NCBI RefSeq assembly: GCF_036365525.1
Contig: NC_090404.1
Location: 27,550,149 to 27,614,148 of the forward strand
Source: Heterodontus francisci
Lineage: Eukaryota
DNA: 64,000 nucleotides
Reading direction: 5' to 3'
Part shown: in pieces, positions 1 through 64,000 of the stretch
How the letters are laid out: every line of letters begins with the position of its first letter
How positions within the stretch are numbered: the stretch's first letter is position 1
Notes under the pieces: generated by a model
What the model was told of the DNA's origin: nothing
What the model saw: the letters and a program-made list of their open reading frames with translations, nothing else
Database searches by the model: none
Translations under genes and position numbers: made by a program

Positions 1-40
1 CTTACCCATTGTCTTTCGAGACAAGGAGGCCAAAGAGAGA
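1..40 (+). mobile_element. 3' tail of an RTE LINE (cut by the window edge)
   Basis: cttacccattgtctttcgagacaaggaggccaaaga matches the 3' termini of the RTE copies at 19870-19905, 31095-31148 and (reverse) 48815-48850. Confidence 0.75.
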
Positions 41-44
41 GAAA

Positions 45-783
45 ACCTTTACAGAAACTAAAGCGAGTGTTGAGCTTGAAATTAAGATGTTATAATGATT
101 TTTTGTCAAAAGGAAAAGTAACTCCATATCTTTTAAGTGAGGCAGGAAAACCTATTATTACACTCAGGGATACAAAATCAACCCAAACACTCTTGCTGGG
201 GAAAGATAGAACGTTTCCACCAGAGAACGCCTTGAACACTATAGTTTTAGTTAATGGAATTGGCAGGGAGTACATACCCATACCTTTATATGAAGTATGC
301 CGAGAGCGTGACTTAATATCTGGGATCGTAACTGTGGACGTTTTCCACAGTTTGCCAGTAAAGGGAATTGGTATATTCTGAGGAAATGATTTGGCCTGAT
401 CAAAAGTAACAGTTTCTCCTATAATTACAGAGGAACCAAGTGAAGGAAGGGAAACTGAGGAATAACAGGCTCCGGGAATAGTTCCTGCATGTGTAGTCAC
501 CTGAGCAATGGCGAAACAGGATCCATTGTTGGAGGTAGAAGTGGCACTATAAACGGATAACCGAGTATCTGAAACCTTATTTGGGATTTAGATAATCCAA
601 ATGAGACATTTAACGGATCTTCTATTATTGCAGCACAGCATGCTGATCCAGAGATCTACTGAATAGCACAGATGGCTCTGACAGAAGGCAAGGTAAAAGG
701 ATTTCCAGGAGAATATTATGTAGCAAACAGTGTGTTGAGGAGGAAATGGAGACCACCTCATAGACCTGTGGATGAAGACTAGG
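45..783 (+). mobile_element. Ty3/Gypsy LTR retrotransposon pol relic (protease to pre-integrase region, Gmr1-like order)
   Basis: Degenerate protease motif LRDT(K)S, then ...GIF*GNDLA, PACVVT and VLRRKWRPP peptides typical of fish Gypsy pol; contains stops and frameshifts. Confidence 0.65.
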
Positions 784-1110
784 TTCTATCAACTTGTTTT
801 TCAGCATGTACTAGATGTCTGCTTTTACTTGGGCCTGTTTGTCCAGATTTAAGTGGTAAGGATTTTTTTAAAGGAACGGTTCCCCTATATCCACATCATG
901 TGTGACTAAAGTTGTACATCCCGGCTTTTCCCTACAACATCTTTTAAATATTTTGAAAAGCCTGGATAGGTCTTCACATTGTGTTGCAAAAGCATGTCGT
1001 CAGATTTTACTAGCCATTTTGTATTCTCTAATCTGATAGCTGGAGGTTCAATCTGAGAATTGACTCGGCCTCCTTCTCCCTCATCCTCAGTATCCTTCCC
1101 CTTCTCAACA
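784..1110 (-). mobile_element. Inverted Gypsy fragment (N-terminus of the RT region)
   Basis: Minus strand reads KPGCTTLVTHDVDIG...PYHLNLDKQAQVKADI*YMLKNKLIEPS, the usual pre-RT segment of Gypsy pol. Confidence 0.6.
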
Positions 1111-1114
1111 GTCC

Positions 1115-1470
1115 CGATTACCTGACATACCTGTACTGGCTCATTCTCCTCCCTGTGATAACATTGCTTATACTGATAGCTTTTATTTGAAGTAACTGAG
1201 TGGAGTTAAAGGAGAAGTTGTTCAACGTGAGAACAAGTTCAGCAGGCGAAGGAGAGTGGTGGTAGATGAGAACTGGTTGGTCTTCGATCAAGAAAGAAAG
1301 GAGAGTTCCCAAATCATCCTGGTGCCGGATGGAAGGGTGGAGATCTCGGGTATCCATGGTGTAAAGGAAAGGGTTTGGGCCAGGAAACTGGAAACTTCCA
1401 GAATTATAGTGGGAATCAAAACGTCGTGGATGGAAATGGGAAGAGAATGAATTGGACGTTTTCCCAGTAC
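1115..1470 (-). mobile_element. Penelope-like element RT fragment
   Basis: ELVLTLNNFSFNSTQLLQIK is homologous to LVELVLTLNNFSFNSTLFLQVK in the Penelope ORF at 58605-60134. Confidence 0.75.
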
Positions 1471-1708
1471 ATGCAAGCATGCTGAACAGGACCAGTCAAT
1501 ACAGAAAGTAACAGTGAGGAACTGGTCCTGTGCAAACTGAATATAACTGTGTCGACCTAGCTATGATCACATTGAATGAAAATTTACTGAACTGGTGCTG
1601 TCCACACTAAGTATAAAAACAGAATACCGATTGTGCAATCTTTTTTCTTTTTTCTTTTCTTTTGGGCCTCCTTATCTTGAGAGACAATGGATACGCGCCT
1701 GGAGGTGG

Positions 1709-4700
1709 TCAGTGGTTTGTGAAGCAGCGCCTGGAGTGGCTATAAAGGCCAATTCTGGAGTGACAGGCTCTTCCACAGGTGCTGCAGAGAAATTTGTTTG
1801 TTGGGGCTGTTGCACAGTTGGCTCTCCCCTTGCGCCTCTGTCTTTTTTCCTGCCAACTACTAAGTCTCTTCGACTCGCCACAATTTAGCCCTGTCTTTAT
1901 GGCTGCCCGCCAGCTCTGGCGAATGCTGGCAACTGACTCCCACGACTTGTGATCAATGTCACACGATTTCATGTCGCGTTTGCAGACGTCTTTATAACGG
2001 AGACATGGACGGCCGGTGGGTCTGATACCAGTGGCGAGCTCGCTGTACAATGTGTCTTTGGGGATCCTGCCATCTTCCATGCGGCTCACATGGCCAAGCC
2101 ATCTCAAGCGCCGCTGACTCAGTAGTGTGTATAAGCTGGGGATGTTGGCCGCTTCAAGGACTTCTGTGTTGGAGATATAGTCCTGCCACCTGATGCCAAG
2201 TATTCTCCGAAGGCAGCGAAGATGGAATGAATTGAGACGTCGCTCTTGGCTGGCATACGTTGTCCAGGCCTCGCTGCCGTAGAGCAAGGTACTGAGGACA
2301 CAGGCCTGATACACTCGGACTTTTGTGTTCCGTGTCAGTGCGCCATTTTCCCACACTCTCTTGGCCAGTCTGAACATAGCAGTGGAAGCCTTACCCATGC
2401 GCTTGTTGATTTCTGCATCTAGAGACAGGTTACTGGTGATAGTTGAGCCTAGGTAGGTGAACTCTTGAACCACTTCCAGAGCGTGGTCGCCAATATTGAT
2501 GGATGGAGCATTTCTGACATCCTGCCCCATGATGTTCGTTTTCTTGAGGCTGATGGTTAGGCCAAATTCATTGCAGGCAGACGCAAACCTGTCGATGAGA
2601 CTCTGCAGGCATTCTTCAGTGTGAGATGTTAAAGCAGCATCGTCAGCAAAGAGGAGTTCTCTGATGAGGACTTTCCGTACTTTGGACTTCGCTCTTAGAC
2701 GGGCAAGGTTGAACAACCTGCCCCCTGATCTTGTGTGGAGGAAAATTCCTTCTTCAGAGGATTTGAACGCATGTGAAAGCAGCAGGGAGAAGAAAATCCC
2801 AAAAAGTGTGGGTGCGAGAACACAGCCCTGTTTCACACCACTCAGGATAGGAAAGGGCTCTGATGAGGAGCCACCATGTTGAATTGTGCCTTTCATATTG
2901 TCATGGAATGAGGTGATGATACTTAGTAGCTTTGGTGGACATCCGATCTTTTCTAGTAGTCTGAAGAGACCACGTCTGCTGACGAGGTCAAAGGCTTTGG
3001 TGAGATCAATGAAAGCAATGTAGAGGGGCATCTGTTGTTCACAGCATTTCTCCTGTATCTGACGAAGGGAGAACAGCATGTCAATAGTCGATCTCTCTGC
3101 ACGAAAGCCACACTGTGCCTCAGGGTAGACGCGCTCGGCCAGCTTCTGGAGCCTGTTCAGAGCGACTCGAGCAAAGACTTTCCCCACTATGCTGAGCAGG
3201 GAGATTCCACGGTAGTTGTTGCAGTCACCGCGGTCACCTTTGTTTTTATAGAGAGTGATGATGTTGGCATCGCGCATGTCCTGGGGTACTGCTCCCTCGT
3301 CCCAGCACAGGCATAGCAGTTCATGTAGTGCTGAGAGTATAGCAGGCTTGGCACTCTTGATTATTTCAGGGGTAATGCTGTCCTTCCCAGGGGCTTTTCC
3401 GCTGGCTAGGGAATCAATGGCATCACTGAGTTCCGATTTGGTTGGCTGTATGTCCAGCTCATCCATGACTGGTAGAGGCTGGGCTGCATTGAGGGCAGTC
3501 TCAGTGACAGCATTCTCCCTGGAGTACAGTTCTAGGTAGTGCTCAACCCAGCGGTCCATCTGTTTGCGTTGGTCAGTGATTATGTCCCCCGATTTATATT
3601 TGAGGGGGGTGATCTTCTTGATGGTTGGCCCAAGAGCTCTCTTCATGCCATCATACATTCCTCTGATGTTTCCGGTGTCTGAGGCCAGCTGAATATGACT
3701 GCATAGGTGTTGCCAGTAGTCGTTTGCGCAACGCCTAGCTGTTCTTTGTGCAGTACTTCTGGCTGCTTTAAGTGCTGCGGATGTTAAATCGCTGGGGGCT
3801 TTCTTGTAGTTCAAAAGTGCAATGCGCTTAGCGGCTATGACAGGTTCCAGCTCTTCATTATGAGATTGAAACCAGTCTGCATTTCTCTTCGCACTTTTGC
3901 CGTAGGTGGTCAAAGCTGACTCATAGATGGCGTCTCTGATGTGGGCCCACTTGGTCTCAGCATCCCCTGTGGGAGTGTTTTGAAGGGCTGTTACAAGTGA
4001 ATTTAGAAATTTTTGTAACAGCTGTGGGTGAGAAATTCTGCTCGTGTTGATGCGCGGGTGGCCCTTCTGCTTGGAATGATGCAACTTCTTTGGTCTGAGT
4101 CTAACCTTGCTGCACACCAGGGAGTGGTCGGTGTCGCAGTCCGCACTGTGGAAGCTGCGTGTGATTTGAACACTGTTTAAGGCGGCTCGCCTTGTGACAA
4201 TGAGGTCTAGCTGGTGCCAACGACGTGATCTTGGGTGCCTCCATGAAACCTGGTGACAGGGTTTAGTGTGAAAGAACGAGTTGGTGATGCAGAGGTTATG
4301 ATAGGTACACAACTCAAGCAGTCTCTGCCCGTTCTCATTCATCCTTCCAACGCCATAGCGCCCAAGGCAGGAGGGCCATGAGTCATGGTCGGCCCCAACC
4401 CTGGCATTAAAGTCCCCCAGCAGGAATAGGTGTTCGGTGTTGGGGATGCTGCTAATGATGTTATGGAGTTGTTCATAGAACTGGTCTTTAGCTTCAGGTG
4501 CGGAACAGAGTGTTGGAGCATAGATGCTGAGTAGGTGTACTGGACCAGAGGTGGTGAGCAGTCGGATGGACAGTATGCGTTCCGAGCCATTTGAGGGAGG
4601 CTCTATCATGCTGAGCAAGGAGTTTCTGATGGCGAAGCCCACTCCATGCTGTCTTGGTTCTTCAGGATCCCTGCCCTGCCAGAAGAAGGTGTAGTCTTGC

Positions 4701-4900
4701 TCTGCTAGAGAGCGACTCGCGGGGAGGCGAGTCTCCTGAAGTGCTGCAATGTCCACATTGAGTCTACTGAGCTCGTTGTTAATGATGGCGGTCTTCCGAG
4801 AATCGTTGATTTGTGTAAGGTCTTCCGACAGGCCAGGACACATAGTTCTGACGTTCCAGCTTGCAAAGCGAAGGGCTGGTACCTTCTTTCCTTTTTTCAT
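1709..4900 (-). CDS. RTE LINE ORF: APE endonuclease + reverse transcriptase + C-terminal Cys/His motif, 1063 aa, uninterrupted
   Basis: EN motifs FASWNVRT, ALQETR, IYAPT, LGDFNARVG, TDHSLV. RT motifs YRGISLLS, QCGFR, FIDLTKAFD, GVKQGCVLAP, LFADD. C-terminus CSTCGRACHSRIGLYSH. Confidence 0.95.
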   Translation of the reverse strand: MKKGKKVPALRFASWNVRTMCPGLSEDLTQINDSRKTAIINNELSRLNVDIAALQETRLPASRSLAEQDYTFFWQGRDPEEPRQHGVGFAIRNSLLSMIEPPSNGSERILSIRLLTTSGPVHLLSIYAPTLCSAPEAKDQFYEQLHNIISSIPNTEHLFLLGDFNARVGADHDSWPSCLGRYGVGRMNENGQRLLELCTYHNLCITNSFFHTKPCHQVSWRHPRSRRWHQLDLIVTRRAALNSVQITRSFHSADCDTDHSLVCSKVRLRPKKLHHSKQKGHPRINTSRISHPQLLQKFLNSLVTALQNTPTGDAETKWAHIRDAIYESALTTYGKSAKRNADWFQSHNEELEPVIAAKRIALLNYKKAPSDLTSAALKAARSTAQRTARRCANDYWQHLCSHIQLASDTGNIRGMYDGMKRALGPTIKKITPLKYKSGDIITDQRKQMDRWVEHYLELYSRENAVTETALNAAQPLPVMDELDIQPTKSELSDAIDSLASGKAPGKDSITPEIIKSAKPAILSALHELLCLCWDEGAVPQDMRDANIITLYKNKGDRGDCNNYRGISLLSIVGKVFARVALNRLQKLAERVYPEAQCGFRAERSTIDMLFSLRQIQEKCCEQQMPLYIAFIDLTKAFDLVSRRGLFRLLEKIGCPPKLLSIITSFHDNMKGTIQHGGSSSEPFPILSGVKQGCVLAPTLFGIFFSLLLSHAFKSSEEGIFLHTRSGGRLFNLARLRAKSKVRKVLIRELLFADDAALTSHTEECLQSLIDRFASACNEFGLTISLKKTNIMGQDVRNAPSINIGDHALEVVQEFTYLGSTITSNLSLDAEINKRMGKASTAMFRLAKRVWENGALTRNTKVRVYQACVLSTLLYGSEAWTTYASQERRLNSFHLRCLRRILGIRWQDYISNTEVLEAANIPSLYTLLSQRRLRWLGHVSRMEDGRIPKDTLYSELATGIRPTGRPCLRYKDVCKRDMKSCDIDHKSWESVASIRQSWRAAIKTGLNCGESKRLSSWQEKRQRRKGRANCATAPTNKFLCSTCGRACHSRIGLYSHSRRCFTNH

Positions 4901-5454
4901 GTTGTTTGGTGCGGTGTATCAGTCCACCTTTCGGGCAATGACCTTGAGCTCCAAGCACCCATTGAAGCAGGCAGACTGTGGCGGGACAGAACCTTATTGA
5001 CCGGGGGCTGCCCGGTTTGAGGCGGGCGGTAGCTGTCCAGTGAGGTGCAATGACCTCTCCCACCGACAAAGGCAACCCGTGGCGCCCAGTTTCTACGCCA
5101 ATTTATCTGGACTTATAACCCGTAACTGCTGCCTTCCGTGTTGTTTCAGTCGCTGTGAGGCAACTATGGAGTGACCTCTCCATGGCGCATGCCTGGGCAA
5201 ATTTATGGAGGTTGAGAGTTGCCCAGTCGTCAAAACCCCCCTCTCGGCCTTTCTGGTGGGGTCCAAAGGAGTGCAGGACACGACGTTTGGCACCAGTATG
5301 GCTGCAGGAACTGCCGGAAACATGCCAAAGGTGACACATGACCGCCTACGGGGTTCCGCTCCGGATTTTCTGTTAGGGTTTACTCCCTTAGCCTTGGTCT
5401 CTCCTGAGACGCCCACAAGGCAGTGGGGTTGTTGGGGCCCCTACACAGGTGTAG

Positions 5455-5668
5455 GATGGTGCCGGTGGGAGGAGGGGATGCAAGGGGGAGGGGTAGAGGG
5501 AGGGGGTGGGGGGGGGTGCAGGGGAAGGGGGTGCGGGGTGAAGATGGTGCGAGGGGGGGGCGGGCTGGGACGGGGTTGTGAGGGGGTGAGCTGAGAGGGT
5601 GGAGCAGGGAAGGGGACGGGGGTGGGGGGGGTGGAAGGGGGGTAAAGGGGGGGGAGGGGGGGTGGAAT
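5455..5668 (+). repeat. G-rich low-complexity tract (G-quadruplex prone)
   Basis: Dense runs of G3-G10 with short spacers. Confidence 0.85.
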
Positions 5669-6260
5669 CTGGTGCAGGTAATAAGCCATTTCCTCAGTGC
5701 CCACCATCGACGTCCGGAAAGCTCATCCACGTCCTTCGGGAGGTGAAGCATCATTTGGCAGACTTAGAGGTGATTACATTTGCTAAGGGTTTTTTTTTTG
5801 CAGTGGTTTAAATAAAGGCATGCAGCATTGCCGACAGTGCGCTGCAGATGCTCTCCGAGCCATCTCCCGCGGGCGCTTTGAAGTTGCGGCCGGGGGGGCC
5901 GTTCGTGGATGTTTTGGGTGTTCGGGGCACCTTTTCACAGGACTTCTCTCGGGTCCCGCAGCTCCTTCTTCACCTCAATGGACTTACCGCATGCCGTGGC
6001 TGCAGACACTCTGGACTGTGAAGACAGCAGGATCGGAGATTAAAGTATCGGCAGCTGTTCTCGTCAGTTTCATCCGGATCAATTTCATTGAGAAAACAAA
6101 GAGCAGGTGTGGCTGGGGGAGGGCAGTGGGCCCAGGTAACATACACTAAACTAACTGTTAACTTTTAGATAGGGCTAAAATGAACTGATTTAAAGAGCCA
6201 GGGGAATTTAAACAGTTTAAGAGGGCAGATTGGGGGAGAAAACCCCCAATATTGTGCAAT

Positions 6261-7330
6261 ACCTGCTGAATATTTAGAGCATTTTATGATGTTTTACAGA
6301 CTAAATATAACCTAGCTGACCTGGACTATCTCACTTTGGCAACAAGTATGTTGAGCTGGACCTGCATATACTGAATGTAACCGTGTGAATAGGATCATCT
6401 TAACTCAGAATGTGAGCATGTGCAACTGGACCTGTGCAGACTGAATGTTACCACACTGAACTGAACCTGTTTACGGTGAAAGTAACCACTTGATGCCAGA
6501 CTTGTGGACACTGAATGTAATTGTGCTGAACTGGACCAGACCACGCAGAATGTTACCACACTGTACTAAGCTGGGCTTGTCAACACCGAAAGTAAATTTC
6601 TGATGGATTCTGATGAAAGGTTACAGACTTGAAACGTGAACTCTGAGTCGATATCCAAAGATGCTGCCAGAACTAATGTGCATTTCCAGCTCTTCCTGTT
6701 TTTAATGTAAATTTACGGAACTGTTTCCTTCCACCATAATTATAAGTGCACTGACCTGGGCATGTCCACACTGATTTTAATCTGCTGAACCATATTTGTC
6801 CACACTGAAATTAACTGCGCCTAACTCGACATTTCCACACTGAATATAACCACCATGCCCTGGACCTGGGTCTGTCTGTCTGTTCTCCACATAAGAGTGC
6901 TGAATTGGACCTTCACACTACGTTTAACCATACTGAAGTGAACCGATCTCGGACTGTAAGCAACCTTTCTGGAAAGAACCTGTCCATAGTGAACGTTACC
7001 ACGCTGAGCTGAACCTGTACACACAGAACGTAAATACGCTAAAGTGGACCAGTTTACTCTGAAATTAAACATGCTGAACAGGACCTGTTCACACTGAATA
7101 CAATGACGCTGAGCTAGACATATTTAGCCCGAATATAACTGTGATGAACTGGACCTATTTAACCTGAACTGCGCCTGCTCACGTTGAATATAATGGTAAT
7201 AATCCCTGGACAAGTCCAGACTGAAGACAATCGTGAAGAACTGGGTTTGTGCACACCGAATGTAACCGTGGATAATCATACCTGTCCACGCTGGATACAC
7301 AATAAGTTGTATTAAAGTGAGTGAGCAGTC
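6261..7330 (+). repeat. Degenerate ~35-bp minisatellite (ctgaactggacctgtccacactgaatgtaaccgtg) upstream of GPCR copy A; continues at 1480-1629
   Basis: aactggacctgt / cacactgaatgtaa recur at ~35-nt spacing; the same array lies upstream of copies B and C. Confidence 0.8.
6606..6705 (+). mobile_element. Penelope terminal fragment with degenerate hammerhead motif
   Basis: ctgatga-aaggttacagactt-gaaac-gtg-aact followed by agatgctgccag...tttccagc; the GUG triplet is predicted non-cleavable. Confidence 0.6.
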
Positions 7331-7706
7331 TCAGAGAGATTTGTAACCATGTTTTATGTGACCCGTGACCACATGGCCTGAGCAATGATCAAAGGTGAGA
7401 ACTTGGTTGTGTTTTGCTTTAGGCCCAGAATATCACTGGTCAGTTATACCTTGTACTAAGACAACTTAACTTAACATAGAGGGGTTTAAATTCGATAATT
7501 CCTCGTGTACAATGCTCACTTTCACCATTTCAACCACCTATTTCGCTTTTCGTTATCTGTTATGAAGAAATGTAACTGTGATCATTCAGCACTGCCTGGG
7601 TGTTTCACTTCAGAGCCGTGTTCGATCACTTGTAAAACATTTCATTCAACAAAACATAAACATGAGCATGACATCAGCTTCACTAATGTGTTTGTTTCAC
7701 TTAGTG

Positions 7707-7749
7707 TAATTAATGTAAAGGAGCAAGCCATCTAATTATTTCCCTGGAG
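7707..7749 (+). promoter_or_regulatory. Putative homeodomain (TAATTA x2) + O/E(EBF)-like (TCCCTGGAG) promoter module, GPCR copy A
   Basis: TAATTA at 7707-7712 and 7733-7738; TCCCTGGAG at 7741-7749, ~64 nt before the ATG; positionally conserved in the paralogs. Confidence 0.45.
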
Positions 7750-7812
7750 TCTGACATAGGGATAAATGTGAAAATCTTCCAGTGCACAGTGCGTTCAAAG
7801 ATTCTGATAGAA

Positions 7813-7882
7813 ATGCACGGATCACCAAAAGGTCTGGTGTTTGCCATTTACTATCCTGTCCTTGCAGCTATCGGGGTTCCAG
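7813..7882 (+). CDS. GPR139-like class A GPCR copy A, coding exon 1 (MHGSPKGLVFAIYYPVLAAIGVP)
   Basis: ATG, then 70 nt ending CCAG|gtaaag (phase 1). Supplies the N-terminal half of TM1 and joins exon 2 as GVP-A-NL; near-identical exons at 48151 and 32004. Confidence 0.85.
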
Positions 7883-8399
7883 GTAAAGCATTGCAGTGAG
7901 TTATTAATTATGGGAATCATTGTTCAGTTATATAAATGCTCCCATTTATGTGTTGTGTTTCTCCAGGATGTGAATATTCTTTCTGTCAGTTAATGGCATT
8001 ATTTCTCATCTTTATGTAATATTCTTCCCCATTAAATGTGGTAATTAATTCCCTTTAACAGCATAATTTCTCCCCTTTAACAGGATAATTTATTCCCTTT
8101 AGTGAACAGCTTTCCCCTTTTAACTGATATCATTTCTCCCCTTTTAGAGAATCCTCTTTCCACTTTCATGATATTAATTATCCATTTTAACGATAAGCTC
8201 TTCCTTTTACAGACATAGTTTCTCATCATTAGTTATGCAATTTCTGCCCTTTAACAGTATAATTTCTCCACATCACTGGCACAGCACCTTAACATTACCA
8301 GCATAATTTCTCCTCTCTATAATACTATATTCTGTTGACCGGTAGAATTCCATCCCTTTAATTATATATTTTTTCTCACTTACCACTAACATCTCACGA

Positions 8400-10050
8400 A
8401 TTAAATGTAGTTCCATTGTGTTATTGACACTGAGAATATGGATGAATTATGACACTGTGACCAAAATATAAATTTATTTCCATTTGGTTATTGGCACTGT
8501 TACTGGGGGTGAATTATCATACTGCTATCATGGTGTAAAGGTAGCTGTATAGTGTTAATGTCACTGCTGCTGCGGGTGAAGTATCACAGTTATTAACATT
8601 GTTATTGTGGGTGAATTGTCACACTGTTATCACGGTGTAAATGTAGTTCTATTGTGCTATTGACACTGTTACTGTGGGTGAATTATCACACCGTTATCAT
8701 GGTGTAAATGTAATTGTATTGTGTTGTTGGTGCTGTTACTTTGAGAATTATCACACTGTTGTATCGGTTTAAATACAGCTCCATTGTGTAATAGACGTTG
8801 TTACAGTGGGTGGCTTGTCACATGTTATCACAGTGCTAATGTAGATGTACTGTGTTTTTGACACTGTTACCATGGTGTAAATGTAGTTCCATCATGTTAA
8901 AGACACACTTCTTCTTAGGCAATCCCTCCGGAATGAGGATGACATTCTTCCACTCCAGAGTTGCGGGTCCTTAGGTCACTGAATCGTCCAGTTCCAGATC
9001 TGCACACTCTGCCACAGATAGGGCAGTTAGTGTTTAATGAGGATGAATGGGATGCTCTTATTTCGAAATGCTTCTTCCACTGTTTGCGCTGGGTCACTGC
9101 CTGGGCATGTCGCCGTTGTTCGAACTGGATGACACCTTCGTGGATGCTTCTTCTCCCTTTTGAGCGGTCTCAGGCAAGAGATTCCCATGAATCAGTGGCG
9201 ATGTCACATTTTTTCAGGGAGGCTTTAAGGACATCCTTGTAGCGGTTCTTCTGTCCTCCTGGTAGCCTCTTGCCATGACAGAGCTCGGAGCAGAAAGTTA
9301 GTTTTGGGAGTCTTGTGTCAGACATGCGGACAATGTGGCCTATCCAACGTAACTGATTAACCATGGCCGGTGTCTGGATACTGGGGCTGTTGGGCTGAGA
9401 GAGGACACTGATATTAGAGCACCTGGAGTGTCAAACACTCTTTTCCACAGACAACAGAAGGCTGGGCTAGTACACTGGAGGCGATGCTAAGTTTCATCAT
9501 CGATGGCTGCCCTTTCTGAGAGAGGGCTCCCAAGGCATGAGAAGTGATTCATATTGTCCATTGTTTCGCCGTGGATCTTCAAAGATGGGAGGAAATATTG
9601 TACTGTGGGATCAGACTGGTAAAGGACTTTTGTCTTCCAGGTATTTAGCTTAAGGCCCATTCTTTCAAACACCTCAGTGAATGTATCGATGAGGGTTTGA
9701 AGCTGAGTGTGTGCATACCGCAAACATCATCAGCATACAGGAGTTCTATGATAGAGGTAATGGTGACCTTGGTTCTAACTGGAGGCAACTTGGTTAAATC
9801 ATTTCCTGCTCATCATATACAGTAGATCTACTCAGGCAGGGAGCTTCATAGAGATGAGGTGGAGTGTTGTGGTGAGGAAGATGGAAAAGAGCGTTGCTGC
9901 ATTTCCACAGCCTTGCTTGACCCTGTCACTGTCACTGTGCTGAATTATCAGACTGTTATCACACTGTAAATTGTGTTCCTGTCACATTACTGTAGGTGAA
10001 TTACCACACTCTTATCACGGTTTAAATATAGTTCTATTGTGTTATAGGCT
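8400..10050 (+). repeat. ~67-bp intronic minisatellite (interrupted by an RTE fragment)
   Basis: Repeats of ttattgacactgttactgtgggtgaattatcacactgttatcacggtgtaaatgtagttctattgtg. Confidence 0.8.
8905..9925 (-). mobile_element. 5'-truncated, degenerate RTE-clade LINE (different subfamily from 1640-6250)
   Basis: QLRWIGHIVRMSDTRLPK, C-terminal CPICGRVCRSGTGRFSDLR, ELLYADD region, GAA tail at the 3' end. Confidence 0.8.
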
Positions 10051-10450
10051 ACTCTTAGAAGAAGAGCTCAGAGTTATCATTGCGTCCTCTCACTTATTGT
10101 TAGCTGTTGTGTTATTTATCTCTTGAATATTTTCTGTACCTTTTTGCTGATGTATTACATTTCGGTCGTATTTGATGTTGCCGTGTTGGTTTCAACGTGT
10201 TTTAATGCCTTATTGTTCTGCATTAGTATTCATTGTATTATTTTACATTCTGATGACATTAGTCTGTTATATTCCTAATCTGAATGTTTGATTTAAACAC
10301 AGAAACAAGTGCTTGTAGCTTAAGCAACGGTTTTCAACTCAGGATCATGTGCCAAAGCGACTCTTTTTAGACAGAATCCTGTAAAACGGATGATTTCGTT
10401 GGGGCACGTGTGCACTCTTCATTTTCTTTCTCTCTCTCTCTCTGTTACAG

Positions 10451-11361
10451 CTAATTTGGCAGTGATTGTGATCCTGTCCCGAGGAAGATGTGGTCTCTCC
10501 AGATGTATCACTTACTATCTGATTTCCATGGCTGTAATGGATCTCCTACTTATTATCACTGCTGTGATATTAAACCGGATTGCTGCTATTTATTTCCCAT
10601 TCACTTTCTTGTCCATCACACCATTATGCAGCCTCCGTAATGCCCTCATCTATGCGATGATAGACGGTTCTGCCTGGTTAACGGTCACTTTCACTTTTGA
10701 TCGATTTGTGGCCATTTGCAGCCAGAAGCTGAAAATAAAATATTGCACCAAGAAAACGGCAACGCGGGTTATCGGAACAGTGTCTACGCTGAGCTTTCTA
10801 AAAAATATCTGCTTGTATTTTACTTATGAACCTTTGTACATAATTAGCAATGTACCCTGGTTCTGCGGCATAAAATTAATATATTATGTGTCACCTGCAT
10901 GGGCCGCATTTGACTGGATTCTTGTTAGTTTAACCCCTTGTCTCCCATTCATTTTGATTTTACTGCTCAATGCTCTGACTGTCAGACACATTCTAGTGGC
11001 CAGTAGAGCTCGCAGGAGACTCCGGGCCCACAGCAATGGAGAAAATAGGAGCGACCCAGAAATGGAGAAGCGGAGAAAGTCCATTATTTTACTCTTTGCC
11101 ATCTCGGGCAGTTTCATCCTCTTGTATTTACTGTATTTTATAACGATCCTCTATGTCCGAATTGCGAATGTCACTTATTATTCCGGTTCCAATTTTAGTG
11201 AATCAACATTTCTTCTGGAGGAAAATGGATATATGCTTCAGTTTTTGAGTTCCTGCATCAACCCATTTATTTATGCAGGAACCCAGAGAAAATTCACGCA
11301 GGAGTTAAAAAATGGGGTGAAATATCCATTGAATCTAATTGTTAAATTAGTTAAATCATGA
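10451..11361 (+). CDS. GPR139-like class A GPCR copy A, coding exon 2 (spliced protein 326 aa)
   Basis: Polypyrimidine tract + ttacag acceptor at 10450; seven hydrophobic segments; TM2 MAVMD, TM3 TFDRF, Cys pair (PLCS/PWFC), TM7 NPFIY; no stops. Confidence 0.92.
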
Positions 11362-12209
11362 AAACAGTAAAATCCACCTTGAAGTGCACATTATATCCTA
11401 TCCTTTCCTCTTCTTGTCCATGTCACACATGGCCTCCCCTCCCAGAATCATAGTCAGCCGCTTGGGGATCCTTACTCACTCTGTGTATTTAAGAATGTAT
11501 AAGGAATGTTGCATCAGCGCACAATTCAGTGCTGTCGTCTATTCTCAGTTCGTTTCCCTTTCTCTTCCCTGTGCTGACTGGTACATTCCCATCGGTCCCG
11601 AGGGCTCCGGAGTATGGCTACATTCATATGGGAGACTGAGTCTCTGACCTCTGATCTGTTATTTGGATAGTAAGCTCAACTGTTTAATGAAAGCACCTCA
11701 ATATTCCTGCTGGGAATGGTCTGGATCTTGAAGGCAGGATCTACACTGTTGTAGGGACACATAATGTCCTCGCACATTGTTCTCCGCTCACTAGGCACCA
11801 TCCCACAGCCACATTCCTGTGTTCATAAACATAGGAACAGAGGGATTGTTGGAGGAAAAAGAGAAAAGACCATCTAGTTCACCCAATCTTTCCATTGCCC
11901 ATTTAAGATGACATCCCAGTGTCATCAAATATTATATAATTAATCTAACAAAGTTATGTCTTTTTGAAGGGGTTCAAATAATAAACAACCAAATCATGAA
12001 ATACTTACTTATCAAATTTAATGAGAATGTTATCATCACCATCGACTATACACTTTATTTCTCTCCTGATATCCGCATGATGAAACAATAATGGAGCTGT
12101 TGACTGATCATAGCAATCAATCTCTCAATATTTAGAAAACAGAGCCAGACATGAAGCAAGAAAAATCCCAGTACTGGAGACCTGGGGGAATTAAGGGTGC
12201 GAAATTCAT

Positions 12210-14340
12210 TGCAATGATGGAACAGAGGTCAAGCATTGCTTTGGTAGGTGTTGATACACCACCAGCTGCTTCCTGCGTGGTTTAACTAATGTTCTATTAG
12301 TAAAGAGCAGCATGTGATGGTGTGGATGGAGGGTGCCCCCTGCGTTTTCTGGAAGGCTGTGAATCAACGCTACTCTGATGTCACACAACTCAACCACTGA
12401 TGTTATGCCAAGATTCCAAATTTGCACTATGCAGATCCAAGCAACATATCGATACACTACGCTACACACAACAGGTACAAGGATGAAGATTGTGCCCAGC
12501 ACAAGCTTTCCTTAACAGGATTGGCACCCTAATTGCAGGCAATATGATTTTGAAGAATGTCTGATATTGCAAAGTAACTGCAGGTAGTCTGGAACGTTTT
12601 AGGCGCGCTTTCTGAATCCTCACAGGAAGGGCAGTGGATTTGGTGACCTGTCCACACAAAGGCTGGAGTGGGTATGAGGCAGCGTTTGCAGTGCCTCCAG
12701 ATCTGCAGCATGACAAGTGAGACGGAGAAGAGGTTGCCATGCACTCTGCCACCTTGGAGCCAGACTTCTCAGTGCTCCAAGGCAGGAGGCTGACTGACAT
12801 GTCAGCCAATGCAGTCAATATCTCGGTGTGCAGTCAGCACTCTCCTATATGCCGCCTCAACCTGATCCTCACCTGAGTGCTCTGCTGCAGAACAGACCTG
12901 TGACTTGCTCTCTGGGACTCATCGTCTACCACTGGCCTGGCTGTAACCCTCACGTGCCAGATGTATCAACACGTGCAGATTCCATCTTTATGCTCACTTT
13001 CAATTTGCTGTGCTGTTATCTGAACGGATGGCTGCCTCTGTAAGATCATATGAAGACCCTCTTCATTGGCGCTGCGTTGTTATTCTACCCATACCCCCTC
13101 CCAACCTCTCTCTCATCCTCCTTGTGCTGCTGCGCCCAGACAGGCGACAGTTCCTGGGCGTCTGAAAGCAGGATATCAGAAGGGGTACCGTGGAATGAGG
13201 GAAGCAGAGTGTGGTGACAAACAAGAGGTCTATGGTTTCACCATCTGCAACTTGCAAATGTTGCCAGATAGCAGAATGGTGGTGAACTGGGATTTGGAAG
13301 AGCATAAGGCAGGAACATCTTCATTGTTCCCAGAAACGCTGCATCCCTCGAGCTCTGTTGCTACTGGTCCCATGATGCTGAGTGTCCACTTCCCCATAGG
13401 GCTCTGGAAATGCAAGTGTCCTTGACCCGACCGGCTATGTTCTGCTACATTATATTATGTGCCCCCAAGAAAGGGACAAATGTCAGTGATGTTGCAGCAC
13501 CATGTTTGGTGATGCTCCTGCCATTGCTGAATACCCGGGAGGCCTGGGGGTTGGTTTGGAGGCAGAGAGATGGGGGTACACATCTGGCAGCATTGGGCTG
13601 TGGTCGAGTATTCCGATATTAGGTGTGAGTCCTGAGTGCCAGATAGTGCTGCTGGGTGAGCAATAGGGCTGTGGTGCGTTGAGCAGTGGGAGAGTTCCAT
13701 TGTGTGTGGGTAGGAACTGTCATGTGAAGATGTCTTCATTAATATTATCAACCCTTGTGCGATCATTGGACTTCTTGTGACACTGCTGCCAGGTCCTTGG
13801 GACCTGACACTGGGCATTAACCTCCCTAGCCACCTGCTCTCACTCCTTTCTCAGGTTGTTCTGTGAGGTCTCCTGTCCCACCGTGGATTCATGGTTAATA
13901 TTCTTTTGCCCAGCCCCACCACTAATGCTTCCTGCACCGTTTCTGTCAACTTGTAACCTTCTCTCTGCCCCGGTATTCTCTTTTCTATAATTTGAATATA
14001 ATATTCAGTACAATTTCTCTTTTAGAGGGGCAACCTGCCTTTAAGAAGATCAGGCTGGTTGCATGACGTGGTATTTTCACAACGCTGTTCATTCACCTGC
14101 TGAGCACAGAGACTGCCAACAGCGCCAAGAAAAACACAACAGCGCAGGAACTGTTCTCCATACGCTATAATTATGCACATGATGTAGGTGCTGAAACTTT
14201 GCATACTTCCCAACTTGATCAAAGCCAGCATGGGCTGGTTGCAAATTGGGACACTGCACCCACAAATTAGGGTGCGTGTGTTTGTAGCCCATATGTTCAA
14301 CGTCACCTGTTCATCCCAAGCACTCTGCAATGACAACATG
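12210..14340 (-). mobile_element. PIF/Harbinger-type DNA transposon relic with a Myb/SANT-like coding remnant (~13730-13880)
   Basis: Minus strand reads EQVAREVNAQCQVPRTWQQCHKKSNDRTRV (SANT/trihelix helix 2-3 pattern); homologous to 35030-36130. Boundaries approximate. Confidence 0.55.
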
Positions 14341-14369
14341 TCATAACTGAAATTAATGACATATGGTAA

Positions 14370-15680
14370 CCAAAATGGTATTCTATGATTGACCGCTACC
14401 CCTGCCCCTTTTCCCTTTCCTATCTTTCCTCAACGCCTTGTATCAGCAATATTTAACACCCGGTCCTGCCCTTCTTTGAGGCAGGTCTCTGTTATAGCCA
14501 CAATATCATATTACCACGTGGCAATCTTCGCCTGTAACTTACCAATCTTATTAACCACTTTTCGTGAATTCACATACATGCACATTTAGTCTTAGATTTA
14601 GACTTTACTTCTTGCTTCCTTACTCTGTCCCCACCAATTAAAACACCGAATAACTTACTATTCCCTACTTTATTGCTATCTATCTCTACCAGCACACTGC
14701 GCACCTTGATATTCCTCTCTTGATATTTCATCCTAGTTCCCACACCCCTGCCAAGTTAGTTTAAACCTTCCCAAATAGCAGTAGCAAATCGCCTACAAGG
14801 AAATTGGTCCTGGCTCTGTTTACGTGCAATCCATCCAGTCTGTACTGGTCCCATCTCCCCCAGAGCTGGTCTCAATGTCTTAAGAATCTAAATCCCTCCG
14901 TTCTACACCATCTCTACAGCCACACATTCATTTGCTTTATCGTCCTATTTCTTTACTCACTTATGCGTGGTACTGGGAGTAAGCCAAAGATTGCTACTTT
15001 TGAGGTCCTGCTTGTTAATTTTCTACCTAGCTCACGAAACTCTTTCTGCAAGACCGCATCCCTCTTCCTACCTTTATCATTGGTAGCAATATGGACCACG
15101 ACTGCTGGCTGTTCACCCTGCCCCTCAGGGTGCTCTGCAGCTGTTCAATGACATCCTTGATTCTGGCCCTAGGGAGGCAACACACCAGCCCAGATTCACA
15201 TCTGCGGCCACAGAAAGGGCTGTCTGCTCCCCTAACTATAGAATCTCCTATCACGATCGCTCTTCCAGTCTTCCATGTGCCCAGTAGAGCTGAACCTCCC
15301 GTGGTGCCATGGTCTTGGCTCTGGCTGCACTCCCAAGATAAATCATCACTTTCCTCAGTCTACCAAACTAAATACCTATTGGTGAATGAGATGCACTCAG
15401 GGGTCTCCTGCACTACCTGCATGCTTCTTCATGACTGTCTGGTAGTCACCCATTCCCTCTCTCCCTACATATTCTTCAGCTGTGAGGTGGCCACATCTAT
15501 ACATGTGCTATCCACTGCTGCACAGTGTCGCCAGCTGATGCTCAAGTTCTGAAGCCCAGAGCTAAAGCTACTGCAACAGACGACTTTTCCTGCACATATG
15601 GCTACCAAGGTACAAGAGGCATCCTGGATTTCGCACATAGTACAGGATGTGCACTTCAGAATTTGGAACAACCCTGCCAT
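14370..15680 (-). mobile_element. CR1 LINE 5' fragment (ORF1 with SGNH/GDSL esterase-like motif, start of endonuclease)
   Basis: KCTSCTMCE, IGDSIVRGAD...VCCLP.ARIKDV; degenerate. Confidence 0.8.
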
Positions 15681-15764
15681 TCCACTAGCTATTAAATTAT
15701 AAACCTTGGTATAAAAAACAACAACAAATAACCCTGTTACTACTAAGGTATACCACGATTTGAA

Positions 15765-16130
15765 CCCATCTTAATTCTGTGTCACTTTGTTTCATGAATG
15801 TAAATGTTTTGTTTCTTTTGGTAAACTCATATCATAATTTTCAGAGTTACTGTAGCACGCATGTCTTCCAAGTACATCAAGGTGTGGTCACCAAGGAAGG
15901 GTCTCTTTGTTGGTGGAAACATAATGCCATTAATAATGCCAGTAATCATATAATGCACTGTAAATTGTCAACAACCCTATATCATTAATTCATTAAATGC
16001 TTACTTTAAATTCAAACAATATGTGGCATATTTCATTTTGTGTTCACAATAGTGGGCATGACCTGCCATATTCACTGTAAATGAGGAGGGGGTAGAGCAA
16101 TTGGAAAGGATAAAAATACAGCGATAGGTT
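15765..16130 (+). repeat. Dispersed paralog of 38615-38965 (possible V-gene leader/intron relic)
   Basis: Shared blocks ccatcttaattctgtgtca, agtacatcaaggtg, tgttggtggaaaca, ttcattaaatgcttac, ggggtagag..aattgga..ggataaaaata. Confidence 0.7.
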
Positions 16131-16284
16131 GGGAGTGCTCAGAGGAGAAAAGTCAGCTACTCCGAAGGTGATGTATCCAAAATTCTTGAGTGGTGGTGTT
16201 GGAAGTGCTAGTAAGGGTGGAAATAGCATAGGCTCTGGCAAGTTTTTTTCAAGATTCCTTTTTAATACACGAAAGGTCACAGAG

Positions 16285-17605
16285 TTCTGGTGATTTACAG
16301 CATGGAAGGAAGCCATTTGGCCCATCCAATCCATGCTAGTTCTCGGCGGAGCAGTCCAGACAGTCTCTCTTCCCGTTTGATCCCCAAAGCCCTGTAAGTT
16401 TGCTTCTCCTAAGCACCCGCCCAATTTCTTTCGAAATCATTGATTGTCTCTGCTTACACCATGCTCGTTCTAAGACATTACCACTCACTGTGCTAAAAAA
16501 AACTTTCTCATATTTCCCCTGCATTTCTTGTCCACAGCCTTCAATCTGTGTCCCCTGGTCCTTGTACTATCAGTTTATGGGAACAGTTTTTCCGTGCCTA
16601 ACTTGCCTTAGCTTGACATAATCTTGCATACCTCTGTCACGTCTCTGCTCAGTCTCCCTTGCTCCAGGGAAAACAATCCTAGATTTTCCAACATAATCTT
16701 CTAACTGAAATCCTCCATCCCTGGAACCATTCTGGTAAACCTCCTCTGCACCCTCTCAATGACCCTCACATGTTTCCGAAACTGTGGTGATCAGAATTGG
16801 AAGCAGTACTCCAATTGGGGCCTAACCATAGTTTTATAAAGGTTCAGCACAACTTCCCTGCTTTTGTAATATATACCTCTTTTATGAAGCACAAGATCCT
16901 AAATGCTTCTCTAGCCACTCTCTCAATATGTCCTGCTACCGTCAAAGTTCGATGCACATGCACCCACAGGTATCTCTGTTCTTGCACACTCTTGAGCACT
17001 TCAACATTAAGTATATACTGCCTCACGCTATCCCTTCTGTCAACATGCGTTACCTCACACTTCTATGTATTAAATTCCATCTGCCACTTGTCTGCTCATT
17101 CTGCTCGACTATCCACATCCTGTTACAGGCAGTTCGCATCATCCTCACTGGTTTCCATGCGTCCATGGTATCATCAGCAAAGTTTGAAATTCTACTCTGT
17201 AGTCCAAGATCCAAATCATTTATATATCACAAAAAAAACAGTGCTCCTAGGACGGACCCTTGGGGAACACTATTGTCTATTATCCTCCAATCTGAAAAGC
17301 AACCATTTACGATGACTCGCTGGTTTCTGTCGTCAAGCCATTTTTCTTTATCCAATTGGACATTGACCTATTCCCTGAGCCTTATTTTTGTCAACTCACC
17401 ATTTACGTGGCACATTGTCAAGGATTTACTTAAAATCCTTATCGGTAACATCCACAACATTCCCTTTATCAACCTTCTCTGTTAATTCATTAAAATAAAA
17501 TCAATTGGATTAGTCAAGCATGATCTGCCTTAATTAACTCAAACCTCTCCAAGTGCCTATTGATTTTTTACGTGATTATAGTTTCTAAAACATTACACAC
17601 TACTG
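16285..17605 (-). mobile_element. CR1 LINE 3' fragment (RT domain and 3' UTR)
   Basis: Reverse strand has VPQGSVLG, DLGV.VHR-like and VQRRFTR-like segments, plus a CR1 3' tail. Confidence 0.8.
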
Positions 17606-18049
17606 TTCCAGAAGACTAACGGATTAAAAATGTTACACTGCTGTTCAAATAAAAGGGGAGAAGAATAAACTCAGCAACACATACAGAATCACAGTGGGGT
17701 TAGTTTTCATTTTTCCAGCGCCTGGATCAACAATGAACAGGCTCTTTTTCACCCCCAGAATGCAGTTTCTTGTGTTTACCAAAAGTAAATAGGGGCAGGG
17801 AAGCTGGCTCTGTATGTGTCGAGTCCACTGGCGGACCAGGCTGCTGAGTCACCCGCACCTCTAGGGAAATTTATGGGAAAAATAGAGAGGGACCAAATTG
17901 TAGCTGCTAATTATGATTTCAGCTCTGCCTGCATTTGTACTGCTGACTGTTTGGGAAAGTGTCCTTGTTTCCAGTTCTCCACAGTTGTAATTTAATGGTC
18001 TCCTGCAAATGGATTCTGACTCAGTGAAGTTCACAAAATTTGAACAGAT

Positions 18050-18800
18050 CCGGAGTCAGCACCTTCAGGGGAGGAGAGAGAGAGGGACCAGTGAGTGAAG
18101 AACTGAACTCAGCCAGAGGCAGTAACTTCGGGGAAGGAGAGAGTGGAGAGCCAGCGAGTAAGGAACTGAACATAATGTGAGTCAACACATTCGGGGAGGA
18201 GAGGGAGGGGAAACAGTACGTGTAGGACGGAACCAAACCAGATTCAGGTGAGGAGAGAGAGAGGAGAATCATTGAGTGAGGAATGGAACCCAGACAGAGT
18301 CAGTACCTTCAGGGTAGGAGAGAGAGGAGACCCATTGAGTGTAGAACTGGGCCCAATGCAGAGTCAACACCTTCAGGGGGAGAGAGTGAGGGGAACCAGT
18401 GAGTGTAAAACTGAACCCAGTCACAGTCATCACCTTCAGGGGAGGAGAGAGAGACGAAAGAGTAAACATAGAACTGAACCCACTAATAGTCAGAACCTTC
18501 ATGGCAGGAGGTTGGACGAGCACCAGTGAGTGCAGTACAGAACCAAGCCAGAGTCTGCACATTCAGGGAAGGAGAGAGATGGGGGAAATAGTGAGTGAGC
18601 AACCAAGTCAGAGTCTGCACCTTCAGTGGAAAAGAGAGAGGAGAACCAGTGAACGCAGTAAAGAACTCAACCAGAGTCAGCATCTCCATGGGAGGAGAGG
18701 GGGGAGCCAGTAAGTGTAGAAGTGAACCCAGCCAGAGTCAGCACCTTCAGGAGGGGAGCGAAATGGGAACTAGTGATTGTAGAACTGGACCCAGCCATTA
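18050..18800 (+). repeat. ~62-bp purine-rich minisatellite, ~12 units
   Basis: Unit agtgagtgtagaactgaacccagccagagtcagcaccttcaggggaggagagagagggaacc. Confidence 0.85.
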
Positions 18801-19214
18801 GCTCTTTGTAAACGCTAATCAGTTCAGGGAAAGGACAGAGTTTATCAGTTATTTTTCACAATATAAACTTAAATCATAATGAGGAGCAGAAGAGATTAGA
18901 TTACAATGTGTGATGTTTGTACCTATAATTGTGAAACTATAATAAATAACAAAACTAAAGGTAGGCATGGTAGTTTAGGGATAATGTGAACATTACTGAA
19001 AAAGGTGACTGCTGGGAACCAGGGAATGTGTTATTGTAAATCACAGATCAGAGAAATTCCAGCTGTCTTTTCCTCACTTCCTGCCAAAACCCAGCAGAGA
19101 AGACAAAGAAGACTCAAGTGCCAGAGTTGGATCACTACAGTGTCTACAAGGTCAGGGGATTTTCCAATGACATACTTTATTCAAAAAATTTATACAAGTA
19201 CATTACATAACCTA

Positions 19215-19545
19215 CTTACTTAATTTCCGGGAGAGCAGTGGAGAGGAGCGGACCTGCGGGAAGAACATGGAGTGGGGAACCGAAAATACAGCCCGGGGAT
19301 TGTGACCTATAAAACTTACCTTCTGGGAGAGGAGCAGAGAGGAGCATACCTTTAGGGGGAATACAGAGCAGGGAGTAGTTAAATACAGCCCAAGGATCGC
19401 AGCATACAACACTTACCTTCTGGGAGAGGACCGGACCTGCAGGAAGAACAGGGAGTGGGGAGCCGATAAATACAGCCCGATGATCGCGGCCGAGAGCACT
19501 TACCCTGTGGGAGAACAGAGGAGAGGAGACCTGGCCCGTCGGAGT
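19215..19545 (+). repeat. ~90-97-bp tandem monomers at the CR1 5' end
   Basis: acttacc..gggaga...ggacctgc...taaatacagccc recurs; acttacc at about 19314, 19411 and 19498. Confidence 0.75.
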
Positions 19546-19744
19546 TGAAAAAAACAAGTGAAAAGTGACATCACAGGAAAGCTGTAAGGTTTCCAACTGC
19601 TGTTGGAGAGTGTCAGTAAATAGCTGGTGTTGGTACATTGCTGTTAGGCTGTATGTGCAAATAGCTGGGTAAAAGCGTCTCAACAACTGACAGACTATAA
19701 AAGAGTAAAATATTAAGTATTAATAATAAGCAACAAGTGAGTAC

Positions 19745-19905
19745 CTGTGTAACAGCCCTGACAACCAATTTTATCTGCAGCACCTGTGGAAGAGTCTGTC
19801 ACTCTAGAATTGGCCTTTATAGCCACTCCAGGTGCTGCTCCACAAACCACTGACCACCTCCATGCGCGGAGCCATTGTCTCTCGAGACAAGGAGGCCGAA
19901 GAAAA
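19745..19905 (+). mobile_element. RTE 3' end fragment nested in CR1
   Basis: Matches the last ~160 nt of the RTE family (ttatagccactccagg...cattgtctctcgagacaaggaggcc-gaag). Confidence 0.85.
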
Positions 19906-22900
19906 AGTCGACCTGGTGAGTATTATTATTATTTTGAGTAAGATTGATATTCACTACTGAGCTCTATTGATTTCAATAGGATTTATCAATACTAGTAACA
20001 TTTTATTCATAATTCTAAGGTGTTGTAGCATTGGTAAGATTTTTTAGCAGTAGCAAAGGTTTACACAATAAATAAAGGAATGGCAGGGGGTGCTTCAACC
20101 TCGATAGTGCACCTCCTGTGAGATGTGGGAGCTCCAGGATGCTTACCATATCCTGGAGAACTATTTGAGCAGGAAGTGTCATCAATTGCAGCAGCTTGAG
20201 CTCCGGGTTTTGGTGCTTGACCGGCAGCTGGCGACACTGCATGCATTCATAAGGATGGGAACTACGTGGATAGCTCGCTTATAGATGTGGTCACCCCACA
20301 GCTTAAGAGTATGCAAGGACGGAGGGGATGGGTGACTACCAGGCAGTCAAAAAGAATCAGTAGGTGCTGCAGGACACCCCTGAGTGCATCTCACTCTCCA
20401 ATAGATATTCAGTTCCGACTACTGGGGAAGTGATGCTTCACCATGGGACTGCAGCCACATCCAAGCCCATGACACCATGGGTGGATCAGCTGCAAAAGTG
20501 GGTTCAGGGAAGACTGGAAGAGCCATAGTGATAGGTGATTCAATAGTCAGGGGAACAGACAGGCATTGCTGTGGCCACAGACATGAATCCAGGATGGTGT
20601 GTTGCCTCCCTAGTGCCAGGCACAAGGATATCACTGAACAGCTGCAGAGCATCCTGAAGGCAGGAGTCATGGTCCTCATTGGAACCAACAACATAGGTAG
20701 AAAGAGGGATGCGGTCGTGCAATCAGAATTTAGGGAGCTCGGTAAGATATTCGCAAGCAGGACCTCAAAATTAGTAACCTCCAGATCACTCCCAGTGCCA
20801 CGTGCATGTGAGTGTAGAAATGGAAGGATAAGACAGATGAATGCATAGCTGGAAAGATGGTGCAGGAGGGAGGGCTTTAGATCCCTGGGACATTGGGCTG
20901 GCTCTGAGGAGATGGACAGGCCAGATGGGTTGCACCTAGACAAAGCCAGGACTCATTTCCTTGCAGGACATTTTACCAGTGCTGTTGGAGAGGGTTTAAA
21001 CTAATTTGGAAGGGGAATGGACACCTGAGGGTAAACTCAGTTGGGCCAAAATCAGAAATGAAAATGGAAGGCAGGAAATTAATGGATAAGCCTGGAAGAC
21101 AGAAAATTTAAAGAAAAAGCTGTTTTGCAGTGCTCAAGGGTATCAATTTCAATGTAAGGACTATAGTAAATAAAGCAGATGAGCTGAGGACATAGTTAGG
21201 CACGTGGCAGTATGATACCATAGCTATTACAGAAACATGGCTTAAGGAGGGACAGAAATGGCAGCTCAATATTCCTGGTTATTGGGCTTTCAGACGCGAT
21301 AAGGAGGGGAAGAAAGGAGAGTGTGTAACACTTTTGGTCAAGGAAACTATTACGGTTGTGATGAGGGATGATATGCTGTAAGGTTAATCAAAGGATGCCA
21401 TATGGATTGAGCTAAGGAGCTAAAAAGGGGCAATCGCACTCCAGGGAGTGTACTATAGATCCCCACACAGTCACAGGGAGATAGAAGAGCAGATAGGCAA
21501 ATCTCTGAGAAGTGCAAGAACAATAGGGAAGTAATGGTCGGGGATTTTAACAACCCCAATATTAACTGGCATTGTTATAGTGTGAAAGGAATAGAGGGAG
21601 CAGAATTCTTGAGGTGCATTCAGGAGAACTTCTTTGCTTAGTTTGTCACCCGTCCAACACGAAAGGGCGCAGTTCTAGACTTAGTTTTAGGAAATGAAGA
21701 TGGGCAGGTGGGAGGGGTAACAGTGGGAGAGCATTTTGGTGATAGTGATCATAATTCAGTCAGTTTCAACATAATTATGGAAAAGGACAGAGATAGAACA
21801 GGAGTTAGAGTTGTCAATTGGGGCGAGGCCAATTTTACTAAACTGAGGAGTGATTTAGCGAAAGTGGACTGGAAACAGCTCCTTGAAGGTAAATCAGTGT
21901 CAGAACAGTGGGAGGCATTCAAATGGCAGTTTCAAGGGATTCAGAGTAACATGTTCCCAAAAAGAAAAGGGCTGAGACGGCCAAATCTAGAGCCCCGTGG
22001 CTGTCAAGGACCCTACAGGGTAAGATAAGGCAGGAAAGGAAAGTTTATGTCTGACACCGAGAACTCAAAATGACAGGAAGCCGAGAGGAGTATAGAAAAT
22101 GGACGGGTGAAATCAAAAAGGAAAATAGGAAAGCAAAGAGAGGGCCTGAAAGAATATTGTCAAGCAAAATCAAGGTGAACCCAAAGATGTTTTATCAGTA
22201 CATTAAGATTAAGAGGATATCTAAGGAGAGAGTAGGGCCCATAAAAGACCGAAAAGTTAGCCTATGTATAGGGTTGGAAGATATTGGTATGGTTCTTAAT
22301 GAATACTTTGCGTCTGTCTTCACAAAAGAGGGGGACGATGCAGATATTGTGGTTAAGGAGGAGAAGTATGAAGTATTGGATGTGCTAAAGATAGGGAAAG
22401 AGGAAGTATTAACAGGATTAGCATTTTTGAAAGTTCATAAATCACCAGGATTGGATGCAATGTACCCCAGGCTGTTAAAAGAAGCAAGAGAGGAAATAGC
22501 AGAGGTTCTGAACATCACTTTCCCGTCCTCACCAGATACAGGTGTGGTGACGGAGTATAAGAGAACTTCTAACGTGTGCCTCTGTTTAAAAAGGGAGCGA
22601 GGGATAGACCGAATAATTGCAGGCCAGTCAGTCAAACTTCCGTAGCAGGAAAATTATTGGAATCTATTCTGAAAGGCAGGATAAACTGTCACTTTAACCA
22701 AAGGATAGTCAGCATGGCTTTGTTAAGGGAAGATCTTGTTTGACCAACTTGATCGAAATTTTTGAAGAATTAACAAGGCAGATTGATGAGGGTTGTGCAA
22801 TTGATGTGGTCCACATGGAATTTGGCAAGGCTTTTGACAAGGTCCCACATGACATACTGGTTTAAAAAATAAAATCCTATGGGATCCAGGGAAATGCAGC

Positions 22901-25499
22901 AAGATGGATACAAAATTGGCTCAGTGGCAGAAAACAAAGGGTAACTTTTGATGGATGTTTTTTGCGACTGGAGGGATGTTTCCAGTGACATTCCACATGG
23001 CTCAGTACTGGGTCCCCTGCTTTTTGTAGTATATATTAACGATTTGGACACAAATGTAGGGGGCATGATCAAGAAGATTGCAGATGACACAAAGATTGGC
23101 CGTGTGGTAGATCACAAGTAGGATAGGTGTAGGCTGCAGGAAGATATTGATGGTATGTTCAGCTGGGCAAAAAAGTAGTAAATAGAATTCAAAGTGGAGA
23201 AGTGTGAGGTGATGCATTTAGCAAACGAAGGCATGATAAATGGGAAAATACTGAGAAGTATTGAGGAATTAAGGGACCTTGGAATAGATGTCCACAGATC
23301 CCTGAAGGTAGCTGGACAGTTTGATAAGTTGGTTAAGAAGGCATATGGAATCCTTTTCTTTCTTTCCTTTCCGAGGTATAGAATATGAGCAGGGCGGTTA
23401 TGCTGGAACGGTATAACTCATTCATTAGGCCACAACTTGAGCTACTGTGTCCAGTTCTAGCCACCTCATTACAGAATGGATGCTATTGCACTAGAGAGGG
23501 TACAGAGGGGATTTACGAGGATGTTTCCAAGACTGGAAAAATGCAGCTGTGAGGAAAGATTGGATGGGCTGGGGCTGTTGTCCTTGGAACAGAGAAGGCT
23601 GAGGGGAGATCTGATTGAAATGTACAAAATTTTGAGAGGCCTGGATAGAGTGGAGGTGAAGGGTCTATTCACCTTAGCAGAGAGGTAAGTAACTAGAGGG
23701 TATAGATTGAAAGTGATAGGTAGAACAATTAGAGAGGAGATGAGGTAAAACTTTTTCTCACCCAGATGGTGGTGCAGGTCTGGAAGTCACTGCCTGAAAG
23801 CGTAGCTGAGGCACAAAGCCTCAACTCATTCAAAAGGCGTCTGGATATGCACCTCAAGTGCCATAATCTGCAGGTCTACAGACCAAATCCTGGAAGGTGG
23901 GATTAGAATAGGTGGATCGTTCTTCCACTGGCACAGACACCATGGGCCAAGTGGCCTCTTTCTGTGCCTTAAACATTCTATGATGCTATTTCTATGGATG
24001 GGCAATAATTGCTGGCCTAGCCAGCGCCGCCCACATCCCAGGAACGAATAAAAATTAAATAAAGTTTAATAATTCCAAGTGCAAAAAAACGGCGCTGTAT
24101 CAATTAAAATACAGCTGATGGCTATTGCTTTAATAAAGAAGTCTGTGATATCGCGAGGTAGTCAACTGAGGCAAAGTCCCGTCAAACAAGGTTTAAACTT
24201 GTGCAATAAGCCCCATTGGATTGTAAGCCCGACATTGTAACCATTCGGCCATCACAGCTCAACCACGAGTTGCCTTTGCAATTAAATCATCAGTACAATG
24301 CATTAGACAATTGCTTTTGACTAGATATGTACTAGGGAATCATTGTCTTTGCGCCACATCTCCCTGTTTCTGGGTAAATTAACATGATGGACTGAGTGAA
24401 TTTTACAGCACAGAAGGAAGCCTGTCGACCCGCCGAGCCTGTGCCGGCTCTTTGAAATAACTCTCAGTTTAATCCCACAATCCATCTTTTCCCCATCACC
24501 CTGGAAATTAGTTATCTTCCCTTTTCGCTACTGTCTGTTTTATGTCACTCAGAAAATTATGTATCCACGCTGCTACTGGTCATTTAATTCCATCCAATTT
24601 AGTTTTTCTCGCAAGTCGATTCTGTGGGATTTCACCAGATGTGTTTTGAAAGGCCATCTCCACAACATCAACCTCACTACCACTGCCCTCATCAACTTTC
24701 TCCATTACTTCATCAAAGAACACATTTCATGAGAAAAGCTCCAACTGCCATGGAAACAAAACCCAGTTCCTCAGTTCACATCCCATGTCTCAGAAGATTC
24801 TACAAAGACATATTGTCAGCAGCCCGCCACTGTCCTTCCAAAGGCCAGCCTTGCTTTTGTAGCGCGTGTCTGCCGAGTGGTCACTCCGAACTAAATGTAT
24901 GGACTGAGTTCAAGACCCAAATGAGTATTGATGTGAATGGAACATTTGCAACCTAGAAACAGCAGTGGTAACCAAGCAATGTTAAAGGCTTTTGGAACAT
25001 GAAAGTGAATGTTGCAGTCGGTTAAGCTGCAGTAAAATGAAATGGAAGTGAGTCAGTATTAATAGTGGAAGGAATAATCTGAGAGAAGAGGTGGGGTTGA
25101 ATATTGGAGAGTGAAGCACAGGCATGTGTAAGAGCGACGGAGTAAAATGAGTCGATAGTTTTTCTCAATCAAGAAGAAATACATTTTCATGATGAAAAGA
25201 TTGGTCATTTGCGCATTCTCTTCGCAGGTGCTGCTGTTTATTGATTGTCGTGCAGGTCAAATATTATTTCAATTGTTGCAGGAGCGTTTATGGGGCTAAA
25301 GAATAACTTGTTTATTATATACGTCTAATTATTTAACTTCTCCACAAGGCTATCTGGCTAGCACACCTCGTGCTGCTTCAACCTTCTTCCAAACCAAACA
25401 CCCAAGTAACTATAACATCATTAACAATAAAGTGGGAGGGGTTTACTCTGATTGTCTCCATATTAACCCATTAAGGCCTTTATACAACAAGTGCTCGAG

Positions 25500-26565
25500 C
25501 AGGTTTTTTTATTCACTCGTGGGATATGGTCAGTGCTGGTGATACTAGCATTTATTGCCCATCCCTAATTGCCCTTGAGAAGGTGGTGGTGAGCCGCCTT
25601 CTTGAACCATTGCAGTCCATGCGGAGTAGGTACACCTAGAGTGCTGTTAGGAAGGGAGTTACAGGAATTTGACCCAGCTACAGTGAAGGAACGGGAATAT
25701 AGTTCCAAGTCAGGATGGTGTGTGGCTTGGAAGGGAACTTGCAGGTGCTGGCGTTCCCGTGCATCTGCTGCCCCTATACTTCTAGGTGGCAGAGGTCGTG
25801 GCTTTGGAAGGTGCTGTCTAAGGATCCTTGGTGTGCTGCCGTAGTGCATCTTGTAGATGGTACACACTGCTGCCACTGTGCGTCTGTGGTAGAAGGAGTG
25901 AATGTTGAAGGTGGTTGAGAGGGAGCTAATCAAGCGGGCTGCATTGTCCTGGATGATGTCGAGCTTTTTGAGTGTTGTTGGAGCTGCACCCGTCCAGGCA
26001 AGTGGAGAGTATTACAACACACTCCTGACCTGTGCATTGTAGATGGTGGATAGGCTTTGGAAGGTCAGGAGGTGAGTTACTCTCCAGTTTTCCTAGACTC
26101 TGACCTGCTCATGTGGCCATTGTATTTATATGGCTACTCCAGTTCAGTTTCTGGTCAATACTAACCCCCAAGATGTTGATATTGTGGGATTCAGCGCTGG
26201 TAATGCTATTGACTGTCAATGGGAGATTGTTAGATTCTCTCTTGTTTGAGATAGTCATTGCCTGGCATATGTGGCACGAAGGTTACTTGCCACTTATCAG
26301 CCCCAGTCTGGAGATTGTTCTGCTCTTGCTGCATTGCTACACAGACTGCTTCAGCATGGATTCACGAATGGTACTGAATGTGCAATCATCAGCGATCATC
26401 AGCAAACATCCCCACTTCTGACCTTTTGATTGAAGGAAGGTCATTGATGAAGCAGCTGAAGATGGTTGGATCTAGGATACTACCCTGAGAAATTCCTGCA
26501 GTGATGTCCTGGAGCTGAGCTGATTGACTTCCAACAATGACAACCATCTTGCTTTTCACTAGGTA
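25500..26565 (-). mobile_element. CR1/L2-superclade LINE 3' fragment
   Basis: NIHSFYHRRTVAAVCTIYKMH peptide; tail ttagggatgggcaataaatg...gaataaaaaa, also seen at 23997-24055 and 28497-28565. Confidence 0.75.
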
Positions 26566-26569
26566 ATTT

Positions 26570-27005
26570 CACTTTTATTGGTATTTCACTTTATTTTAGT
26601 TTGTTTCATCATTAGACTTTTTTTACCATGTGCCTGCCCACTGTGTTTTTTTCTTTCTTTCTTTCATGTTTTTGCTTGTGGTTAGGGCTTTCATTATTCT
26701 GTCATTTAGAACCCTCCCTGCACTAACGCTTTGTATTTCACCACACCATTAACACACTCTTTGCCTTTGCCTTTTCCCTAGGTCCTCCTTGTCAGTTATT
26801 TTCTGCGACCCTCTGTCCTATCAGCACCTTCCCATTTGTTCTCTTTTGCTCCACCCACACCTTATTTGCTTAAAACTTATTACATTTCTAACCTTTGCCA
26901 GTTCTGATGAAAGGTCACTGATTGAAACCTTAACTACGCTTCTCTCCCCACAGATGCTGCCAGAGCTGCTGAGTATTTCCAGCACTTTTTTTTGGTTTTA
27001 TTCCT
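26570..27005 (+). mobile_element. Penelope terminal repeat fragment with degenerate hammerhead (26900-26935)
   Basis: Homologous to the reverse complement of 57191-57650; agtt-ctgatga...gaaac-ctt-aact. Confidence 0.75.
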
Positions 27006-28189
27006 GTTGGTATGGTTTATGTTGTCCAGATTCGAAAGGGACTAGGTGATATGGAGCTCAACAGGTTTTCCAGAACAGTACAACCAGAGGTCAGAGGCTG
27101 CAGTGAAGGGGGTAAATTCAAAGCCAATCTTCTGAAACAATATGTCACTGAGTGGTCGATCTATGGACCAGACCCCCTACTTGGAAGAAGTTAATATTGA
27201 TTCTTACAATACAAATTAGATAGATTTCATTCATAAGATGTCATTTCGGGATACAACATGTGAGTACGTTGTGACATGACATGTGATAAGTGTAACGTTG
27301 CTTGAGAGGAACAGGTGATTTTGTAAGTATGGTTCCTAAAGCTCTCCACCACTGGGGTCTTCCTCCCCTTAAGTCTCGGTCTGTTGCAGGCTAGTTTATA
27401 GCGATTAGTTAAAAACTGTACTAACATTGTATCACGGGAGTACCAGGATGGCAGAAGGCAAAGTGACTGAAATGTATAGTCGGTAGCGAAGATGCTATCT
27501 TCATTCAAATCGTTAAGATTCGTTTTTTTTATGATTTGGGTGTTAATTGTTTGTATTCCTTCTACAAAAGGGGCACTCTTTTTGAATAATTTTATTTTGT
27601 TTGATGACACAACTGTGTTGTCCTAATTAGCCAATGAAAAGAGTAGCAGGCGAACTAGATGGTGTTTTGTGTTTTTACCTCCAGCATTTCCTCTGTTCCT
27701 ATGTTTAAGAGCACAAGAGTGTGGTGGTGCCTATGGATTGGAGAATGCATGGAGCATTACAGTTTTCCAGTTCAGAGACTATCTTACCTTCAAGACCCAA
27801 ATCATATCCAGCAGGGATATTGATGTCCCCTCACTGAACAGTTAAACTTGACATCTAATAACAGAGCAGGGATCAGACTCTCTGTCTCGCCTATGAATGT
27901 AACAATACTCCAGTGCCCTTGCGGCTGATGGGAATGAACTAAGCTAGAGTCAACATGGGGAAAAGAACTGGAAACGAAACGAGACCATGTTACAACACTG
28001 AATTGTGTGGTGATGTGGATTGCTTCTGCATTCTTCAATTGATATAATGGATAAGGACGTCAAAGCGAGTGATGAGTGACTGTTTTCCTGGGAGGGGTGG
28101 TTCAGGGGTGGGGGTTCGTGCATGACATGCACAACTACAGCAATGGATGGAATGCAACCTGCAATTCATGTTGGATTTGACTATTTCCA

Positions 28190-29158
28190 TCATTCAAACA
28201 ATTTAACGATCAGACTCAGTGGATATGTCACTCCATTCTTTAAATCCTCTCTGAATTTTCTCTGCGCCCCTGCACAAATAAATGGATTGAAGCAGGAATT
28301 CAAAAGCTGAAGCATATATCCGCTTTGGTCCAGAATAAAATTTGATTCATTGAAATTGGAACCGGAAAAATAACTAAATTTCGCAATTCGGACATAAAGG
28401 AAATTTATAAGAAGTACCGAATGAAGCTGCCCGAGACAGAGGAGAGTTAAACGTTGCACTTTCTCTACTTCTCCACCTATAGTTCACTCCGATTCAGTTT
28501 TTTTTTATTCATTCATGGGATGTGAGCGTCGCTTGCTAGGCCAGTATTTATTGCCTATCCCTAAAATTTCTGCAGTGCTGTGGACCCGGAGTCTCCTGCG
28601 AGCTCTGCTGGCTGCTAAAATGTGCCTGACCGTCAGAGCGTTGAGCAGTAAAATCAGAATGAATGGGAGACAAATGGTTAAAATCTGGTGAATACAGTCA
28701 TATGTCGTCAATGCTGGTGACGTATAAAATATCAATCTTATGCTGCAGAACCAGGGCGTATTGTTAATAATATTCAACGGTTCAAAAATAAAATACCGGA
28801 AGGTATTTATTAAACGGCTCAGTGTGCAGACCGTTCCTATCGCACGAGCTGCCATTTTCTCAGTGCAGTATTTTATTTTCCGCTCCTGGCAACAAATGGC
28901 CATAAATCAATCAAAGGTGAAAGCGACCGTTACGCAGACAGAAGTCTATGATCGCAAAGTTTAGGGCAATATGGAAACTGCATATCGGTGTGATGGATAG
29001 AAAATTGAGTGGGAAATAAATACCAGCAATCCGGTTTAATATCACAATGGTGATCATGACCAGGAGATCCGTCACTGCCATGGCCACCAGGTAGTAAGTG
29101 ATACAACTGGAGAGACCGCATCTTCCTCGGAACAGGATCACAATCACTGCCAGGTTAG
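28190..29158 (-). pseudogene. GPR139-like GPCR copy B, exon 2 (pseudogene)
   Basis: ANLAVIVILFRGRCGL... to NPFIC...KLFE*; frameshift near 28935; retroposon tail inserted at ~28497-28565; TM6 region disrupted. Confidence 0.9.
28497..28565 (-). mobile_element. Short LINE/SINE 3' tail inserted in the GPCR pseudogene
   Basis: Reverse complement ttagggataggcaataaatactggcctagcaagcgacgctcacatcccatgaatgaataaaaaaaaa. Confidence 0.75.
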
Positions 29159-30369
29159 CTGTAATAGAGACAGAGAGAGACTGAGAGAAAGAGCATGTGT
29201 GAATGAACAAGAACAGGAAAATTACTGCTCTGATTCCAAAAAAAAACATAGTTTTACAGAATCCTGTGCGAAATGCACAGCTTTGACACATGATACTGAG
29301 TGAAAAACTATCGCTCAACCTCTGGATACTTGCTTCTGTGATTAAAATAAGCTGGATTAAAAATCGGACGGATCATAACATCGGAATGTAAAATACTACA
29401 GTCAAACATAATGGAGAACAAGAAAGCATCAGGAACCCATCGAAATCCATACAGGAACATCAAACAGACAGGGAAAATAATATTAGTAACATATTCTAAA
29501 ATGTATTTTGGGGGGTAAATAATACAATAACCGGTGATAAAAGTGTAAAATAACAGGAAAGTAGCAAAAACAGATTATATCCTGCTGTGGATGAAAAAGG
29601 TCCTCACCCAACGAATTACTGTAAAATGATTCAGCAGTGGTAAATTCGACTGTTAGGTTGTTCGAAAAGATTTTCAGAGAGAACCAAATGGACAATAAGT
29701 GTTTCATCACTCAGTGGAGGGGGTGTTCTTGAACACGCAATGATAACTCAGACACCTTCTCCTGTTAATCCCCTGGGAAATTCCGTGTTGACCTGCACCA
29801 GCAGAACTGGCAGGCGATGAGGGCTCATTCAGAGAAAGGGCCCTCCTATAATACAACAATTCCTCAGTACTGCACTGAGCTGCCAGCTTAGATGATCGAC
29901 TTAGTCCAATCGCTGGTATTGAAATTAAAACTTTTTGACTCAGATGTGAGACATGCCACAGTTATATAAAATTTGGAGGAAAGACTGAAGACGTGAACAG
30001 TCTGGGACATTACCAACGGTTTTGAGCAGAAGGAACATTTTCACTCAGTAGTGATCATTGTAGCAGCAGTTCATGTGGAAGAGGAAAGCTGGGTTGAAGC
30101 AGTGAGAGTTAGAGACTGAGAGCAGAAACACTGAGCGCTGTGAGTTTAGTGTAAGCACAGGTTCATTCATAAAACGATGACTTGTTGCAATGCTTATATT
30201 TCTGTGAACAGCTCGTTGTCTAATAATCCCCTTCAACGAATTCACTCATTACATTCAGTGAGGAATTATTTATTTGTTGAATAATTTCAATCAGTGAATC
30301 ATTTATGAAAATCAGACAGCCGCTCTCAATGTCATTTCTACAGGAGAACTCAACGTATATTGTGGTGGA

Positions 30370-31490
30370 AGTGATAATTCACTTACAATAACAGTGTCAA
30401 TAATACATTTACACTGTGATAAAAGTGTGAGAATTCGCTTGCAGTAACACTGTCAGTTACATAACATAACTACATTTGCACTGCGATAGCAGTGATAGGT
30501 CACACACTGTGTCAATAATACAATAGAACTACATTTACACCCTTATTACAGTGTGATAATTCACCCAAAGTAACAGTGTCAATAAGACAATAAAGCTACA
30601 TTTGCACCGTGATAGCAGTGTGATAATTTACCCACAGTAAGAGTGTCAGTAAAACAGTAGAACTACGTTTACACCATGATAATAGTGTGATAATACAACC
30701 AATGGAATAGTATCTATAACACAATATAACTACGTTACACCGTGGTAGCAGTGTGATAATTCACCCACAGTTAGTGTCAATAACACAATAGAACTACATT
30801 TACACTGTATTAATCGTGTGATAATTCACTCAAAGTAACAGTATCAATGCAGCGTAATGACAGCGTCATAATTCACCCACAGTAAGTGTCAATAACACAA
30901 CAGAATCACATTCATGCCTGATAACTGCCTAGCAGTTGGCAGGAAAAAAGACAGAAGTGCAAGGGGAGAGCCAATTGTGTAACAACCCCGGTAGCCAATT
31001 TTATCTGCAGCACCAGTGGAAAAGTTTGTCACTCTAGAATTGGTCTTTATAGCCACTCCAGGTGCTGCTTCACAATCCACTGACCACCTCCAGGTGCTTA
31101 CCCATTGTCTCCCGAGACAAGGAGGCCAAAGAAGAAGAAAAAAGAAGAATTCACCCAAAGTAACAGCATAATGACAGCGTGATAATTCACCCACAGTAAG
31201 TGTCAATAACACAACAGATCCACATTCATACCTGATAACAGTGTGATAATTCCCCCAAAGTAAAAGTATCAAAACACAATAAAACTACATTTACAGCGTG
31301 ATAAAGGTGTGATAATTCACCCACAGTAACAGTGTTAATAACACAATAGAACTACATTTACACCGTGATAACAGTGTGGTAATTCACCTATTGTAACAGT
31401 GTCAATGACACAATAGGACTATATTTACATTATGATAACAGTGTGATAATTCACCCACATTAAGTGTCTGCAATACAATAGAACTGCAGT
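30370..31490 (-). repeat. ~67-bp intronic minisatellite of GPCR copy B
   Basis: aataacacaatagaactacatttacaccgtgataacagtgtgataattcacccacagtaacagtgtc repeats; reverse complement of the array at 8400. Confidence 0.9.
30926..31148 (+). mobile_element. RTE 3' fragment within the minisatellite
   Basis: Matches the RTE 3' end; (gaa)n tail. Confidence 0.85.
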
Positions 31491-31938
31491 TAGTCTGTGA
31501 AATGGCTCAAGTACAAGGGAGATATTATACAGTTAGAAGTACGAAATTATGCTTTCAAGCAATAGAATGGACACTGGTTAAAGGGAAGATGATACTGCTG
31601 AAGAGGGGAAATATTGCCACCAAAGTGGAAAGTAATGCTTGAAAGCAGGAGAAATTATGCTGTTAATATAAAGAAATTATACCGCTAATGACACTTCTGA
31701 AAGGGAGAAATTAAAGTATTAATGACTAAAATCATATTAGCAAATTTCCAAAAAAATTATATTAAAATGGAGAAATAGAACCTGCAAAGTAGAAAAAATA
31801 ATACTATAAATGAGGAGAAAGCATCCCATTGAAGGAGAAAAGGATATAATTAAGGTGCAGAAGTGCTAGTGATAAGTAAGAGGAGTGATAAAGCTAATCA
31901 ATGATTTCCGTAACTAATATCTAAGTACAGTACTTTAC

Positions 31939-32004
31939 CTGGAACCCCAAGAGCTGCATGAACGGGATAGTAAATGGCAAACACCAGATCTTCGATCCGT
32001 GCAT
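31939..32004 (-). pseudogene. GPR139-like GPCR copy B, exon 1 (net 4-nt deletion, frameshifted)
   Basis: atgcacggatcgaagatctggtg...ccag|gtaaag is 66 nt versus 70 nt in copies A and C. Confidence 0.85.
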
Positions 32005-32073
32005 TTTTGTCAGAAGCTCTGAGCACGCTCTAAACTGCACTCAAAGATTGTTATACTGTTACCTGATGTCAGG

Positions 32074-32116
32074 CTCCAGGGAGATAATTAGATATTTTTA
32101 TATTTTACATTAATTG
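32074..32116 (-). promoter_or_regulatory. Putative homeodomain + O/E module, GPCR copy B
   Basis: Minus strand caattaatg...cTAATTAtcTCCCTGGAG. Confidence 0.4.
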
Positions 32117-32479
32117 CACGAATTGAAGCCAACAGATTAATGCAGCTATTGCCAGACTGGTGTTTTCGTTTTGATAGAATGGAATGTTTCTGAAGGGACC
32201 TGATATGGCTCTAAAGTAAGTAGCCAGAGAATACAATATGATCCTAGTTATAGTTACGATAATGAAAAGTGTAAGAGGCAGTTGCAATGGTGAAAATGAA
32301 TCCCCAGGTTTAAAAACTTTCATGCTGAATTAATTTCCCACATCACAAGGTATAAGTGACCAGAGATATTCTGGTCCTGAAGGAAATTGCAGTCAAGTTC
32401 TTGTTCCTGATCACGATTCAGCTCCAGTCCATGCGATCCTGGGTCTTATCCATGTGACTCCAAAGCCCTATAGATAGTA

Positions 32480-33300
32480 CTGTCACTTCAATGCAGCTGA
32501 TTGTATTCAGTGTGGACTGGTATAGGTCAGCACAATAGTTTCAGTGTGCATACGTGCAGTTGTGCACGTTTATGCTTTGTGTGGCAACGTCAGTTCAGAA
32601 CAGTTGTCTTCAGTATTGATTGTCAAGATTGGTAGAATGGAGACATGTCCAGTTGATCACATTTACATTTAATGTGGACTGGTCGAGGTCACAGTATGGA
32701 GAGATCAAGTTCAGCCCGGTCACCCTGTTTGTGCACAGGTTTAATTCAGCACAGTTACTCACCGTGTTAACCAGTTCAGCTTGGTTACATTCCACTACAC
32801 AGATCCAGTTGTGTACGCTAATTCTCCGTGCTAAAGAATCCAATTCAACATGGTTGCATTCAGTGTTCAGTATAGTTACATTCTGTAGAGACACGTTCAG
32901 TTAGCGCGTTGATGTTTTGTGTGGATTCGATGATGATAGTTCCGGTTCAGCACACTCGCATTCAGAGTGGACAGATCCATTCTGTATTGTTACTTTCAGT
33001 GACAGCAGCTTCTGTTCCGCCTGGTTCCATTGAATGTGGACAGGCCTAATTCTACACCGTTACTGCCAATGTGATCTTGGCCAACTCAGCGTGCTTGTAT
33101 CTAGCATACAGATGGCTAATTGAACACGGTTACTGCTGGCCTGCTCAGATCAGGTATTGGACAGTTACTTTCAATGTGGAGGAGTCCAGTTCACCAGGGT
33201 CATTTATTGTAGAAATGTCCAGTTTCGCATGGCTACATTCAGTGTGGACAGGTCCAGTTCACCATGGTTGCATTTAGTGTGCACAGATCCAGTTGGATGA
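32480..33300 (-). repeat. ~35-bp minisatellite upstream of GPCR copy B
   Basis: acattcagtgtggacaggtccagttca repeats (reverse complement of 6261-7330). Confidence 0.75.
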
Positions 33301-34200
33301 GTCTGGACAGGCTTTGGGGAGTCAGGTGGTGAGTACTTGCCGCAGAATTCCCAGCCTCTGACCTGCTCTTGTCGCCACAGTCTTTATATTGCTGATGCAG
33401 TTAAGGTTCGGCCGTTGAGTATCAACCTTTGTTGCCAGATCCTTCTATTTCTTGACGTGAATCTCTGGCAAGATAGACGTTTGATTAATATCCAACAGTA
33501 GAGCTGTTACTGGGAGGCCTAGAAATAGCTCTCACATGCCTTAGCTTCTCCTTGTTATTTCGTATCTCTATCCATACTGATCTCATTTCCTACTCTTTTG
33601 AGCCAAGATCTTTCCTTACTACTGTCCTATGTGACCCTTTATTATCAGGGCTACCCTATATTTGTTTTCATTTTGTCTGTCTTTGCGAAATATCAAGTAC
33701 CCTGGAATATTTATTTCCCAACCATGTTCACCATGCAGCCACGTCACATTAGTGCTATTAGATCAAACCGTTGATCTCTATTTGTGCCTTTAACTTGTCT
33801 ATCTTGTTAAAAGTCCTCCAGGCATTCAGATAAAATGGTTTTACTTTTAACTTTCTGCCATTTCCCCCTGATTTTATCTTATTTACTGATACGCTATTTG
33901 CGTTAAATTCTCTGTCCCTTCCTGTCACATTCTGCTTAACTTTACTCAAATTGCTACATTGCTCTGTGCCCTTGACTTTTCTCTTTACATTTATAGATTC
34001 CACATCAATTTAAGCCTCCCCAACATTTTATCTTGAATCCCTACCTCCAGCACTAGTTATTGAATTCACCCGAACATTGGTCCCAGTAGAGCTTAAGTGG
34101 ACATTGACCCAAGGAACAGCTCCCTCTTTCCCCAGTACTGGAACCAGTGACCCATGGAACGAAACACCACTGTTTCAGCCTTGCGTTGAACTCATGGCAT
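33300..34200 (-). mobile_element. L2-like fragment followed by a CR1 endonuclease-region fragment
   Basis: FYLNAWRTFNKIDKLKAQIEING; partly shared (inverted) with 45600-46060. Confidence 0.7.
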
Positions 34201-34239
34201 TGATTTGTTATTCCACTATCACTCCAAATTTCTATCCCT

Positions 34240-34630
34240 TACACCAAACACCTGGGTCAGGGTAAGCTACAGTGATTAACTAGTCCTCTATTACCTGGAC
34301 ATACTGTCCAGTTTACCGAACACCGGGGTCCAATGAAAATAATTTCAGCAGCTACTATTCCATTAGCTTAGAATTACGTTCGTTCACCAAATATCTGGAA
34401 CAGGGGAAGGCTCCATTGATTAGTCAATCCCCTATTACCTGTACATTTTACCCCATTGACCAGAAATCTGGGGCCGGTTAAAGATATTTTGGTCAGGCAT
34501 TCCTTTTTACCCACAGATTCTATCACATTTACCAAACACCTGGGACAGGGTAAAGTTACATTCATCAGTCTGTTGCCCTTGCATTTTATCCCATTGACCA
34601 AACATCTTGGGCTGGTTAAATGTACTTTGA
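34240..34630 (+). repeat. ~72-bp tandem repeat with alternating A/B units (~6 units)
   Basis: accaaacacctggg-like starts at about 34243, 34315, 34386, 34459, 34531 and 34597. Confidence 0.65.
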
Positions 34631-35029
34631 ACATGCCTTCCATCAGTTGGAACCAGCCTTCTTGACAGAGACAGGAAGCTGCCTGGAAGACCAGCCAATG
34701 CACCCAGTATCTCGGTATGCATTCTATTAATTGCTCCTCAATATGCTGCCAAATCAAACTCCTTTGTAGTTGGCCCGTCGGTGACCTCGCCTGCTGGCAA
34801 GCTGGCAAATGAATCATACGTTACCCATGGCCTGGCTGCTGCCCACTCATGACCAATAGTTCGCTCTGTGCTGATCTAAAATCTATACTAGTGTCCATGT
34901 GACTTGCAGTGCCAGTATCTGAGCTAGTGGCTACCAGTATTAGATCAAATGACGGAGCCTCGCCTTCACTTCATTAATGCTGTGCTGTTGTAGTCAGCAC
35001 TCTCTCTCTCTCTTTCTCCTTCCTTCTCT

Positions 35030-36130
35030 CTTCCTCCTTGGGAAGTTGTGGTTGGGCAGATGGTAAGTCCTGTGTGTCTGCATGCAGCAAATCAGAAGGG
35101 AAAGGTTGGGATTAAAGAAGGCGAGCGTGGTGGCGAACACGTTGTCTATGGTCACACCATTTGCACCTTACATATCATGTCAGATGTTAGGATGATGGTG
35201 AGCTGGGTGTTGAGGAGGGACTTAAGACAGGAAAAAACCTTCATCTTCAATGTGCTCAGCAATGCCGAATGACATGGACTCTGTCATTGTCAGGCCCATG
35301 ATTTTGAGAACTATCTCATTTTTGGGCTCTGGAAATGCAGGTGTCCTTGTCCCCCGATTGCTCTGCTCTGCTCCTTTCTATTGTGCCCCCTTGAACTTCA
35401 GGGTGGAAGGCAGAATGTTAGTGATTCTGCAGCACTATGTGTGGGTGATATTCCTGCCATAGCGGAATGGCTGAAGGTAACTGGAGGCATAGAGAGAGGT
35501 GAATGTACGTCTAGAAGCACTGGTAGATGTGTGAGGGTAAGGTGGAGTGTCTGGATGTAAGGCCTGTGTCCTGAGTGCCAGCAGGTGCTGCTCGGTGAGT
35601 AATGGAGCTGTGGCGCATTCAAAAGAATGACAGGTTGCAGGTATGAGGATGGGTGACGTCATGTGTAGATGCATTCACTGACCTTGACCACCCACATGAA
35701 GTCATTGCACGTCTTGTGGCACTGCTGTCAGATCCCCAGGTTCTGTCACCGGACATTGACCTCCCACACCATATTTTCACATTCCATTCACAGGGTGGTC
35801 CTTCAGGGCCTCCCGGACCCATTCAGAACGATGACTGCTCCTTTCCTCCTGTCCAGCTCCGTCATTAATGCGCCCATCCGTCACCCTGCAACCCTTGCTC
35901 TGCCTTGGTATTTCTTCTTCCATCATTTAAGTTCCACCAATATTATTCAGTGTACCTTCCCTTTAAAAGGGACAGACTGTCTTTAAGAAGAGCAGGCTGG
36001 CTGCGCCAAGTGGTATCTGCACAACGGTGCTCAGTCCACTGATAAGCACAGAGGAAGCCAGAAGCGTGAAGAAGAAGGTAGCAGCACGGGACTCGCTCAT
36101 CCATAGGCTGCAAGCATGCACATGAGGTCA
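35030..36130 (-). mobile_element. PIF/Harbinger-type relic with Myb/SANT remnant
   Basis: RTW..QQCHKTCNDF on the minus strand (~35690-35770); colinear similarity to 13100-14250. Confidence 0.55.
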
Positions 36131-38400
36131 GAGAGTCATTACAGTATAGAGGGCATCATTTGACTCATCAATTCCATGCCAGTTCTCTGTAGAGCAATCT
36201 AGTCAGTCCCATTCTCACTGCTCTATTCCTGTATTTCATTAAAGTTTGTTTTCTTCAAAGGCCTATCCAATTTTCTTTTGAAATCAATCACCCATCACCC
36301 TTGTTGGGTGTGAGTTCCAGGTCGTTACCATTGCCTGTGTAAAAAAAAGTTTTCCCTCGCACCCCATTTCTCTTGCTCAAAACTTTAAATCTGTAACCCT
36401 CTAGTCCTTTTACTATCAGTCAGTGAGAACAGCTTTTCTTTGTCTACCTTATCTAAGTCTGCCATAATTGTGTATATCTCTATCAAATTACCCCTCAATC
36501 TCTTTTGTCTAAAGGAGAAAGCTCCAGCTTCTCCAACATAAACGGGAAGCTAAATTCCCTCATCCCTGGAAGAATTGTGCCAAATCCCCTCTGCACTCAC
36601 TCAAGGTCCCTCACATTCTCCCTGAAGTATAGTGACCAGAACTGGACAGAGCTTTGTAAAGGTTCAGCATAACGTCTGGTGAATTTTCAAGCAAAAACCA
36701 AGCCAAATATAGCATTTGTGAAGGAAAGTGAAGAAGAAAATAAGACTAGCAAAGTGAGAATAGTTAACATAAAATCAAACCCAAAACTCATCAACCAGCA
36801 GATAAATAGCAGGTAGATTTCTATAATAAGGGTTTCACATTTGCCACTCTCCAATCCTCTGGCATCTTCCCCGTATCTAGTAAAGATTATGCAAAGTACT
36901 TCTGCTATATTCACTCCAACTTTCCATAGCAACTTGCATCCTGGGAAGCAAGCCATCCAGATCTGCAACGCATCCACTTTAAGCATAGCCAGTCTTATAA
37001 GTACAATCTGTCTTTCAATTTTCACCCCATCCATTAGCTCTACTATCTCCACAGGTAGTAAGAGATGATTTTTACCTAGAGAAGTAAGGCAAGGCTCGAA
37101 TACGTATTGGGCACTTTGCATCTGTATTTACTAAGGAAGAGGGTGGTGATAAAATAAGGGTAGAAGCGAAGATAGTAAAGTAAGAGTGGTTGCACCAATG
37201 ATTTATAAAGAGGCAGGATCTTTCACTTTCTCGGCACTATATTGACCTTTTCATACATGACAACATCTCATCTGCTTTGCTCATTATTGCAATAGCTTCA
37301 ATTTATTGCCAGACAGAAAGCCCAGATCTTTTTCACTTTCCATGCAAATTAATTACTTTTCATTTAAGTGATACTCTGTTCCAGGATTTCTTGCCTCAAT
37401 GTGACACACTTGGCTTTTCCTCTATATTGAATGTCACCTGTCACCTGTCTGCCCAATTTCCAAGTGCTAGATCCTCCAGAGGCTTATCCTGTTGATCTTT
37501 GCAGTCTACCATCTTCATCAGCATTGTTTCCTCTGCAAATTTAACCAGAGTTCTTGCGACTCCCGGTTTCAGATCTTTTATAAATAGCTTCCAAAAAATC
37601 GGATCAAAATAGATTTTTGTGGGACCCCACTGTTAGCATTTGCCAGTCTGATGACAATCCCTGCATCAACACCTTTTTGGCTGTATTGATCTACCAATCA
37701 CGACTCGCTTGCAAAGTATTTCTACTGATTCCTACTGTGTTTCTTTTCATTTCCACCCAAAGGCCTACAGAAATGCAAGTGCATCACATCCACTGGCTTA
37801 CCCCAATCAAGCTCCTTCGTCACATGCTCGAAGTAAATTAGTGAACGAAGTAAGCAAGGCTTTCTCTTCATGAACACATGTTGTCTATAATTTAAGGTTA
37901 TAATTCTATCCAGATGTTCCATAATTTTTACTTTAATCAGGGTTTCCACAAGCTTTCCCACAATGGGCATCTAATTCACTGGTACGTAGTCTCCTTGTCA
38001 CTTTTGCTAGCTTCTTTTTTCAACATTGGCGCTGAATCTGTCTTTCTCTGGTCCCCAGTCACCTCCCCAGTATTCAACAATTTCTCAAAGATTTATGACC
38101 CAGGTCTGGCTATTATCTCCCTTATTTGCATTAAGCTTATCGAATGCATCTTATCTGGGCCTATGATTGATTCATCTAATGTTTTCCAGCTGTTCTTTAA
38201 CCATGCTGGAGCAACTTACCTCTGAAACACCCTCTAGTTACCATTTCCAGATCAAATCTATCTATTACCTGTTCCCTCTTTTGTAGAAACTGAAGGAAAA
38301 TACTTATTTAACGCTTTGCAGTCTGACTCTCATCTTTTGACATAGCCTCCGCCGATCACATTTTCAGTGGCCATACTCGATTCATGGTTTTACTTTTTTT
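36130..38400 (-). mobile_element. Cluster of old CR1 fragments (3' end, an oppositely oriented ORF2 piece at ~36690-37170, RT piece)
   Basis: IVGKLVETLIK...QHVFMKRKPCL...GKPVDVMHLHF; CR1 3' UTR at 36140. Confidence 0.7.
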
Positions 38401-38551
38401 CTCTCTCTTAATTTAACTAAAGAAAACGGAGGTTCTACTCTCCTGTCATATTCAACGTGATTTTTTTCATTGCTACCTTTATGTCCGTTTCACACTCCAA
38501 GCATGGCTTTTTGTATTGAATTCACCTGCAACACTCACTGTGCCGCCCAAA

Positions 38552-38561
38552 AGTGACGTCA
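38552..38561 (+). promoter_or_regulatory. CRE / TCR V-promoter decamer-like motif AGTGACGTCA
   Basis: Palindromic TGACGTCA ~90 nt upstream of a candidate leader donor site (ag|gtaaaag at ~38650) and ~700 nt upstream of the V exon. Confidence 0.4.
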
Positions 38562-38974
38562 GAAAACTTAGATGGAGGGCTTCCTGTTTCTTCATCTCCA
38601 GTCCTAGTATTAGATCCATCTTAATTCTGTGTCATTTTCCTTCCTGTAGGTAAAAGCTTTATTACTTTCAGTAAACTCCTGGCTTTCAGGGTCATGGTAG
38701 CCCTTAATTCTTCTCAGTACATCAAGGTGCAGTCACTAGGGTGGGGTATTTATGTTGGTGGAAACAAAAAATCATTATTAATGTCAGATAATTATATAAT
38801 TGACTGTAAATTGTAAAACACCCTTTGACTTATATTGTAAGTTCATTAAATGCTTACATTAAATTCAGACAATATAAGATTTATTACAATTTGTGTTAGC
38901 AACAGTGGAGAAACCTGTCAATATAAAGGAAGAGGGGTAGAGTAATTGGATAGGATAAAAATAACTTGCAGCAA

Positions 38975-39258
38975 GGGCTGTTCATTTTACAGTCAATTGA
39001 CACCCTCTCTGTACTAATACTTTGTCTTTCACCACACCATTAACATACCGTTTGCCTTTGTTCCATGACCTTGTCCTATCAACACCTTCTCTTTTGTTAT
39101 CTCTTGTCCCACCTCCTCTTTACTTGCTTAAAACATTTTACATCTCTAATATTTGTCAGTTCTGATGAAGGGTCATTGACCTGAAACGTTAACTCCGCTT
39201 CTCTCTGCACGGATGATGCCAGATCTGCTGAGTATTACCAGCATTTCTTGTTTTAATT
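38975..39258 (+). mobile_element. Penelope terminal repeat fragment replacing the 5' part of the V exon
   Basis: Homologous to 26680-27000 and to the reverse complement of 57230-57530. Confidence 0.8.
39158..39194 (+). ncRNA. Minimal type I hammerhead ribozyme motif (Penelope-associated)
   Basis: Stem I agtt/aact; core CUGAUGA; stem II gggtc-att-gacct; GAAAC-GUU with palindromic stem III (aacgtt). Confidence 0.7.
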
Positions 39259-39493
39259 ACAACTTTAGACTGCATCTATTTCACTACCAAGAGTTCCTAC
39301 TGTGGGTCCGGCAATATGCCGACGCAGAACCAGAGATTCTACTTCGCGAGTTTTCAGGTGGTTACCAAATTAAAGCAGATTTTGATCGAAGCCATTTTTC
39401 CTCTGCCCTGGGCACCTCGAATGCCATATTCACCTTAACAGTGTCCAAACTGCGACCCGTTGACGCGGCCAGGTATTACTGTGCATTGAGTCT
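39259..39493 (+). pseudogene. T-cell receptor alpha/delta-type variable (V) gene segment, truncated and frameshifted
   Basis: TLDC(1st Cys, 39271)IYFTTKSSY / frameshift / LW(39303)VRQYADAEPEILL...FTLTVSKLRPVDAARYYC(39480)ALS, directly followed by an RSS. Confidence 0.85.
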
Positions 39494-39532
39494 CACAGCG
39501 GGAGAAACCACTTAGACCCTCGTACAATAACC
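39494..39532 (+). other. V(D)J recombination signal sequence, 23-bp spacer
   Basis: Heptamer CACAGCG (39494-39500), exactly 23-nt spacer, nonamer ACAATAACC (39524-39532); one mismatch each to CACAGTG and ACAAAAACC. Confidence 0.9.
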
Positions 39533-40111
39533 AGCTGAGCCTTTGTGCTCTGGAGATAATCTCTATTTGGGGCTGTGCAGGCTCGCACTGAGATGAAACA
39601 ATACATAGCATACAGTGTGTTGTGAGGGTCACAGGAAAAAAAAGATACAATACTTCTATAGAAACATTTTTACTTCAAATCGCCTCAGAATCCCCAGCTA
39701 CCCACCAGTGGCTTCCAACAGTGAGTAGTGGAAAAGACTGAGTTTGATTTCTTTTCCAGTAGGCAATGCAAACGTGGAATCAATATTTTTTGTGCCATAT
39801 TGCTAGCGAAACAGTACAAAATTCTTAATGCAAGGAAGCGATACATTCTATATTAAATTCGTCTTTTTATTAATATTTACCTTTTGTCTATTCAGTGATT
39901 TCCGTCAACACCCTGAAGCTTGCCAGCTTAAATTGAAAGGAATTCCAGGCAGAGACAGATTTTGCTGATAAGGAAGTTCAGCAGAATAAAAAGCAGATTT
40001 TCTTCTTTTTTGAAGGCTACTTCATGCAGCATCGATCTTTCAGCAGTTAGCTAGGCGACATTTCAATGGACATGTGTAGACCTTCAGGTCAATAAGTTAT
40101 AACTTGAAACA

Positions 40112-40131
40112 GTGTCTCCTCCTGTTGGCCG
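40112..40131 (-). promoter_or_regulatory. Possible CTCF-binding motif
   Basis: Minus strand cggccaacaggaggagacac resembles tggccaccagggggcgcta; judged by eye only. Confidence 0.3.
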
Positions 40132-40349
40132 CTGCTGGTCTCTGTAACTGCCTCAAGTTAAATGAGTTGATTAACAGTTCAGTGACTGCTCGGAAAGTGA
40201 CCTTTGTTAAAACAGAAACTTTTATGGCTAAATGGGCCAAGGTAATACCACGGAACCTGTGACATGTAGCAGGATGAAAAGAAATGTTTGAAGAGTAGAT
40301 GTTAGGACGGGTAGCTTAGAATTCGAGGAAGACAGAGTAGATAGAATCC

Positions 40350-43300
40350 AAACCATTCAGAAGACAGATCAGGCAGAAGCCGGATCAGTCAGAAAGCGGA
40401 TCACACAGAAGCTGAAACTGTTAGAAGTCAAAGCAGTCAGAAACTGAATCAGATAGAAACGAAATCAGACAGAAGCCGGATCAGACAGAATCTGTATCAG
40501 TCATAAGCCGGATCAGTCAGAATCTGGATCAGACAGATCTGTAACAGTCAAAAGCCGGATCAGACAGAAGTCAGATCAGATAGAAGCTGGATCAGACAGA
40601 TCTGTAACAGTCAGAAGCTGGATCAGTCAGAAGCCGGATCAGACAGAAGCTGGATCAGACAGAAACCGGATCAGTCAGAAGCTGGATCAGTCAGACGCCG
40701 GATCAGTCAGAAGCTGGATCTGTCAGAATCTGGATCAGTCAAAATCTGGATCAGACAGAAACCAGATCAGCCAGAATCCAGATCAGTCAGAAGGTGGATC
40801 AATCAGAGGCTGGATCAGTCATAATCCAGATCAGTCAAAATCCGGATCAGACAGAAACCGGTTCAGTCAGAATCTGGATCCCACAAAATCTGTATCAGTC
40901 ATAAGCTGAATCAGTCAGAAACTAGATCAGTCAGAAGCCAGATCAATCAGAAGCTGGATCAGTCAGAATTCCATCAGGCAAAATCCGGATCAGTCAGAAG
41001 CTGGATCAATCAGTGGCTGGATCAGTCAAAATCTGGATCAATCAGAAGCTGGATCAATCAGAAACTGGATCAGTCAGAAGCCAGATCAATCAGAGGCTGG
41101 ATCAGTCAGAATCTGGATCAGTCAGAATTCCATCAGGCAAAATCCGGATCAGTCAGAAGCCAGATCAATCAGTGGCTGGATCAGTCAAAATCTGGATCAA
41201 TCAGAGGCTGGATCAGTCAGAATCTGGATCAGTCATAAGCCGGATCAGTCAGAATCTGGATCAGACAGATCTGTAACAGTCAAAAGCCGGATCAGACAGA
41301 AGTCAGATCAGATAGAAGCCGGATCAGACAGATCTGTAACAGTCAGAAGCCGGATCAGTCAGAAGCCAGATCAGACAGAAGCTGGATCAGACAGAAACCG
41401 GATCAGTCAGAAGCTGGATCAGTCAGACGCCGGATCAGTCAGAAGCTGGATCTGTCAGAATCTGGATCAGTCAAAATCTGGATCAGACAGAAACCGGATC
41501 AGTCAGAATCCAGATCAGTCAGAAGGTGGATCAATCAGAGGCTGGATCAGTCATAATCCAGATCAGTCAAAATCCGGAACAGACAGAAACCGGTTCAGTC
41601 AGAATCTGTATCCGACAAAATCTGTATCAGTCATAAGCTGAATCAGTCAGAAACTAGATCAGTCAGAAGCCAGATCAATCAGAAGCTGGATCAGTCAGAA
41701 TTCCATCAGGTAAAATCCGGATCAGTCAGAAGCTGGATCAATCAGTGGCTGGATCAGTCAAAATCTGGATCAATCAGAAGCTGGATCAATCAGAGGCTGG
41801 ATCAATCAGAGGCTGGATCAGTCAGAATCCAGATCAGTCAAACTCTGGATCAATCAGAACCTGGATCAATCAGAAACTGGATCAGTCAGAAGCCGGATCA
41901 ATCAGAACCTGGATCAATCAGAAACTGGATCAGTCAGAAGCCGGATCAATCAGAACCTGGATCAATCAGAAACTGGATCAGTCAGAAGCCGGATCAATCA
42001 GAGGCTGGATCAGTCAGAAGCCAGATCAATCAGAGGCTGGATCAGTCAGAATCTGGATCAGTCAGAATTCCATCAGGCAAAATCCGGATCAGTCAGAAGC
42101 CAGATCAATCAGTGGCTGGATCAGTCAAAATCTGGATCAATCAGAGGCTGGATCAGTCAGAATCTGGATCAGACAGATCTGTAAAAGTCAAAAGCCGGAT
42201 CAGACAGAAGTCAGATCAGATAGAAGCTGGATCAGACAGATCTGTAACAGTCAGAAGCCGGATCAGTCAGAAGCCGGATCAGACAGAAGCTGGATCAGAC
42301 AGAAACCGGATCAGTCAGAAGCCGGATCAGTCAGACGCCGGATCAGTCAGAAGCTGGATCTGTCAGAATCTGGATCAGTCAAAATCTGGATCAGACAGAA
42401 ACCGGATCAGTCAGAATCCAGATCAGTCAGAAGGTGGATCAATCAGAGGCTGGATCAGTCATAATCCAGATCAGTCAAAATCCGGATCAGACAGAAACCG
42501 GTTCAGTCAGAATCTGGATCCGACAAAATCTGTATCAGTCATAAGCTGAATCAGTCAGAAACTAGATCAGTCAGAAGCCAGATCAGTCAGAAGCTGGATC
42601 AATCAGAAACTGGATCAGTCAGAGGCCAGATCAATCAGAGGCTGGATCAGTCAGAATCTGGATCAGTCAGAATCTGGATCAGTCAGAATCCAGATCAGTC
42701 AAACTCTGGATCAATCAGAACCTGGATCAATCAGAAGCTGGATCAGTCAGAATTCCATCAGGCAAAATCCGGATCAGTCAGAAGCTGGATCAATCAGAGG
42801 CTGGATCAGTCAGAAGCCAGATCAATCAGAGGCTGGATCAGTCAGAATCTGGATCAGTCAGAATTCCATCAGGCAAAATCCGGATCAGTCAGAAGCTGGA
42901 TCAATCAGAGGCTGGATCAGTCAGAAGCCAGATCAATCAGAGGCTGGATCAGTCAGAATCTGGATCAGTCAGAATTCCATCAGGCAAAATCCGGATCAGT
43001 CAGAAGCCAGATCAATCAGTGGCTGGATCAGTCAAAATCTGGATCAATCAGAGGCTGGATCAGTCAGAATCTGGATCAGTCAAACTCTGGATCAATCAGA
43101 ATCTGGATCAATCAGAAACTGGATCAGTCCGAAGCTGGATCAATCAGAGGCTGGATCAGTCAGAATCTGGATCAGTCACAATCCGGACCAATCAGGAGCT
43201 GGATCAATCAGAAACTGGATCAGTCAGAAGCCAGATCAATCAGAGGCTGGATCAGTCAGAATCTGGATCAGTCAGAATCCGGATCAGTCAGAATTCGGAT

Positions 43301-43930
43301 CAGTCAAAATCTGGATCAATCAGAAACTGGATCAGTCAGAAGCCGAATCAATCAGAGGCTGGATCAGTCCGAATCCGGATCAGTCAAAATCCGGATCAGT
43401 CAGAAACGAGATCAGACAGAAGCCAGATCAGTCAGAAGCCAGATCAGAAAGAAGCTGGATCAGACAGAAACCAGATCAGTCAGAAGCCGGATCAATCAGA
43501 AACCAGATCAGTCAGAAGCTGGATCGGACAGAGGCTGGAACAGTCAGAATACAGATCAGTCAGAAGCCGGATCAATCAGAAACTGTATCAGTCAGAAGCT
43601 GGATCAGACAAGAAACCAGATCAGTCAGAAGCCGAATCAATCAGAAGCTGGAACAGTCAGAATCCAGATCAGTCAGAAGCCGGATCAGTCAGAATCCAGA
43701 TCAGTCAGAAGCCGGATCAATCAGAAGCCAGATCAGTCAGAATCCGGATCAGTCAGAAGCCAGATCAGTCAGAATCCGGATCGGTCAGAAGCCAGATCAG
43801 TCAGAATCCGGATCAGTCAGAAACCAGATCAGACAGCAGCTGAATCAATCAGAAGCCGAATCAAACAGAAACTGGATCGGAAGAAGCAGGATCAGTCAGA
43901 AGCCGGATCAGTCAAAATCTGGGTCAGACA
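40350..43930 (+). repeat. 16-bp satellite (GGATCAGTCAGAAGCY), ~220 units, with higher-order blocks
   Basis: Continuous tandem array; a diagnostic variant block (agatctgtaa.agtcaaaagccgg) recurs at ~40541, 41273 and 42181. Confidence 0.95.
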
Positions 43931-44694
43931 TTCCTCAAACACGAGGCCTGTTACAGGTGAATTCCTCAGTAACTCTGAGGAATTTCTGAAATGTAGAATA
44001 TATATAAAGCCCTTGTGCAACTTTAAACTTTGAAAGCATTGAATCTATAGATGATTGAGCAGACTGTAAATGGCATATGGATGCATAATTTATAAGTTGT
44101 TTTGATGTTAATGCTAGTTATATTGTTAATGCTGTGTTATTGTTCATGAAAGCACTCAGCAGAAACTGGAGAATATTTTCCACAAGTTGGAAAATAAGAT
44201 TTTTTTTTATTACTATGAAGAATGACCGATCCAACATGCCCAAGACCTCAAAGCATTGATTAGTGTCCTTCCCTATGCTTTAGCTTCTCACCTTCTACAA
44301 AGCATCCCTGTTCAGCTGAACTGAAAGCTTTTTTTTAACTCATCATGTGCTGATCCCACAAACAATGAACGACATTGAGATACATGGGTTGTATTGTCCC
44401 ACCACTGTTCTGCCATTTCCTTTTCGATTTAATTTTCGTACTGTTTCTTTGCACGTGTTATTATTTTTTTCACACTCCTCTGTACTTTTTATATTCAGCC
44501 TGATTCTCCCTCGTATTCTCCCTTTAACTGTTTCATCCTGCTTTCTAACACCTTCGTCTTCCAGGGAGCTCTGACTTTGTTTTTCCTTCCTTCCCCCTTG
44601 TAAAAATATACCTCGACTGGGCCTGAACTAGCTCTTCTTTAATGCCATCATTTCTTTAATACATTTCTGGCTGCCAGTCTTTCACTCCAATTTA

Positions 44695-45590
44695 TCATAG
44701 GAACATAGGAAGTAGGAGTAGGCCATATGGCCCCTGGAGCCAGCTCCGCCATGTAGCTATTAGCTATGGCTGATCTTGTTTTTCAACATCTTTTTCCAGC
44801 ACTATTTTCATATCCTTTGATATCTTTAATATCCTGGAATCTATCAATCTCTGGTCTGAACATACTCAATGACTGAGTCTCCACAGCCCTCTAGAGTACA
44901 GAATTTCTAATATTCGCTATCCTCTGAGTGAATACATTCCTCCTCATCTCAGTCCTAAATGGCCTATCTTTTATTCTCAGAATGTCTCCCCTGGTTCTAG
45001 ACTCCCCCAGACTGGGAAACATCCTTCCTGTATCAATCCTGTCAAGCCCTCAAAGAATTATGCAAGTTTCTGTGAGAGCACCGCTAATTCTTCTAAACTC
45101 TGGAGAATACAGGCTCAGCCTCCTCAATTTCTCATCATCGGACAATCCCGTCATCCCTGGAATCAGTCTGGTGAACTTCATTGCCCTCGCACTATACAAG
45201 TGTACCCTTCCTTCGGAAAGGAGACCAAAACACAATATCCAGATGCAGTCTCACCACGGTTTTATACCACTGCTGCAACACGTCTTTACTCCTGTTCTCA
45301 AGTCTTCTTGCAATAAAGGCCAACGTATCATTTACCTTTCCAATTGCTTGTTGCACCGGCATGTTAGCTTTCCGTGACTCGTGAACAAGGGCATCCAGTT
45401 AATTTTGGAAATCAATCCCAATCTCTCACCATTTAAGATAAACTCTGCATTCCGTTTTATTCCTACGAAAGTGGATAACTTCAGATTTTTCCACATTATA
45501 TTCCATCTGCCATACTCTTGCCCACTCGCTTAGCTTGTCTAAAGCCCATTGAAGCCTTTTTGTGTACTCCTCACAACTCGCATTACCACA
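44695..45590 (-). mobile_element. CR1 LINE 3' fragment
   Basis: LQWALDKLSEWARVWQMEYNVEKSEVIHF; FTRLIPGM; cataggaacatagga tail. Confidence 0.85.
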
Positions 45591-46059
45591 AAGAATAATA
45601 ATGGTTTGATTCAATAGCATTGATGAGACGTGGTTGCATGGTGACCAAGGTTGGAAATGCAATATTCCAGGATACTTGACATTCGCAAATACAGACCAAA
45701 TGAAAAAATGAGATAGGTAACCCTGATAATAAAGGATCGCATAAGGGCAGTAATAAGGAAGGATCTTGGCTTGAAAGAGCAGGAAATAAAATCAGTATGA
45801 GTCGAGATACGAAATAGCAAGGAGGGGTTATGACATGTGAGAGCAGTTTATAGGCCTCCTAATAGGAGCTATACTGTTATATATGGTGATAATCAAAGGC
45901 AATTAGGATGGACAACAAAGACCAGGATCTGGTAACAAAAGTTGACTTTCAATGGCCGAAACTGAACTGGACCAGCCATATAAATACTGTGGCTCCAACA
46001 GCAGGTCAGAAGCTGGTAATTCTGCGACGTGTAACTCATCTCCTAACTTACCAAAGCCT

Positions 46060-46500
46060 GTCCACACCGAATGCAACCTCACTTTTCGACACTGACAATT
46101 AACGTGCACAACTGGACCTGTGCACATGGAATGTAATCCAGCTGAAACTAGCAACACCGAGAATAACTGTGCTGAACATAAACACGTGTACCCTCAATGT
46201 AATCAGGCTGAACTAAACCTATGCACACACATTGTGACCGTGCTGAACTTGCCCTCTGCACACTGCATATAACCGTGCCGACCTCGAACAGCTCACACTA
46301 AATGGAAATAGTCAACTGGACATGTCTCCACCGTATATAACCGTACTGAACTTGACCATCAATACTGAACGCAACCATGCTGAACTGGACGTTTCAACAC
46401 AAAACATAAACTGCACAATTGCATCTATGCACTGAAAGTACCGTGATGACCTAGACCAGTCCACACTGAATGCAGCAAGCTGTTTTGAAGTGGGTGCACA
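46060..46500 (+). repeat. ~35-bp minisatellite upstream of GPCR copy C
   Basis: Same unit as 6261-7330. Confidence 0.75.
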
Positions 46501-46589
46501 ATCTCAGAGGGATTTGGAATCAGGTGCACATGACCCAGACTGGAGCTGAATAGTGATCAGGAGCATGAACTTGGCTGCTGTTGCTTTCA

Positions 46590-47766
46590 TAAGATCATAA
46601 GATCTCGGAGCAGGAGTAGGCCGTCCGGCCCCTCGAGCCTGCTCCACCATTCAATAAGATCATGGCTGATCTTTTCATGGACTCAGATCCACTTACCCGC
46701 ACTCCCACCGTATCCCTTAATTCCTTTATTGTTCAAAAAGATATCTACCTTAGCTTTAAAGACGTTTACTGAAGAAGCATCAACTACTTCACTGGGCAAG
46801 GAATTCCATAGATTAACAACCCTCTGGGTGAAGAAGTTCCTGCTTAATTCAGTCCTAAATCTGCTCCCTCTAATCTTGAGGCTATGCCCTCTTGTCCTAG
46901 CTTCACCTGCCAGTGGAAACATCCTCTCTACTTGTATCTTATCTATTCCCTTCATGATTTTCTATGTTTCTATAAGATCCCCCCTCATTCTTCTGAACTC
47001 CAATGAATATCATCCCAATCTACTCAGTCTCTCCTCATAAACCAAAAACCTCAACTCCGGAATCAACCTAGTGAACCTCCTCTGCACCCTCTCCAGTGCC
47101 AGTATATCCTTTCTCAAGTAAGGAGACCAAAACTGCACACAGTACTCCAGGTGCGGCCTCACCAGTACCTTATACAGCTGCAACATAACCTCTCTGCTTT
47201 TAAACTCAATCCCTTTAGCAATGAAGGACAAAATTCCATTTGCCTTCCTAATTACTTGCTGTACCTGCAAACCAACCTATTGCGATTCATGCACAAGGGC
47301 ACCTAGGTCCCTCTGCATAGCAGCATGCTGCAACTTTTCACCATTCAAGTAATAATCCTTTTTACTGTTACTCCTACCGAAATGAATGACTTCACATTTA
47401 TTAACATTGTATTCCATCTGCCAGACCTTTGCCCACTCACTCAATGTATCTATGTTCCTCTGCAAAGTTTCACAGTCATCTGCACACTTTGCTCTGCCAC
47501 TCATCTTAGTGTCATCTGCAAACTTTGACACCCTACACGTGGTCCCCAACTCCAAATCATCTATATAAGTTGTAAATAATTGCGGTCCCAGCACCGATCC
47601 CTGAGGCACACCACTAGTGACTGATTGCTACCCGGAATAGCACTCATTTATCCCCACTCTCTGCTTCCTGTTAGTCAACCAATCCTCTATCCATGCTAAT
47701 ACTTTACCCCTAACTCCATGCATCCTTATCTTATGCAGCAGCCTCTTGTGCAGCACCTTGTCGAAG
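46590..47766 (-). mobile_element. 5'-truncated CR1 LINE with 7-bp TSD
   Basis: PQGSVLGP, KFADDTK, LVRPHLEYC; gctttca at 46583-46589 and 47767-47773; absent at the equivalent site in copies A and B. Confidence 0.9.
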
Positions 47767-48038
47767 GCTTTCAGGACCTGAATATTCCTGGTCAGTTAGA
47801 CCATGTTCTCTGAGAGCACTTAACTCAGCATTAATCCTGGGAAAAACTGGTATAGGGTTCACTTTCACCATTGAAACCACTTATTAAACTTTTCATTCTC
47901 ATAACTGTAACTAGGATCTATTGTAATATCCACGTATTTCACTTTAGAGCCGTTTCAGATCACTTGAAAAACATTCCATTCCATCAAAACAAAAACATGA
48001 GTCCGGTGGCTGCACTAATCTGTTTGTTTCAATTCGTG

Positions 48039-48081
48039 TAATTAATGTAAAACATGAAACTCTCCAGTTATCCCCCTAGAG
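48039..48081 (+). promoter_or_regulatory. Putative homeodomain + O/E module, GPCR copy C (variant)
   Basis: TAATTA at 48039-48044; CAGTTAtcCCCCTAGAG at 48065-48081. Confidence 0.35.
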
Positions 48082-48150
48082 ACTGATATCAGGTATAAAT
48101 ATGAAAAGCTTTGAATGCAGTTCGGAGCGTGTTCAGAGCTTCTGACAGAA

Positions 48151-48220
48151 ATGCACGGGTCAGCAAAAGGTCTGTTGTTTGCCATTTACTATCCCGTCCT
48201 TGCAGCTATCGGGATTCCAG
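48151..48220 (+). CDS. GPR139-like class A GPCR copy C, coding exon 1 (MHGSAKGLLFAIYYPVLAAIGIP)
   Basis: ATG, 70 nt, CCAG|gtaaaa donor, phase 1. Confidence 0.85.
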
Positions 48221-48815
48221 GTAAAATATTGTAGTTATTAGTTATGGGATCATTCATTAGCATGGTCACTGCTCTTATTTACCACTAGCATTTCTCCACG
48301 TTATGGATATGCAATCCCCCCTTTCATGTGATAATTTCTCCATTTTAATGGGAAAAAATTTTCCCTCCATTTGGTATAATTTCTCCTTTTATACGATATC
48401 GTTTTTTCCACTTTAAAGGTATTATTTCCTCAATTTACTGATATAATCTATCGTCATAAATGATATAATTTCGCCTTTTTAGAAGTGTAATTTCTCCCCA
48501 TTGCTGGTATCATTTTTTTTTTTACATTGCCATTCTAATTTCTTCCACTGTACAGTATCATTTCCGACTTTGGCAGCACAATTTCTCCTCTTCAGCGGTA
48601 TAATTTTCCCCTTAACCAGTATAATTTCTCCTGCTTAAATGTACAATTTAGTGCTGCGCACAGAATAATTTAAGCCCTTAACTTGAGCCATTTCACAGTG
48701 CAAATGTATTTATATTGTGTCACTGACACTGTTTACTGTGGGTGAACTATCACACTGTTATCATAGTGTACATTTCAACGTACTGTGTTGTTGACACTGT
48801 TACTGTGGGTGAATT

Positions 48816-51800
48816 CTTTGGCAGCCTTGTCTCGAGAGACAATGGGTAAGCGCCTGGAGGTTGTCAGTGGTTTGTGCAGCAGCGCCTGGAGTGGCTATAA
48901 AGGCCAATTTTAGAGTGACAGACTATTCCACAGGTGCTGCAGATAAGATTGGTTGTCGGGACTGTTACACAGTTGGCTCTCTCCTTCCGCTTCTGTCTTT
49001 TTTCCTGCCAACTGGTAACTCTCTTTGACTCGCCATGCTTTAGCCCCGCCTTTATGGTTGCCCGCCAGCTCTGGCGATCACTGGCAACTGACTCCCACGA
49101 CTTGTGATCAATGTCACAGGACTTCATGTCATGTTTGCAGACGTCTTTAAAGTGGAGACATGGATGGTCGGTGGGTCTGGTACCAGTGACGAGCTTGCTG
49201 TACAATGTGTCCTTGGGGATCCTGCCATCTTCCATGTGGCTCACATGGCCAAGCCATCTCAGGCGCCGCTGGCTTAGTAAGGTGTATATGCTGGGGATGT
49301 TGGCCACCTCGAGGACTTCTGCGTTGGAGTTATGTCCTGCCATCTGATGCCAAGGATTCTCTGGAGGCAGTAAAGATGGAATGAATTGAGACGTCTCTCT
49401 TGGCTGACGTACGTTGTCCAGGCCTCACTGCCATAGAGCAAGGTACTGAGGACACAGGCTTGATACACTTGGACTTTTGTGTTCTGTGTCAGTGCGCCAT
49501 TTTCCCACACTCTCTTGGCCAGTCTGGACATAGCAGAGGAAGCCTTTCCCATGCGCGTGTTTAATTCTGCATCGAGAGACAGGTTACTGGTGATAGTTGA
49601 GCCTAGGTAGGTGAACTCTTGAACCACTTCCAGAGTGTGGTCGCCGATATTGCTGGATGGGGCATTTCTGACGTCCTGTCCCATGATGTTCATTTTCTTG
49701 AGGCTGATGGTTAGGCCAAATTCATTGCAGGCAGCCGCAAACCTGTCGATGAGTCTCTGCAGACACTCGTCAGTGTGAGATGTTATTGCAGCATCATCAG
49801 CAAAGAGGAGTTCCCTGATGAGTACTTTCCGTACTTTGGTCTTCGCTTTTAGACGGGCAAGGTTGAACAACCTGCCACCTGATCTTGTGCGGAGGAAAAT
49901 TCCTTCTTCTGAAGACTTGAACGCATGTGAGAGCAGCAGGGAGAAGAAGATCCCAAACAGTGTAGGTACGAGAACACAGCCCTGTTTCACGCCACTCAGG
50001 ATTGGAAAGGGGTCTGATGAGGCGCCACTATGCTGAATTGTGCCTTTCATATTGTCATGGAATGAGGTGATGATACTTAGTAGCTTTGGTGGGTATCCAA
50101 TCTTTTCTACTAGTCTGAAGAGACCACGTCTGCTGATGAGGTCAAAGGCTTTGGTGAGATTAATGAAAGCAACACAGAGGGGCATCTGTTGTTCATGGCA
50201 TTTCTCCTGTAGCTGGTGAAGGGAGAACAACATGTCAATGGTGGATCTCTTTGCTCGAAAGCCACACTGTGCCTCAGGATAGACAAGCTCAGCCACCTTC
50301 TGGAGCCTGTTTAAGGTGACACAAGCGAAGACTTTCCCCACTATGCTGAGCAGGGAGATTCCACGGTAGTTGTTGCAGTCACCGCGGTCACCCTTTTTCT
50401 TATAGAGGGTTTTGATATTGGCATCGCGCATGTCCTGTGGTACTGCACCCTCGTCCCAGCACAGGCAAAGCAGTTCATGCAGTGCTGAAAGTATATCAGG
50501 CTTGGCACTCTTGATGATTTCAGGGGTAATGCCGTCCTTCCCAGGGGCTTTTCCGCTGGCTAGAAAATCAATGGCATCATTGAGTTCCGATTTTGTTGGC
50601 TGTACGTCCAGCTCATCCATGACTGGCAGAGACAGGCTGCATTGAGGGTGGTCTCAGTGACAACATTCTCCCTGGAGTACAGTTCTAGGTAGTGTTCCAC
50701 CCAATGGTCCATTTGCTTACGTTGGTCAGTGATTGCGTCCCCTGATTTAGATTTGAGGGGGGCAATCTTCTTGATGGTTAGCCCAAAAGCTCTCTTAATG
50801 CTTTCACACATTCCTCTGATATTTCCTGTGTCAGAGACCAGCTCAGTATGACTGCATAGGTGTTGCCAGTAGTCATTTGCACAGCACCTGGCTGTTCTTT
50901 GTGCCGCGCTTCTGGCAGCTTTAAATGCTACAGATGTTAACTCGCTGGGGGCTTTCTTGTAGTTTAGCAGGGCAATGCACTTAGCGGCTATGACAGGTTC
51001 CAGCTCTTCAATGTGAGATTGAAACCAGTCTGCATTCCTCTTCAAACGATTACCATAGGTGGTCATTGCTGGGTCATAGATTTAGACTCTGACGTGGGCC
51101 CACTTGGTCTCTGCATCCCCTGTGGGAGTGTTTTGAAGGGCTTTTTCATGTGAATTTAGAAACTTGCGTAACAGCTATGGATGAGAAATTCTGCTCGTGT
51201 TGATGCACAGGCAGCCCTTCTGCTTGTTTGATTTGAGTCTAACTTCGCTCCACACCAGGGAGTGGTCGGTGTCACAGTCCGCACTTTGGAAGCTGCGTGT
51301 GATTTGAACACTGTTTAAAGAGGCTCACCTTGTAACAATGAGGTCCAGCTGGTGCCAATGACGTGATGTTGGGTGCCTCCAAGAAACCTGGTGACAGGGT
51401 TTAGTGTGAAAGAACGAGTTGGTGATGCAGAGGTTATGATAGGTACACAACTCAAGCTGTCTCTGTCCATTCTCATTCATTCTTCCAATGCCAAAGCGCC
51501 CAAGGCAGGAGGGCCATGAGTCATGGTCGGCCCCAACCCTGGCATTAAAGTCCCCCAGCAGGAATAGGTGTTCGGTATTGGGGATGCTACTAGTGATATT
51601 ATGGAGTCCCTCATAGAACTGGTCTATAGCTTCAGGTGGGGAGCAGAGTGTTGGAGCATAGATGCTGAGTAGGTGTACTGGACCAGAGGCAGTGAGCAGT
51701 CGGATGGACAGTATGCGTTCTGAGCCATTTGAGGGTGGCTCTATCATGCTGAGCAAAGAGTTTCTGATGGTGAAGCCCACTCCGTGCTGTCTTGGTTCTT

Positions 51801-52366
51801 CAGGATCCCAACCCTGCCAGAAGAAGGTGTAGTCTTGCTCTCTTAGAGATCCGCTCGCAGGGAGGCGTGTCTCCTGAAGTGCTGCAATGTCTACATTGAG
51901 TCTACTGAGCTCGTTGTTAATGATGGCGGTCTTCCGAGAATCGTTGATTTGTGTAAGGTCTTCCAACAGGCCAGGACACATAGTTCTGATGTTCCAGCTT
52001 GCAAAACGAAGGGCTGGCATCTTCTTTCCTTTTTTGGTCGTGCTGTTTGGTGCGGTGTTACAGTCCACTTGTCTGGCAATGACCCTGAGCTCCAAGCACC
52101 CATTGAAGCAGGTGAACTGCAGCGGGACAGAACCTTACTGACCGGGGGTGCATGGTTTGAGGTGGGCGGTAGCTGTCCAGTGAGACGTGATGACCTCTCC
52201 CACCGACAAAGGCAGTCCATGGCACCCAGTCTCTACGTGAATTGAGCTGGACTTATAACCCGTAACTGCTGCCTGCCGTGTTGATTTGGTCGCTGTGAGG
52301 TGACTATGGAGTGACCTCTCCATGACGCATGCCTGGGCGTATGTATGGAGGTTGTGAGTGACTTGC
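48816..52366 (-). mobile_element. Degenerate near full-length RTE LINE in the intron of GPCR copy C
   Basis: ORF pieces 51325-52095, 50560-51066, 49274-50620 and 48864-49343 are colinear with the intact RTE ORF; several frameshifts; flanked by 67-bp minisatellite units. Confidence 0.92.
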
Positions 52367-53524
52367 CACACGGTTATCACAGTGTAAATGGAGATCTATT
52401 ATGTTAATGGCATTGAGAGCGGCTGTCTGCTTTTCCAAAGGATTCACCGATTGAAATTATTCAACAATTAAATAATTCCTGACTGAATTTAAGGAGTGAA
52501 TTCATTGAAGGAACATTATTAGGCATCGGGTTGATAATAGAAATATAAGCAATGTGATAAGTGGCCGTTTTATGAATGAATCTGTACTTACCCTAAATTC
52601 ACAGTGCTCAGTGTTTCTGTTCTCAGTCTTTAATGCGCACTGCTTCAGCCTGGCTCTCCTCTTCCAACAGTCGCTGCTACTGACTGTTCTGCAGTGACCA
52701 CTATTATGTCCGAATGTTCCTTCTGCTCTAAGCTCCTGACAATGTCCTGGACTGTTCCCACCTTCAAATTTTTTTCCATAATTTCTATAACTGGTGGTAT
52801 CTCTCGCATCTGCGTCAAAAAAGTTTAATTTCAACACCCACTATAGGACTAAGCTGATCATCTCTGCCGACAGCGCAGTGCAGTGCTGATGAACTGCTGC
52901 CCTGTAGGAGCAAGCTTTCTCTGAATGAGACCTCACCACCTACCACTTCCGCAGGCATAGGTGCACAACGGAGATCCCACGGACTAACAGGGGAAATGGT
53001 CAGAGTTATTAGTGCATCTTCAAAAACATCCCCTCTGCAAAGTGTGAAAATGTTAATTGTCTGTTTAGTTCTCTCTGCTTGAGGATCCTTTCGAAAAAGT
53101 TGACAGTCGAGTTTTCCAACAGTGAATCATTTTACAATAATTTGTTAGGGTGAGGGTCTTTTAGATCCTCAGCAGAATATAATCCATTTTAAATGCAAGT
53201 TTTTACTACTTTCCTTTTAGTTTCCACTTTTATTGTCAGTAATTGTATTGTTTACTCTCTTAAATATCTTCCATAATATATTACTTATGTTATTTTCTTC
53301 CTGTCTGTTTGATGTTCCCATTTTGGTTCAATGAGTTTGTAATGCCTTTTTGTTCTCCATTCTGTTTGATTGTATTATTTTACATTCCGATGTTATTGAT
53401 CTCTCTGAATTTTCATGCAGGTGATTATTTTAAACACAGAAACAACTGCCCAGATGTTAAGCGATACTTTTCCATCCAGTATCAGCTGTCAAAGTTGTGA
53501 ATTTCACACATAACTCTGTGAAAC

Positions 53525-53820
53525 GGGCGGCACAGTGGTGCAGTGGTTAGCACTGCAGCCTCACAGCTCTAGTGACCCGGGTTCACTTCTGGGTACTGCC
53601 TGTGCAGAGTTTGCAAGTTCTCCCTGTGATCCACGTGGGTTCAGCCAGGTGCTCCGGTTTCCTCCCAAAGCCAAAAGACTTGCAAGTGATAGGTAAATTG
53701 GCCATTGTAAATTGCCCCTAGTGTAGGTAGGTGGTAGGGATTACTGTATGGTGAGTATAAATGGGTGGCTGTTGGTTGGCATAGACTCGAGGGGCTTGTT
53801 TCAGTGCTGTATCTCTAAAT
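53525..53820 (+). mobile_element. tRNA-derived V-SINE (HE1-like)
   Basis: Box A tggtgcagtgg, box B ggttcacttct, V-domain gtttgca..ttctccc...ggtgctccggtttcctccca; absent from the paralogous introns. Confidence 0.85.
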
Positions 53821-53924
53821 AAAACAGATGATTTTGTTGGGAGTCGGACCAGTAATAGTCCTGTTCTTGCTCGCTGACACATGTACACTGTTCCGCTTTC
53901 TCTTAGCCTCTTTCTCTATTACAG

Positions 53925-54832
53925 CTAACCTGGCAGTGATTGTGATCCTGTCTCGAGGAAGATGCGGTCTCTCCAGATGTATCACTTACTATCTGATGTC
54001 CATGGCAGTGACAGATCTCCTGGTTATGATCACTGTTGTGATATTAAACCAGATTGCTAGTATTTATTTCCCAGACACTTTTCTGTCCATCACACCTGTA
54101 TGCAGTCTCCGTAATGCCCTAAGCTTTGCGATCATAGACAATTCTGTCTGGTTAACGGTCGCTTTCACCTTTGATCGATTTATAGCCATTTGTTGCCAGA
54201 AGCTGAAAATAAAATACTGCACAGAGAAAACGGCGGCGTGGGTTATAGGAACGGTCTGCACACAGAGCTGTTTAAAAAATACTTTCCGGTATTTTATAAT
54301 GGAACCTTTGCTTATAATTGACAATATACCCTGGTTCTGCATCATAAAATTAACATTTTATACGTCACCTGCATGGGTCGCATATGACTGGATTTATTCC
54401 CTTTTAACCCCTTGTCTCCCATTCATTCTGATTTTACTGTTCAATGCTCTGACAGTCAGACACATTCTAGTGGCCAGTAAAGCCCGCAGGAGACTCACAG
54501 CCCACAGCAATGGAAAGAATCAGAGTGACCCAGAGATGGAGAAACGGAAAAAGTCCATCGTTTTACTCTTCTGCATCTCGTGCAGTTTCATCCTGTTATA
54601 TTTGGTAGTTCTTATAAATTTCCTTTTTATCCGAATTGCGAAATTAAGTTACTTTTCTGGTTCCAATTTCAATAAATCAAATGTTATTCTGGACCAAAGC
54701 GGATATATGCTTCTGCTTGTGAGCTCCTGCATCAATCCATTTATTTATGCAGGGACCCAGAGAAAATTCAGAGAGGAGTTAAAGAATGGAGTGAAATATC
54801 CACTGAGTCTAATTGCTAAAATGTTTCAGTGA
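53925..54832 (+). CDS. GPR139-like class A GPCR copy C, coding exon 2 (spliced protein 325 aa)
   Basis: ttacag acceptor at 53924; MAVTD, TFDRF, PVCS/PWFC, NPFIY; open to the TGA at 54832. Confidence 0.92.
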
Positions 54833-55677
54833 TGAAAAAGTACAATCCAAATTGAATTGTACGCTATATTCCATCCATTGCTGTTCTTGTTCATGTCACA
54901 GAGGAAGTGACTCGCTTTGAGACCCTTATCCATTGTATGCATTCAAGAATGTATAAGCATCACTGGACAATTCCGTGCTGTAACATGGTCTAGTTCAGTT
55001 TCAAGTTCTCTTCCCCGTGCTGACTCTAGCTTAGTATATTCTCACCATGCCCAAGGGCCCAGAAGTATCCGTACATTAATGTAGGAAACACAGATTCGGC
55101 CCGTGTTCTGTTATTAGATAACATGTTTAACTGTTCAATGAAGGGACATCAATATCCCTGCTGGGAATCATTTGGGTCTTAAGGGTAGGATAGGTTCTGA
55201 AATGGAAACGTGTAATTCCCCATACATTTTTGTCCAATTCATAGGCACTGCTCACAGCCGCACCGCTGTGCCTATAAATATAGGAACAGAGGAAATGCTG
55301 GCGTAAAAAGACAAAATATCACATAGCTCACCTTCTACTCTTTTCATTGGCCTTCTACTCTTTTCATTGTCAGCAAACAAAATAAAATTAGTCAAGCTAT
55401 AGTCCCTCCTTTTTAAAAGGGCTACAAACAATAAACACCCAAACCATGAAAAGAAACTGATCAAATTAAATGAGGATATATCTTCACTATCGACAATGTA
55501 CTCCAGTCGCTTTGCATTCTAATACACTGGAAGTCCCATGTTACAATGTTAACAGATCTTTTCGCTAATCACAGCAATCGCTTTAAACCAGCCTGCAACT
55601 GACCGAGGTATGAGGTGAGGAAGACCCCAGCGGTGGAAAGCTTTAGGAACCATATTTACAAAGTCACCTGTTCCTCT

Positions 55678-57190
55678 CATAGAAACATACGAATTAGGAG
55701 CAGGAGTAGATCACTCGACCCCTCAAGCCTGCTCTGCCATTCAATTAGTTCATGGCTGAACTGATTACTCCACATTTCCACCTACCCACGATAACCTTCC
55801 ACCCCCTTGCTTATGAAGAATCTGTCTACCTCTGCCTTAAAAATATTCAAAGACTCTGCTTCCACTGCCTTTTGAGGAAGAGAATTCCAAAGACTCACGA
55901 CCCTCTGAGAGAACAAAATTCTCCTAATCTCTGTCTTAAATGGGTGACAACTTATTTTTAAACAGTGATCCCTAGTTCAAGATTCTACACAAGGACAAAC
56001 ATCATTTCCACATCCAACCTGCCAAAACCCCTCAGGATCTTATATGTTTCAATCAAGTCGCCTCTTACTCTTCTGCATTCCAGTGGATACAAGCCTAGCC
56101 TGAACAATCTTTCCTCAGAAGACAGCCCACCCATTCCAGGTATTAGTCCAGTAAACCTTCTCTGTAGTGCCTCCAACATATTTACATCCTTCCTTAAATA
56201 AAGAGACCAGTACTGTACACAGTACTCCAGATGTGGTCTCACCAATGCTGAAGCATAACTTCCCTACTTTTGTATTCAATTCCCCTCGCAATAAACGATA
56301 ACGTTCTATTAGCTTTCCTAATTATGTGCTGTACCTGCATTCTAACCTTTTGTGATTCATGCACTAGGACACCCAGATCCCTCTGCATCTCAGAGTTCTG
56401 CAACCTTTCACCATTTAGATAATATGCTTTTTTTAATTCTTCCTGCCAAATTGGACGATGTGACTCTTTCCCACATTATACTCCATTTGTCAGGTCTTTG
56501 CCCATTCACTTAACCTATATATGTATCCCTTTGTAGCCTCCTTATATCCTCTTCACAAGTTACTTTCCTACCTATCTTTGTGTCATCAGCAAAGTTAGCA
56601 ACCATACCTTTGGTCCCTTCTTCTAAGTCATTTACATAAATTGTAAAAAGTTGAGGCCCCAACATAGATCCCTCTGGCACACCGCTCGTTGCATCTTGCC
56701 AACCAGGAAATTACCCATTTATGCCTACTCTCTGTTTCCTGTTAGCTAACCAATCTGCTATCCGCATCAATATGTTACTTCCTACACCATGAGCTTTTAG
56801 TTTCTGCAATAACCTTTGATGTGGCAACTTATCAAATGCCTTCTGGAAATCTAAGTACAATACGTCCACCGGTTCCCCTTTATCCACAGCACATGTAACT
56901 CCCTCAAAGAACTCCAATAAATTCGTTCAACATGATTTCCCTTTCACAAAACCATGTTGACTCTGTTGGATTAGCTTGAACTTTTCTAAATGCTGTGCTA
57001 TAACATCTTTAAGAAAGCTTCTAACATTTTCTCGAAGACAGATGTTAAGCTAACTGGCCTGTAGTTTCCTGCTTTCCGTCTCCCTCCCTTTTTGAACAAA
57101 GGAATTACATTCGTTATTTTCCAATCTAAAGGAATCTTCCCCAAATTTAGGGAATTTTGGAAAATTAAAACTAACGCGTAAAATATCCTA
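55678..57190 (-). mobile_element. CR1 LINE, 3' part (RT), interrupted by Penelope
   Basis: NYRPVSLTS, VDVLYLDFQKAFDK, VRPHLEYC; catagaaacat tail. Confidence 0.9.
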
Positions 57191-57291
57191 ATATAAAAGC
57201 AAAATACTGTGGATGCTGGAAATCGGAAACAAAAACAAGAAATGCTGGAATCACTCAGCAGGTCTGGCAGCATCTGTGGAAAGAGAAGCAG

Positions 57292-57328
57292 AGTTAACGT
57301 TTCGGGTCAGTGACACTTCTTCAGAACT
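57292..57328 (-). ncRNA. Minimal hammerhead ribozyme motif in the Penelope 3' repeat
   Basis: agtt-CUGAAGA-a-gtgtc-act-gaccc-GAAAC-GUU-aact; one stem II mismatch. Confidence 0.65.
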
Positions 57329-57694
57329 GACAAATATTAGAAAAGTCACAGATTATAAGCAAGTGAGGTGGGGGTGGGGCAAGAGATAACAAAGGAGAAG
57401 GTGCAGATTGGACCAGGCCACATAGCTGACCAAAAGGTCACGGAGCAAAGGCAAACAATATGTTAATGGTGTGTTGAAAGACAAAGCATTAGTACAGATT
57501 AGGTGCAAATACACTGAATATTGAACAGCAGCAAGTGCAAACCTGAAAAAAAACTGAAAAAAACAGTGGGTAATCAAACTGAACAAGCTAAGATGAAATG
57601 AAATAAATGCAAAAAAAAATTGTAAAAAATGTAAAAAAGAATGTAAAGAAAAGGAAGAAAAAATAACTAAAAATGAAAGTAAAATGGGGGGCTG

Positions 57695-60420
57695 TCATGC
57701 TCTGAAATTATTGAACTCAATGTTCAGTCCGGCAGGCTGAAGTGTGCCTAATCGGTAGATGAGATGCTGTTCCTCGAGCTTGCGTTGATGTTCACTGGAA
57801 CACTGCAGCAATCCCAGGACAGAGATGTGAGCATGAGAGCAGGGGGGAGTGTTGAAATGGCAAGCAACCAGAAGCTCAGGGCCCTGCTTGCGGACTGAGC
57901 GGAGATGTTCCGCAAAGCGGTCACCCAGTCTGCGCTTGGTCTCCCCAATGTAGAGGAGACCACACTGTGAGCAGCGAATACAGTATACTACATTGAAAGA
58001 AGTACAAGTAAATCGCTGCATCACCTGAAAGGAGTGTTTGGGGCCTGGGATAGTGAGGAGAGAGGAGGTAAATGGGCAGGTATTACACCTCCTGCGATTG
58101 CAGGGGAAGGTGCCCTGGGAAGGGGACGAGGTGGTGGGGGTAATGGAGGAGTGGACCAGGGTGTCGCGGAGGGAATGATCCCTTTGGAATGCTGACAGGG
58201 GAAGGGAGGGGAAGATGTGACTGGTAGTGGCATCGCGCTGGAGGTGGTGAAAATGGCGGAGGATGATCCTTTGGATATGGAGGCTGGTGGGATGAAAAGT
58301 GAGGACAAGGGGAACCCTGTCACGGTTCTGGGAGGGAGGGGAAGCGGTGAGGGTAGAGGTGCGGGGAATGGGTCGGACACGGTTGAGGGCCCTGTCAACC
58401 ACAGTGGGGGGAAATCCTCGGTTGAGGACAAAGGAGGTCATATCAGAAGCACCGTCATGGAAGGTAGCATCATCAGAGCAGATGCGTCGGAGATGGAGAA
58501 ACTGGGAGAATGGAATGGAGTCCTTACAGGAGGTAGGGTGTGAAGAAGTGTAGTCGAGGTAGCTGTGGGAGTCGGTGGGCTTATAATGGATATTGGTAGA
58601 CAACCTATCCCCAGAGATGGAGACAGAGAAGTCGAGGAAGGGAAGTGTCAGAGATGGACCATGTAAAGGTGAGAGAAGGGTGGAAGTTGGAAGCAAAGTT
58701 GATAAAGTTTTCTCGTTCGGGGCGGGAGCAGGAAACGGCACTGATACAGTCATCAATGTACGGGAAAAAGAGTTGGGGGAGGGGGCCTGAGTAGGACGGG
58801 AACAAAGAATGCTCGACATATCCCACAAAAAGACAGGCATAACTAGGACCCATGCGGGTACACATAGCGACACCTTTTACTTGAAGGAAGAGCGTGGAGT
58901 TGAAGGAGAAGTTGTTCAATGTGAGAACAAGTTCAACCAGGCGGAGGAGGGTGGTGGTGGATGGGGACTGGTTGGGCCTCTGTTCCAGGAAGAAGCGGAG
59001 AGCCCTCAGACCATCCTGGTGGGGGATGGAGGTGTAGAGCGATTGGACGTCCATAGTGAAGAGGAGGCGGTTGGGACCAGGAAACTGGAAATTGTCAAAA
59101 TGACGTAGGGCGTCAGAAGAGTCACGGATGTAGGTGGGAAGAGACTGGACCAGCGGAGAAAAGATAGAGTCTCGATAGGAAGAAATAAGTTCAGTGGGGC
59201 AGGAGCAGGCTGACACAATGGGTCTGCCGGGACAGTCCCGTTTGTGGATTTTGGGAAGGAGGTAGAAGCGGGCTGTCCGGGGTTGTGGGACTATGAGGTT
59301 GGAAGCCGTAGAGGGAAGATCTCCAGAGGAGATGAGGTCAGTGACAGTCCTTTGGATGGTGGCTTGATGTTCGGTGGTGGGGTCATGGTCCAGAGGGAGG
59401 TAGGAAGAGGTGTCTGTGAGTTGGCGTTGAGCTTCTGCAAGGTAGAGGTCGGTACGCCATACAACAACAGCACCACTCTTGTCTGCAGGTTTGATGACCA
59501 TGTCGGGGTTAGACCTGAGAGAACGGAGTGCCTCAAGTTCAGAGGGGGATAGGTTAGAGTGAGTGAGGGGGGCAGAGAAATTGAGATGACCAATGTCTCG
59601 CCGACAGTTTTCAATGAAGAGATCAAGAGCGGGTAAGTGGCCAGGGGGAGGGGTCCAGGTAGAGGGAGAATGCTGGAGGCGGGTGAATGGGTCTGCTGGT
59701 CGGGGGGAGGACTCATGGTCGAAGAAGTGAGCCCGGAGGTGGAGGCGACGGAAGAAGAGCTCAACATCATGCCGAGCACGAAATTCATTGAGGTGGGGGC
59801 GTAAGGGGATAAAACTGAGACCTTTGCTGAGTACAGAACGCTCAGCATCAGAGAGGGGGAGGTCAGAGGGTATAGTGAATACACGGCAAGGGGTCAGATT
59901 AGAAGGGGTGGGGTCAGAGGGAAGTGAAGCGGAAGGAGGATCTGGAGGGGCATTAGTCCCCATCAGCTGCTGGAGCTTGCATTCCTTAACACCTGAAAGG
60001 AAGAAAAAAAGTTTTTTGTTAATGCGTCGGATGAGACGTAAGATGAGATGAAACTGCGGAGTAGAACAGCTTTGAGATAAGGTGAGACGGTGCTGCTGGA
60101 GAGAGAGGTCCAGTGTGTGCATGTGGCGGCTCATAGCGCTGAGTGTGGATCTCAGGATGCGGCGAGAGTAGCAGTCCGAGGAACGTTGTATTTCTCGGAG
60201 ATACCTGTGATCCTGGGTGGTTTCAAAGCATGATGGGTGAAACTGCAGTTGGAATCCACGTGGAATAAGTCAGAGCCGGAGACAGTCACTGAGGAAGGAG
60301 ATGTGGCTGTGAAAACGAGTTTTGGTAGATACCTTATCAAACACCAGGAGGGAAATAGAAAGCAATGAAGGTGAACAAGGTAAAAGAGACAAACGAAAAT
60401 CCCGTCGGAGAGAAGAGCAG
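57695..60420 (-). pseudogene. Penelope ORF (RT + GIY-YIG endonuclease) with one stop and one frameshift
   Basis: RFYLLPKIHK, PGRPIVS, MDVQSLYTSIP, YIDD; NVVYCIRCSQCGLLYIGETKRRLGDRFAEH; TGA near 60270; 5-nt loss near 58640. Confidence 0.9.
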
Positions 60421-60566
60421 AACTTCTTCAAGGTAGTGGAGGATCTGGCAGTGAATTAAACACTAAAATAAAAGCAAAATACTGCGGATGCTGGAAATCG
60501 GAAACAAAAACAAGAAATGCTGGAATCACTCAGCAGGTCTGGCAGCATCTGTGGAAAGAGAAGCAG

Positions 60567-60603
60567 AGTTAACGTTTCGGGTCAGTGACACTTCTTCAGA
60601 ACT
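60567..60603 (-). ncRNA. Minimal hammerhead ribozyme motif in the Penelope 5' repeat
   Basis: Identical to the motif at 57292-57328. Confidence 0.65.
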
Positions 60604-61277
60604 GACAAATATTAGAAAAGTCACAGATGAGAAGCAAGTGAAGTGGGGGTGGGGCAAGAGATAACAAAGGAGAAGGTGCAGATTGGACCAGGCCACATAG
60701 CTGACCAAAAGGTCACGGAGCAAAGGCAAACAATATGTTAATGGTGTGTTGAAAGACAAAGCATTAGTACAGATTAGGTGTGAATATACTGAATATTGAA
60801 CAGCAGCAAGTGCAAACCTGGAAAAAAAACTGAAAAAAACAGTGGGTAAGCAAACTGAACAAGCTAAGATGAAATGAAATAAATGCAAAAAAAAAGATTG
60901 TAAAAAATGTAAAAAAAGAATGTAAAGAAAAGGAAGAAAAAATAACTAAAAATGAAAGTAAAATGGGGGGCTGTCATGCTCTGAAATTATTGAACTCAAT
61001 GTTCAGTCCAGCAGGCTGAAGTGTGCCTAATCGGTCGATGAGATGCTGTTCCTCGAGCTTGCGTTGATGTTCACTGGAACACTGCAGCAATCCCAGGACA
61101 GAGATGTGAGCATGAGAGCAGGGGAGAGCGTTGAAATGGCAAGCAACCGGAAGCTCAGGGTCCTGCTTGCGGACTGAGCGGAGATGTTCTGCAAAGCGGT
61201 CACCCAGTCTGCGCTTGGTCTCCCCAATGTAGAGGAGACCACACTGTGAGCAGCGAATACAGTATACTACATTGAAA

Positions 61278-63436
61278 GCGTAAAATATCCTACTAGCCTC
61301 TTCTTATAACACCCTAGGATGAAGTCCATCAGGACCCGGGGAGTTGTCAGCCGGCTGCTCCAACAATTTGTTCAGTACCACTTCCCTGGGTGATTGTAAT
61401 TTTCTTGAGTTCCTCCCTCCCTTCCATTTCTTGACTTACAGCTAATACTGGGATATTACTTGTATCCTCAGTAGTGAACACCGATGCAAAATATCTGTTC
61501 AATTCATCTGCCATCTCCTTATTATCCATTATTAATTCCCCAGACTCACTTTTTATAGCACCAACGCTCACTTTGTTACCTCTTTTCTTTTTAAAATATC
61601 TATAGAAACTCTGACTATCTTTCTTTATATTTCTAGCTAGCTTTCTCTCGTACTCTAATGTCACCTTCCTTATCAATCTTTTAGTCATTCTTTGTTTTTT
61701 TATATATACTCTGTCCAATCTTCTGACCAGCCTCCCATCTTTGCGCAATTCTAGATTTTTTCTTGAAGATTGGTACTATCTTTAACTGTTTTACTTAACC
61801 ACAGGATGACGGGTCTTTCTCGTTGAAATGTATTCTGTGTATTCTGAAATATCCCCTTAAATGTTTGCCACTGCCTCTCTATTCACCTATCCCTTAACCT
61901 GATTTGCCAGTTCACTTTCATGCCCTCATAATTGCCCTTATTTAAGTTTAAAATACTAGTCTTGGAACCACTCTTCTCTGCCTCAAACTGAATGTAAAAT
62001 TCAATCATATTATGATCGCTGCTACCTAGGGGTACCTTAACTATGAGGTCATTAATTAATCCAATCTCATTTCACAATACTAGGTCTAGTAGAACCTGCT
62101 CCCTGGTTAGCTCTGGAACGTATTGTTCCAAGAAATTATTCAGAAAACATTCTAGGTACTCCTCATTTAGGCTATCTCTGCCCATCTGATTTCTCCAGAT
62201 CATATGTAAATTTTAAAAATCCCCCATAATTATTGCTGTACCTTTCTGATAAGATGCCATTATTTCTTCCTTTATACCCTGTCCCACCGTGGTTCTTAAT
62301 GTTAGGTGGCCTGCACACCACTCCCACAAGTGACTTCTTGCCTTTATGATTTCTCATCTCTACCGAAACTGCTTCTGCATCCGGGTCTCCTGAACTTAGG
62401 TCATCCCTCTCTATTGTGCTAATACCATCATTAATTAACAGAGCTACACCGCCACCTTTTCCTAGCTTCCTGTCCTTCCTAAATGTCATGTACCCTTCAA
62501 TATTCAGATCACAATCTATGTCGTCCTGCAGCCATGCCTCTGTAATGGCTATCAGATCGTACTTACTTATTTCTATTTGGGCTCTCAATTCATCTGTTTC
62601 ATTTTGAATGCTACGTGCATTCCAATACAGTGCCTTTAGTTGTGTCCTTTTATTATCTTTGTCACCTCTAGCCATATCTGTTGATTTACTCTTAGGTTTG
62701 TACGCTCTGTCCCTTCTTGTCACAGTCTGTTTATCATTTCTCATATTAATACCTTTCTCTCTTGCCTTGCCTCTACTCCTTGATTTACCATATATTCCTA
62801 AATCTGATCCCTTGCCCCCACTATTCAGTTTAAAATCCTCTCTGCTTCCCTAGTTAAGTGGCTCGCTAGAACACTGGCCCCAGCACGTTTCAGGTGTAGA
62901 CCGTCCCAACAGTACAGCCACCACTTTCCCCAGTACTGGTGCCAGAGCCCCATGAACCAGAACCCACTTCTACCACACCAGTCTTTGAGCAACACATTCA
63001 TTTCTATAATCTTCTTTGCCCTATGCCAATTTGCACGTGGTTCAGGTAATAATCCAGAGGTTATTACCTTTGAGGTTCTGCTTCTTAATTTGTGCCTTGT
63101 TCCTCATACTGACTATGCAGAACCTCTTTCCTTGTCCTGCCTATGTCGTTGATACCTACATGGACGACGAGGACTCGATCCTCCCCCTCCCACTGTAGGT
63201 TTCTCTCCAGCCCTGAGCAGATGCCCCAAACCCTGGCACCGGGCAGGCAACACAGCCGTCTGGACTCTCGCTCTTAGCTGCAGAGAACAGTGTCAATCCC
63301 CCTCTCTGTACTGTCTCCTATTACCACGACATTCCTTTGTTCTCCCGCCATTTGAATGGCTTCCTGTACCATGGTGCCATGGTCAGGTTCCTCATCCACC
63401 CTGCAGTCCCCACTCTCATCCAAACAAGCTGAAAGA
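61278..63436 (-). mobile_element. CR1 LINE, 5' part (ORF1 end, endonuclease, linker)
   Basis: LYWNARSIQNETDEL, DLIAITEAWL, GKGGGVAL, GVVCRPPN, LNRYFASVFT. Confidence 0.9.
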
Positions 63437-64000
63437 ACCATGGTCCATCTCCGGCACTTCCCTTCCCTTCCTCGACTTTTCTGTCTCCATCTCTTGGGAT
63501 AGGCTGTCTACTAATATTCATTATATGCCCACCGACTCCCACAGCTACATCGACTACACTTCTTCACACCCTGCCTCCTGTAAGGACTCCATTCCATTCT
63601 CCCAGTTACTCCGTCTCTGACGCATCTGCTCTGATGATGCTACCTTCCATGACAGCAGTTCTGATATATCTTCCTTTTCCCTCAACTGAGGATTCCGCTC
63701 CCCCACCACCCCCCCCCCCACCCCCACACACTGTGGTTGACAGCACCCTCAACATGTCCGGCCCATTTCCCGCACCTCTACCCTCAACCCCTTCCCCTCC
63801 CTCTCAGAACTGCGACAGAGTTCCCTTTGTACTCACTTTCCACCCCACCAGCCTCCACATCCAACGGATCATCCTCCAACATTTCTGCCACCTCCAGTGT
63901 GATGCCACTACCAAACACATCTTCCCCTCCCTTCCCCTGTCAGCATTCCGAAGGGATCATTCCCTCCACGAGACCCTGGTCCACTCCTCCATTACCCCAA
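63437..64000 (+). mobile_element. Penelope fragment (thumb/linker region), runs off the window
   Basis: Homologous to the reverse complement of 58140-58665. Confidence 0.85.

What the first reader, a model, noticed from the sequence alone, without database searches (positions are those of the whole stretch)
7707..54832. Orphan GPR139-like GPCR cluster with olfactory-receptor-style homeodomain + O/E promoter motif: candidate chemoreceptor family
Seen: three compact paralogous receptors (two intact, one pseudogene, mixed orientation) with an N-terminus of only ~8 aa before TM1. About 65-70 nt before the ATG, copy A has TAATTA-tt-TCCCTGGAG (7733-7749), copy B has TAATTA-tc-TCCCTGGAG (32090-32074) and copy C has CAGTTA-tc-CCCCTAGAG (48065-48081). 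A second (t/c)AATTAATG lies ~26 nt further upstream in all three. Established: closely spaced homeodomain (Lhx2/Emx2) and O/E (EBF) sites characterise vertebrate olfactory receptor promoters and enhancers, and cartilaginous fish have very few canonical ORs. Inference: this birth-and-death family could be an unrecognised chemosensory repertoire. EBF is also a B-cell factor, so an immune receptor role is the alternative.
Basis: partly seen in the sequence, partly recalled or inferred. Interest (0 to 1): 0.85.

Follow-up and report, generated by a model that had tools for sequence, protein, structure and literature searches.

The report
Shark-expanded GPR139-like receptor gene cluster
Three neighbouring horn-shark genes (two intact, one dead) belong to a very large, fast-diversifying receptor family that looks like a sensory or surveillance repertoire. 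The olfactory-style promoter motif is present but is not shown to be conserved by selection, and no expression data could be found.

Summary
The window (Heterodontus francisci) holds three two-exon paralogs of a class A GPCR. A and C are intact and B is a pseudogene with five lesions. The motifs lie exactly where stated. Copy A is already RefSeq XP_067869848.1 ("probable GPR139").

The family is large and repertoire-like:
- 130 clusters at 50% identity score E<=1e-30.
- It occurs in sharks and rays, with species-specific clades.
- Variability is concentrated in the extracellular, pocket-facing half (p=2e-6).
- A vs C dN/dS is 0.43 overall and about 2 around ECL2/TM5.

It is only remotely GPR139-like. 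It forms its own clade, apart from a conserved single-copy GPR139-like gene that sharks also keep.

The promoter argument is weak:
- The whole gene unit is duplicated.
- TAATTA-nn-TCCCTGGAG is intact in A and in dead B but degenerate in intact C.
- 151 of 471 noncoding windows are at least as conserved.
- Other species' contigs align only over exon 1.
- Side-by-side HD/O-E motifs mark mouse OR enhancers, not OR promoters.
- The distal AATTAATGTAAA box and a TATA box are better kept.

No RNA run holds the gene. A chemosensory role is plausible but untested. Other first-stage notes of this scan record the same family elsewhere in this genome.

The parts
7706..7721 (+). Copy A distal AT-rich homeodomain/POU-type box GTGTAATTAATGTAAA. 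The core 7708-7719 is invariant in A, B and C.
   Evidence: it is the longest invariant noncoding run in the three-way alignment; paralog contigs align best over 7680-7723.
7733..7749 (+).
   Evidence: exact match; 12/17 invariant across the three copies, which is unremarkable.
7761..7767 (+). Copy A TATA-like box GATAAAT. Most paralogs have T at 7761, giving TATAAAT. The predicted TSS is about 7790-7795 (inference).
   Evidence: 7761 G>T in 9 contigs (98.5 of 112.6 depth); loose-end consensus CAGGTATAAATGTG; alignments resume at 7795.
7813..7882 (+). Copy A exon 1 (70 nt): ATG, 7-residue N-terminus, most of TM1. Phase-1 donor GT at 7883.
   Evidence: It is the most widely conserved segment in all four runs laid.
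10451..11361 (+). Copy A exon 2 (rest of the receptor plus stop). It equals XP_067869848.1 residues 24-326.
32074..32119 (-). Copy B promoter boxes: distal GTGCAATTAATGTAAA at 32119-32104 and proximal TAATTATCTCCCTGGAG at 32090-32074.
31939..32004 (-). Copy B exon 1 remnant (66 nt). A 4-nt deletion shifts the frame.
28190..29158 (-). Copy B exon 2 remnant, a pseudogene. It has a 2-nt deletion, TGA at the DRF arginine, a ~73-nt insertion and a 10-nt deletion.
48036..48081 (+). Copy C promoter boxes: distal GTGTAATTAATGTAAA at 48036-48051 (intact) and proximal CAGTTA-tc-CCCCTAGAG at 48065-48081 (4 mismatches to A/B).
48094..48100 (+). Copy C canonical TATA box TATAAAT, 57 nt before the ATG.
48151..48220 (+). 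Copy C exon 1 (intact, 70 nt).
53925..54832 (+). Copy C exon 2 (intact, 302 codons plus stop). It is 74% identical to copy A at the protein level.
48864..52095 (-). Degraded LINE (endonuclease + RT ORF fragments) inserted in copy C's intron.
   Evidence: ORFs homologous to the intact LINE at 1709-4900..

Best explanation
These are three members (A and C intact, B dead) of a very large, rapidly diversifying clade of class A GPCRs expanded in elasmobranchs. The clade is distantly related to GPR139.

Gene and protein anatomy:
- Each gene is a compact two-exon unit behind its own AT-rich, TATA-type proximal promoter (inferred).
- The protein has almost no N-terminus and a short tail.
- It keeps N1.50, D2.50, the C3.25-ECL2 disulphide cysteines, DRF and NPxxY. 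The intracellular face is conserved.
- The extracellular, pocket-facing half varies strongly between paralogs.

Most likely reading: a ligand-diverse receptor repertoire that signals through one shared G-protein interface. My favoured role is chemosensory in the broad sense (olfactory, taste or solitary chemosensory cells). This role is inferred, not shown.

The HD + O/E-like motif is part of the duplicated promoter. It may be a working site in some copies, but it is not shown to be under constraint. The distal AATTAATGTAAA box and the TATA box are the better candidates for conserved promoter elements.
For: - Identity: Pfam 7tm_1. Copy A equals the RefSeq H. francisci protein.
- Family size: 2413 hits at E<=1e-5, and the best 120 are all elasmobranch. 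130 clusters at 50% identity reach E<=1e-30.
- Range: sharks plus skate and rays.
- Species-specific clades.
- The expanded clade sits behind a 99% branch, apart from a conserved single-copy GPR139-like group that includes shark orthologs.
- A pseudogene lies among intact copies.
- Entropy is 0.98 in the extracellular half against 0.63 in the intracellular half, p=2.4e-6. High-entropy positions number 29/149 against 8/142. They include 3.29, 3.32, ECL2 just after the Cys, 5.42-5.43 and 6.53-6.55.
- A vs C dN/dS is 0.43 overall and about 2.0 in the ECL2/TM5 window.
- Helices fit a 7TM protein starting at residue 8.
- Promoter: TATA at the right distance and kept in paralogs; an AT-rich promoter (36-38% GC against 44% for the window); the distal box is invariant in all three copies.
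Against: - There are no expression data of any kind. No RNA run holds the exon, and three small RNA-like runs from the assembly's own sample hold none of its words.
- The catshark sensory atlas found no GPCR among the 50 most specific 'brain & olfactory epithelium' genes (PMC11979771). This is weak evidence, because sparse receptors score low in bulk tissue.
- The proximal motif evolves at about the neutral rate in the three copies.
- The distal box's 12-nt invariant run is not significant on its own (my estimate P~0.17 for 450 columns).
- Other first-stage notes of this scan (unverified) say the family is interleaved with TCR V arrays, which suits an immune reading equally well.
- The AF2 model has low confidence (pLDDT 50), so pocket mapping rests on Ballesteros-Weinstein landmarks, not on a structure.
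Confidence: 0.5

Rival explanations
1. Olfactory receptor family in the strict sense. The genes are expressed one per olfactory sensory neuron, and Lhx2/Emx2 and Ebf bind the HD + O/E motif.
For: - HD and O/E-like sites, an AT-rich promoter and a TATA box all match the published OR promoter features (PMC12547500).
- The A/B motif closely resembles the Sfaktiria Greek-Island composite: TAATTGATCTCCAAGGAA against TAATTATCTCCCTGGAG.
- Sharks have very few canonical ORs (PMC11979771).
- The family is large and pocket-variable.
- Another first-stage note (s1-872369) reports an OR-style promoter at a paralog on another piece of this genome (unverified).
Against: - The O/E half is lost in intact copy C and kept in dead copy B. 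Conservation is not above neutral.
- In other species only exon 1 aligns. The one cross-species contig that keeps 7650-7731 has diverged over 7731-7809.
- The composite arrangement marks enhancers, not promoters.
- The spacing is one base shorter than in the Sfaktiria example, and a 2-bp insertion already impaired recognition by the paper's Lhx2-Ebf fusion protein in EMSA competition.
- TCCCTGGAG is a poor match to the palindromic TCCCNNGGGA and occurs 6 times in the window.
- There is no olfactory RNA evidence.
Confidence: 0.2
2. Immune-cell receptor repertoire. The family is expressed in lymphocytes or other leukocytes. EBF and POU/Oct-type factors use the O/E-like and ATGTAAA-type boxes. 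Co-location with antigen-receptor loci reflects shared regulation.
For: - A V-set segment with a 23-RSS lies between copies B and C.
- Several first-stage notes report the family interleaved with TCR V arrays, an IgH VDJ and an MHC class I gene elsewhere in this genome (unverified).
- EBF is a B-lineage factor.
- AATGTAAA is one or two mismatches from the octamer ATGCAAAT (my reading).
- Chemokine receptors are among the profile's weaker PDB hits.
Against: - Linkage of fast-evolving families is common without shared function. Mammalian OR clusters flank the TCRA and MHC loci (my knowledge).
- Only one V segment, apparently 5'-truncated, lies in this window, and it is outside the duplicated GPCR unit.
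- Three RNA-like runs from the assembly's sample hold none of the exon's words (tissue unknown).
- A 7-residue N-terminus is unlike chemokine-type receptors.
Confidence: 0.15
3. Largely neutral co-amplification. The GPCR genes were carried along in segmental duplications of repeat-rich, antigen-receptor-rich regions. Most copies have little specialised function, and the promoter motif is simply inherited sequence.
For: - The whole unit (promoter, intron, flanks) is duplicated at 72-80% identity, and coding sequence is only a little higher at 81-87%.
- There is a pseudogene in the cluster.
- The introns carry LINEs and a 67-nt satellite.
- The motif evolves at the neutral rate.
Against: - dN/dS is 0.43 with strongly conserved intracellular motifs.
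- Dozens of intact 325-326 aa models exist, across lineages separated for more than 250 My.
- Variability is patterned rather than uniform.
Confidence: 0.1

Closest known systems
Human GPR139 (PDB 7VUG and others)
   Same: It is the best-scoring solved receptor for the family profile (E 2.4e-12). It is clearly the best for the family's coelacanth relative (1.8e-18, with the next hit at 2e-10). Both are class A receptors of modest length. NCBI's automatic name for the shark genes is 'probable GPR139'.
   Different: - For the single shark sequence GPR139 does not reach E<=1e-6, and NMUR2 is the top hit.
- TRHR scores almost the same as GPR139 against the profile.
- The shark proteins lack CWxP, have DRF in place of DRY, and have a 7-residue N-terminus.
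- The shark family has hundreds of copies, against one GPR139.
- GPR139's aromatic amino-acid agonists (my knowledge) are an attractive lead for a fish chemoreceptor, but this was not tested.
Conserved single-copy 'GPR139-like' gene of non-mammalian jawed vertebrates (coelacanth XP_005988539.1 group)
   Same: It is the nearest conserved relative: 34% identity, E 2e-49. It shares the YYP..IG.P|AN start of TM1 and the FDRF/ERF and helix-8 motifs.
   Different: It has one copy per genome from sharks to turtles, at 50-66% identity across more than 400 My. The expanded clade is separated from it by a long branch with 99% support, and sharks keep both.
Vertebrate chemoreceptor repertoires built from class A GPCRs (ORs, TAARs)
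   Same: - Tandem clusters in mixed orientation.
- Birth-and-death evolution with pseudogenes.
- Species-specific clades.
- Length about 320 aa with short termini.
- Variability in TM3, ECL2, TM5 and TM6.
- AT-rich promoters with HD, O/E-like and TATA elements.
   Different: There is no sequence kinship beyond class A. The coding region is split by an intron in TM1, whereas most OR coding regions are intronless (my knowledge). Expression in sensory neurons is not shown, and the O/E site is not conserved.
Greek-Island Lhx2/Ebf composite motif (Monahan et al. 2017, PMC5608512)
   Same: A homeodomain core sits immediately beside a degenerate YTCCNNGGAG-type O/E site. The example is Sfaktiria, TAATTGATCTCCAAGGAA.
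   Different: In the shark genes it sits about 45-60 nt upstream of a predicted TSS, not in an intergenic enhancer. The spacing is one base shorter. It is present in only two of the three copies.

Membership tests
Class A (rhodopsin-type) GPCR | 7tm_1 domain with N1.50, D2.50, the C3.25/ECL2 cysteine pair, (D/E)R(Y/F) and NPxxY | tested here: met
   Pfam PF00001 at E 1.8e-22 (A) and 9.9e-21 (C). The motifs are visible in P0121. Seven helices are predicted. CWxP is absent.
GPR139/GPR142 subfamily | GPR139 is clearly the closest characterised receptor | tested here: inconclusive
   Profile against PDB: GPR139 2.4e-12, TRHR 6.1e-12. With a single sequence NMUR2 is the best hit and GPR139 is absent at 1e-6. 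The coelacanth relative links the family to GPR139.
GPR139/GPR142 subfamily | Orthology, or nesting inside the conserved vertebrate GPR139-type clade | tested here: not met
   The expanded clade is separated by a 99% branch from the conserved single-copy group that holds shark orthologs. Identity to that group is 34%.
GPR139/GPR142 subfamily | Pocket residues that bind aromatic amino acids or surrogate agonists | not tested
   I could not number the human residues reliably from tool output. The positions that align with the usual class A pocket are the most variable ones in the family.
OR-type promoter (HD + O/E) | AT-rich proximal promoter with homeodomain sites and an O/E site within a few hundred bp of the TSS (PMC12547500) | tested here: inconclusive
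   GC is 36-38% against 44% for the window. HD cores are present in all three copies. The O/E-like TCCCTGGAG is in A and B only, and it is a degenerate match to TCCCNNGGGA. The TSS is predicted, not mapped.
   Proximal motif: 12/17 invariant, with 151 of 471 windows at least as good. It is degenerate in intact copy C. The contig of run X20 has diverged over it. The distal box is the top-ranked window but is not significant alone.
OR-type promoter (HD + O/E) | Sparse, one-receptor-per-neuron expression in olfactory epithelium | not testable with these tools
   No RNA run holds the gene.
Birth-and-death sensory/surveillance receptor repertoire | Large lineage-specific expansion in tandem clusters with pseudogenes | tested here: met
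   In addition, 559 contigs of one genomic run match the exon 1 region at >=80%.
Birth-and-death sensory/surveillance receptor repertoire | Diversification focused on the ligand-facing half, with a conserved signalling face | tested here: met
   Entropy 0.98 against 0.63, p=2.4e-6. The local dN/dS window is about 2 at ECL2/TM5, against 0.15-0.5 in most other windows (up to 0.78 at ECL1/TM3) (one pair only).
Greek-Island composite enhancer motif | Stereotyped HD-O/E juxtaposition in an intergenic enhancer | tested here: inconclusive
   The sequence resembles the Sfaktiria probe but with one base less spacing. The location is promoter-proximal, not intergenic. The motif matrix itself was not available to score.

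The most novel reading that the evidence does not exclude
The elasmobranch-expanded GPR139-related clade is the 'missing' main chemoreceptor repertoire of sharks and rays. On this reading hundreds of pocket-diverse receptors, possibly tuned to amino acids and related small molecules, are expressed sparsely in olfactory or other chemosensory cells. Their compact HD/O-E/TATA promoters would then be an independent, or very ancient, use of the OR-type regulatory logic.
Probability: 0.2. Interest if true: 0.9.

Novelty: new member of a known kind. Interest (0 to 1): 0.55.

Why it matters
Sharks are famed for their sense of smell, yet they have only a handful of canonical ORs, TAARs and V1Rs, and V2Rs are the only sizeable known family. 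A class A family with hundreds of copies and a hypervariable pocket sits in public annotation under a misleading automatic name. I could not find it in the searchable literature. It is an obvious candidate to test with existing shark tissue atlases. If it is chemosensory, it would change the picture of early vertebrate olfaction. If it is immune, its interleaving with TCR V arrays would be interesting in a different way. The promoter motif should not be used as evidence yet.

Tried and rejected
I therefore could not fetch promoters of paralogs from H. francisci or other sharks. This was the planned decisive test.
- A metagenome scan for the exon 1 17-mer gave 120 loci. All were chance matches of at most 21 nt, with no homology to the promoter, and I did not pursue them.
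- The look-up of sequencing runs found no RNA holder.
- Read laying at 80% likeness gave a paralog pile-up. The runs are contigs, depth is not a copy number, 103 variant rows were hidden, and copy A has private indels at 7757 and 7780 that break alignments. It therefore cannot rank the motif against its neighbours. I used only what is robust: exon 1 is far better kept than the promoter, other species align at exon 1 only, and T at 7761 restores a TATA box.
- The only strict palindromic O/E site in the window (TCCCCTGGGA, 29769-29778, in B's intron) is not conserved in A or C. I treat it as chance.
- The AF2 model had pLDDT 50, so I ran no fold search and used only its helix boundaries.
- Literature searches for GPR139 with shark, cartilaginous, expansion or olfactory terms found nothing relevant. 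The catshark atlas has no supplements held as text.
- NCBIfam gave no hit, as expected for a library built for bacteria and archaea.

Full report
**What is there**

The window holds three paralogous receptor genes. Each has a 70-nt first coding exon: ATG, seven residues, and most of TM1, ending in phase 1 at a GT donor. A second exon carries the rest of the protein.
- Copy A: exon 1 at 7813-7882, exon 2 at 10451-11361 (+).
- Copy C: exon 1 at 48151-48220, exon 2 at 53925-54832 (+), with a degraded LINE in the intron.
- Copy B: exon 1 at 32004-31939, exon 2 at 29158-28190 (-).

Copy B is dead. It has a 4-nt deletion in exon 1, a 2-nt deletion in TM3, CGA>TGA at the DRF arginine, a ~73-nt insertion and a 10-nt deletion. 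Both intact proteins match Pfam 7tm_1.

Searches used exon 2 by reference or database proteins. Copy A's exon 2 is 100% identical to residues 24-326 of XP_067869848.1, 'probable G-protein coupled receptor 139 [Heterodontus francisci]', on a 59.49-Mb chromosome. That model's N-terminus is the exon 1 translation. The window is therefore horn shark, and the gene is already in RefSeq.

**The motifs**

- Proximal: A and B have TAATTA-n2-TCCCTGGAG. C has CAGTTA-tc-CCCCTAGAG.
- Distal: a (T/C)AATTAATG lies 26 nt upstream in all three, with the 12-mer AATTAATGTAAA invariant.
It is TATAAAT in C (48094-48100) and GATAAAT in A (7761-7767).

In the pile-up of paralog contigs nearly all copies have T at 7761, which restores TATAAAT. 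Alignments resume at about 7795. This fits a TSS near 7790-7795 and a 5'UTR of about 20 nt. That TSS is an inference, because no RNA evidence was available.

**Is the motif more than inherited sequence?**

The whole gene unit is duplicated, including promoter, intron and flanks. Noncoding identity is 72-80% and coding identity 81-87%.

In the three-way alignment:
- The proximal HD+O/E window has 12 of 17 invariant columns.
- 151 of 471 noncoding 17-nt windows are at least as conserved.
- All four mismatches lie in the intact copy C, while the pseudogene B is perfect.
- The distal box is the longest invariant noncoding run and the top-ranked 12-mer. I estimate a run of 12 in about 450 columns at 56% invariance has roughly a 0.17 chance, so it is suggestive only.

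Laying contigs of four public runs at >=80% likeness showed the following:
- Exon 1 is by far the most widely kept segment.
- In two other species' genomic runs only about 7792-7897 aligns.
- One contig of a fourth organism keeps 7650-7731 but has diverged, at equal length, over 7731-7809, the part that holds the proximal motif.
- The pile-up cannot rank the motif against its neighbours. Depths are summed over contigs, 103 variant rows were hidden, and copy A's private indels break alignments.

The planned decisive test was to fetch promoters of many paralogs. A metagenome scan for exon 1 gave only chance hits.

**How the motif compares with OR regulation**

The literature agrees that OR promoters are AT-rich and carry O/E, HD, MEF2A and TBP motifs (PMC12547500). 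The shark promoters fit that loose description, at 36-38% GC against 44% for the window.

The side-by-side composite is a different matter. It is enriched in the Greek-Island enhancers and is 'not found in promoters' (PMC5608512 and PMC12547500). The published Sfaktiria composite probe reads TAATTGATCTCCAAGGAA on its reverse strand. Shark B reads TAATTATCTCCCTGGAG. The resemblance is close, but the ATCTCC block sits one base nearer the TAATT core. The paper reports that a 2-bp insertion already impairs recognition by its Lhx2-Ebf fusion protein in EMSA competition.

TCCCTGGAG is a degenerate O/E site and occurs six times in the window, twice inside LINE copies. The only strict palindromic O/E site, in B's intron, is not conserved. 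Other homeodomain or POU factors could equally bind TAATTAATG-type boxes (my knowledge, untested).

**What the family is**

- Copy A's exon 2 finds 2413 proteins at E<=1e-5. The best 120 (E<1e-129) are all elasmobranch, and 76 of them are H. francisci clusters at 90% identity.
- A full-library profile search finds 130 clusters at 50% identity with E<=1e-30.
- Named members include sharks of several orders, a skate (Leucoraja) and rays (Hypanus, Narcine). More distant relatives occur in salamanders.
- Species labels cluster strongly on the tree. One clade of 25 sequences is H. francisci only.

Relation to GPR139:
- Against solved structures the family profile ranks GPR139 first, but barely: 2.4e-12 against 6.1e-12 for TRHR.
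- A single shark sequence does not reach GPR139 at 1e-6.
- A coelacanth relative bridges the gap. It is 34% identical to copy A and hits GPR139 at 1.8e-18, with the next hit at 2e-10.
- That coelacanth protein belongs to a conserved, apparently single-copy group present from sharks to turtles.
- The expanded clade is separated from that group by a long branch with 99% support.

The family is therefore GPR139-related but is neither GPR139 nor its ortholog.

**How it probably works**

Across 83 canonical-length members, Shannon entropy is concentrated in the extracellular half. The mean is 0.98 against 0.63, p=2.4e-6, and high-entropy positions number 29/149 against 8/142.

By Ballesteros-Weinstein landmarks the most variable positions are:
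- ECL1;
- 3.24-3.35, including 3.29 and 3.32;
- the top of TM4;
- ECL2 just after the conserved Cys;
- 5.42-5.43;
- 6.53-6.55;
- ECL3 and the top of TM7.

ICL1, DRF, ICL3, the inner part of TM6 and NPxxY are nearly invariant.

A vs C gives dN/dS 0.43 overall. The window at ECL2/TM5 is about 2.0, against 0.15-0.5 in most other windows (up to 0.78 at ECL1/TM3) (a single pair, so indicative only). The AF2 model is of low confidence (pLDDT 50), but its helices match the 7TM layout, starting at residue 8.

This is the signature of a repertoire that varies what it binds and keeps how it signals. The very short termini suggest ligands that bind in the transmembrane pocket.

Which cells use the receptors is unknown:
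- No RNA run holds the exon.
- Three small RNA-like runs from the assembly's own sample hold none of its words.
- Run and tissue names are coded.
- The catshark sensory atlas reports no GPCR among its top olfactory-enriched genes (PMC11979771). That is weak negative evidence for sparsely expressed receptors.

**Context**

A V-set segment with a good 23-RSS lies between B and C (heptamer CACAGCG at 39494, nonamer ACAATAACC). Other first-stage notes of this scan report the family interleaved with TCR V arrays, an IgH VDJ and an MHC class I gene elsewhere in the genome. I did not verify those notes. This keeps an immune reading alive, but linkage of fast-evolving families is common without shared function.

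**Verdict**

The family is real, large, repertoire-like and, as far as I could search, undescribed. The composite form is not what characterises OR promoters.

I put about 0.5 on the general reading (a ligand-diverse sensory or surveillance repertoire, with chemosensory favoured), about 0.2 on strict olfactory use, and about 0.15 on an immune role.

Noticed in passing
window 39213-39532 (+): An Ig V-set segment (Pfam V-set, E 1e-5) ends in YYCALS and is followed by a 23-RSS (CACAGCG, 23 nt, ACAATAACC). It looks 5'-truncated: there is no leader or FR1, and TE-like sequence lies upstream. It is the only RSS found in the window.
   Followed up: partly
window 1709-4900 (-): An apparently intact LINE ORF of 1063 aa with endonuclease and reverse transcriptase domains. 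It may be an active element. A degraded copy (87% identity at the edges) sits in copy C's intron at 48864-52095.
   Followed up: partly
window 57695-60134 (-): Two overlapping long ORFs. One has a weak GIY-YIG match (E 7e-4, below Pfam's cut-off) and a CIRCSQCGLLYIGET motif. This suggests a Penelope-like retroelement.
   Followed up: partly
window 40357-43914: A 16-nt tandem array (TCAGAAGCCGGATCAG) of about 223 copies at 77% matches. It creates long spurious ORFs between copies B and C.
   Followed up: no
window 8487-8870; 30404-31492; 48693-48815: The same 67-nt tandem repeat occupies the intron of all three GPCR copies. It is therefore older than the duplications and is a handy marker of the duplication unit.
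   Followed up: partly
window 7688-7696 (A), homologous in C: TGTTTGTTT lies just upstream of the distal box. Its reverse, ACAAACA, fits the forkhead core RYAAAYA. It is kept in intact A and C but mutated in pseudogene B (TGTTGGCTT). This may be chance.
   Followed up: no
proteins P0302, P0400: RefSeq models of the conserved single-copy GPR139-like gene are named 'transmembrane protein 183A isoform' in Stegostoma and Hyla. The likely cause is a read-through fusion of neighbouring genes in the annotation.
   Followed up: no
window 29769-29778: This is the only strict palindromic O/E consensus in the window (TCCCCTGGGA). It lies in copy B's intron and is not conserved in A or C.
   Followed up: yes

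What the first reader, a model, noticed from the sequence alone, without database searches (positions are those of the whole stretch)
39259..39532. TCR alpha/delta-type V segment with a near-canonical 23-RSS embedded among the GPCR genes
Seen: the Ig-V hallmarks (Cys, WVRQ, D-x-A-x-YYC-ALS) are followed directly by CACAGCG-23 nt-ACAATAACC. I saw no D, J or C segment in the window. Established: mammalian TRA/TRD loci are flanked by, and partly interspersed with, olfactory receptor genes. Inference: the window may be the edge of the TCR alpha/delta locus (or an orphon). In that case a different GPCR family occupies the position ORs hold in mammals, which suggests an old or convergent linkage between antigen receptors and receptor clusters.
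Basis: partly seen in the sequence, partly recalled or inferred. Interest (0 to 1): 0.75.

Follow-up and report, generated by a model that had tools for sequence, protein, structure and literature searches.

The report
Dead shark TCR gene among receptors
A broken, truncated shark T-cell-receptor gene segment that keeps its recombination signal lies between orphan G-protein-coupled receptor genes, and database records suggest this receptor cluster likely shares a chromosome with the T-cell-receptor locus in several sharks, loosely echoing the smell-receptor genes beside that locus in mammals.

Summary
The V segment and its 23-spacer RSS are real; it is the only site within two mismatches of consensus in 64 kb (0.07 expected). 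But the gene is broken. Cys23 is out of frame with Trp41/Cys104, because 7 bases present in ~85%-identical paralogues are missing. A high-copy retroelement tail replaces the leader and most of FR1. Best single-domain hits are chondrichthyan TCR alpha/delta V genes. No other V, J or C lies in the window. It is probably not the locus edge: earlier scan notes (unchecked) put TCR V arrays 14-19 Mb away on the same piece, and remote alpha/delta V segments are already published for sharks (PMC12227049). The linkage holds at chromosome scale: close relatives of the window's 'GPR139-like' receptors share a record length with TCR-alpha genes in whale shark and horn shark (possibly the source genome), and probably catshark chr17. 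The receptors are not olfactory receptors and also occur on other chromosomes. The scan has already reported this receptor family on other DNA. Verdict: an ordinary pseudogene marking a linkage I did not find described; convergence is likelier than homology.

The parts
39256..39297 (+). V remnant, end of FR1 and CDR1 (ITTLDCIYFTTKSSY; Cys23 at 39271-39273), in a different frame from the rest
   Evidence: matches TLxCTYDT of shark alpha/delta V genes weakly (best E 0.013)
39297..39298 (+). Frameshift site: 7 bases fewer than in paralogous contigs
   Evidence: table 4; 32+7=39 nt gives a 13-codon Cys-Trp spacing as in 4 of 7 relatives checked
39298..39493 (+). V remnant FR2-CDR2-FR3 (Trp41 39303, Asp98 39462, Cys104 39480)
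39494..39500 (+). RSS heptamer CACAGCG
39501..39523 (+). 23-nt RSS spacer
39524..39532 (+). RSS nonamer ACAATAACC
38964..39255 (+). Very high-copy retroelement tail abutting the V in place of leader and FR1; no clear target-site duplication
   Evidence: 73-78% identical to three near-full copies in the window; two lie just beyond or near a GIY-YIG-like ORF (E 7e-4, under cut-off; 'Penelope-like' is my recalled label); summed depth 1e5-1e6 against about 10 for unique DNA
38616..38963 (.). Older interspersed repeat left of the element (74% copy at 15766-16118); not a V leader or FR1
7813..11361 (+). GPCR gene A, two exons (about 7813-7887 and 10435-11361), exon 2 open
28193..32031 (-). GPCR gene C, two exons (about 31931-32031 and 28193-29174), frameshifted; exon 1 lies 7.2 kb from the V
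48151..54832 (+). GPCR gene B, two exons (about 48151-48222 and 53900-54832), exon 2 open; exon 1 lies 8.6 kb behind the nonamer

Best explanation
This is a frameshifted, 5'-truncated TCR alpha/delta-type V segment with a near-consensus 23-RSS, likely non-functional and likely a stranded outlier on the shark antigen-receptor chromosome, probably left inside a GPCR gene tract by duplication or rearrangement at a retroelement. Shown: V type, RSS, 7-base loss, loss of leader and FR1 at a high-copy element, no J or C within 64 kb, position between two head-to-head GPCR genes. Inferred: a copy of a small V family (two paralogues seen) was carried into, or engulfed by, the expanding GPCR array; the element marks a deletion or recombination breakpoint rather than a clean insertion, since the left flank is unrelated repeat. 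Without promoter and leader it would not be transcribed or give a receptor chain, though the RSS might still be a RAG substrate. The GPCR array and the TCR alpha/delta locus likely share one chromosome in several sharks; I read the likeness to mammalian OR-TRA/D linkage as convergent co-location of birth-and-death gene families.
For: Frame break and truncation. Paralogues carry the 7 bases, and one aligns only from 39256 with 26 unaligned letters before it, so it lacks the element there. Of 10 listed coding sites where both paralogues share another letter, 6 change the residue, several away from the family consensus (read by hand from the 40 of 54 rows shown; codons). Type: best single-domain hit is chimaera P0010 (50%, E 2.7e-10), then bamboo shark, horn shark and sawshark alpha/delta-type V; the tree puts it sister to P0010 (81/84) in the group with named TCR-alpha VJC chains, apart from IgL and VH. 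Linkage: whale shark TCR-alpha VJC XP_048475117 and 5 of 7 listed whale-shark receptor hits are on records of 11,734,621 bp; horn shark V genes XP_067869908/9 and 63 of 85 listed receptor hits are on 59,489,666 bp; 2 of 2 catshark hits are on 133,841,611 bp, and the published AgR chromosome 17 runs to at least 133.54 Mb. Remote and pseudogene alpha/delta V segments are published: about 9 Mb from TCR-alpha C in white shark, about 29 Mb from PSMB5 in catshark (PMC12227049 section 6 and Table S1).
Against: No assembly was available, so same-chromosome position rests on unchecked scan notes and on matching record lengths, not coordinates. Horn shark may be the source genome (earlier notes say so), so it is not independent; catshark chr17 is matched by length only. 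In epaulette shark the TCR-alpha record (5.1 Mb) and the one listed receptor hit (16.7 Mb) differ. The receptor family also sits on four other horn shark records (10, 8, 2 and 2 of 85 rows), and the query biases hits to its own cluster. All supporting species are galeomorph sharks. Tree support is modest (64 columns), one NITR domain fell inside the TCR group on a long branch, and TCR beta/gamma were absent. How the V got here is not shown; paralogue positions are unknown.
Confidence: 0.72

Rival explanations
1. The window is the outer edge of the TCR alpha/delta V array, with usable V genes interspersed among GPCR genes as TRAV1 is among ORs in mammals.
For: RSS near consensus; alpha/delta type; shark V groups are scattered over megabases; scan windows are sparse (171 in the genome), so nearer V genes could be missed; paralogues with an unbroken frame at this site exist and are unmapped.
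Against: This copy is broken twice; no other V, J or C in 64 kb; noted V arrays are 14-19 Mb away, with a GPCR cluster noted in between (unchecked).
Confidence: 0.12
2. A true orphon: the V fragment was moved by retroelement-linked transposition to a chromosome unrelated to TCR alpha/delta, like opossum TRMV-OR2.
For: Leaderless V with RSS among retroelements, as described for TRMV-OR2 (PMC2275272 passage); receptor clusters exist on several chromosomes.
Against: Scan notes put TCR V arrays on the same piece; the closest receptor relatives share record lengths with TCR-alpha genes in two or three species.
Confidence: 0.07
3. The segment belongs to another V class (NAR-TCR-supporting V delta, TCR beta or gamma, IgL).
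For: A 23-RSS is shared by several classes (established knowledge); the leader is absent as in NAR-TCR-supporting V; one automatic Atlas cluster name was TVB29; TCR beta/gamma untested in the tree.
Against: No CDR1 Cys in the Cys23 frame up to the break, whereas supporting V has one (PMC1845163); it falls outside the 97/89 clade holding the sawfish NAR-V-linked V, and outside IgL and VH; top tblastn scores are all alpha/delta-type.
Confidence: 0.06
4. The frameshift or truncation is an assembly error and the gene is intact.
For: The confirming runs may be the assembly's own source; the contig at the element-V junction reaches 30 bases into the element, one short of the tool's bridging rule.
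Against: Short-read contigs match the window with 0-1 differences across the break (X1 record 6, X2 record 14; X2 record 1); the 7-base form is on contigs about 85% identical, or too short to place, not on an otherwise identical allele.
Confidence: 0.03

Closest known systems
Dispersed TCR alpha/delta-type V segments of the elasmobranch antigen receptor complex, AgRC (Flajnik et al. 2025, PMC12227049; sections 6 and 15 and Table S1 read)
   Same: Alpha/delta-type V exons, some labelled pseudo, lying in small groups megabases from the TCR core on the same chromosome.
   Different: There they are described between IgH clusters; GPCR neighbours are not mentioned in the main text or the two supplementary files. 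Here the V is single, broken and flanked by GPCR genes.
Mammalian TRAV1 interspersed with olfactory receptor genes at the 5' end of TRA/D (PMC2275272, passages)
   Same: A TCR alpha-type V among class A GPCR genes on the TCR chromosome.
   Different: TRAV1 is a conserved orthologous V at the locus edge, and that paper finds the OR synteny in human, mouse, cow and opossum but not chicken. This V is dead and probably far out; the neighbours are two-exon 7tm_1 receptors, not ORs.
Orphon V genes such as opossum TRMV-OR2 (PMC2275272, passages)
   Same: Leaderless, non-functional V with RSS among retroelements, away from J and C.
   Different: TRMV-OR2 has a complete V at 95-96% identity to functional genes; this one is truncated, about 85% like its paralogues and probably on the parent chromosome.
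[quoted passage not shown]
   Same: Window receptor B is 84-86% identical to horn shark and 70% to whale shark members.
   Different: The name is automatic: human GPR139 scores only E 4.9e-6.
OR clusters near the MHC of mammals and chicken (PMC8813856, passages)
   Same: Sawfish MHC chr34 lists 13 genes named 'probable GPR139', ten in a row beside MHC-Ib, TRIM39-like and tRNA genes.
   Different: Whether those sawfish genes belong to the window's family was not tested; only the machine name is shared.

Membership tests
Functional germline TRAV/TRDV gene | Cys23, Trp41 and Cys104 in one open frame | tested here: not met
   Cys23 in another frame; 7 bases missing against paralogues
Functional germline TRAV/TRDV gene | Leader exon, intron and full FR1 | tested here: not met
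   V begins at about 39256 behind a repeat; no FR1 or leader hit in 30000-39320 with 13 N-terminal queries beyond the TLDCIY piece
Functional germline TRAV/TRDV gene | 3' RSS with 23-nt spacer | tested here: met
Functional germline TRAV/TRDV gene | Closest relatives are alpha/delta V genes | tested here: met
   TCR beta/gamma references were lacking
Functional germline TRAV/TRDV gene | In cis with TRAJ/TRDJ and C | tested here: inconclusive
   None in the window; no genome held; indirect support from record lengths and scan notes
Functional germline TRAV/TRDV gene | Found rearranged in T-cell transcripts | not testable with these tools
   No RNA holder listed; tissue of the guessed RNA runs unknown
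NAR-TCR-supporting V delta | Conserved Cys in CDR1 (PMC1845163) | tested here: not met
   CIYFTTKSSY up to the break; the paralogues' 7 bases add no Cys
NAR-TCR-supporting V delta | Upstream NAR V(D)J cassette; clade membership | tested here: not met
   No second V in the window; outside the 97/89 clade with P0048 (that P0048 is NAR-TCR is my reading of its sequence)
NAR-TCR-supporting V delta | Natural lack of leader | tested here: inconclusive
   The 5' end is lost at a retroelement
Olfactory receptors (neighbours) | OR profile 7tm_4 and single coding exon (recalled features) | tested here: not met
   Only 7tm_1 at E up to 0.1; two coding exons
GPR139 orthologue (neighbours) | High similarity to vertebrate GPR139 | tested here: not met
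   29 bits against human GPR139, below CCR2 at 34 bits; no receptor tree built
Orphon | Outside the main locus and unable to rearrange productively | tested here: inconclusive
   Broken and alone in 64 kb; locus limits unknown

The most novel reading that the evidence does not exclude
The shark antigen-receptor chromosome, and perhaps the MHC, carries a conserved multi-megabase array of an undescribed GPCR family interleaved with TCR alpha/delta V segments. It would fill the place that OR arrays hold at mammalian TRA/D and MHC, so that unrelated large receptor families settle repeatedly beside recombining immune loci because they share a chromatin regime (silenced by default, one-of-many choice), or descend from a receptor array on the proto-MHC/AgR chromosome.
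Probability: 0.2. Interest if true: 0.7.

Novelty: new variant of a known kind. Interest (0 to 1): 0.4.

Why it matters
The pseudogene itself matters little. It marks that a large, machine-named GPCR array likely shares the chromosome on which shark IgH and TCR alpha/delta genes lie, a region argued to be the cradle of antigen receptors. If the interleaving is conserved, it gives a second, independent case of receptor arrays beside rearranging loci and makes a standing question testable: is OR linkage to TRA/D and MHC inherited, selected or a by-product of where big gene families can grow? It also warns that automatic V counts in sharks include dead, remote segments with good RSSs.

Tried and rejected
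The word-based homologue search with the V found no candidate; no evidence either way. PDB searches were dominated by multi-domain scFvs and did not type the V. The Atlas gave V-set only. I first read 38555-38650 as a TCR promoter decamer and leader and 38900-38950 as FR1; rejected because the stretch is a repeat with a V-less copy at 15766-16118, the ATG is not kept in other copies and stops are shared. A 5-base TAATT near both ends of the element is not at its left edge; not accepted as a target-site duplication. No RNA holder listed; three guessed RNA runs gave no cover of the V core; no evidence on expression. No CTCF-like motif behind this RSS: 12 matches in the window against 10.4 by chance, none near it (motif recalled). 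White shark and catshark MHC sheets have no name column, so the sawfish parallel could not be extended. Literature searches for the linkage returned no paper describing it; the library lacks most subscription papers.

Full report
Observation. The segment is real. A heptamer CACAGCG (39494-39500), a 23-nt spacer and a nonamer ACAATAACC (39524-39532) follow D-A-A-R-Y-Y-C-A-L-S directly. It is the only site with at most two mismatches to the RSS consensus on either strand of the window; 2 of 30 shuffles gave one. Pfam V-set scores E 1.3e-5, 25.8 bits against a cut-off of 26. tblastn with 190 Ig-type proteins finds nothing else credible in the window.

The gene is broken. The Cys23 codon (39271) lies in the frame ITTLDCIYFTTKSSY, while Trp41 (39303) and Cys104 (39480) lie in another. 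Contigs from runs of the same sample show a form with 7 more bases behind 39297. That gives 13 codons from Cys to Trp, as in 4 of 7 relatives checked; the others have 11-12. The longer of these contigs differs at 46 letters and 9 gap letters over 331, and two more differ at 35 and 28 letters over 237, so they are paralogues, at least two. Contigs matching the window at 0-1 letters also span the site. These runs may be the assembly's source, so this argues against a consensus error but is not independent. At 10 listed coding sites both paralogues share another letter; 6 change the residue, among them E, D and H where the aligned family mostly has K, A and R (40 of 54 rows shown; codons; alignment). 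The sample is small and the polarity is assumed.

The 5' end is gone. V similarity starts at about 39256. Bases 38964-39255 are a very high-copy element; two of its copies lie just beyond or near a GIY-YIG-like ORF (weak), so I call it a Penelope-like tail from recall. One paralogue aligns only from 39256, with 26 letters before it unaligned, so it lacks the element there. Left of the element is an older repeat with a V-less copy at 15766-16118 and a decayed LINE. No leader or FR1 start was found in 30000-39320, and there is no clear target-site duplication. The element therefore looks like a breakpoint, not a simple insertion (inference).

Type of V. In a full HMMER search (90 hits at E up to 0.001) the best single-domain hit is a chimaera V (P0010, 50%, E 2.7e-10); higher-ranked rows are multi-domain proteins summing several stretches. 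Of 10 hits looked up, 8 are from chimaera, bamboo shark, horn shark or sawshark, one of them a full chain named TCR alpha; one is coelacanth and one unnamed. A tree of 71 domains (64 columns; selected from 234 extracted: rows I could label plus three unlabelled) places the V sister to P0010 (81/84) in the group with the named TCR-alpha chains (83/78), outside IgL (93/92), VH (88/29) and the clade with a sawfish NAR-V-linked V (97/89). Limits: few columns, a NITR domain inside the group on a long branch, no TCR beta or gamma rows. It lacks the CDR1 cysteine of NAR-TCR-supporting V delta (PMC1845163, passages).

Neighbours. Three two-exon class A GPCR genes: A (+, exon 2 open), C (-, frameshifted) and B (+, exon 2 open). 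The V lies between the first exons of C and B, 7.2 and 8.6 kb away. They match Pfam 7tm_1 only, and human GPR139 only at E 4.9e-6. Gene B has 2398 homologues at E up to 1e-20; the best 120 are all from sharks and rays, mostly machine-named 'probable GPR139'.

Linkage. No genome was held, so I compared record lengths. Whale shark: a V-J-C chain named TCR alpha (XP_048475117; V-set plus C1-set) and 5 of 7 listed receptor hits lie on records of 11,734,621 bp. Horn shark: alpha/delta-type V genes XP_067869908/9 and 63 of 85 listed receptor hits lie on 59,489,666 bp; the eight of these looked up have accessions 067869931-067870217. The other 22 lie on four other records. Earlier notes call this genome horn shark, so that row may be the window's own chromosome. 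Catshark: 2 of 2 hits lie on 133,841,611 bp, and the published AgR chromosome 17 has genes up to 133.54 Mb; this is a match by length only. Epaulette shark: TCR alpha on 5.1 Mb and the one listed receptor on 16.7 Mb, which gives no support. The query favours its own cluster, and equal length is not a coordinate. Earlier scan notes (unchecked) put TCR V arrays 14.1 and 18.8 Mb before the window and receptor clusters at -6.8, -0.5 and +4.5 Mb on the same piece. They moved me from 'edge' to 'deep in a receptor tract on the same chromosome'.

What is known. Flajnik et al. 2025 (PMC12227049; abstract, sections 6 and 15, Table S1 whole) report alpha/delta-type V exons between IgH clusters; their table has such V genes, some pseudo, about 9 Mb from TCR-alpha C in white shark and about 29 Mb from PSMB5 in catshark. 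GPCR terms do not occur in its text or two supplementary files. Mammalian TRAV1 lies among ORs, a synteny not found in chicken (PMC2275272, passages). ORs lie near the MHC in mammals and chicken (PMC8813856, passages). The sawfish MHC gene list (PMC10751288; passages, term searches and part 18 of 98 of the supplement) has 13 genes named 'probable GPR139', ten in a row beside MHC-Ib genes; family identity untested. Passages of the whale shark (10.1101/685743) and catshark (PMC11979771) genome papers stress few ORs and did not mention this family in what I saw. PMC5931798 and PMC12698447 (passages) added nothing on the linkage. Seven searches found no description of it; subscription papers on the nurse shark locus (Criscitiello 2006, Deiss 2019, Ott 2021; recalled, not seen) and supplements not opened could bear on this.

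Mechanism and verdict. Most likely a copy of a small alpha/delta V family ended up inside an expanding GPCR array on the antigen-receptor chromosome, lost its 5' half at a retroelement and took a 7-base deletion; it would make no chain, and its RSS has simply not yet decayed (0.72). Because the receptors are unrelated to ORs and occur on several chromosomes, convergence is the better reading of the mammalian parallel. The V is a new member of a known kind; the neighbourhood is a variant I did not find described. Interest 0.4.

Noticed in passing
window 40357-43914: 16-bp satellite (about 223 copies, 77% matches, unit TCAGAAGCCGGATCAG) starting 0.8 kb behind the RSS; it gives long spurious ORFs.
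   Followed up: no
window 1709-4918 (-): Stop-free 1069-aa endonuclease plus reverse transcriptase LINE ORF; a decayed 85-90% relative at 48867-52056.
   Followed up: partly
window 57232-60804 (-): Long retroelement with a GIY-YIG-like ORF and two copies (57232-57529, 60507-60804) of the tail that cuts the V.
   Followed up: partly
PMC10751288 Sup File 3, sawfish chr34 10.1-13.7 Mb: 13 genes named 'probable GPR139' inside the MHC: two flank a C4-like gene, ten run in a row beside MHC-Ib, TRIM39-like, tRNA and U1 genes.
   Followed up: partly
window 39300-39494 and P0010: The V groups with a chimaera V (81/84), hinting at an alpha/delta V subfamily older than the shark-chimaera split.
   Followed up: partly
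window 38616-38963 and 15766-16118: Old repeat whose copies, including several contigs elsewhere, stop matching at the same point, 38963-38964; identity unknown.
   Followed up: partly
window 28193-32031 (-): Third GPCR copy with frameshifts in both exons, consistent with birth-and-death turnover.
   Followed up: partly
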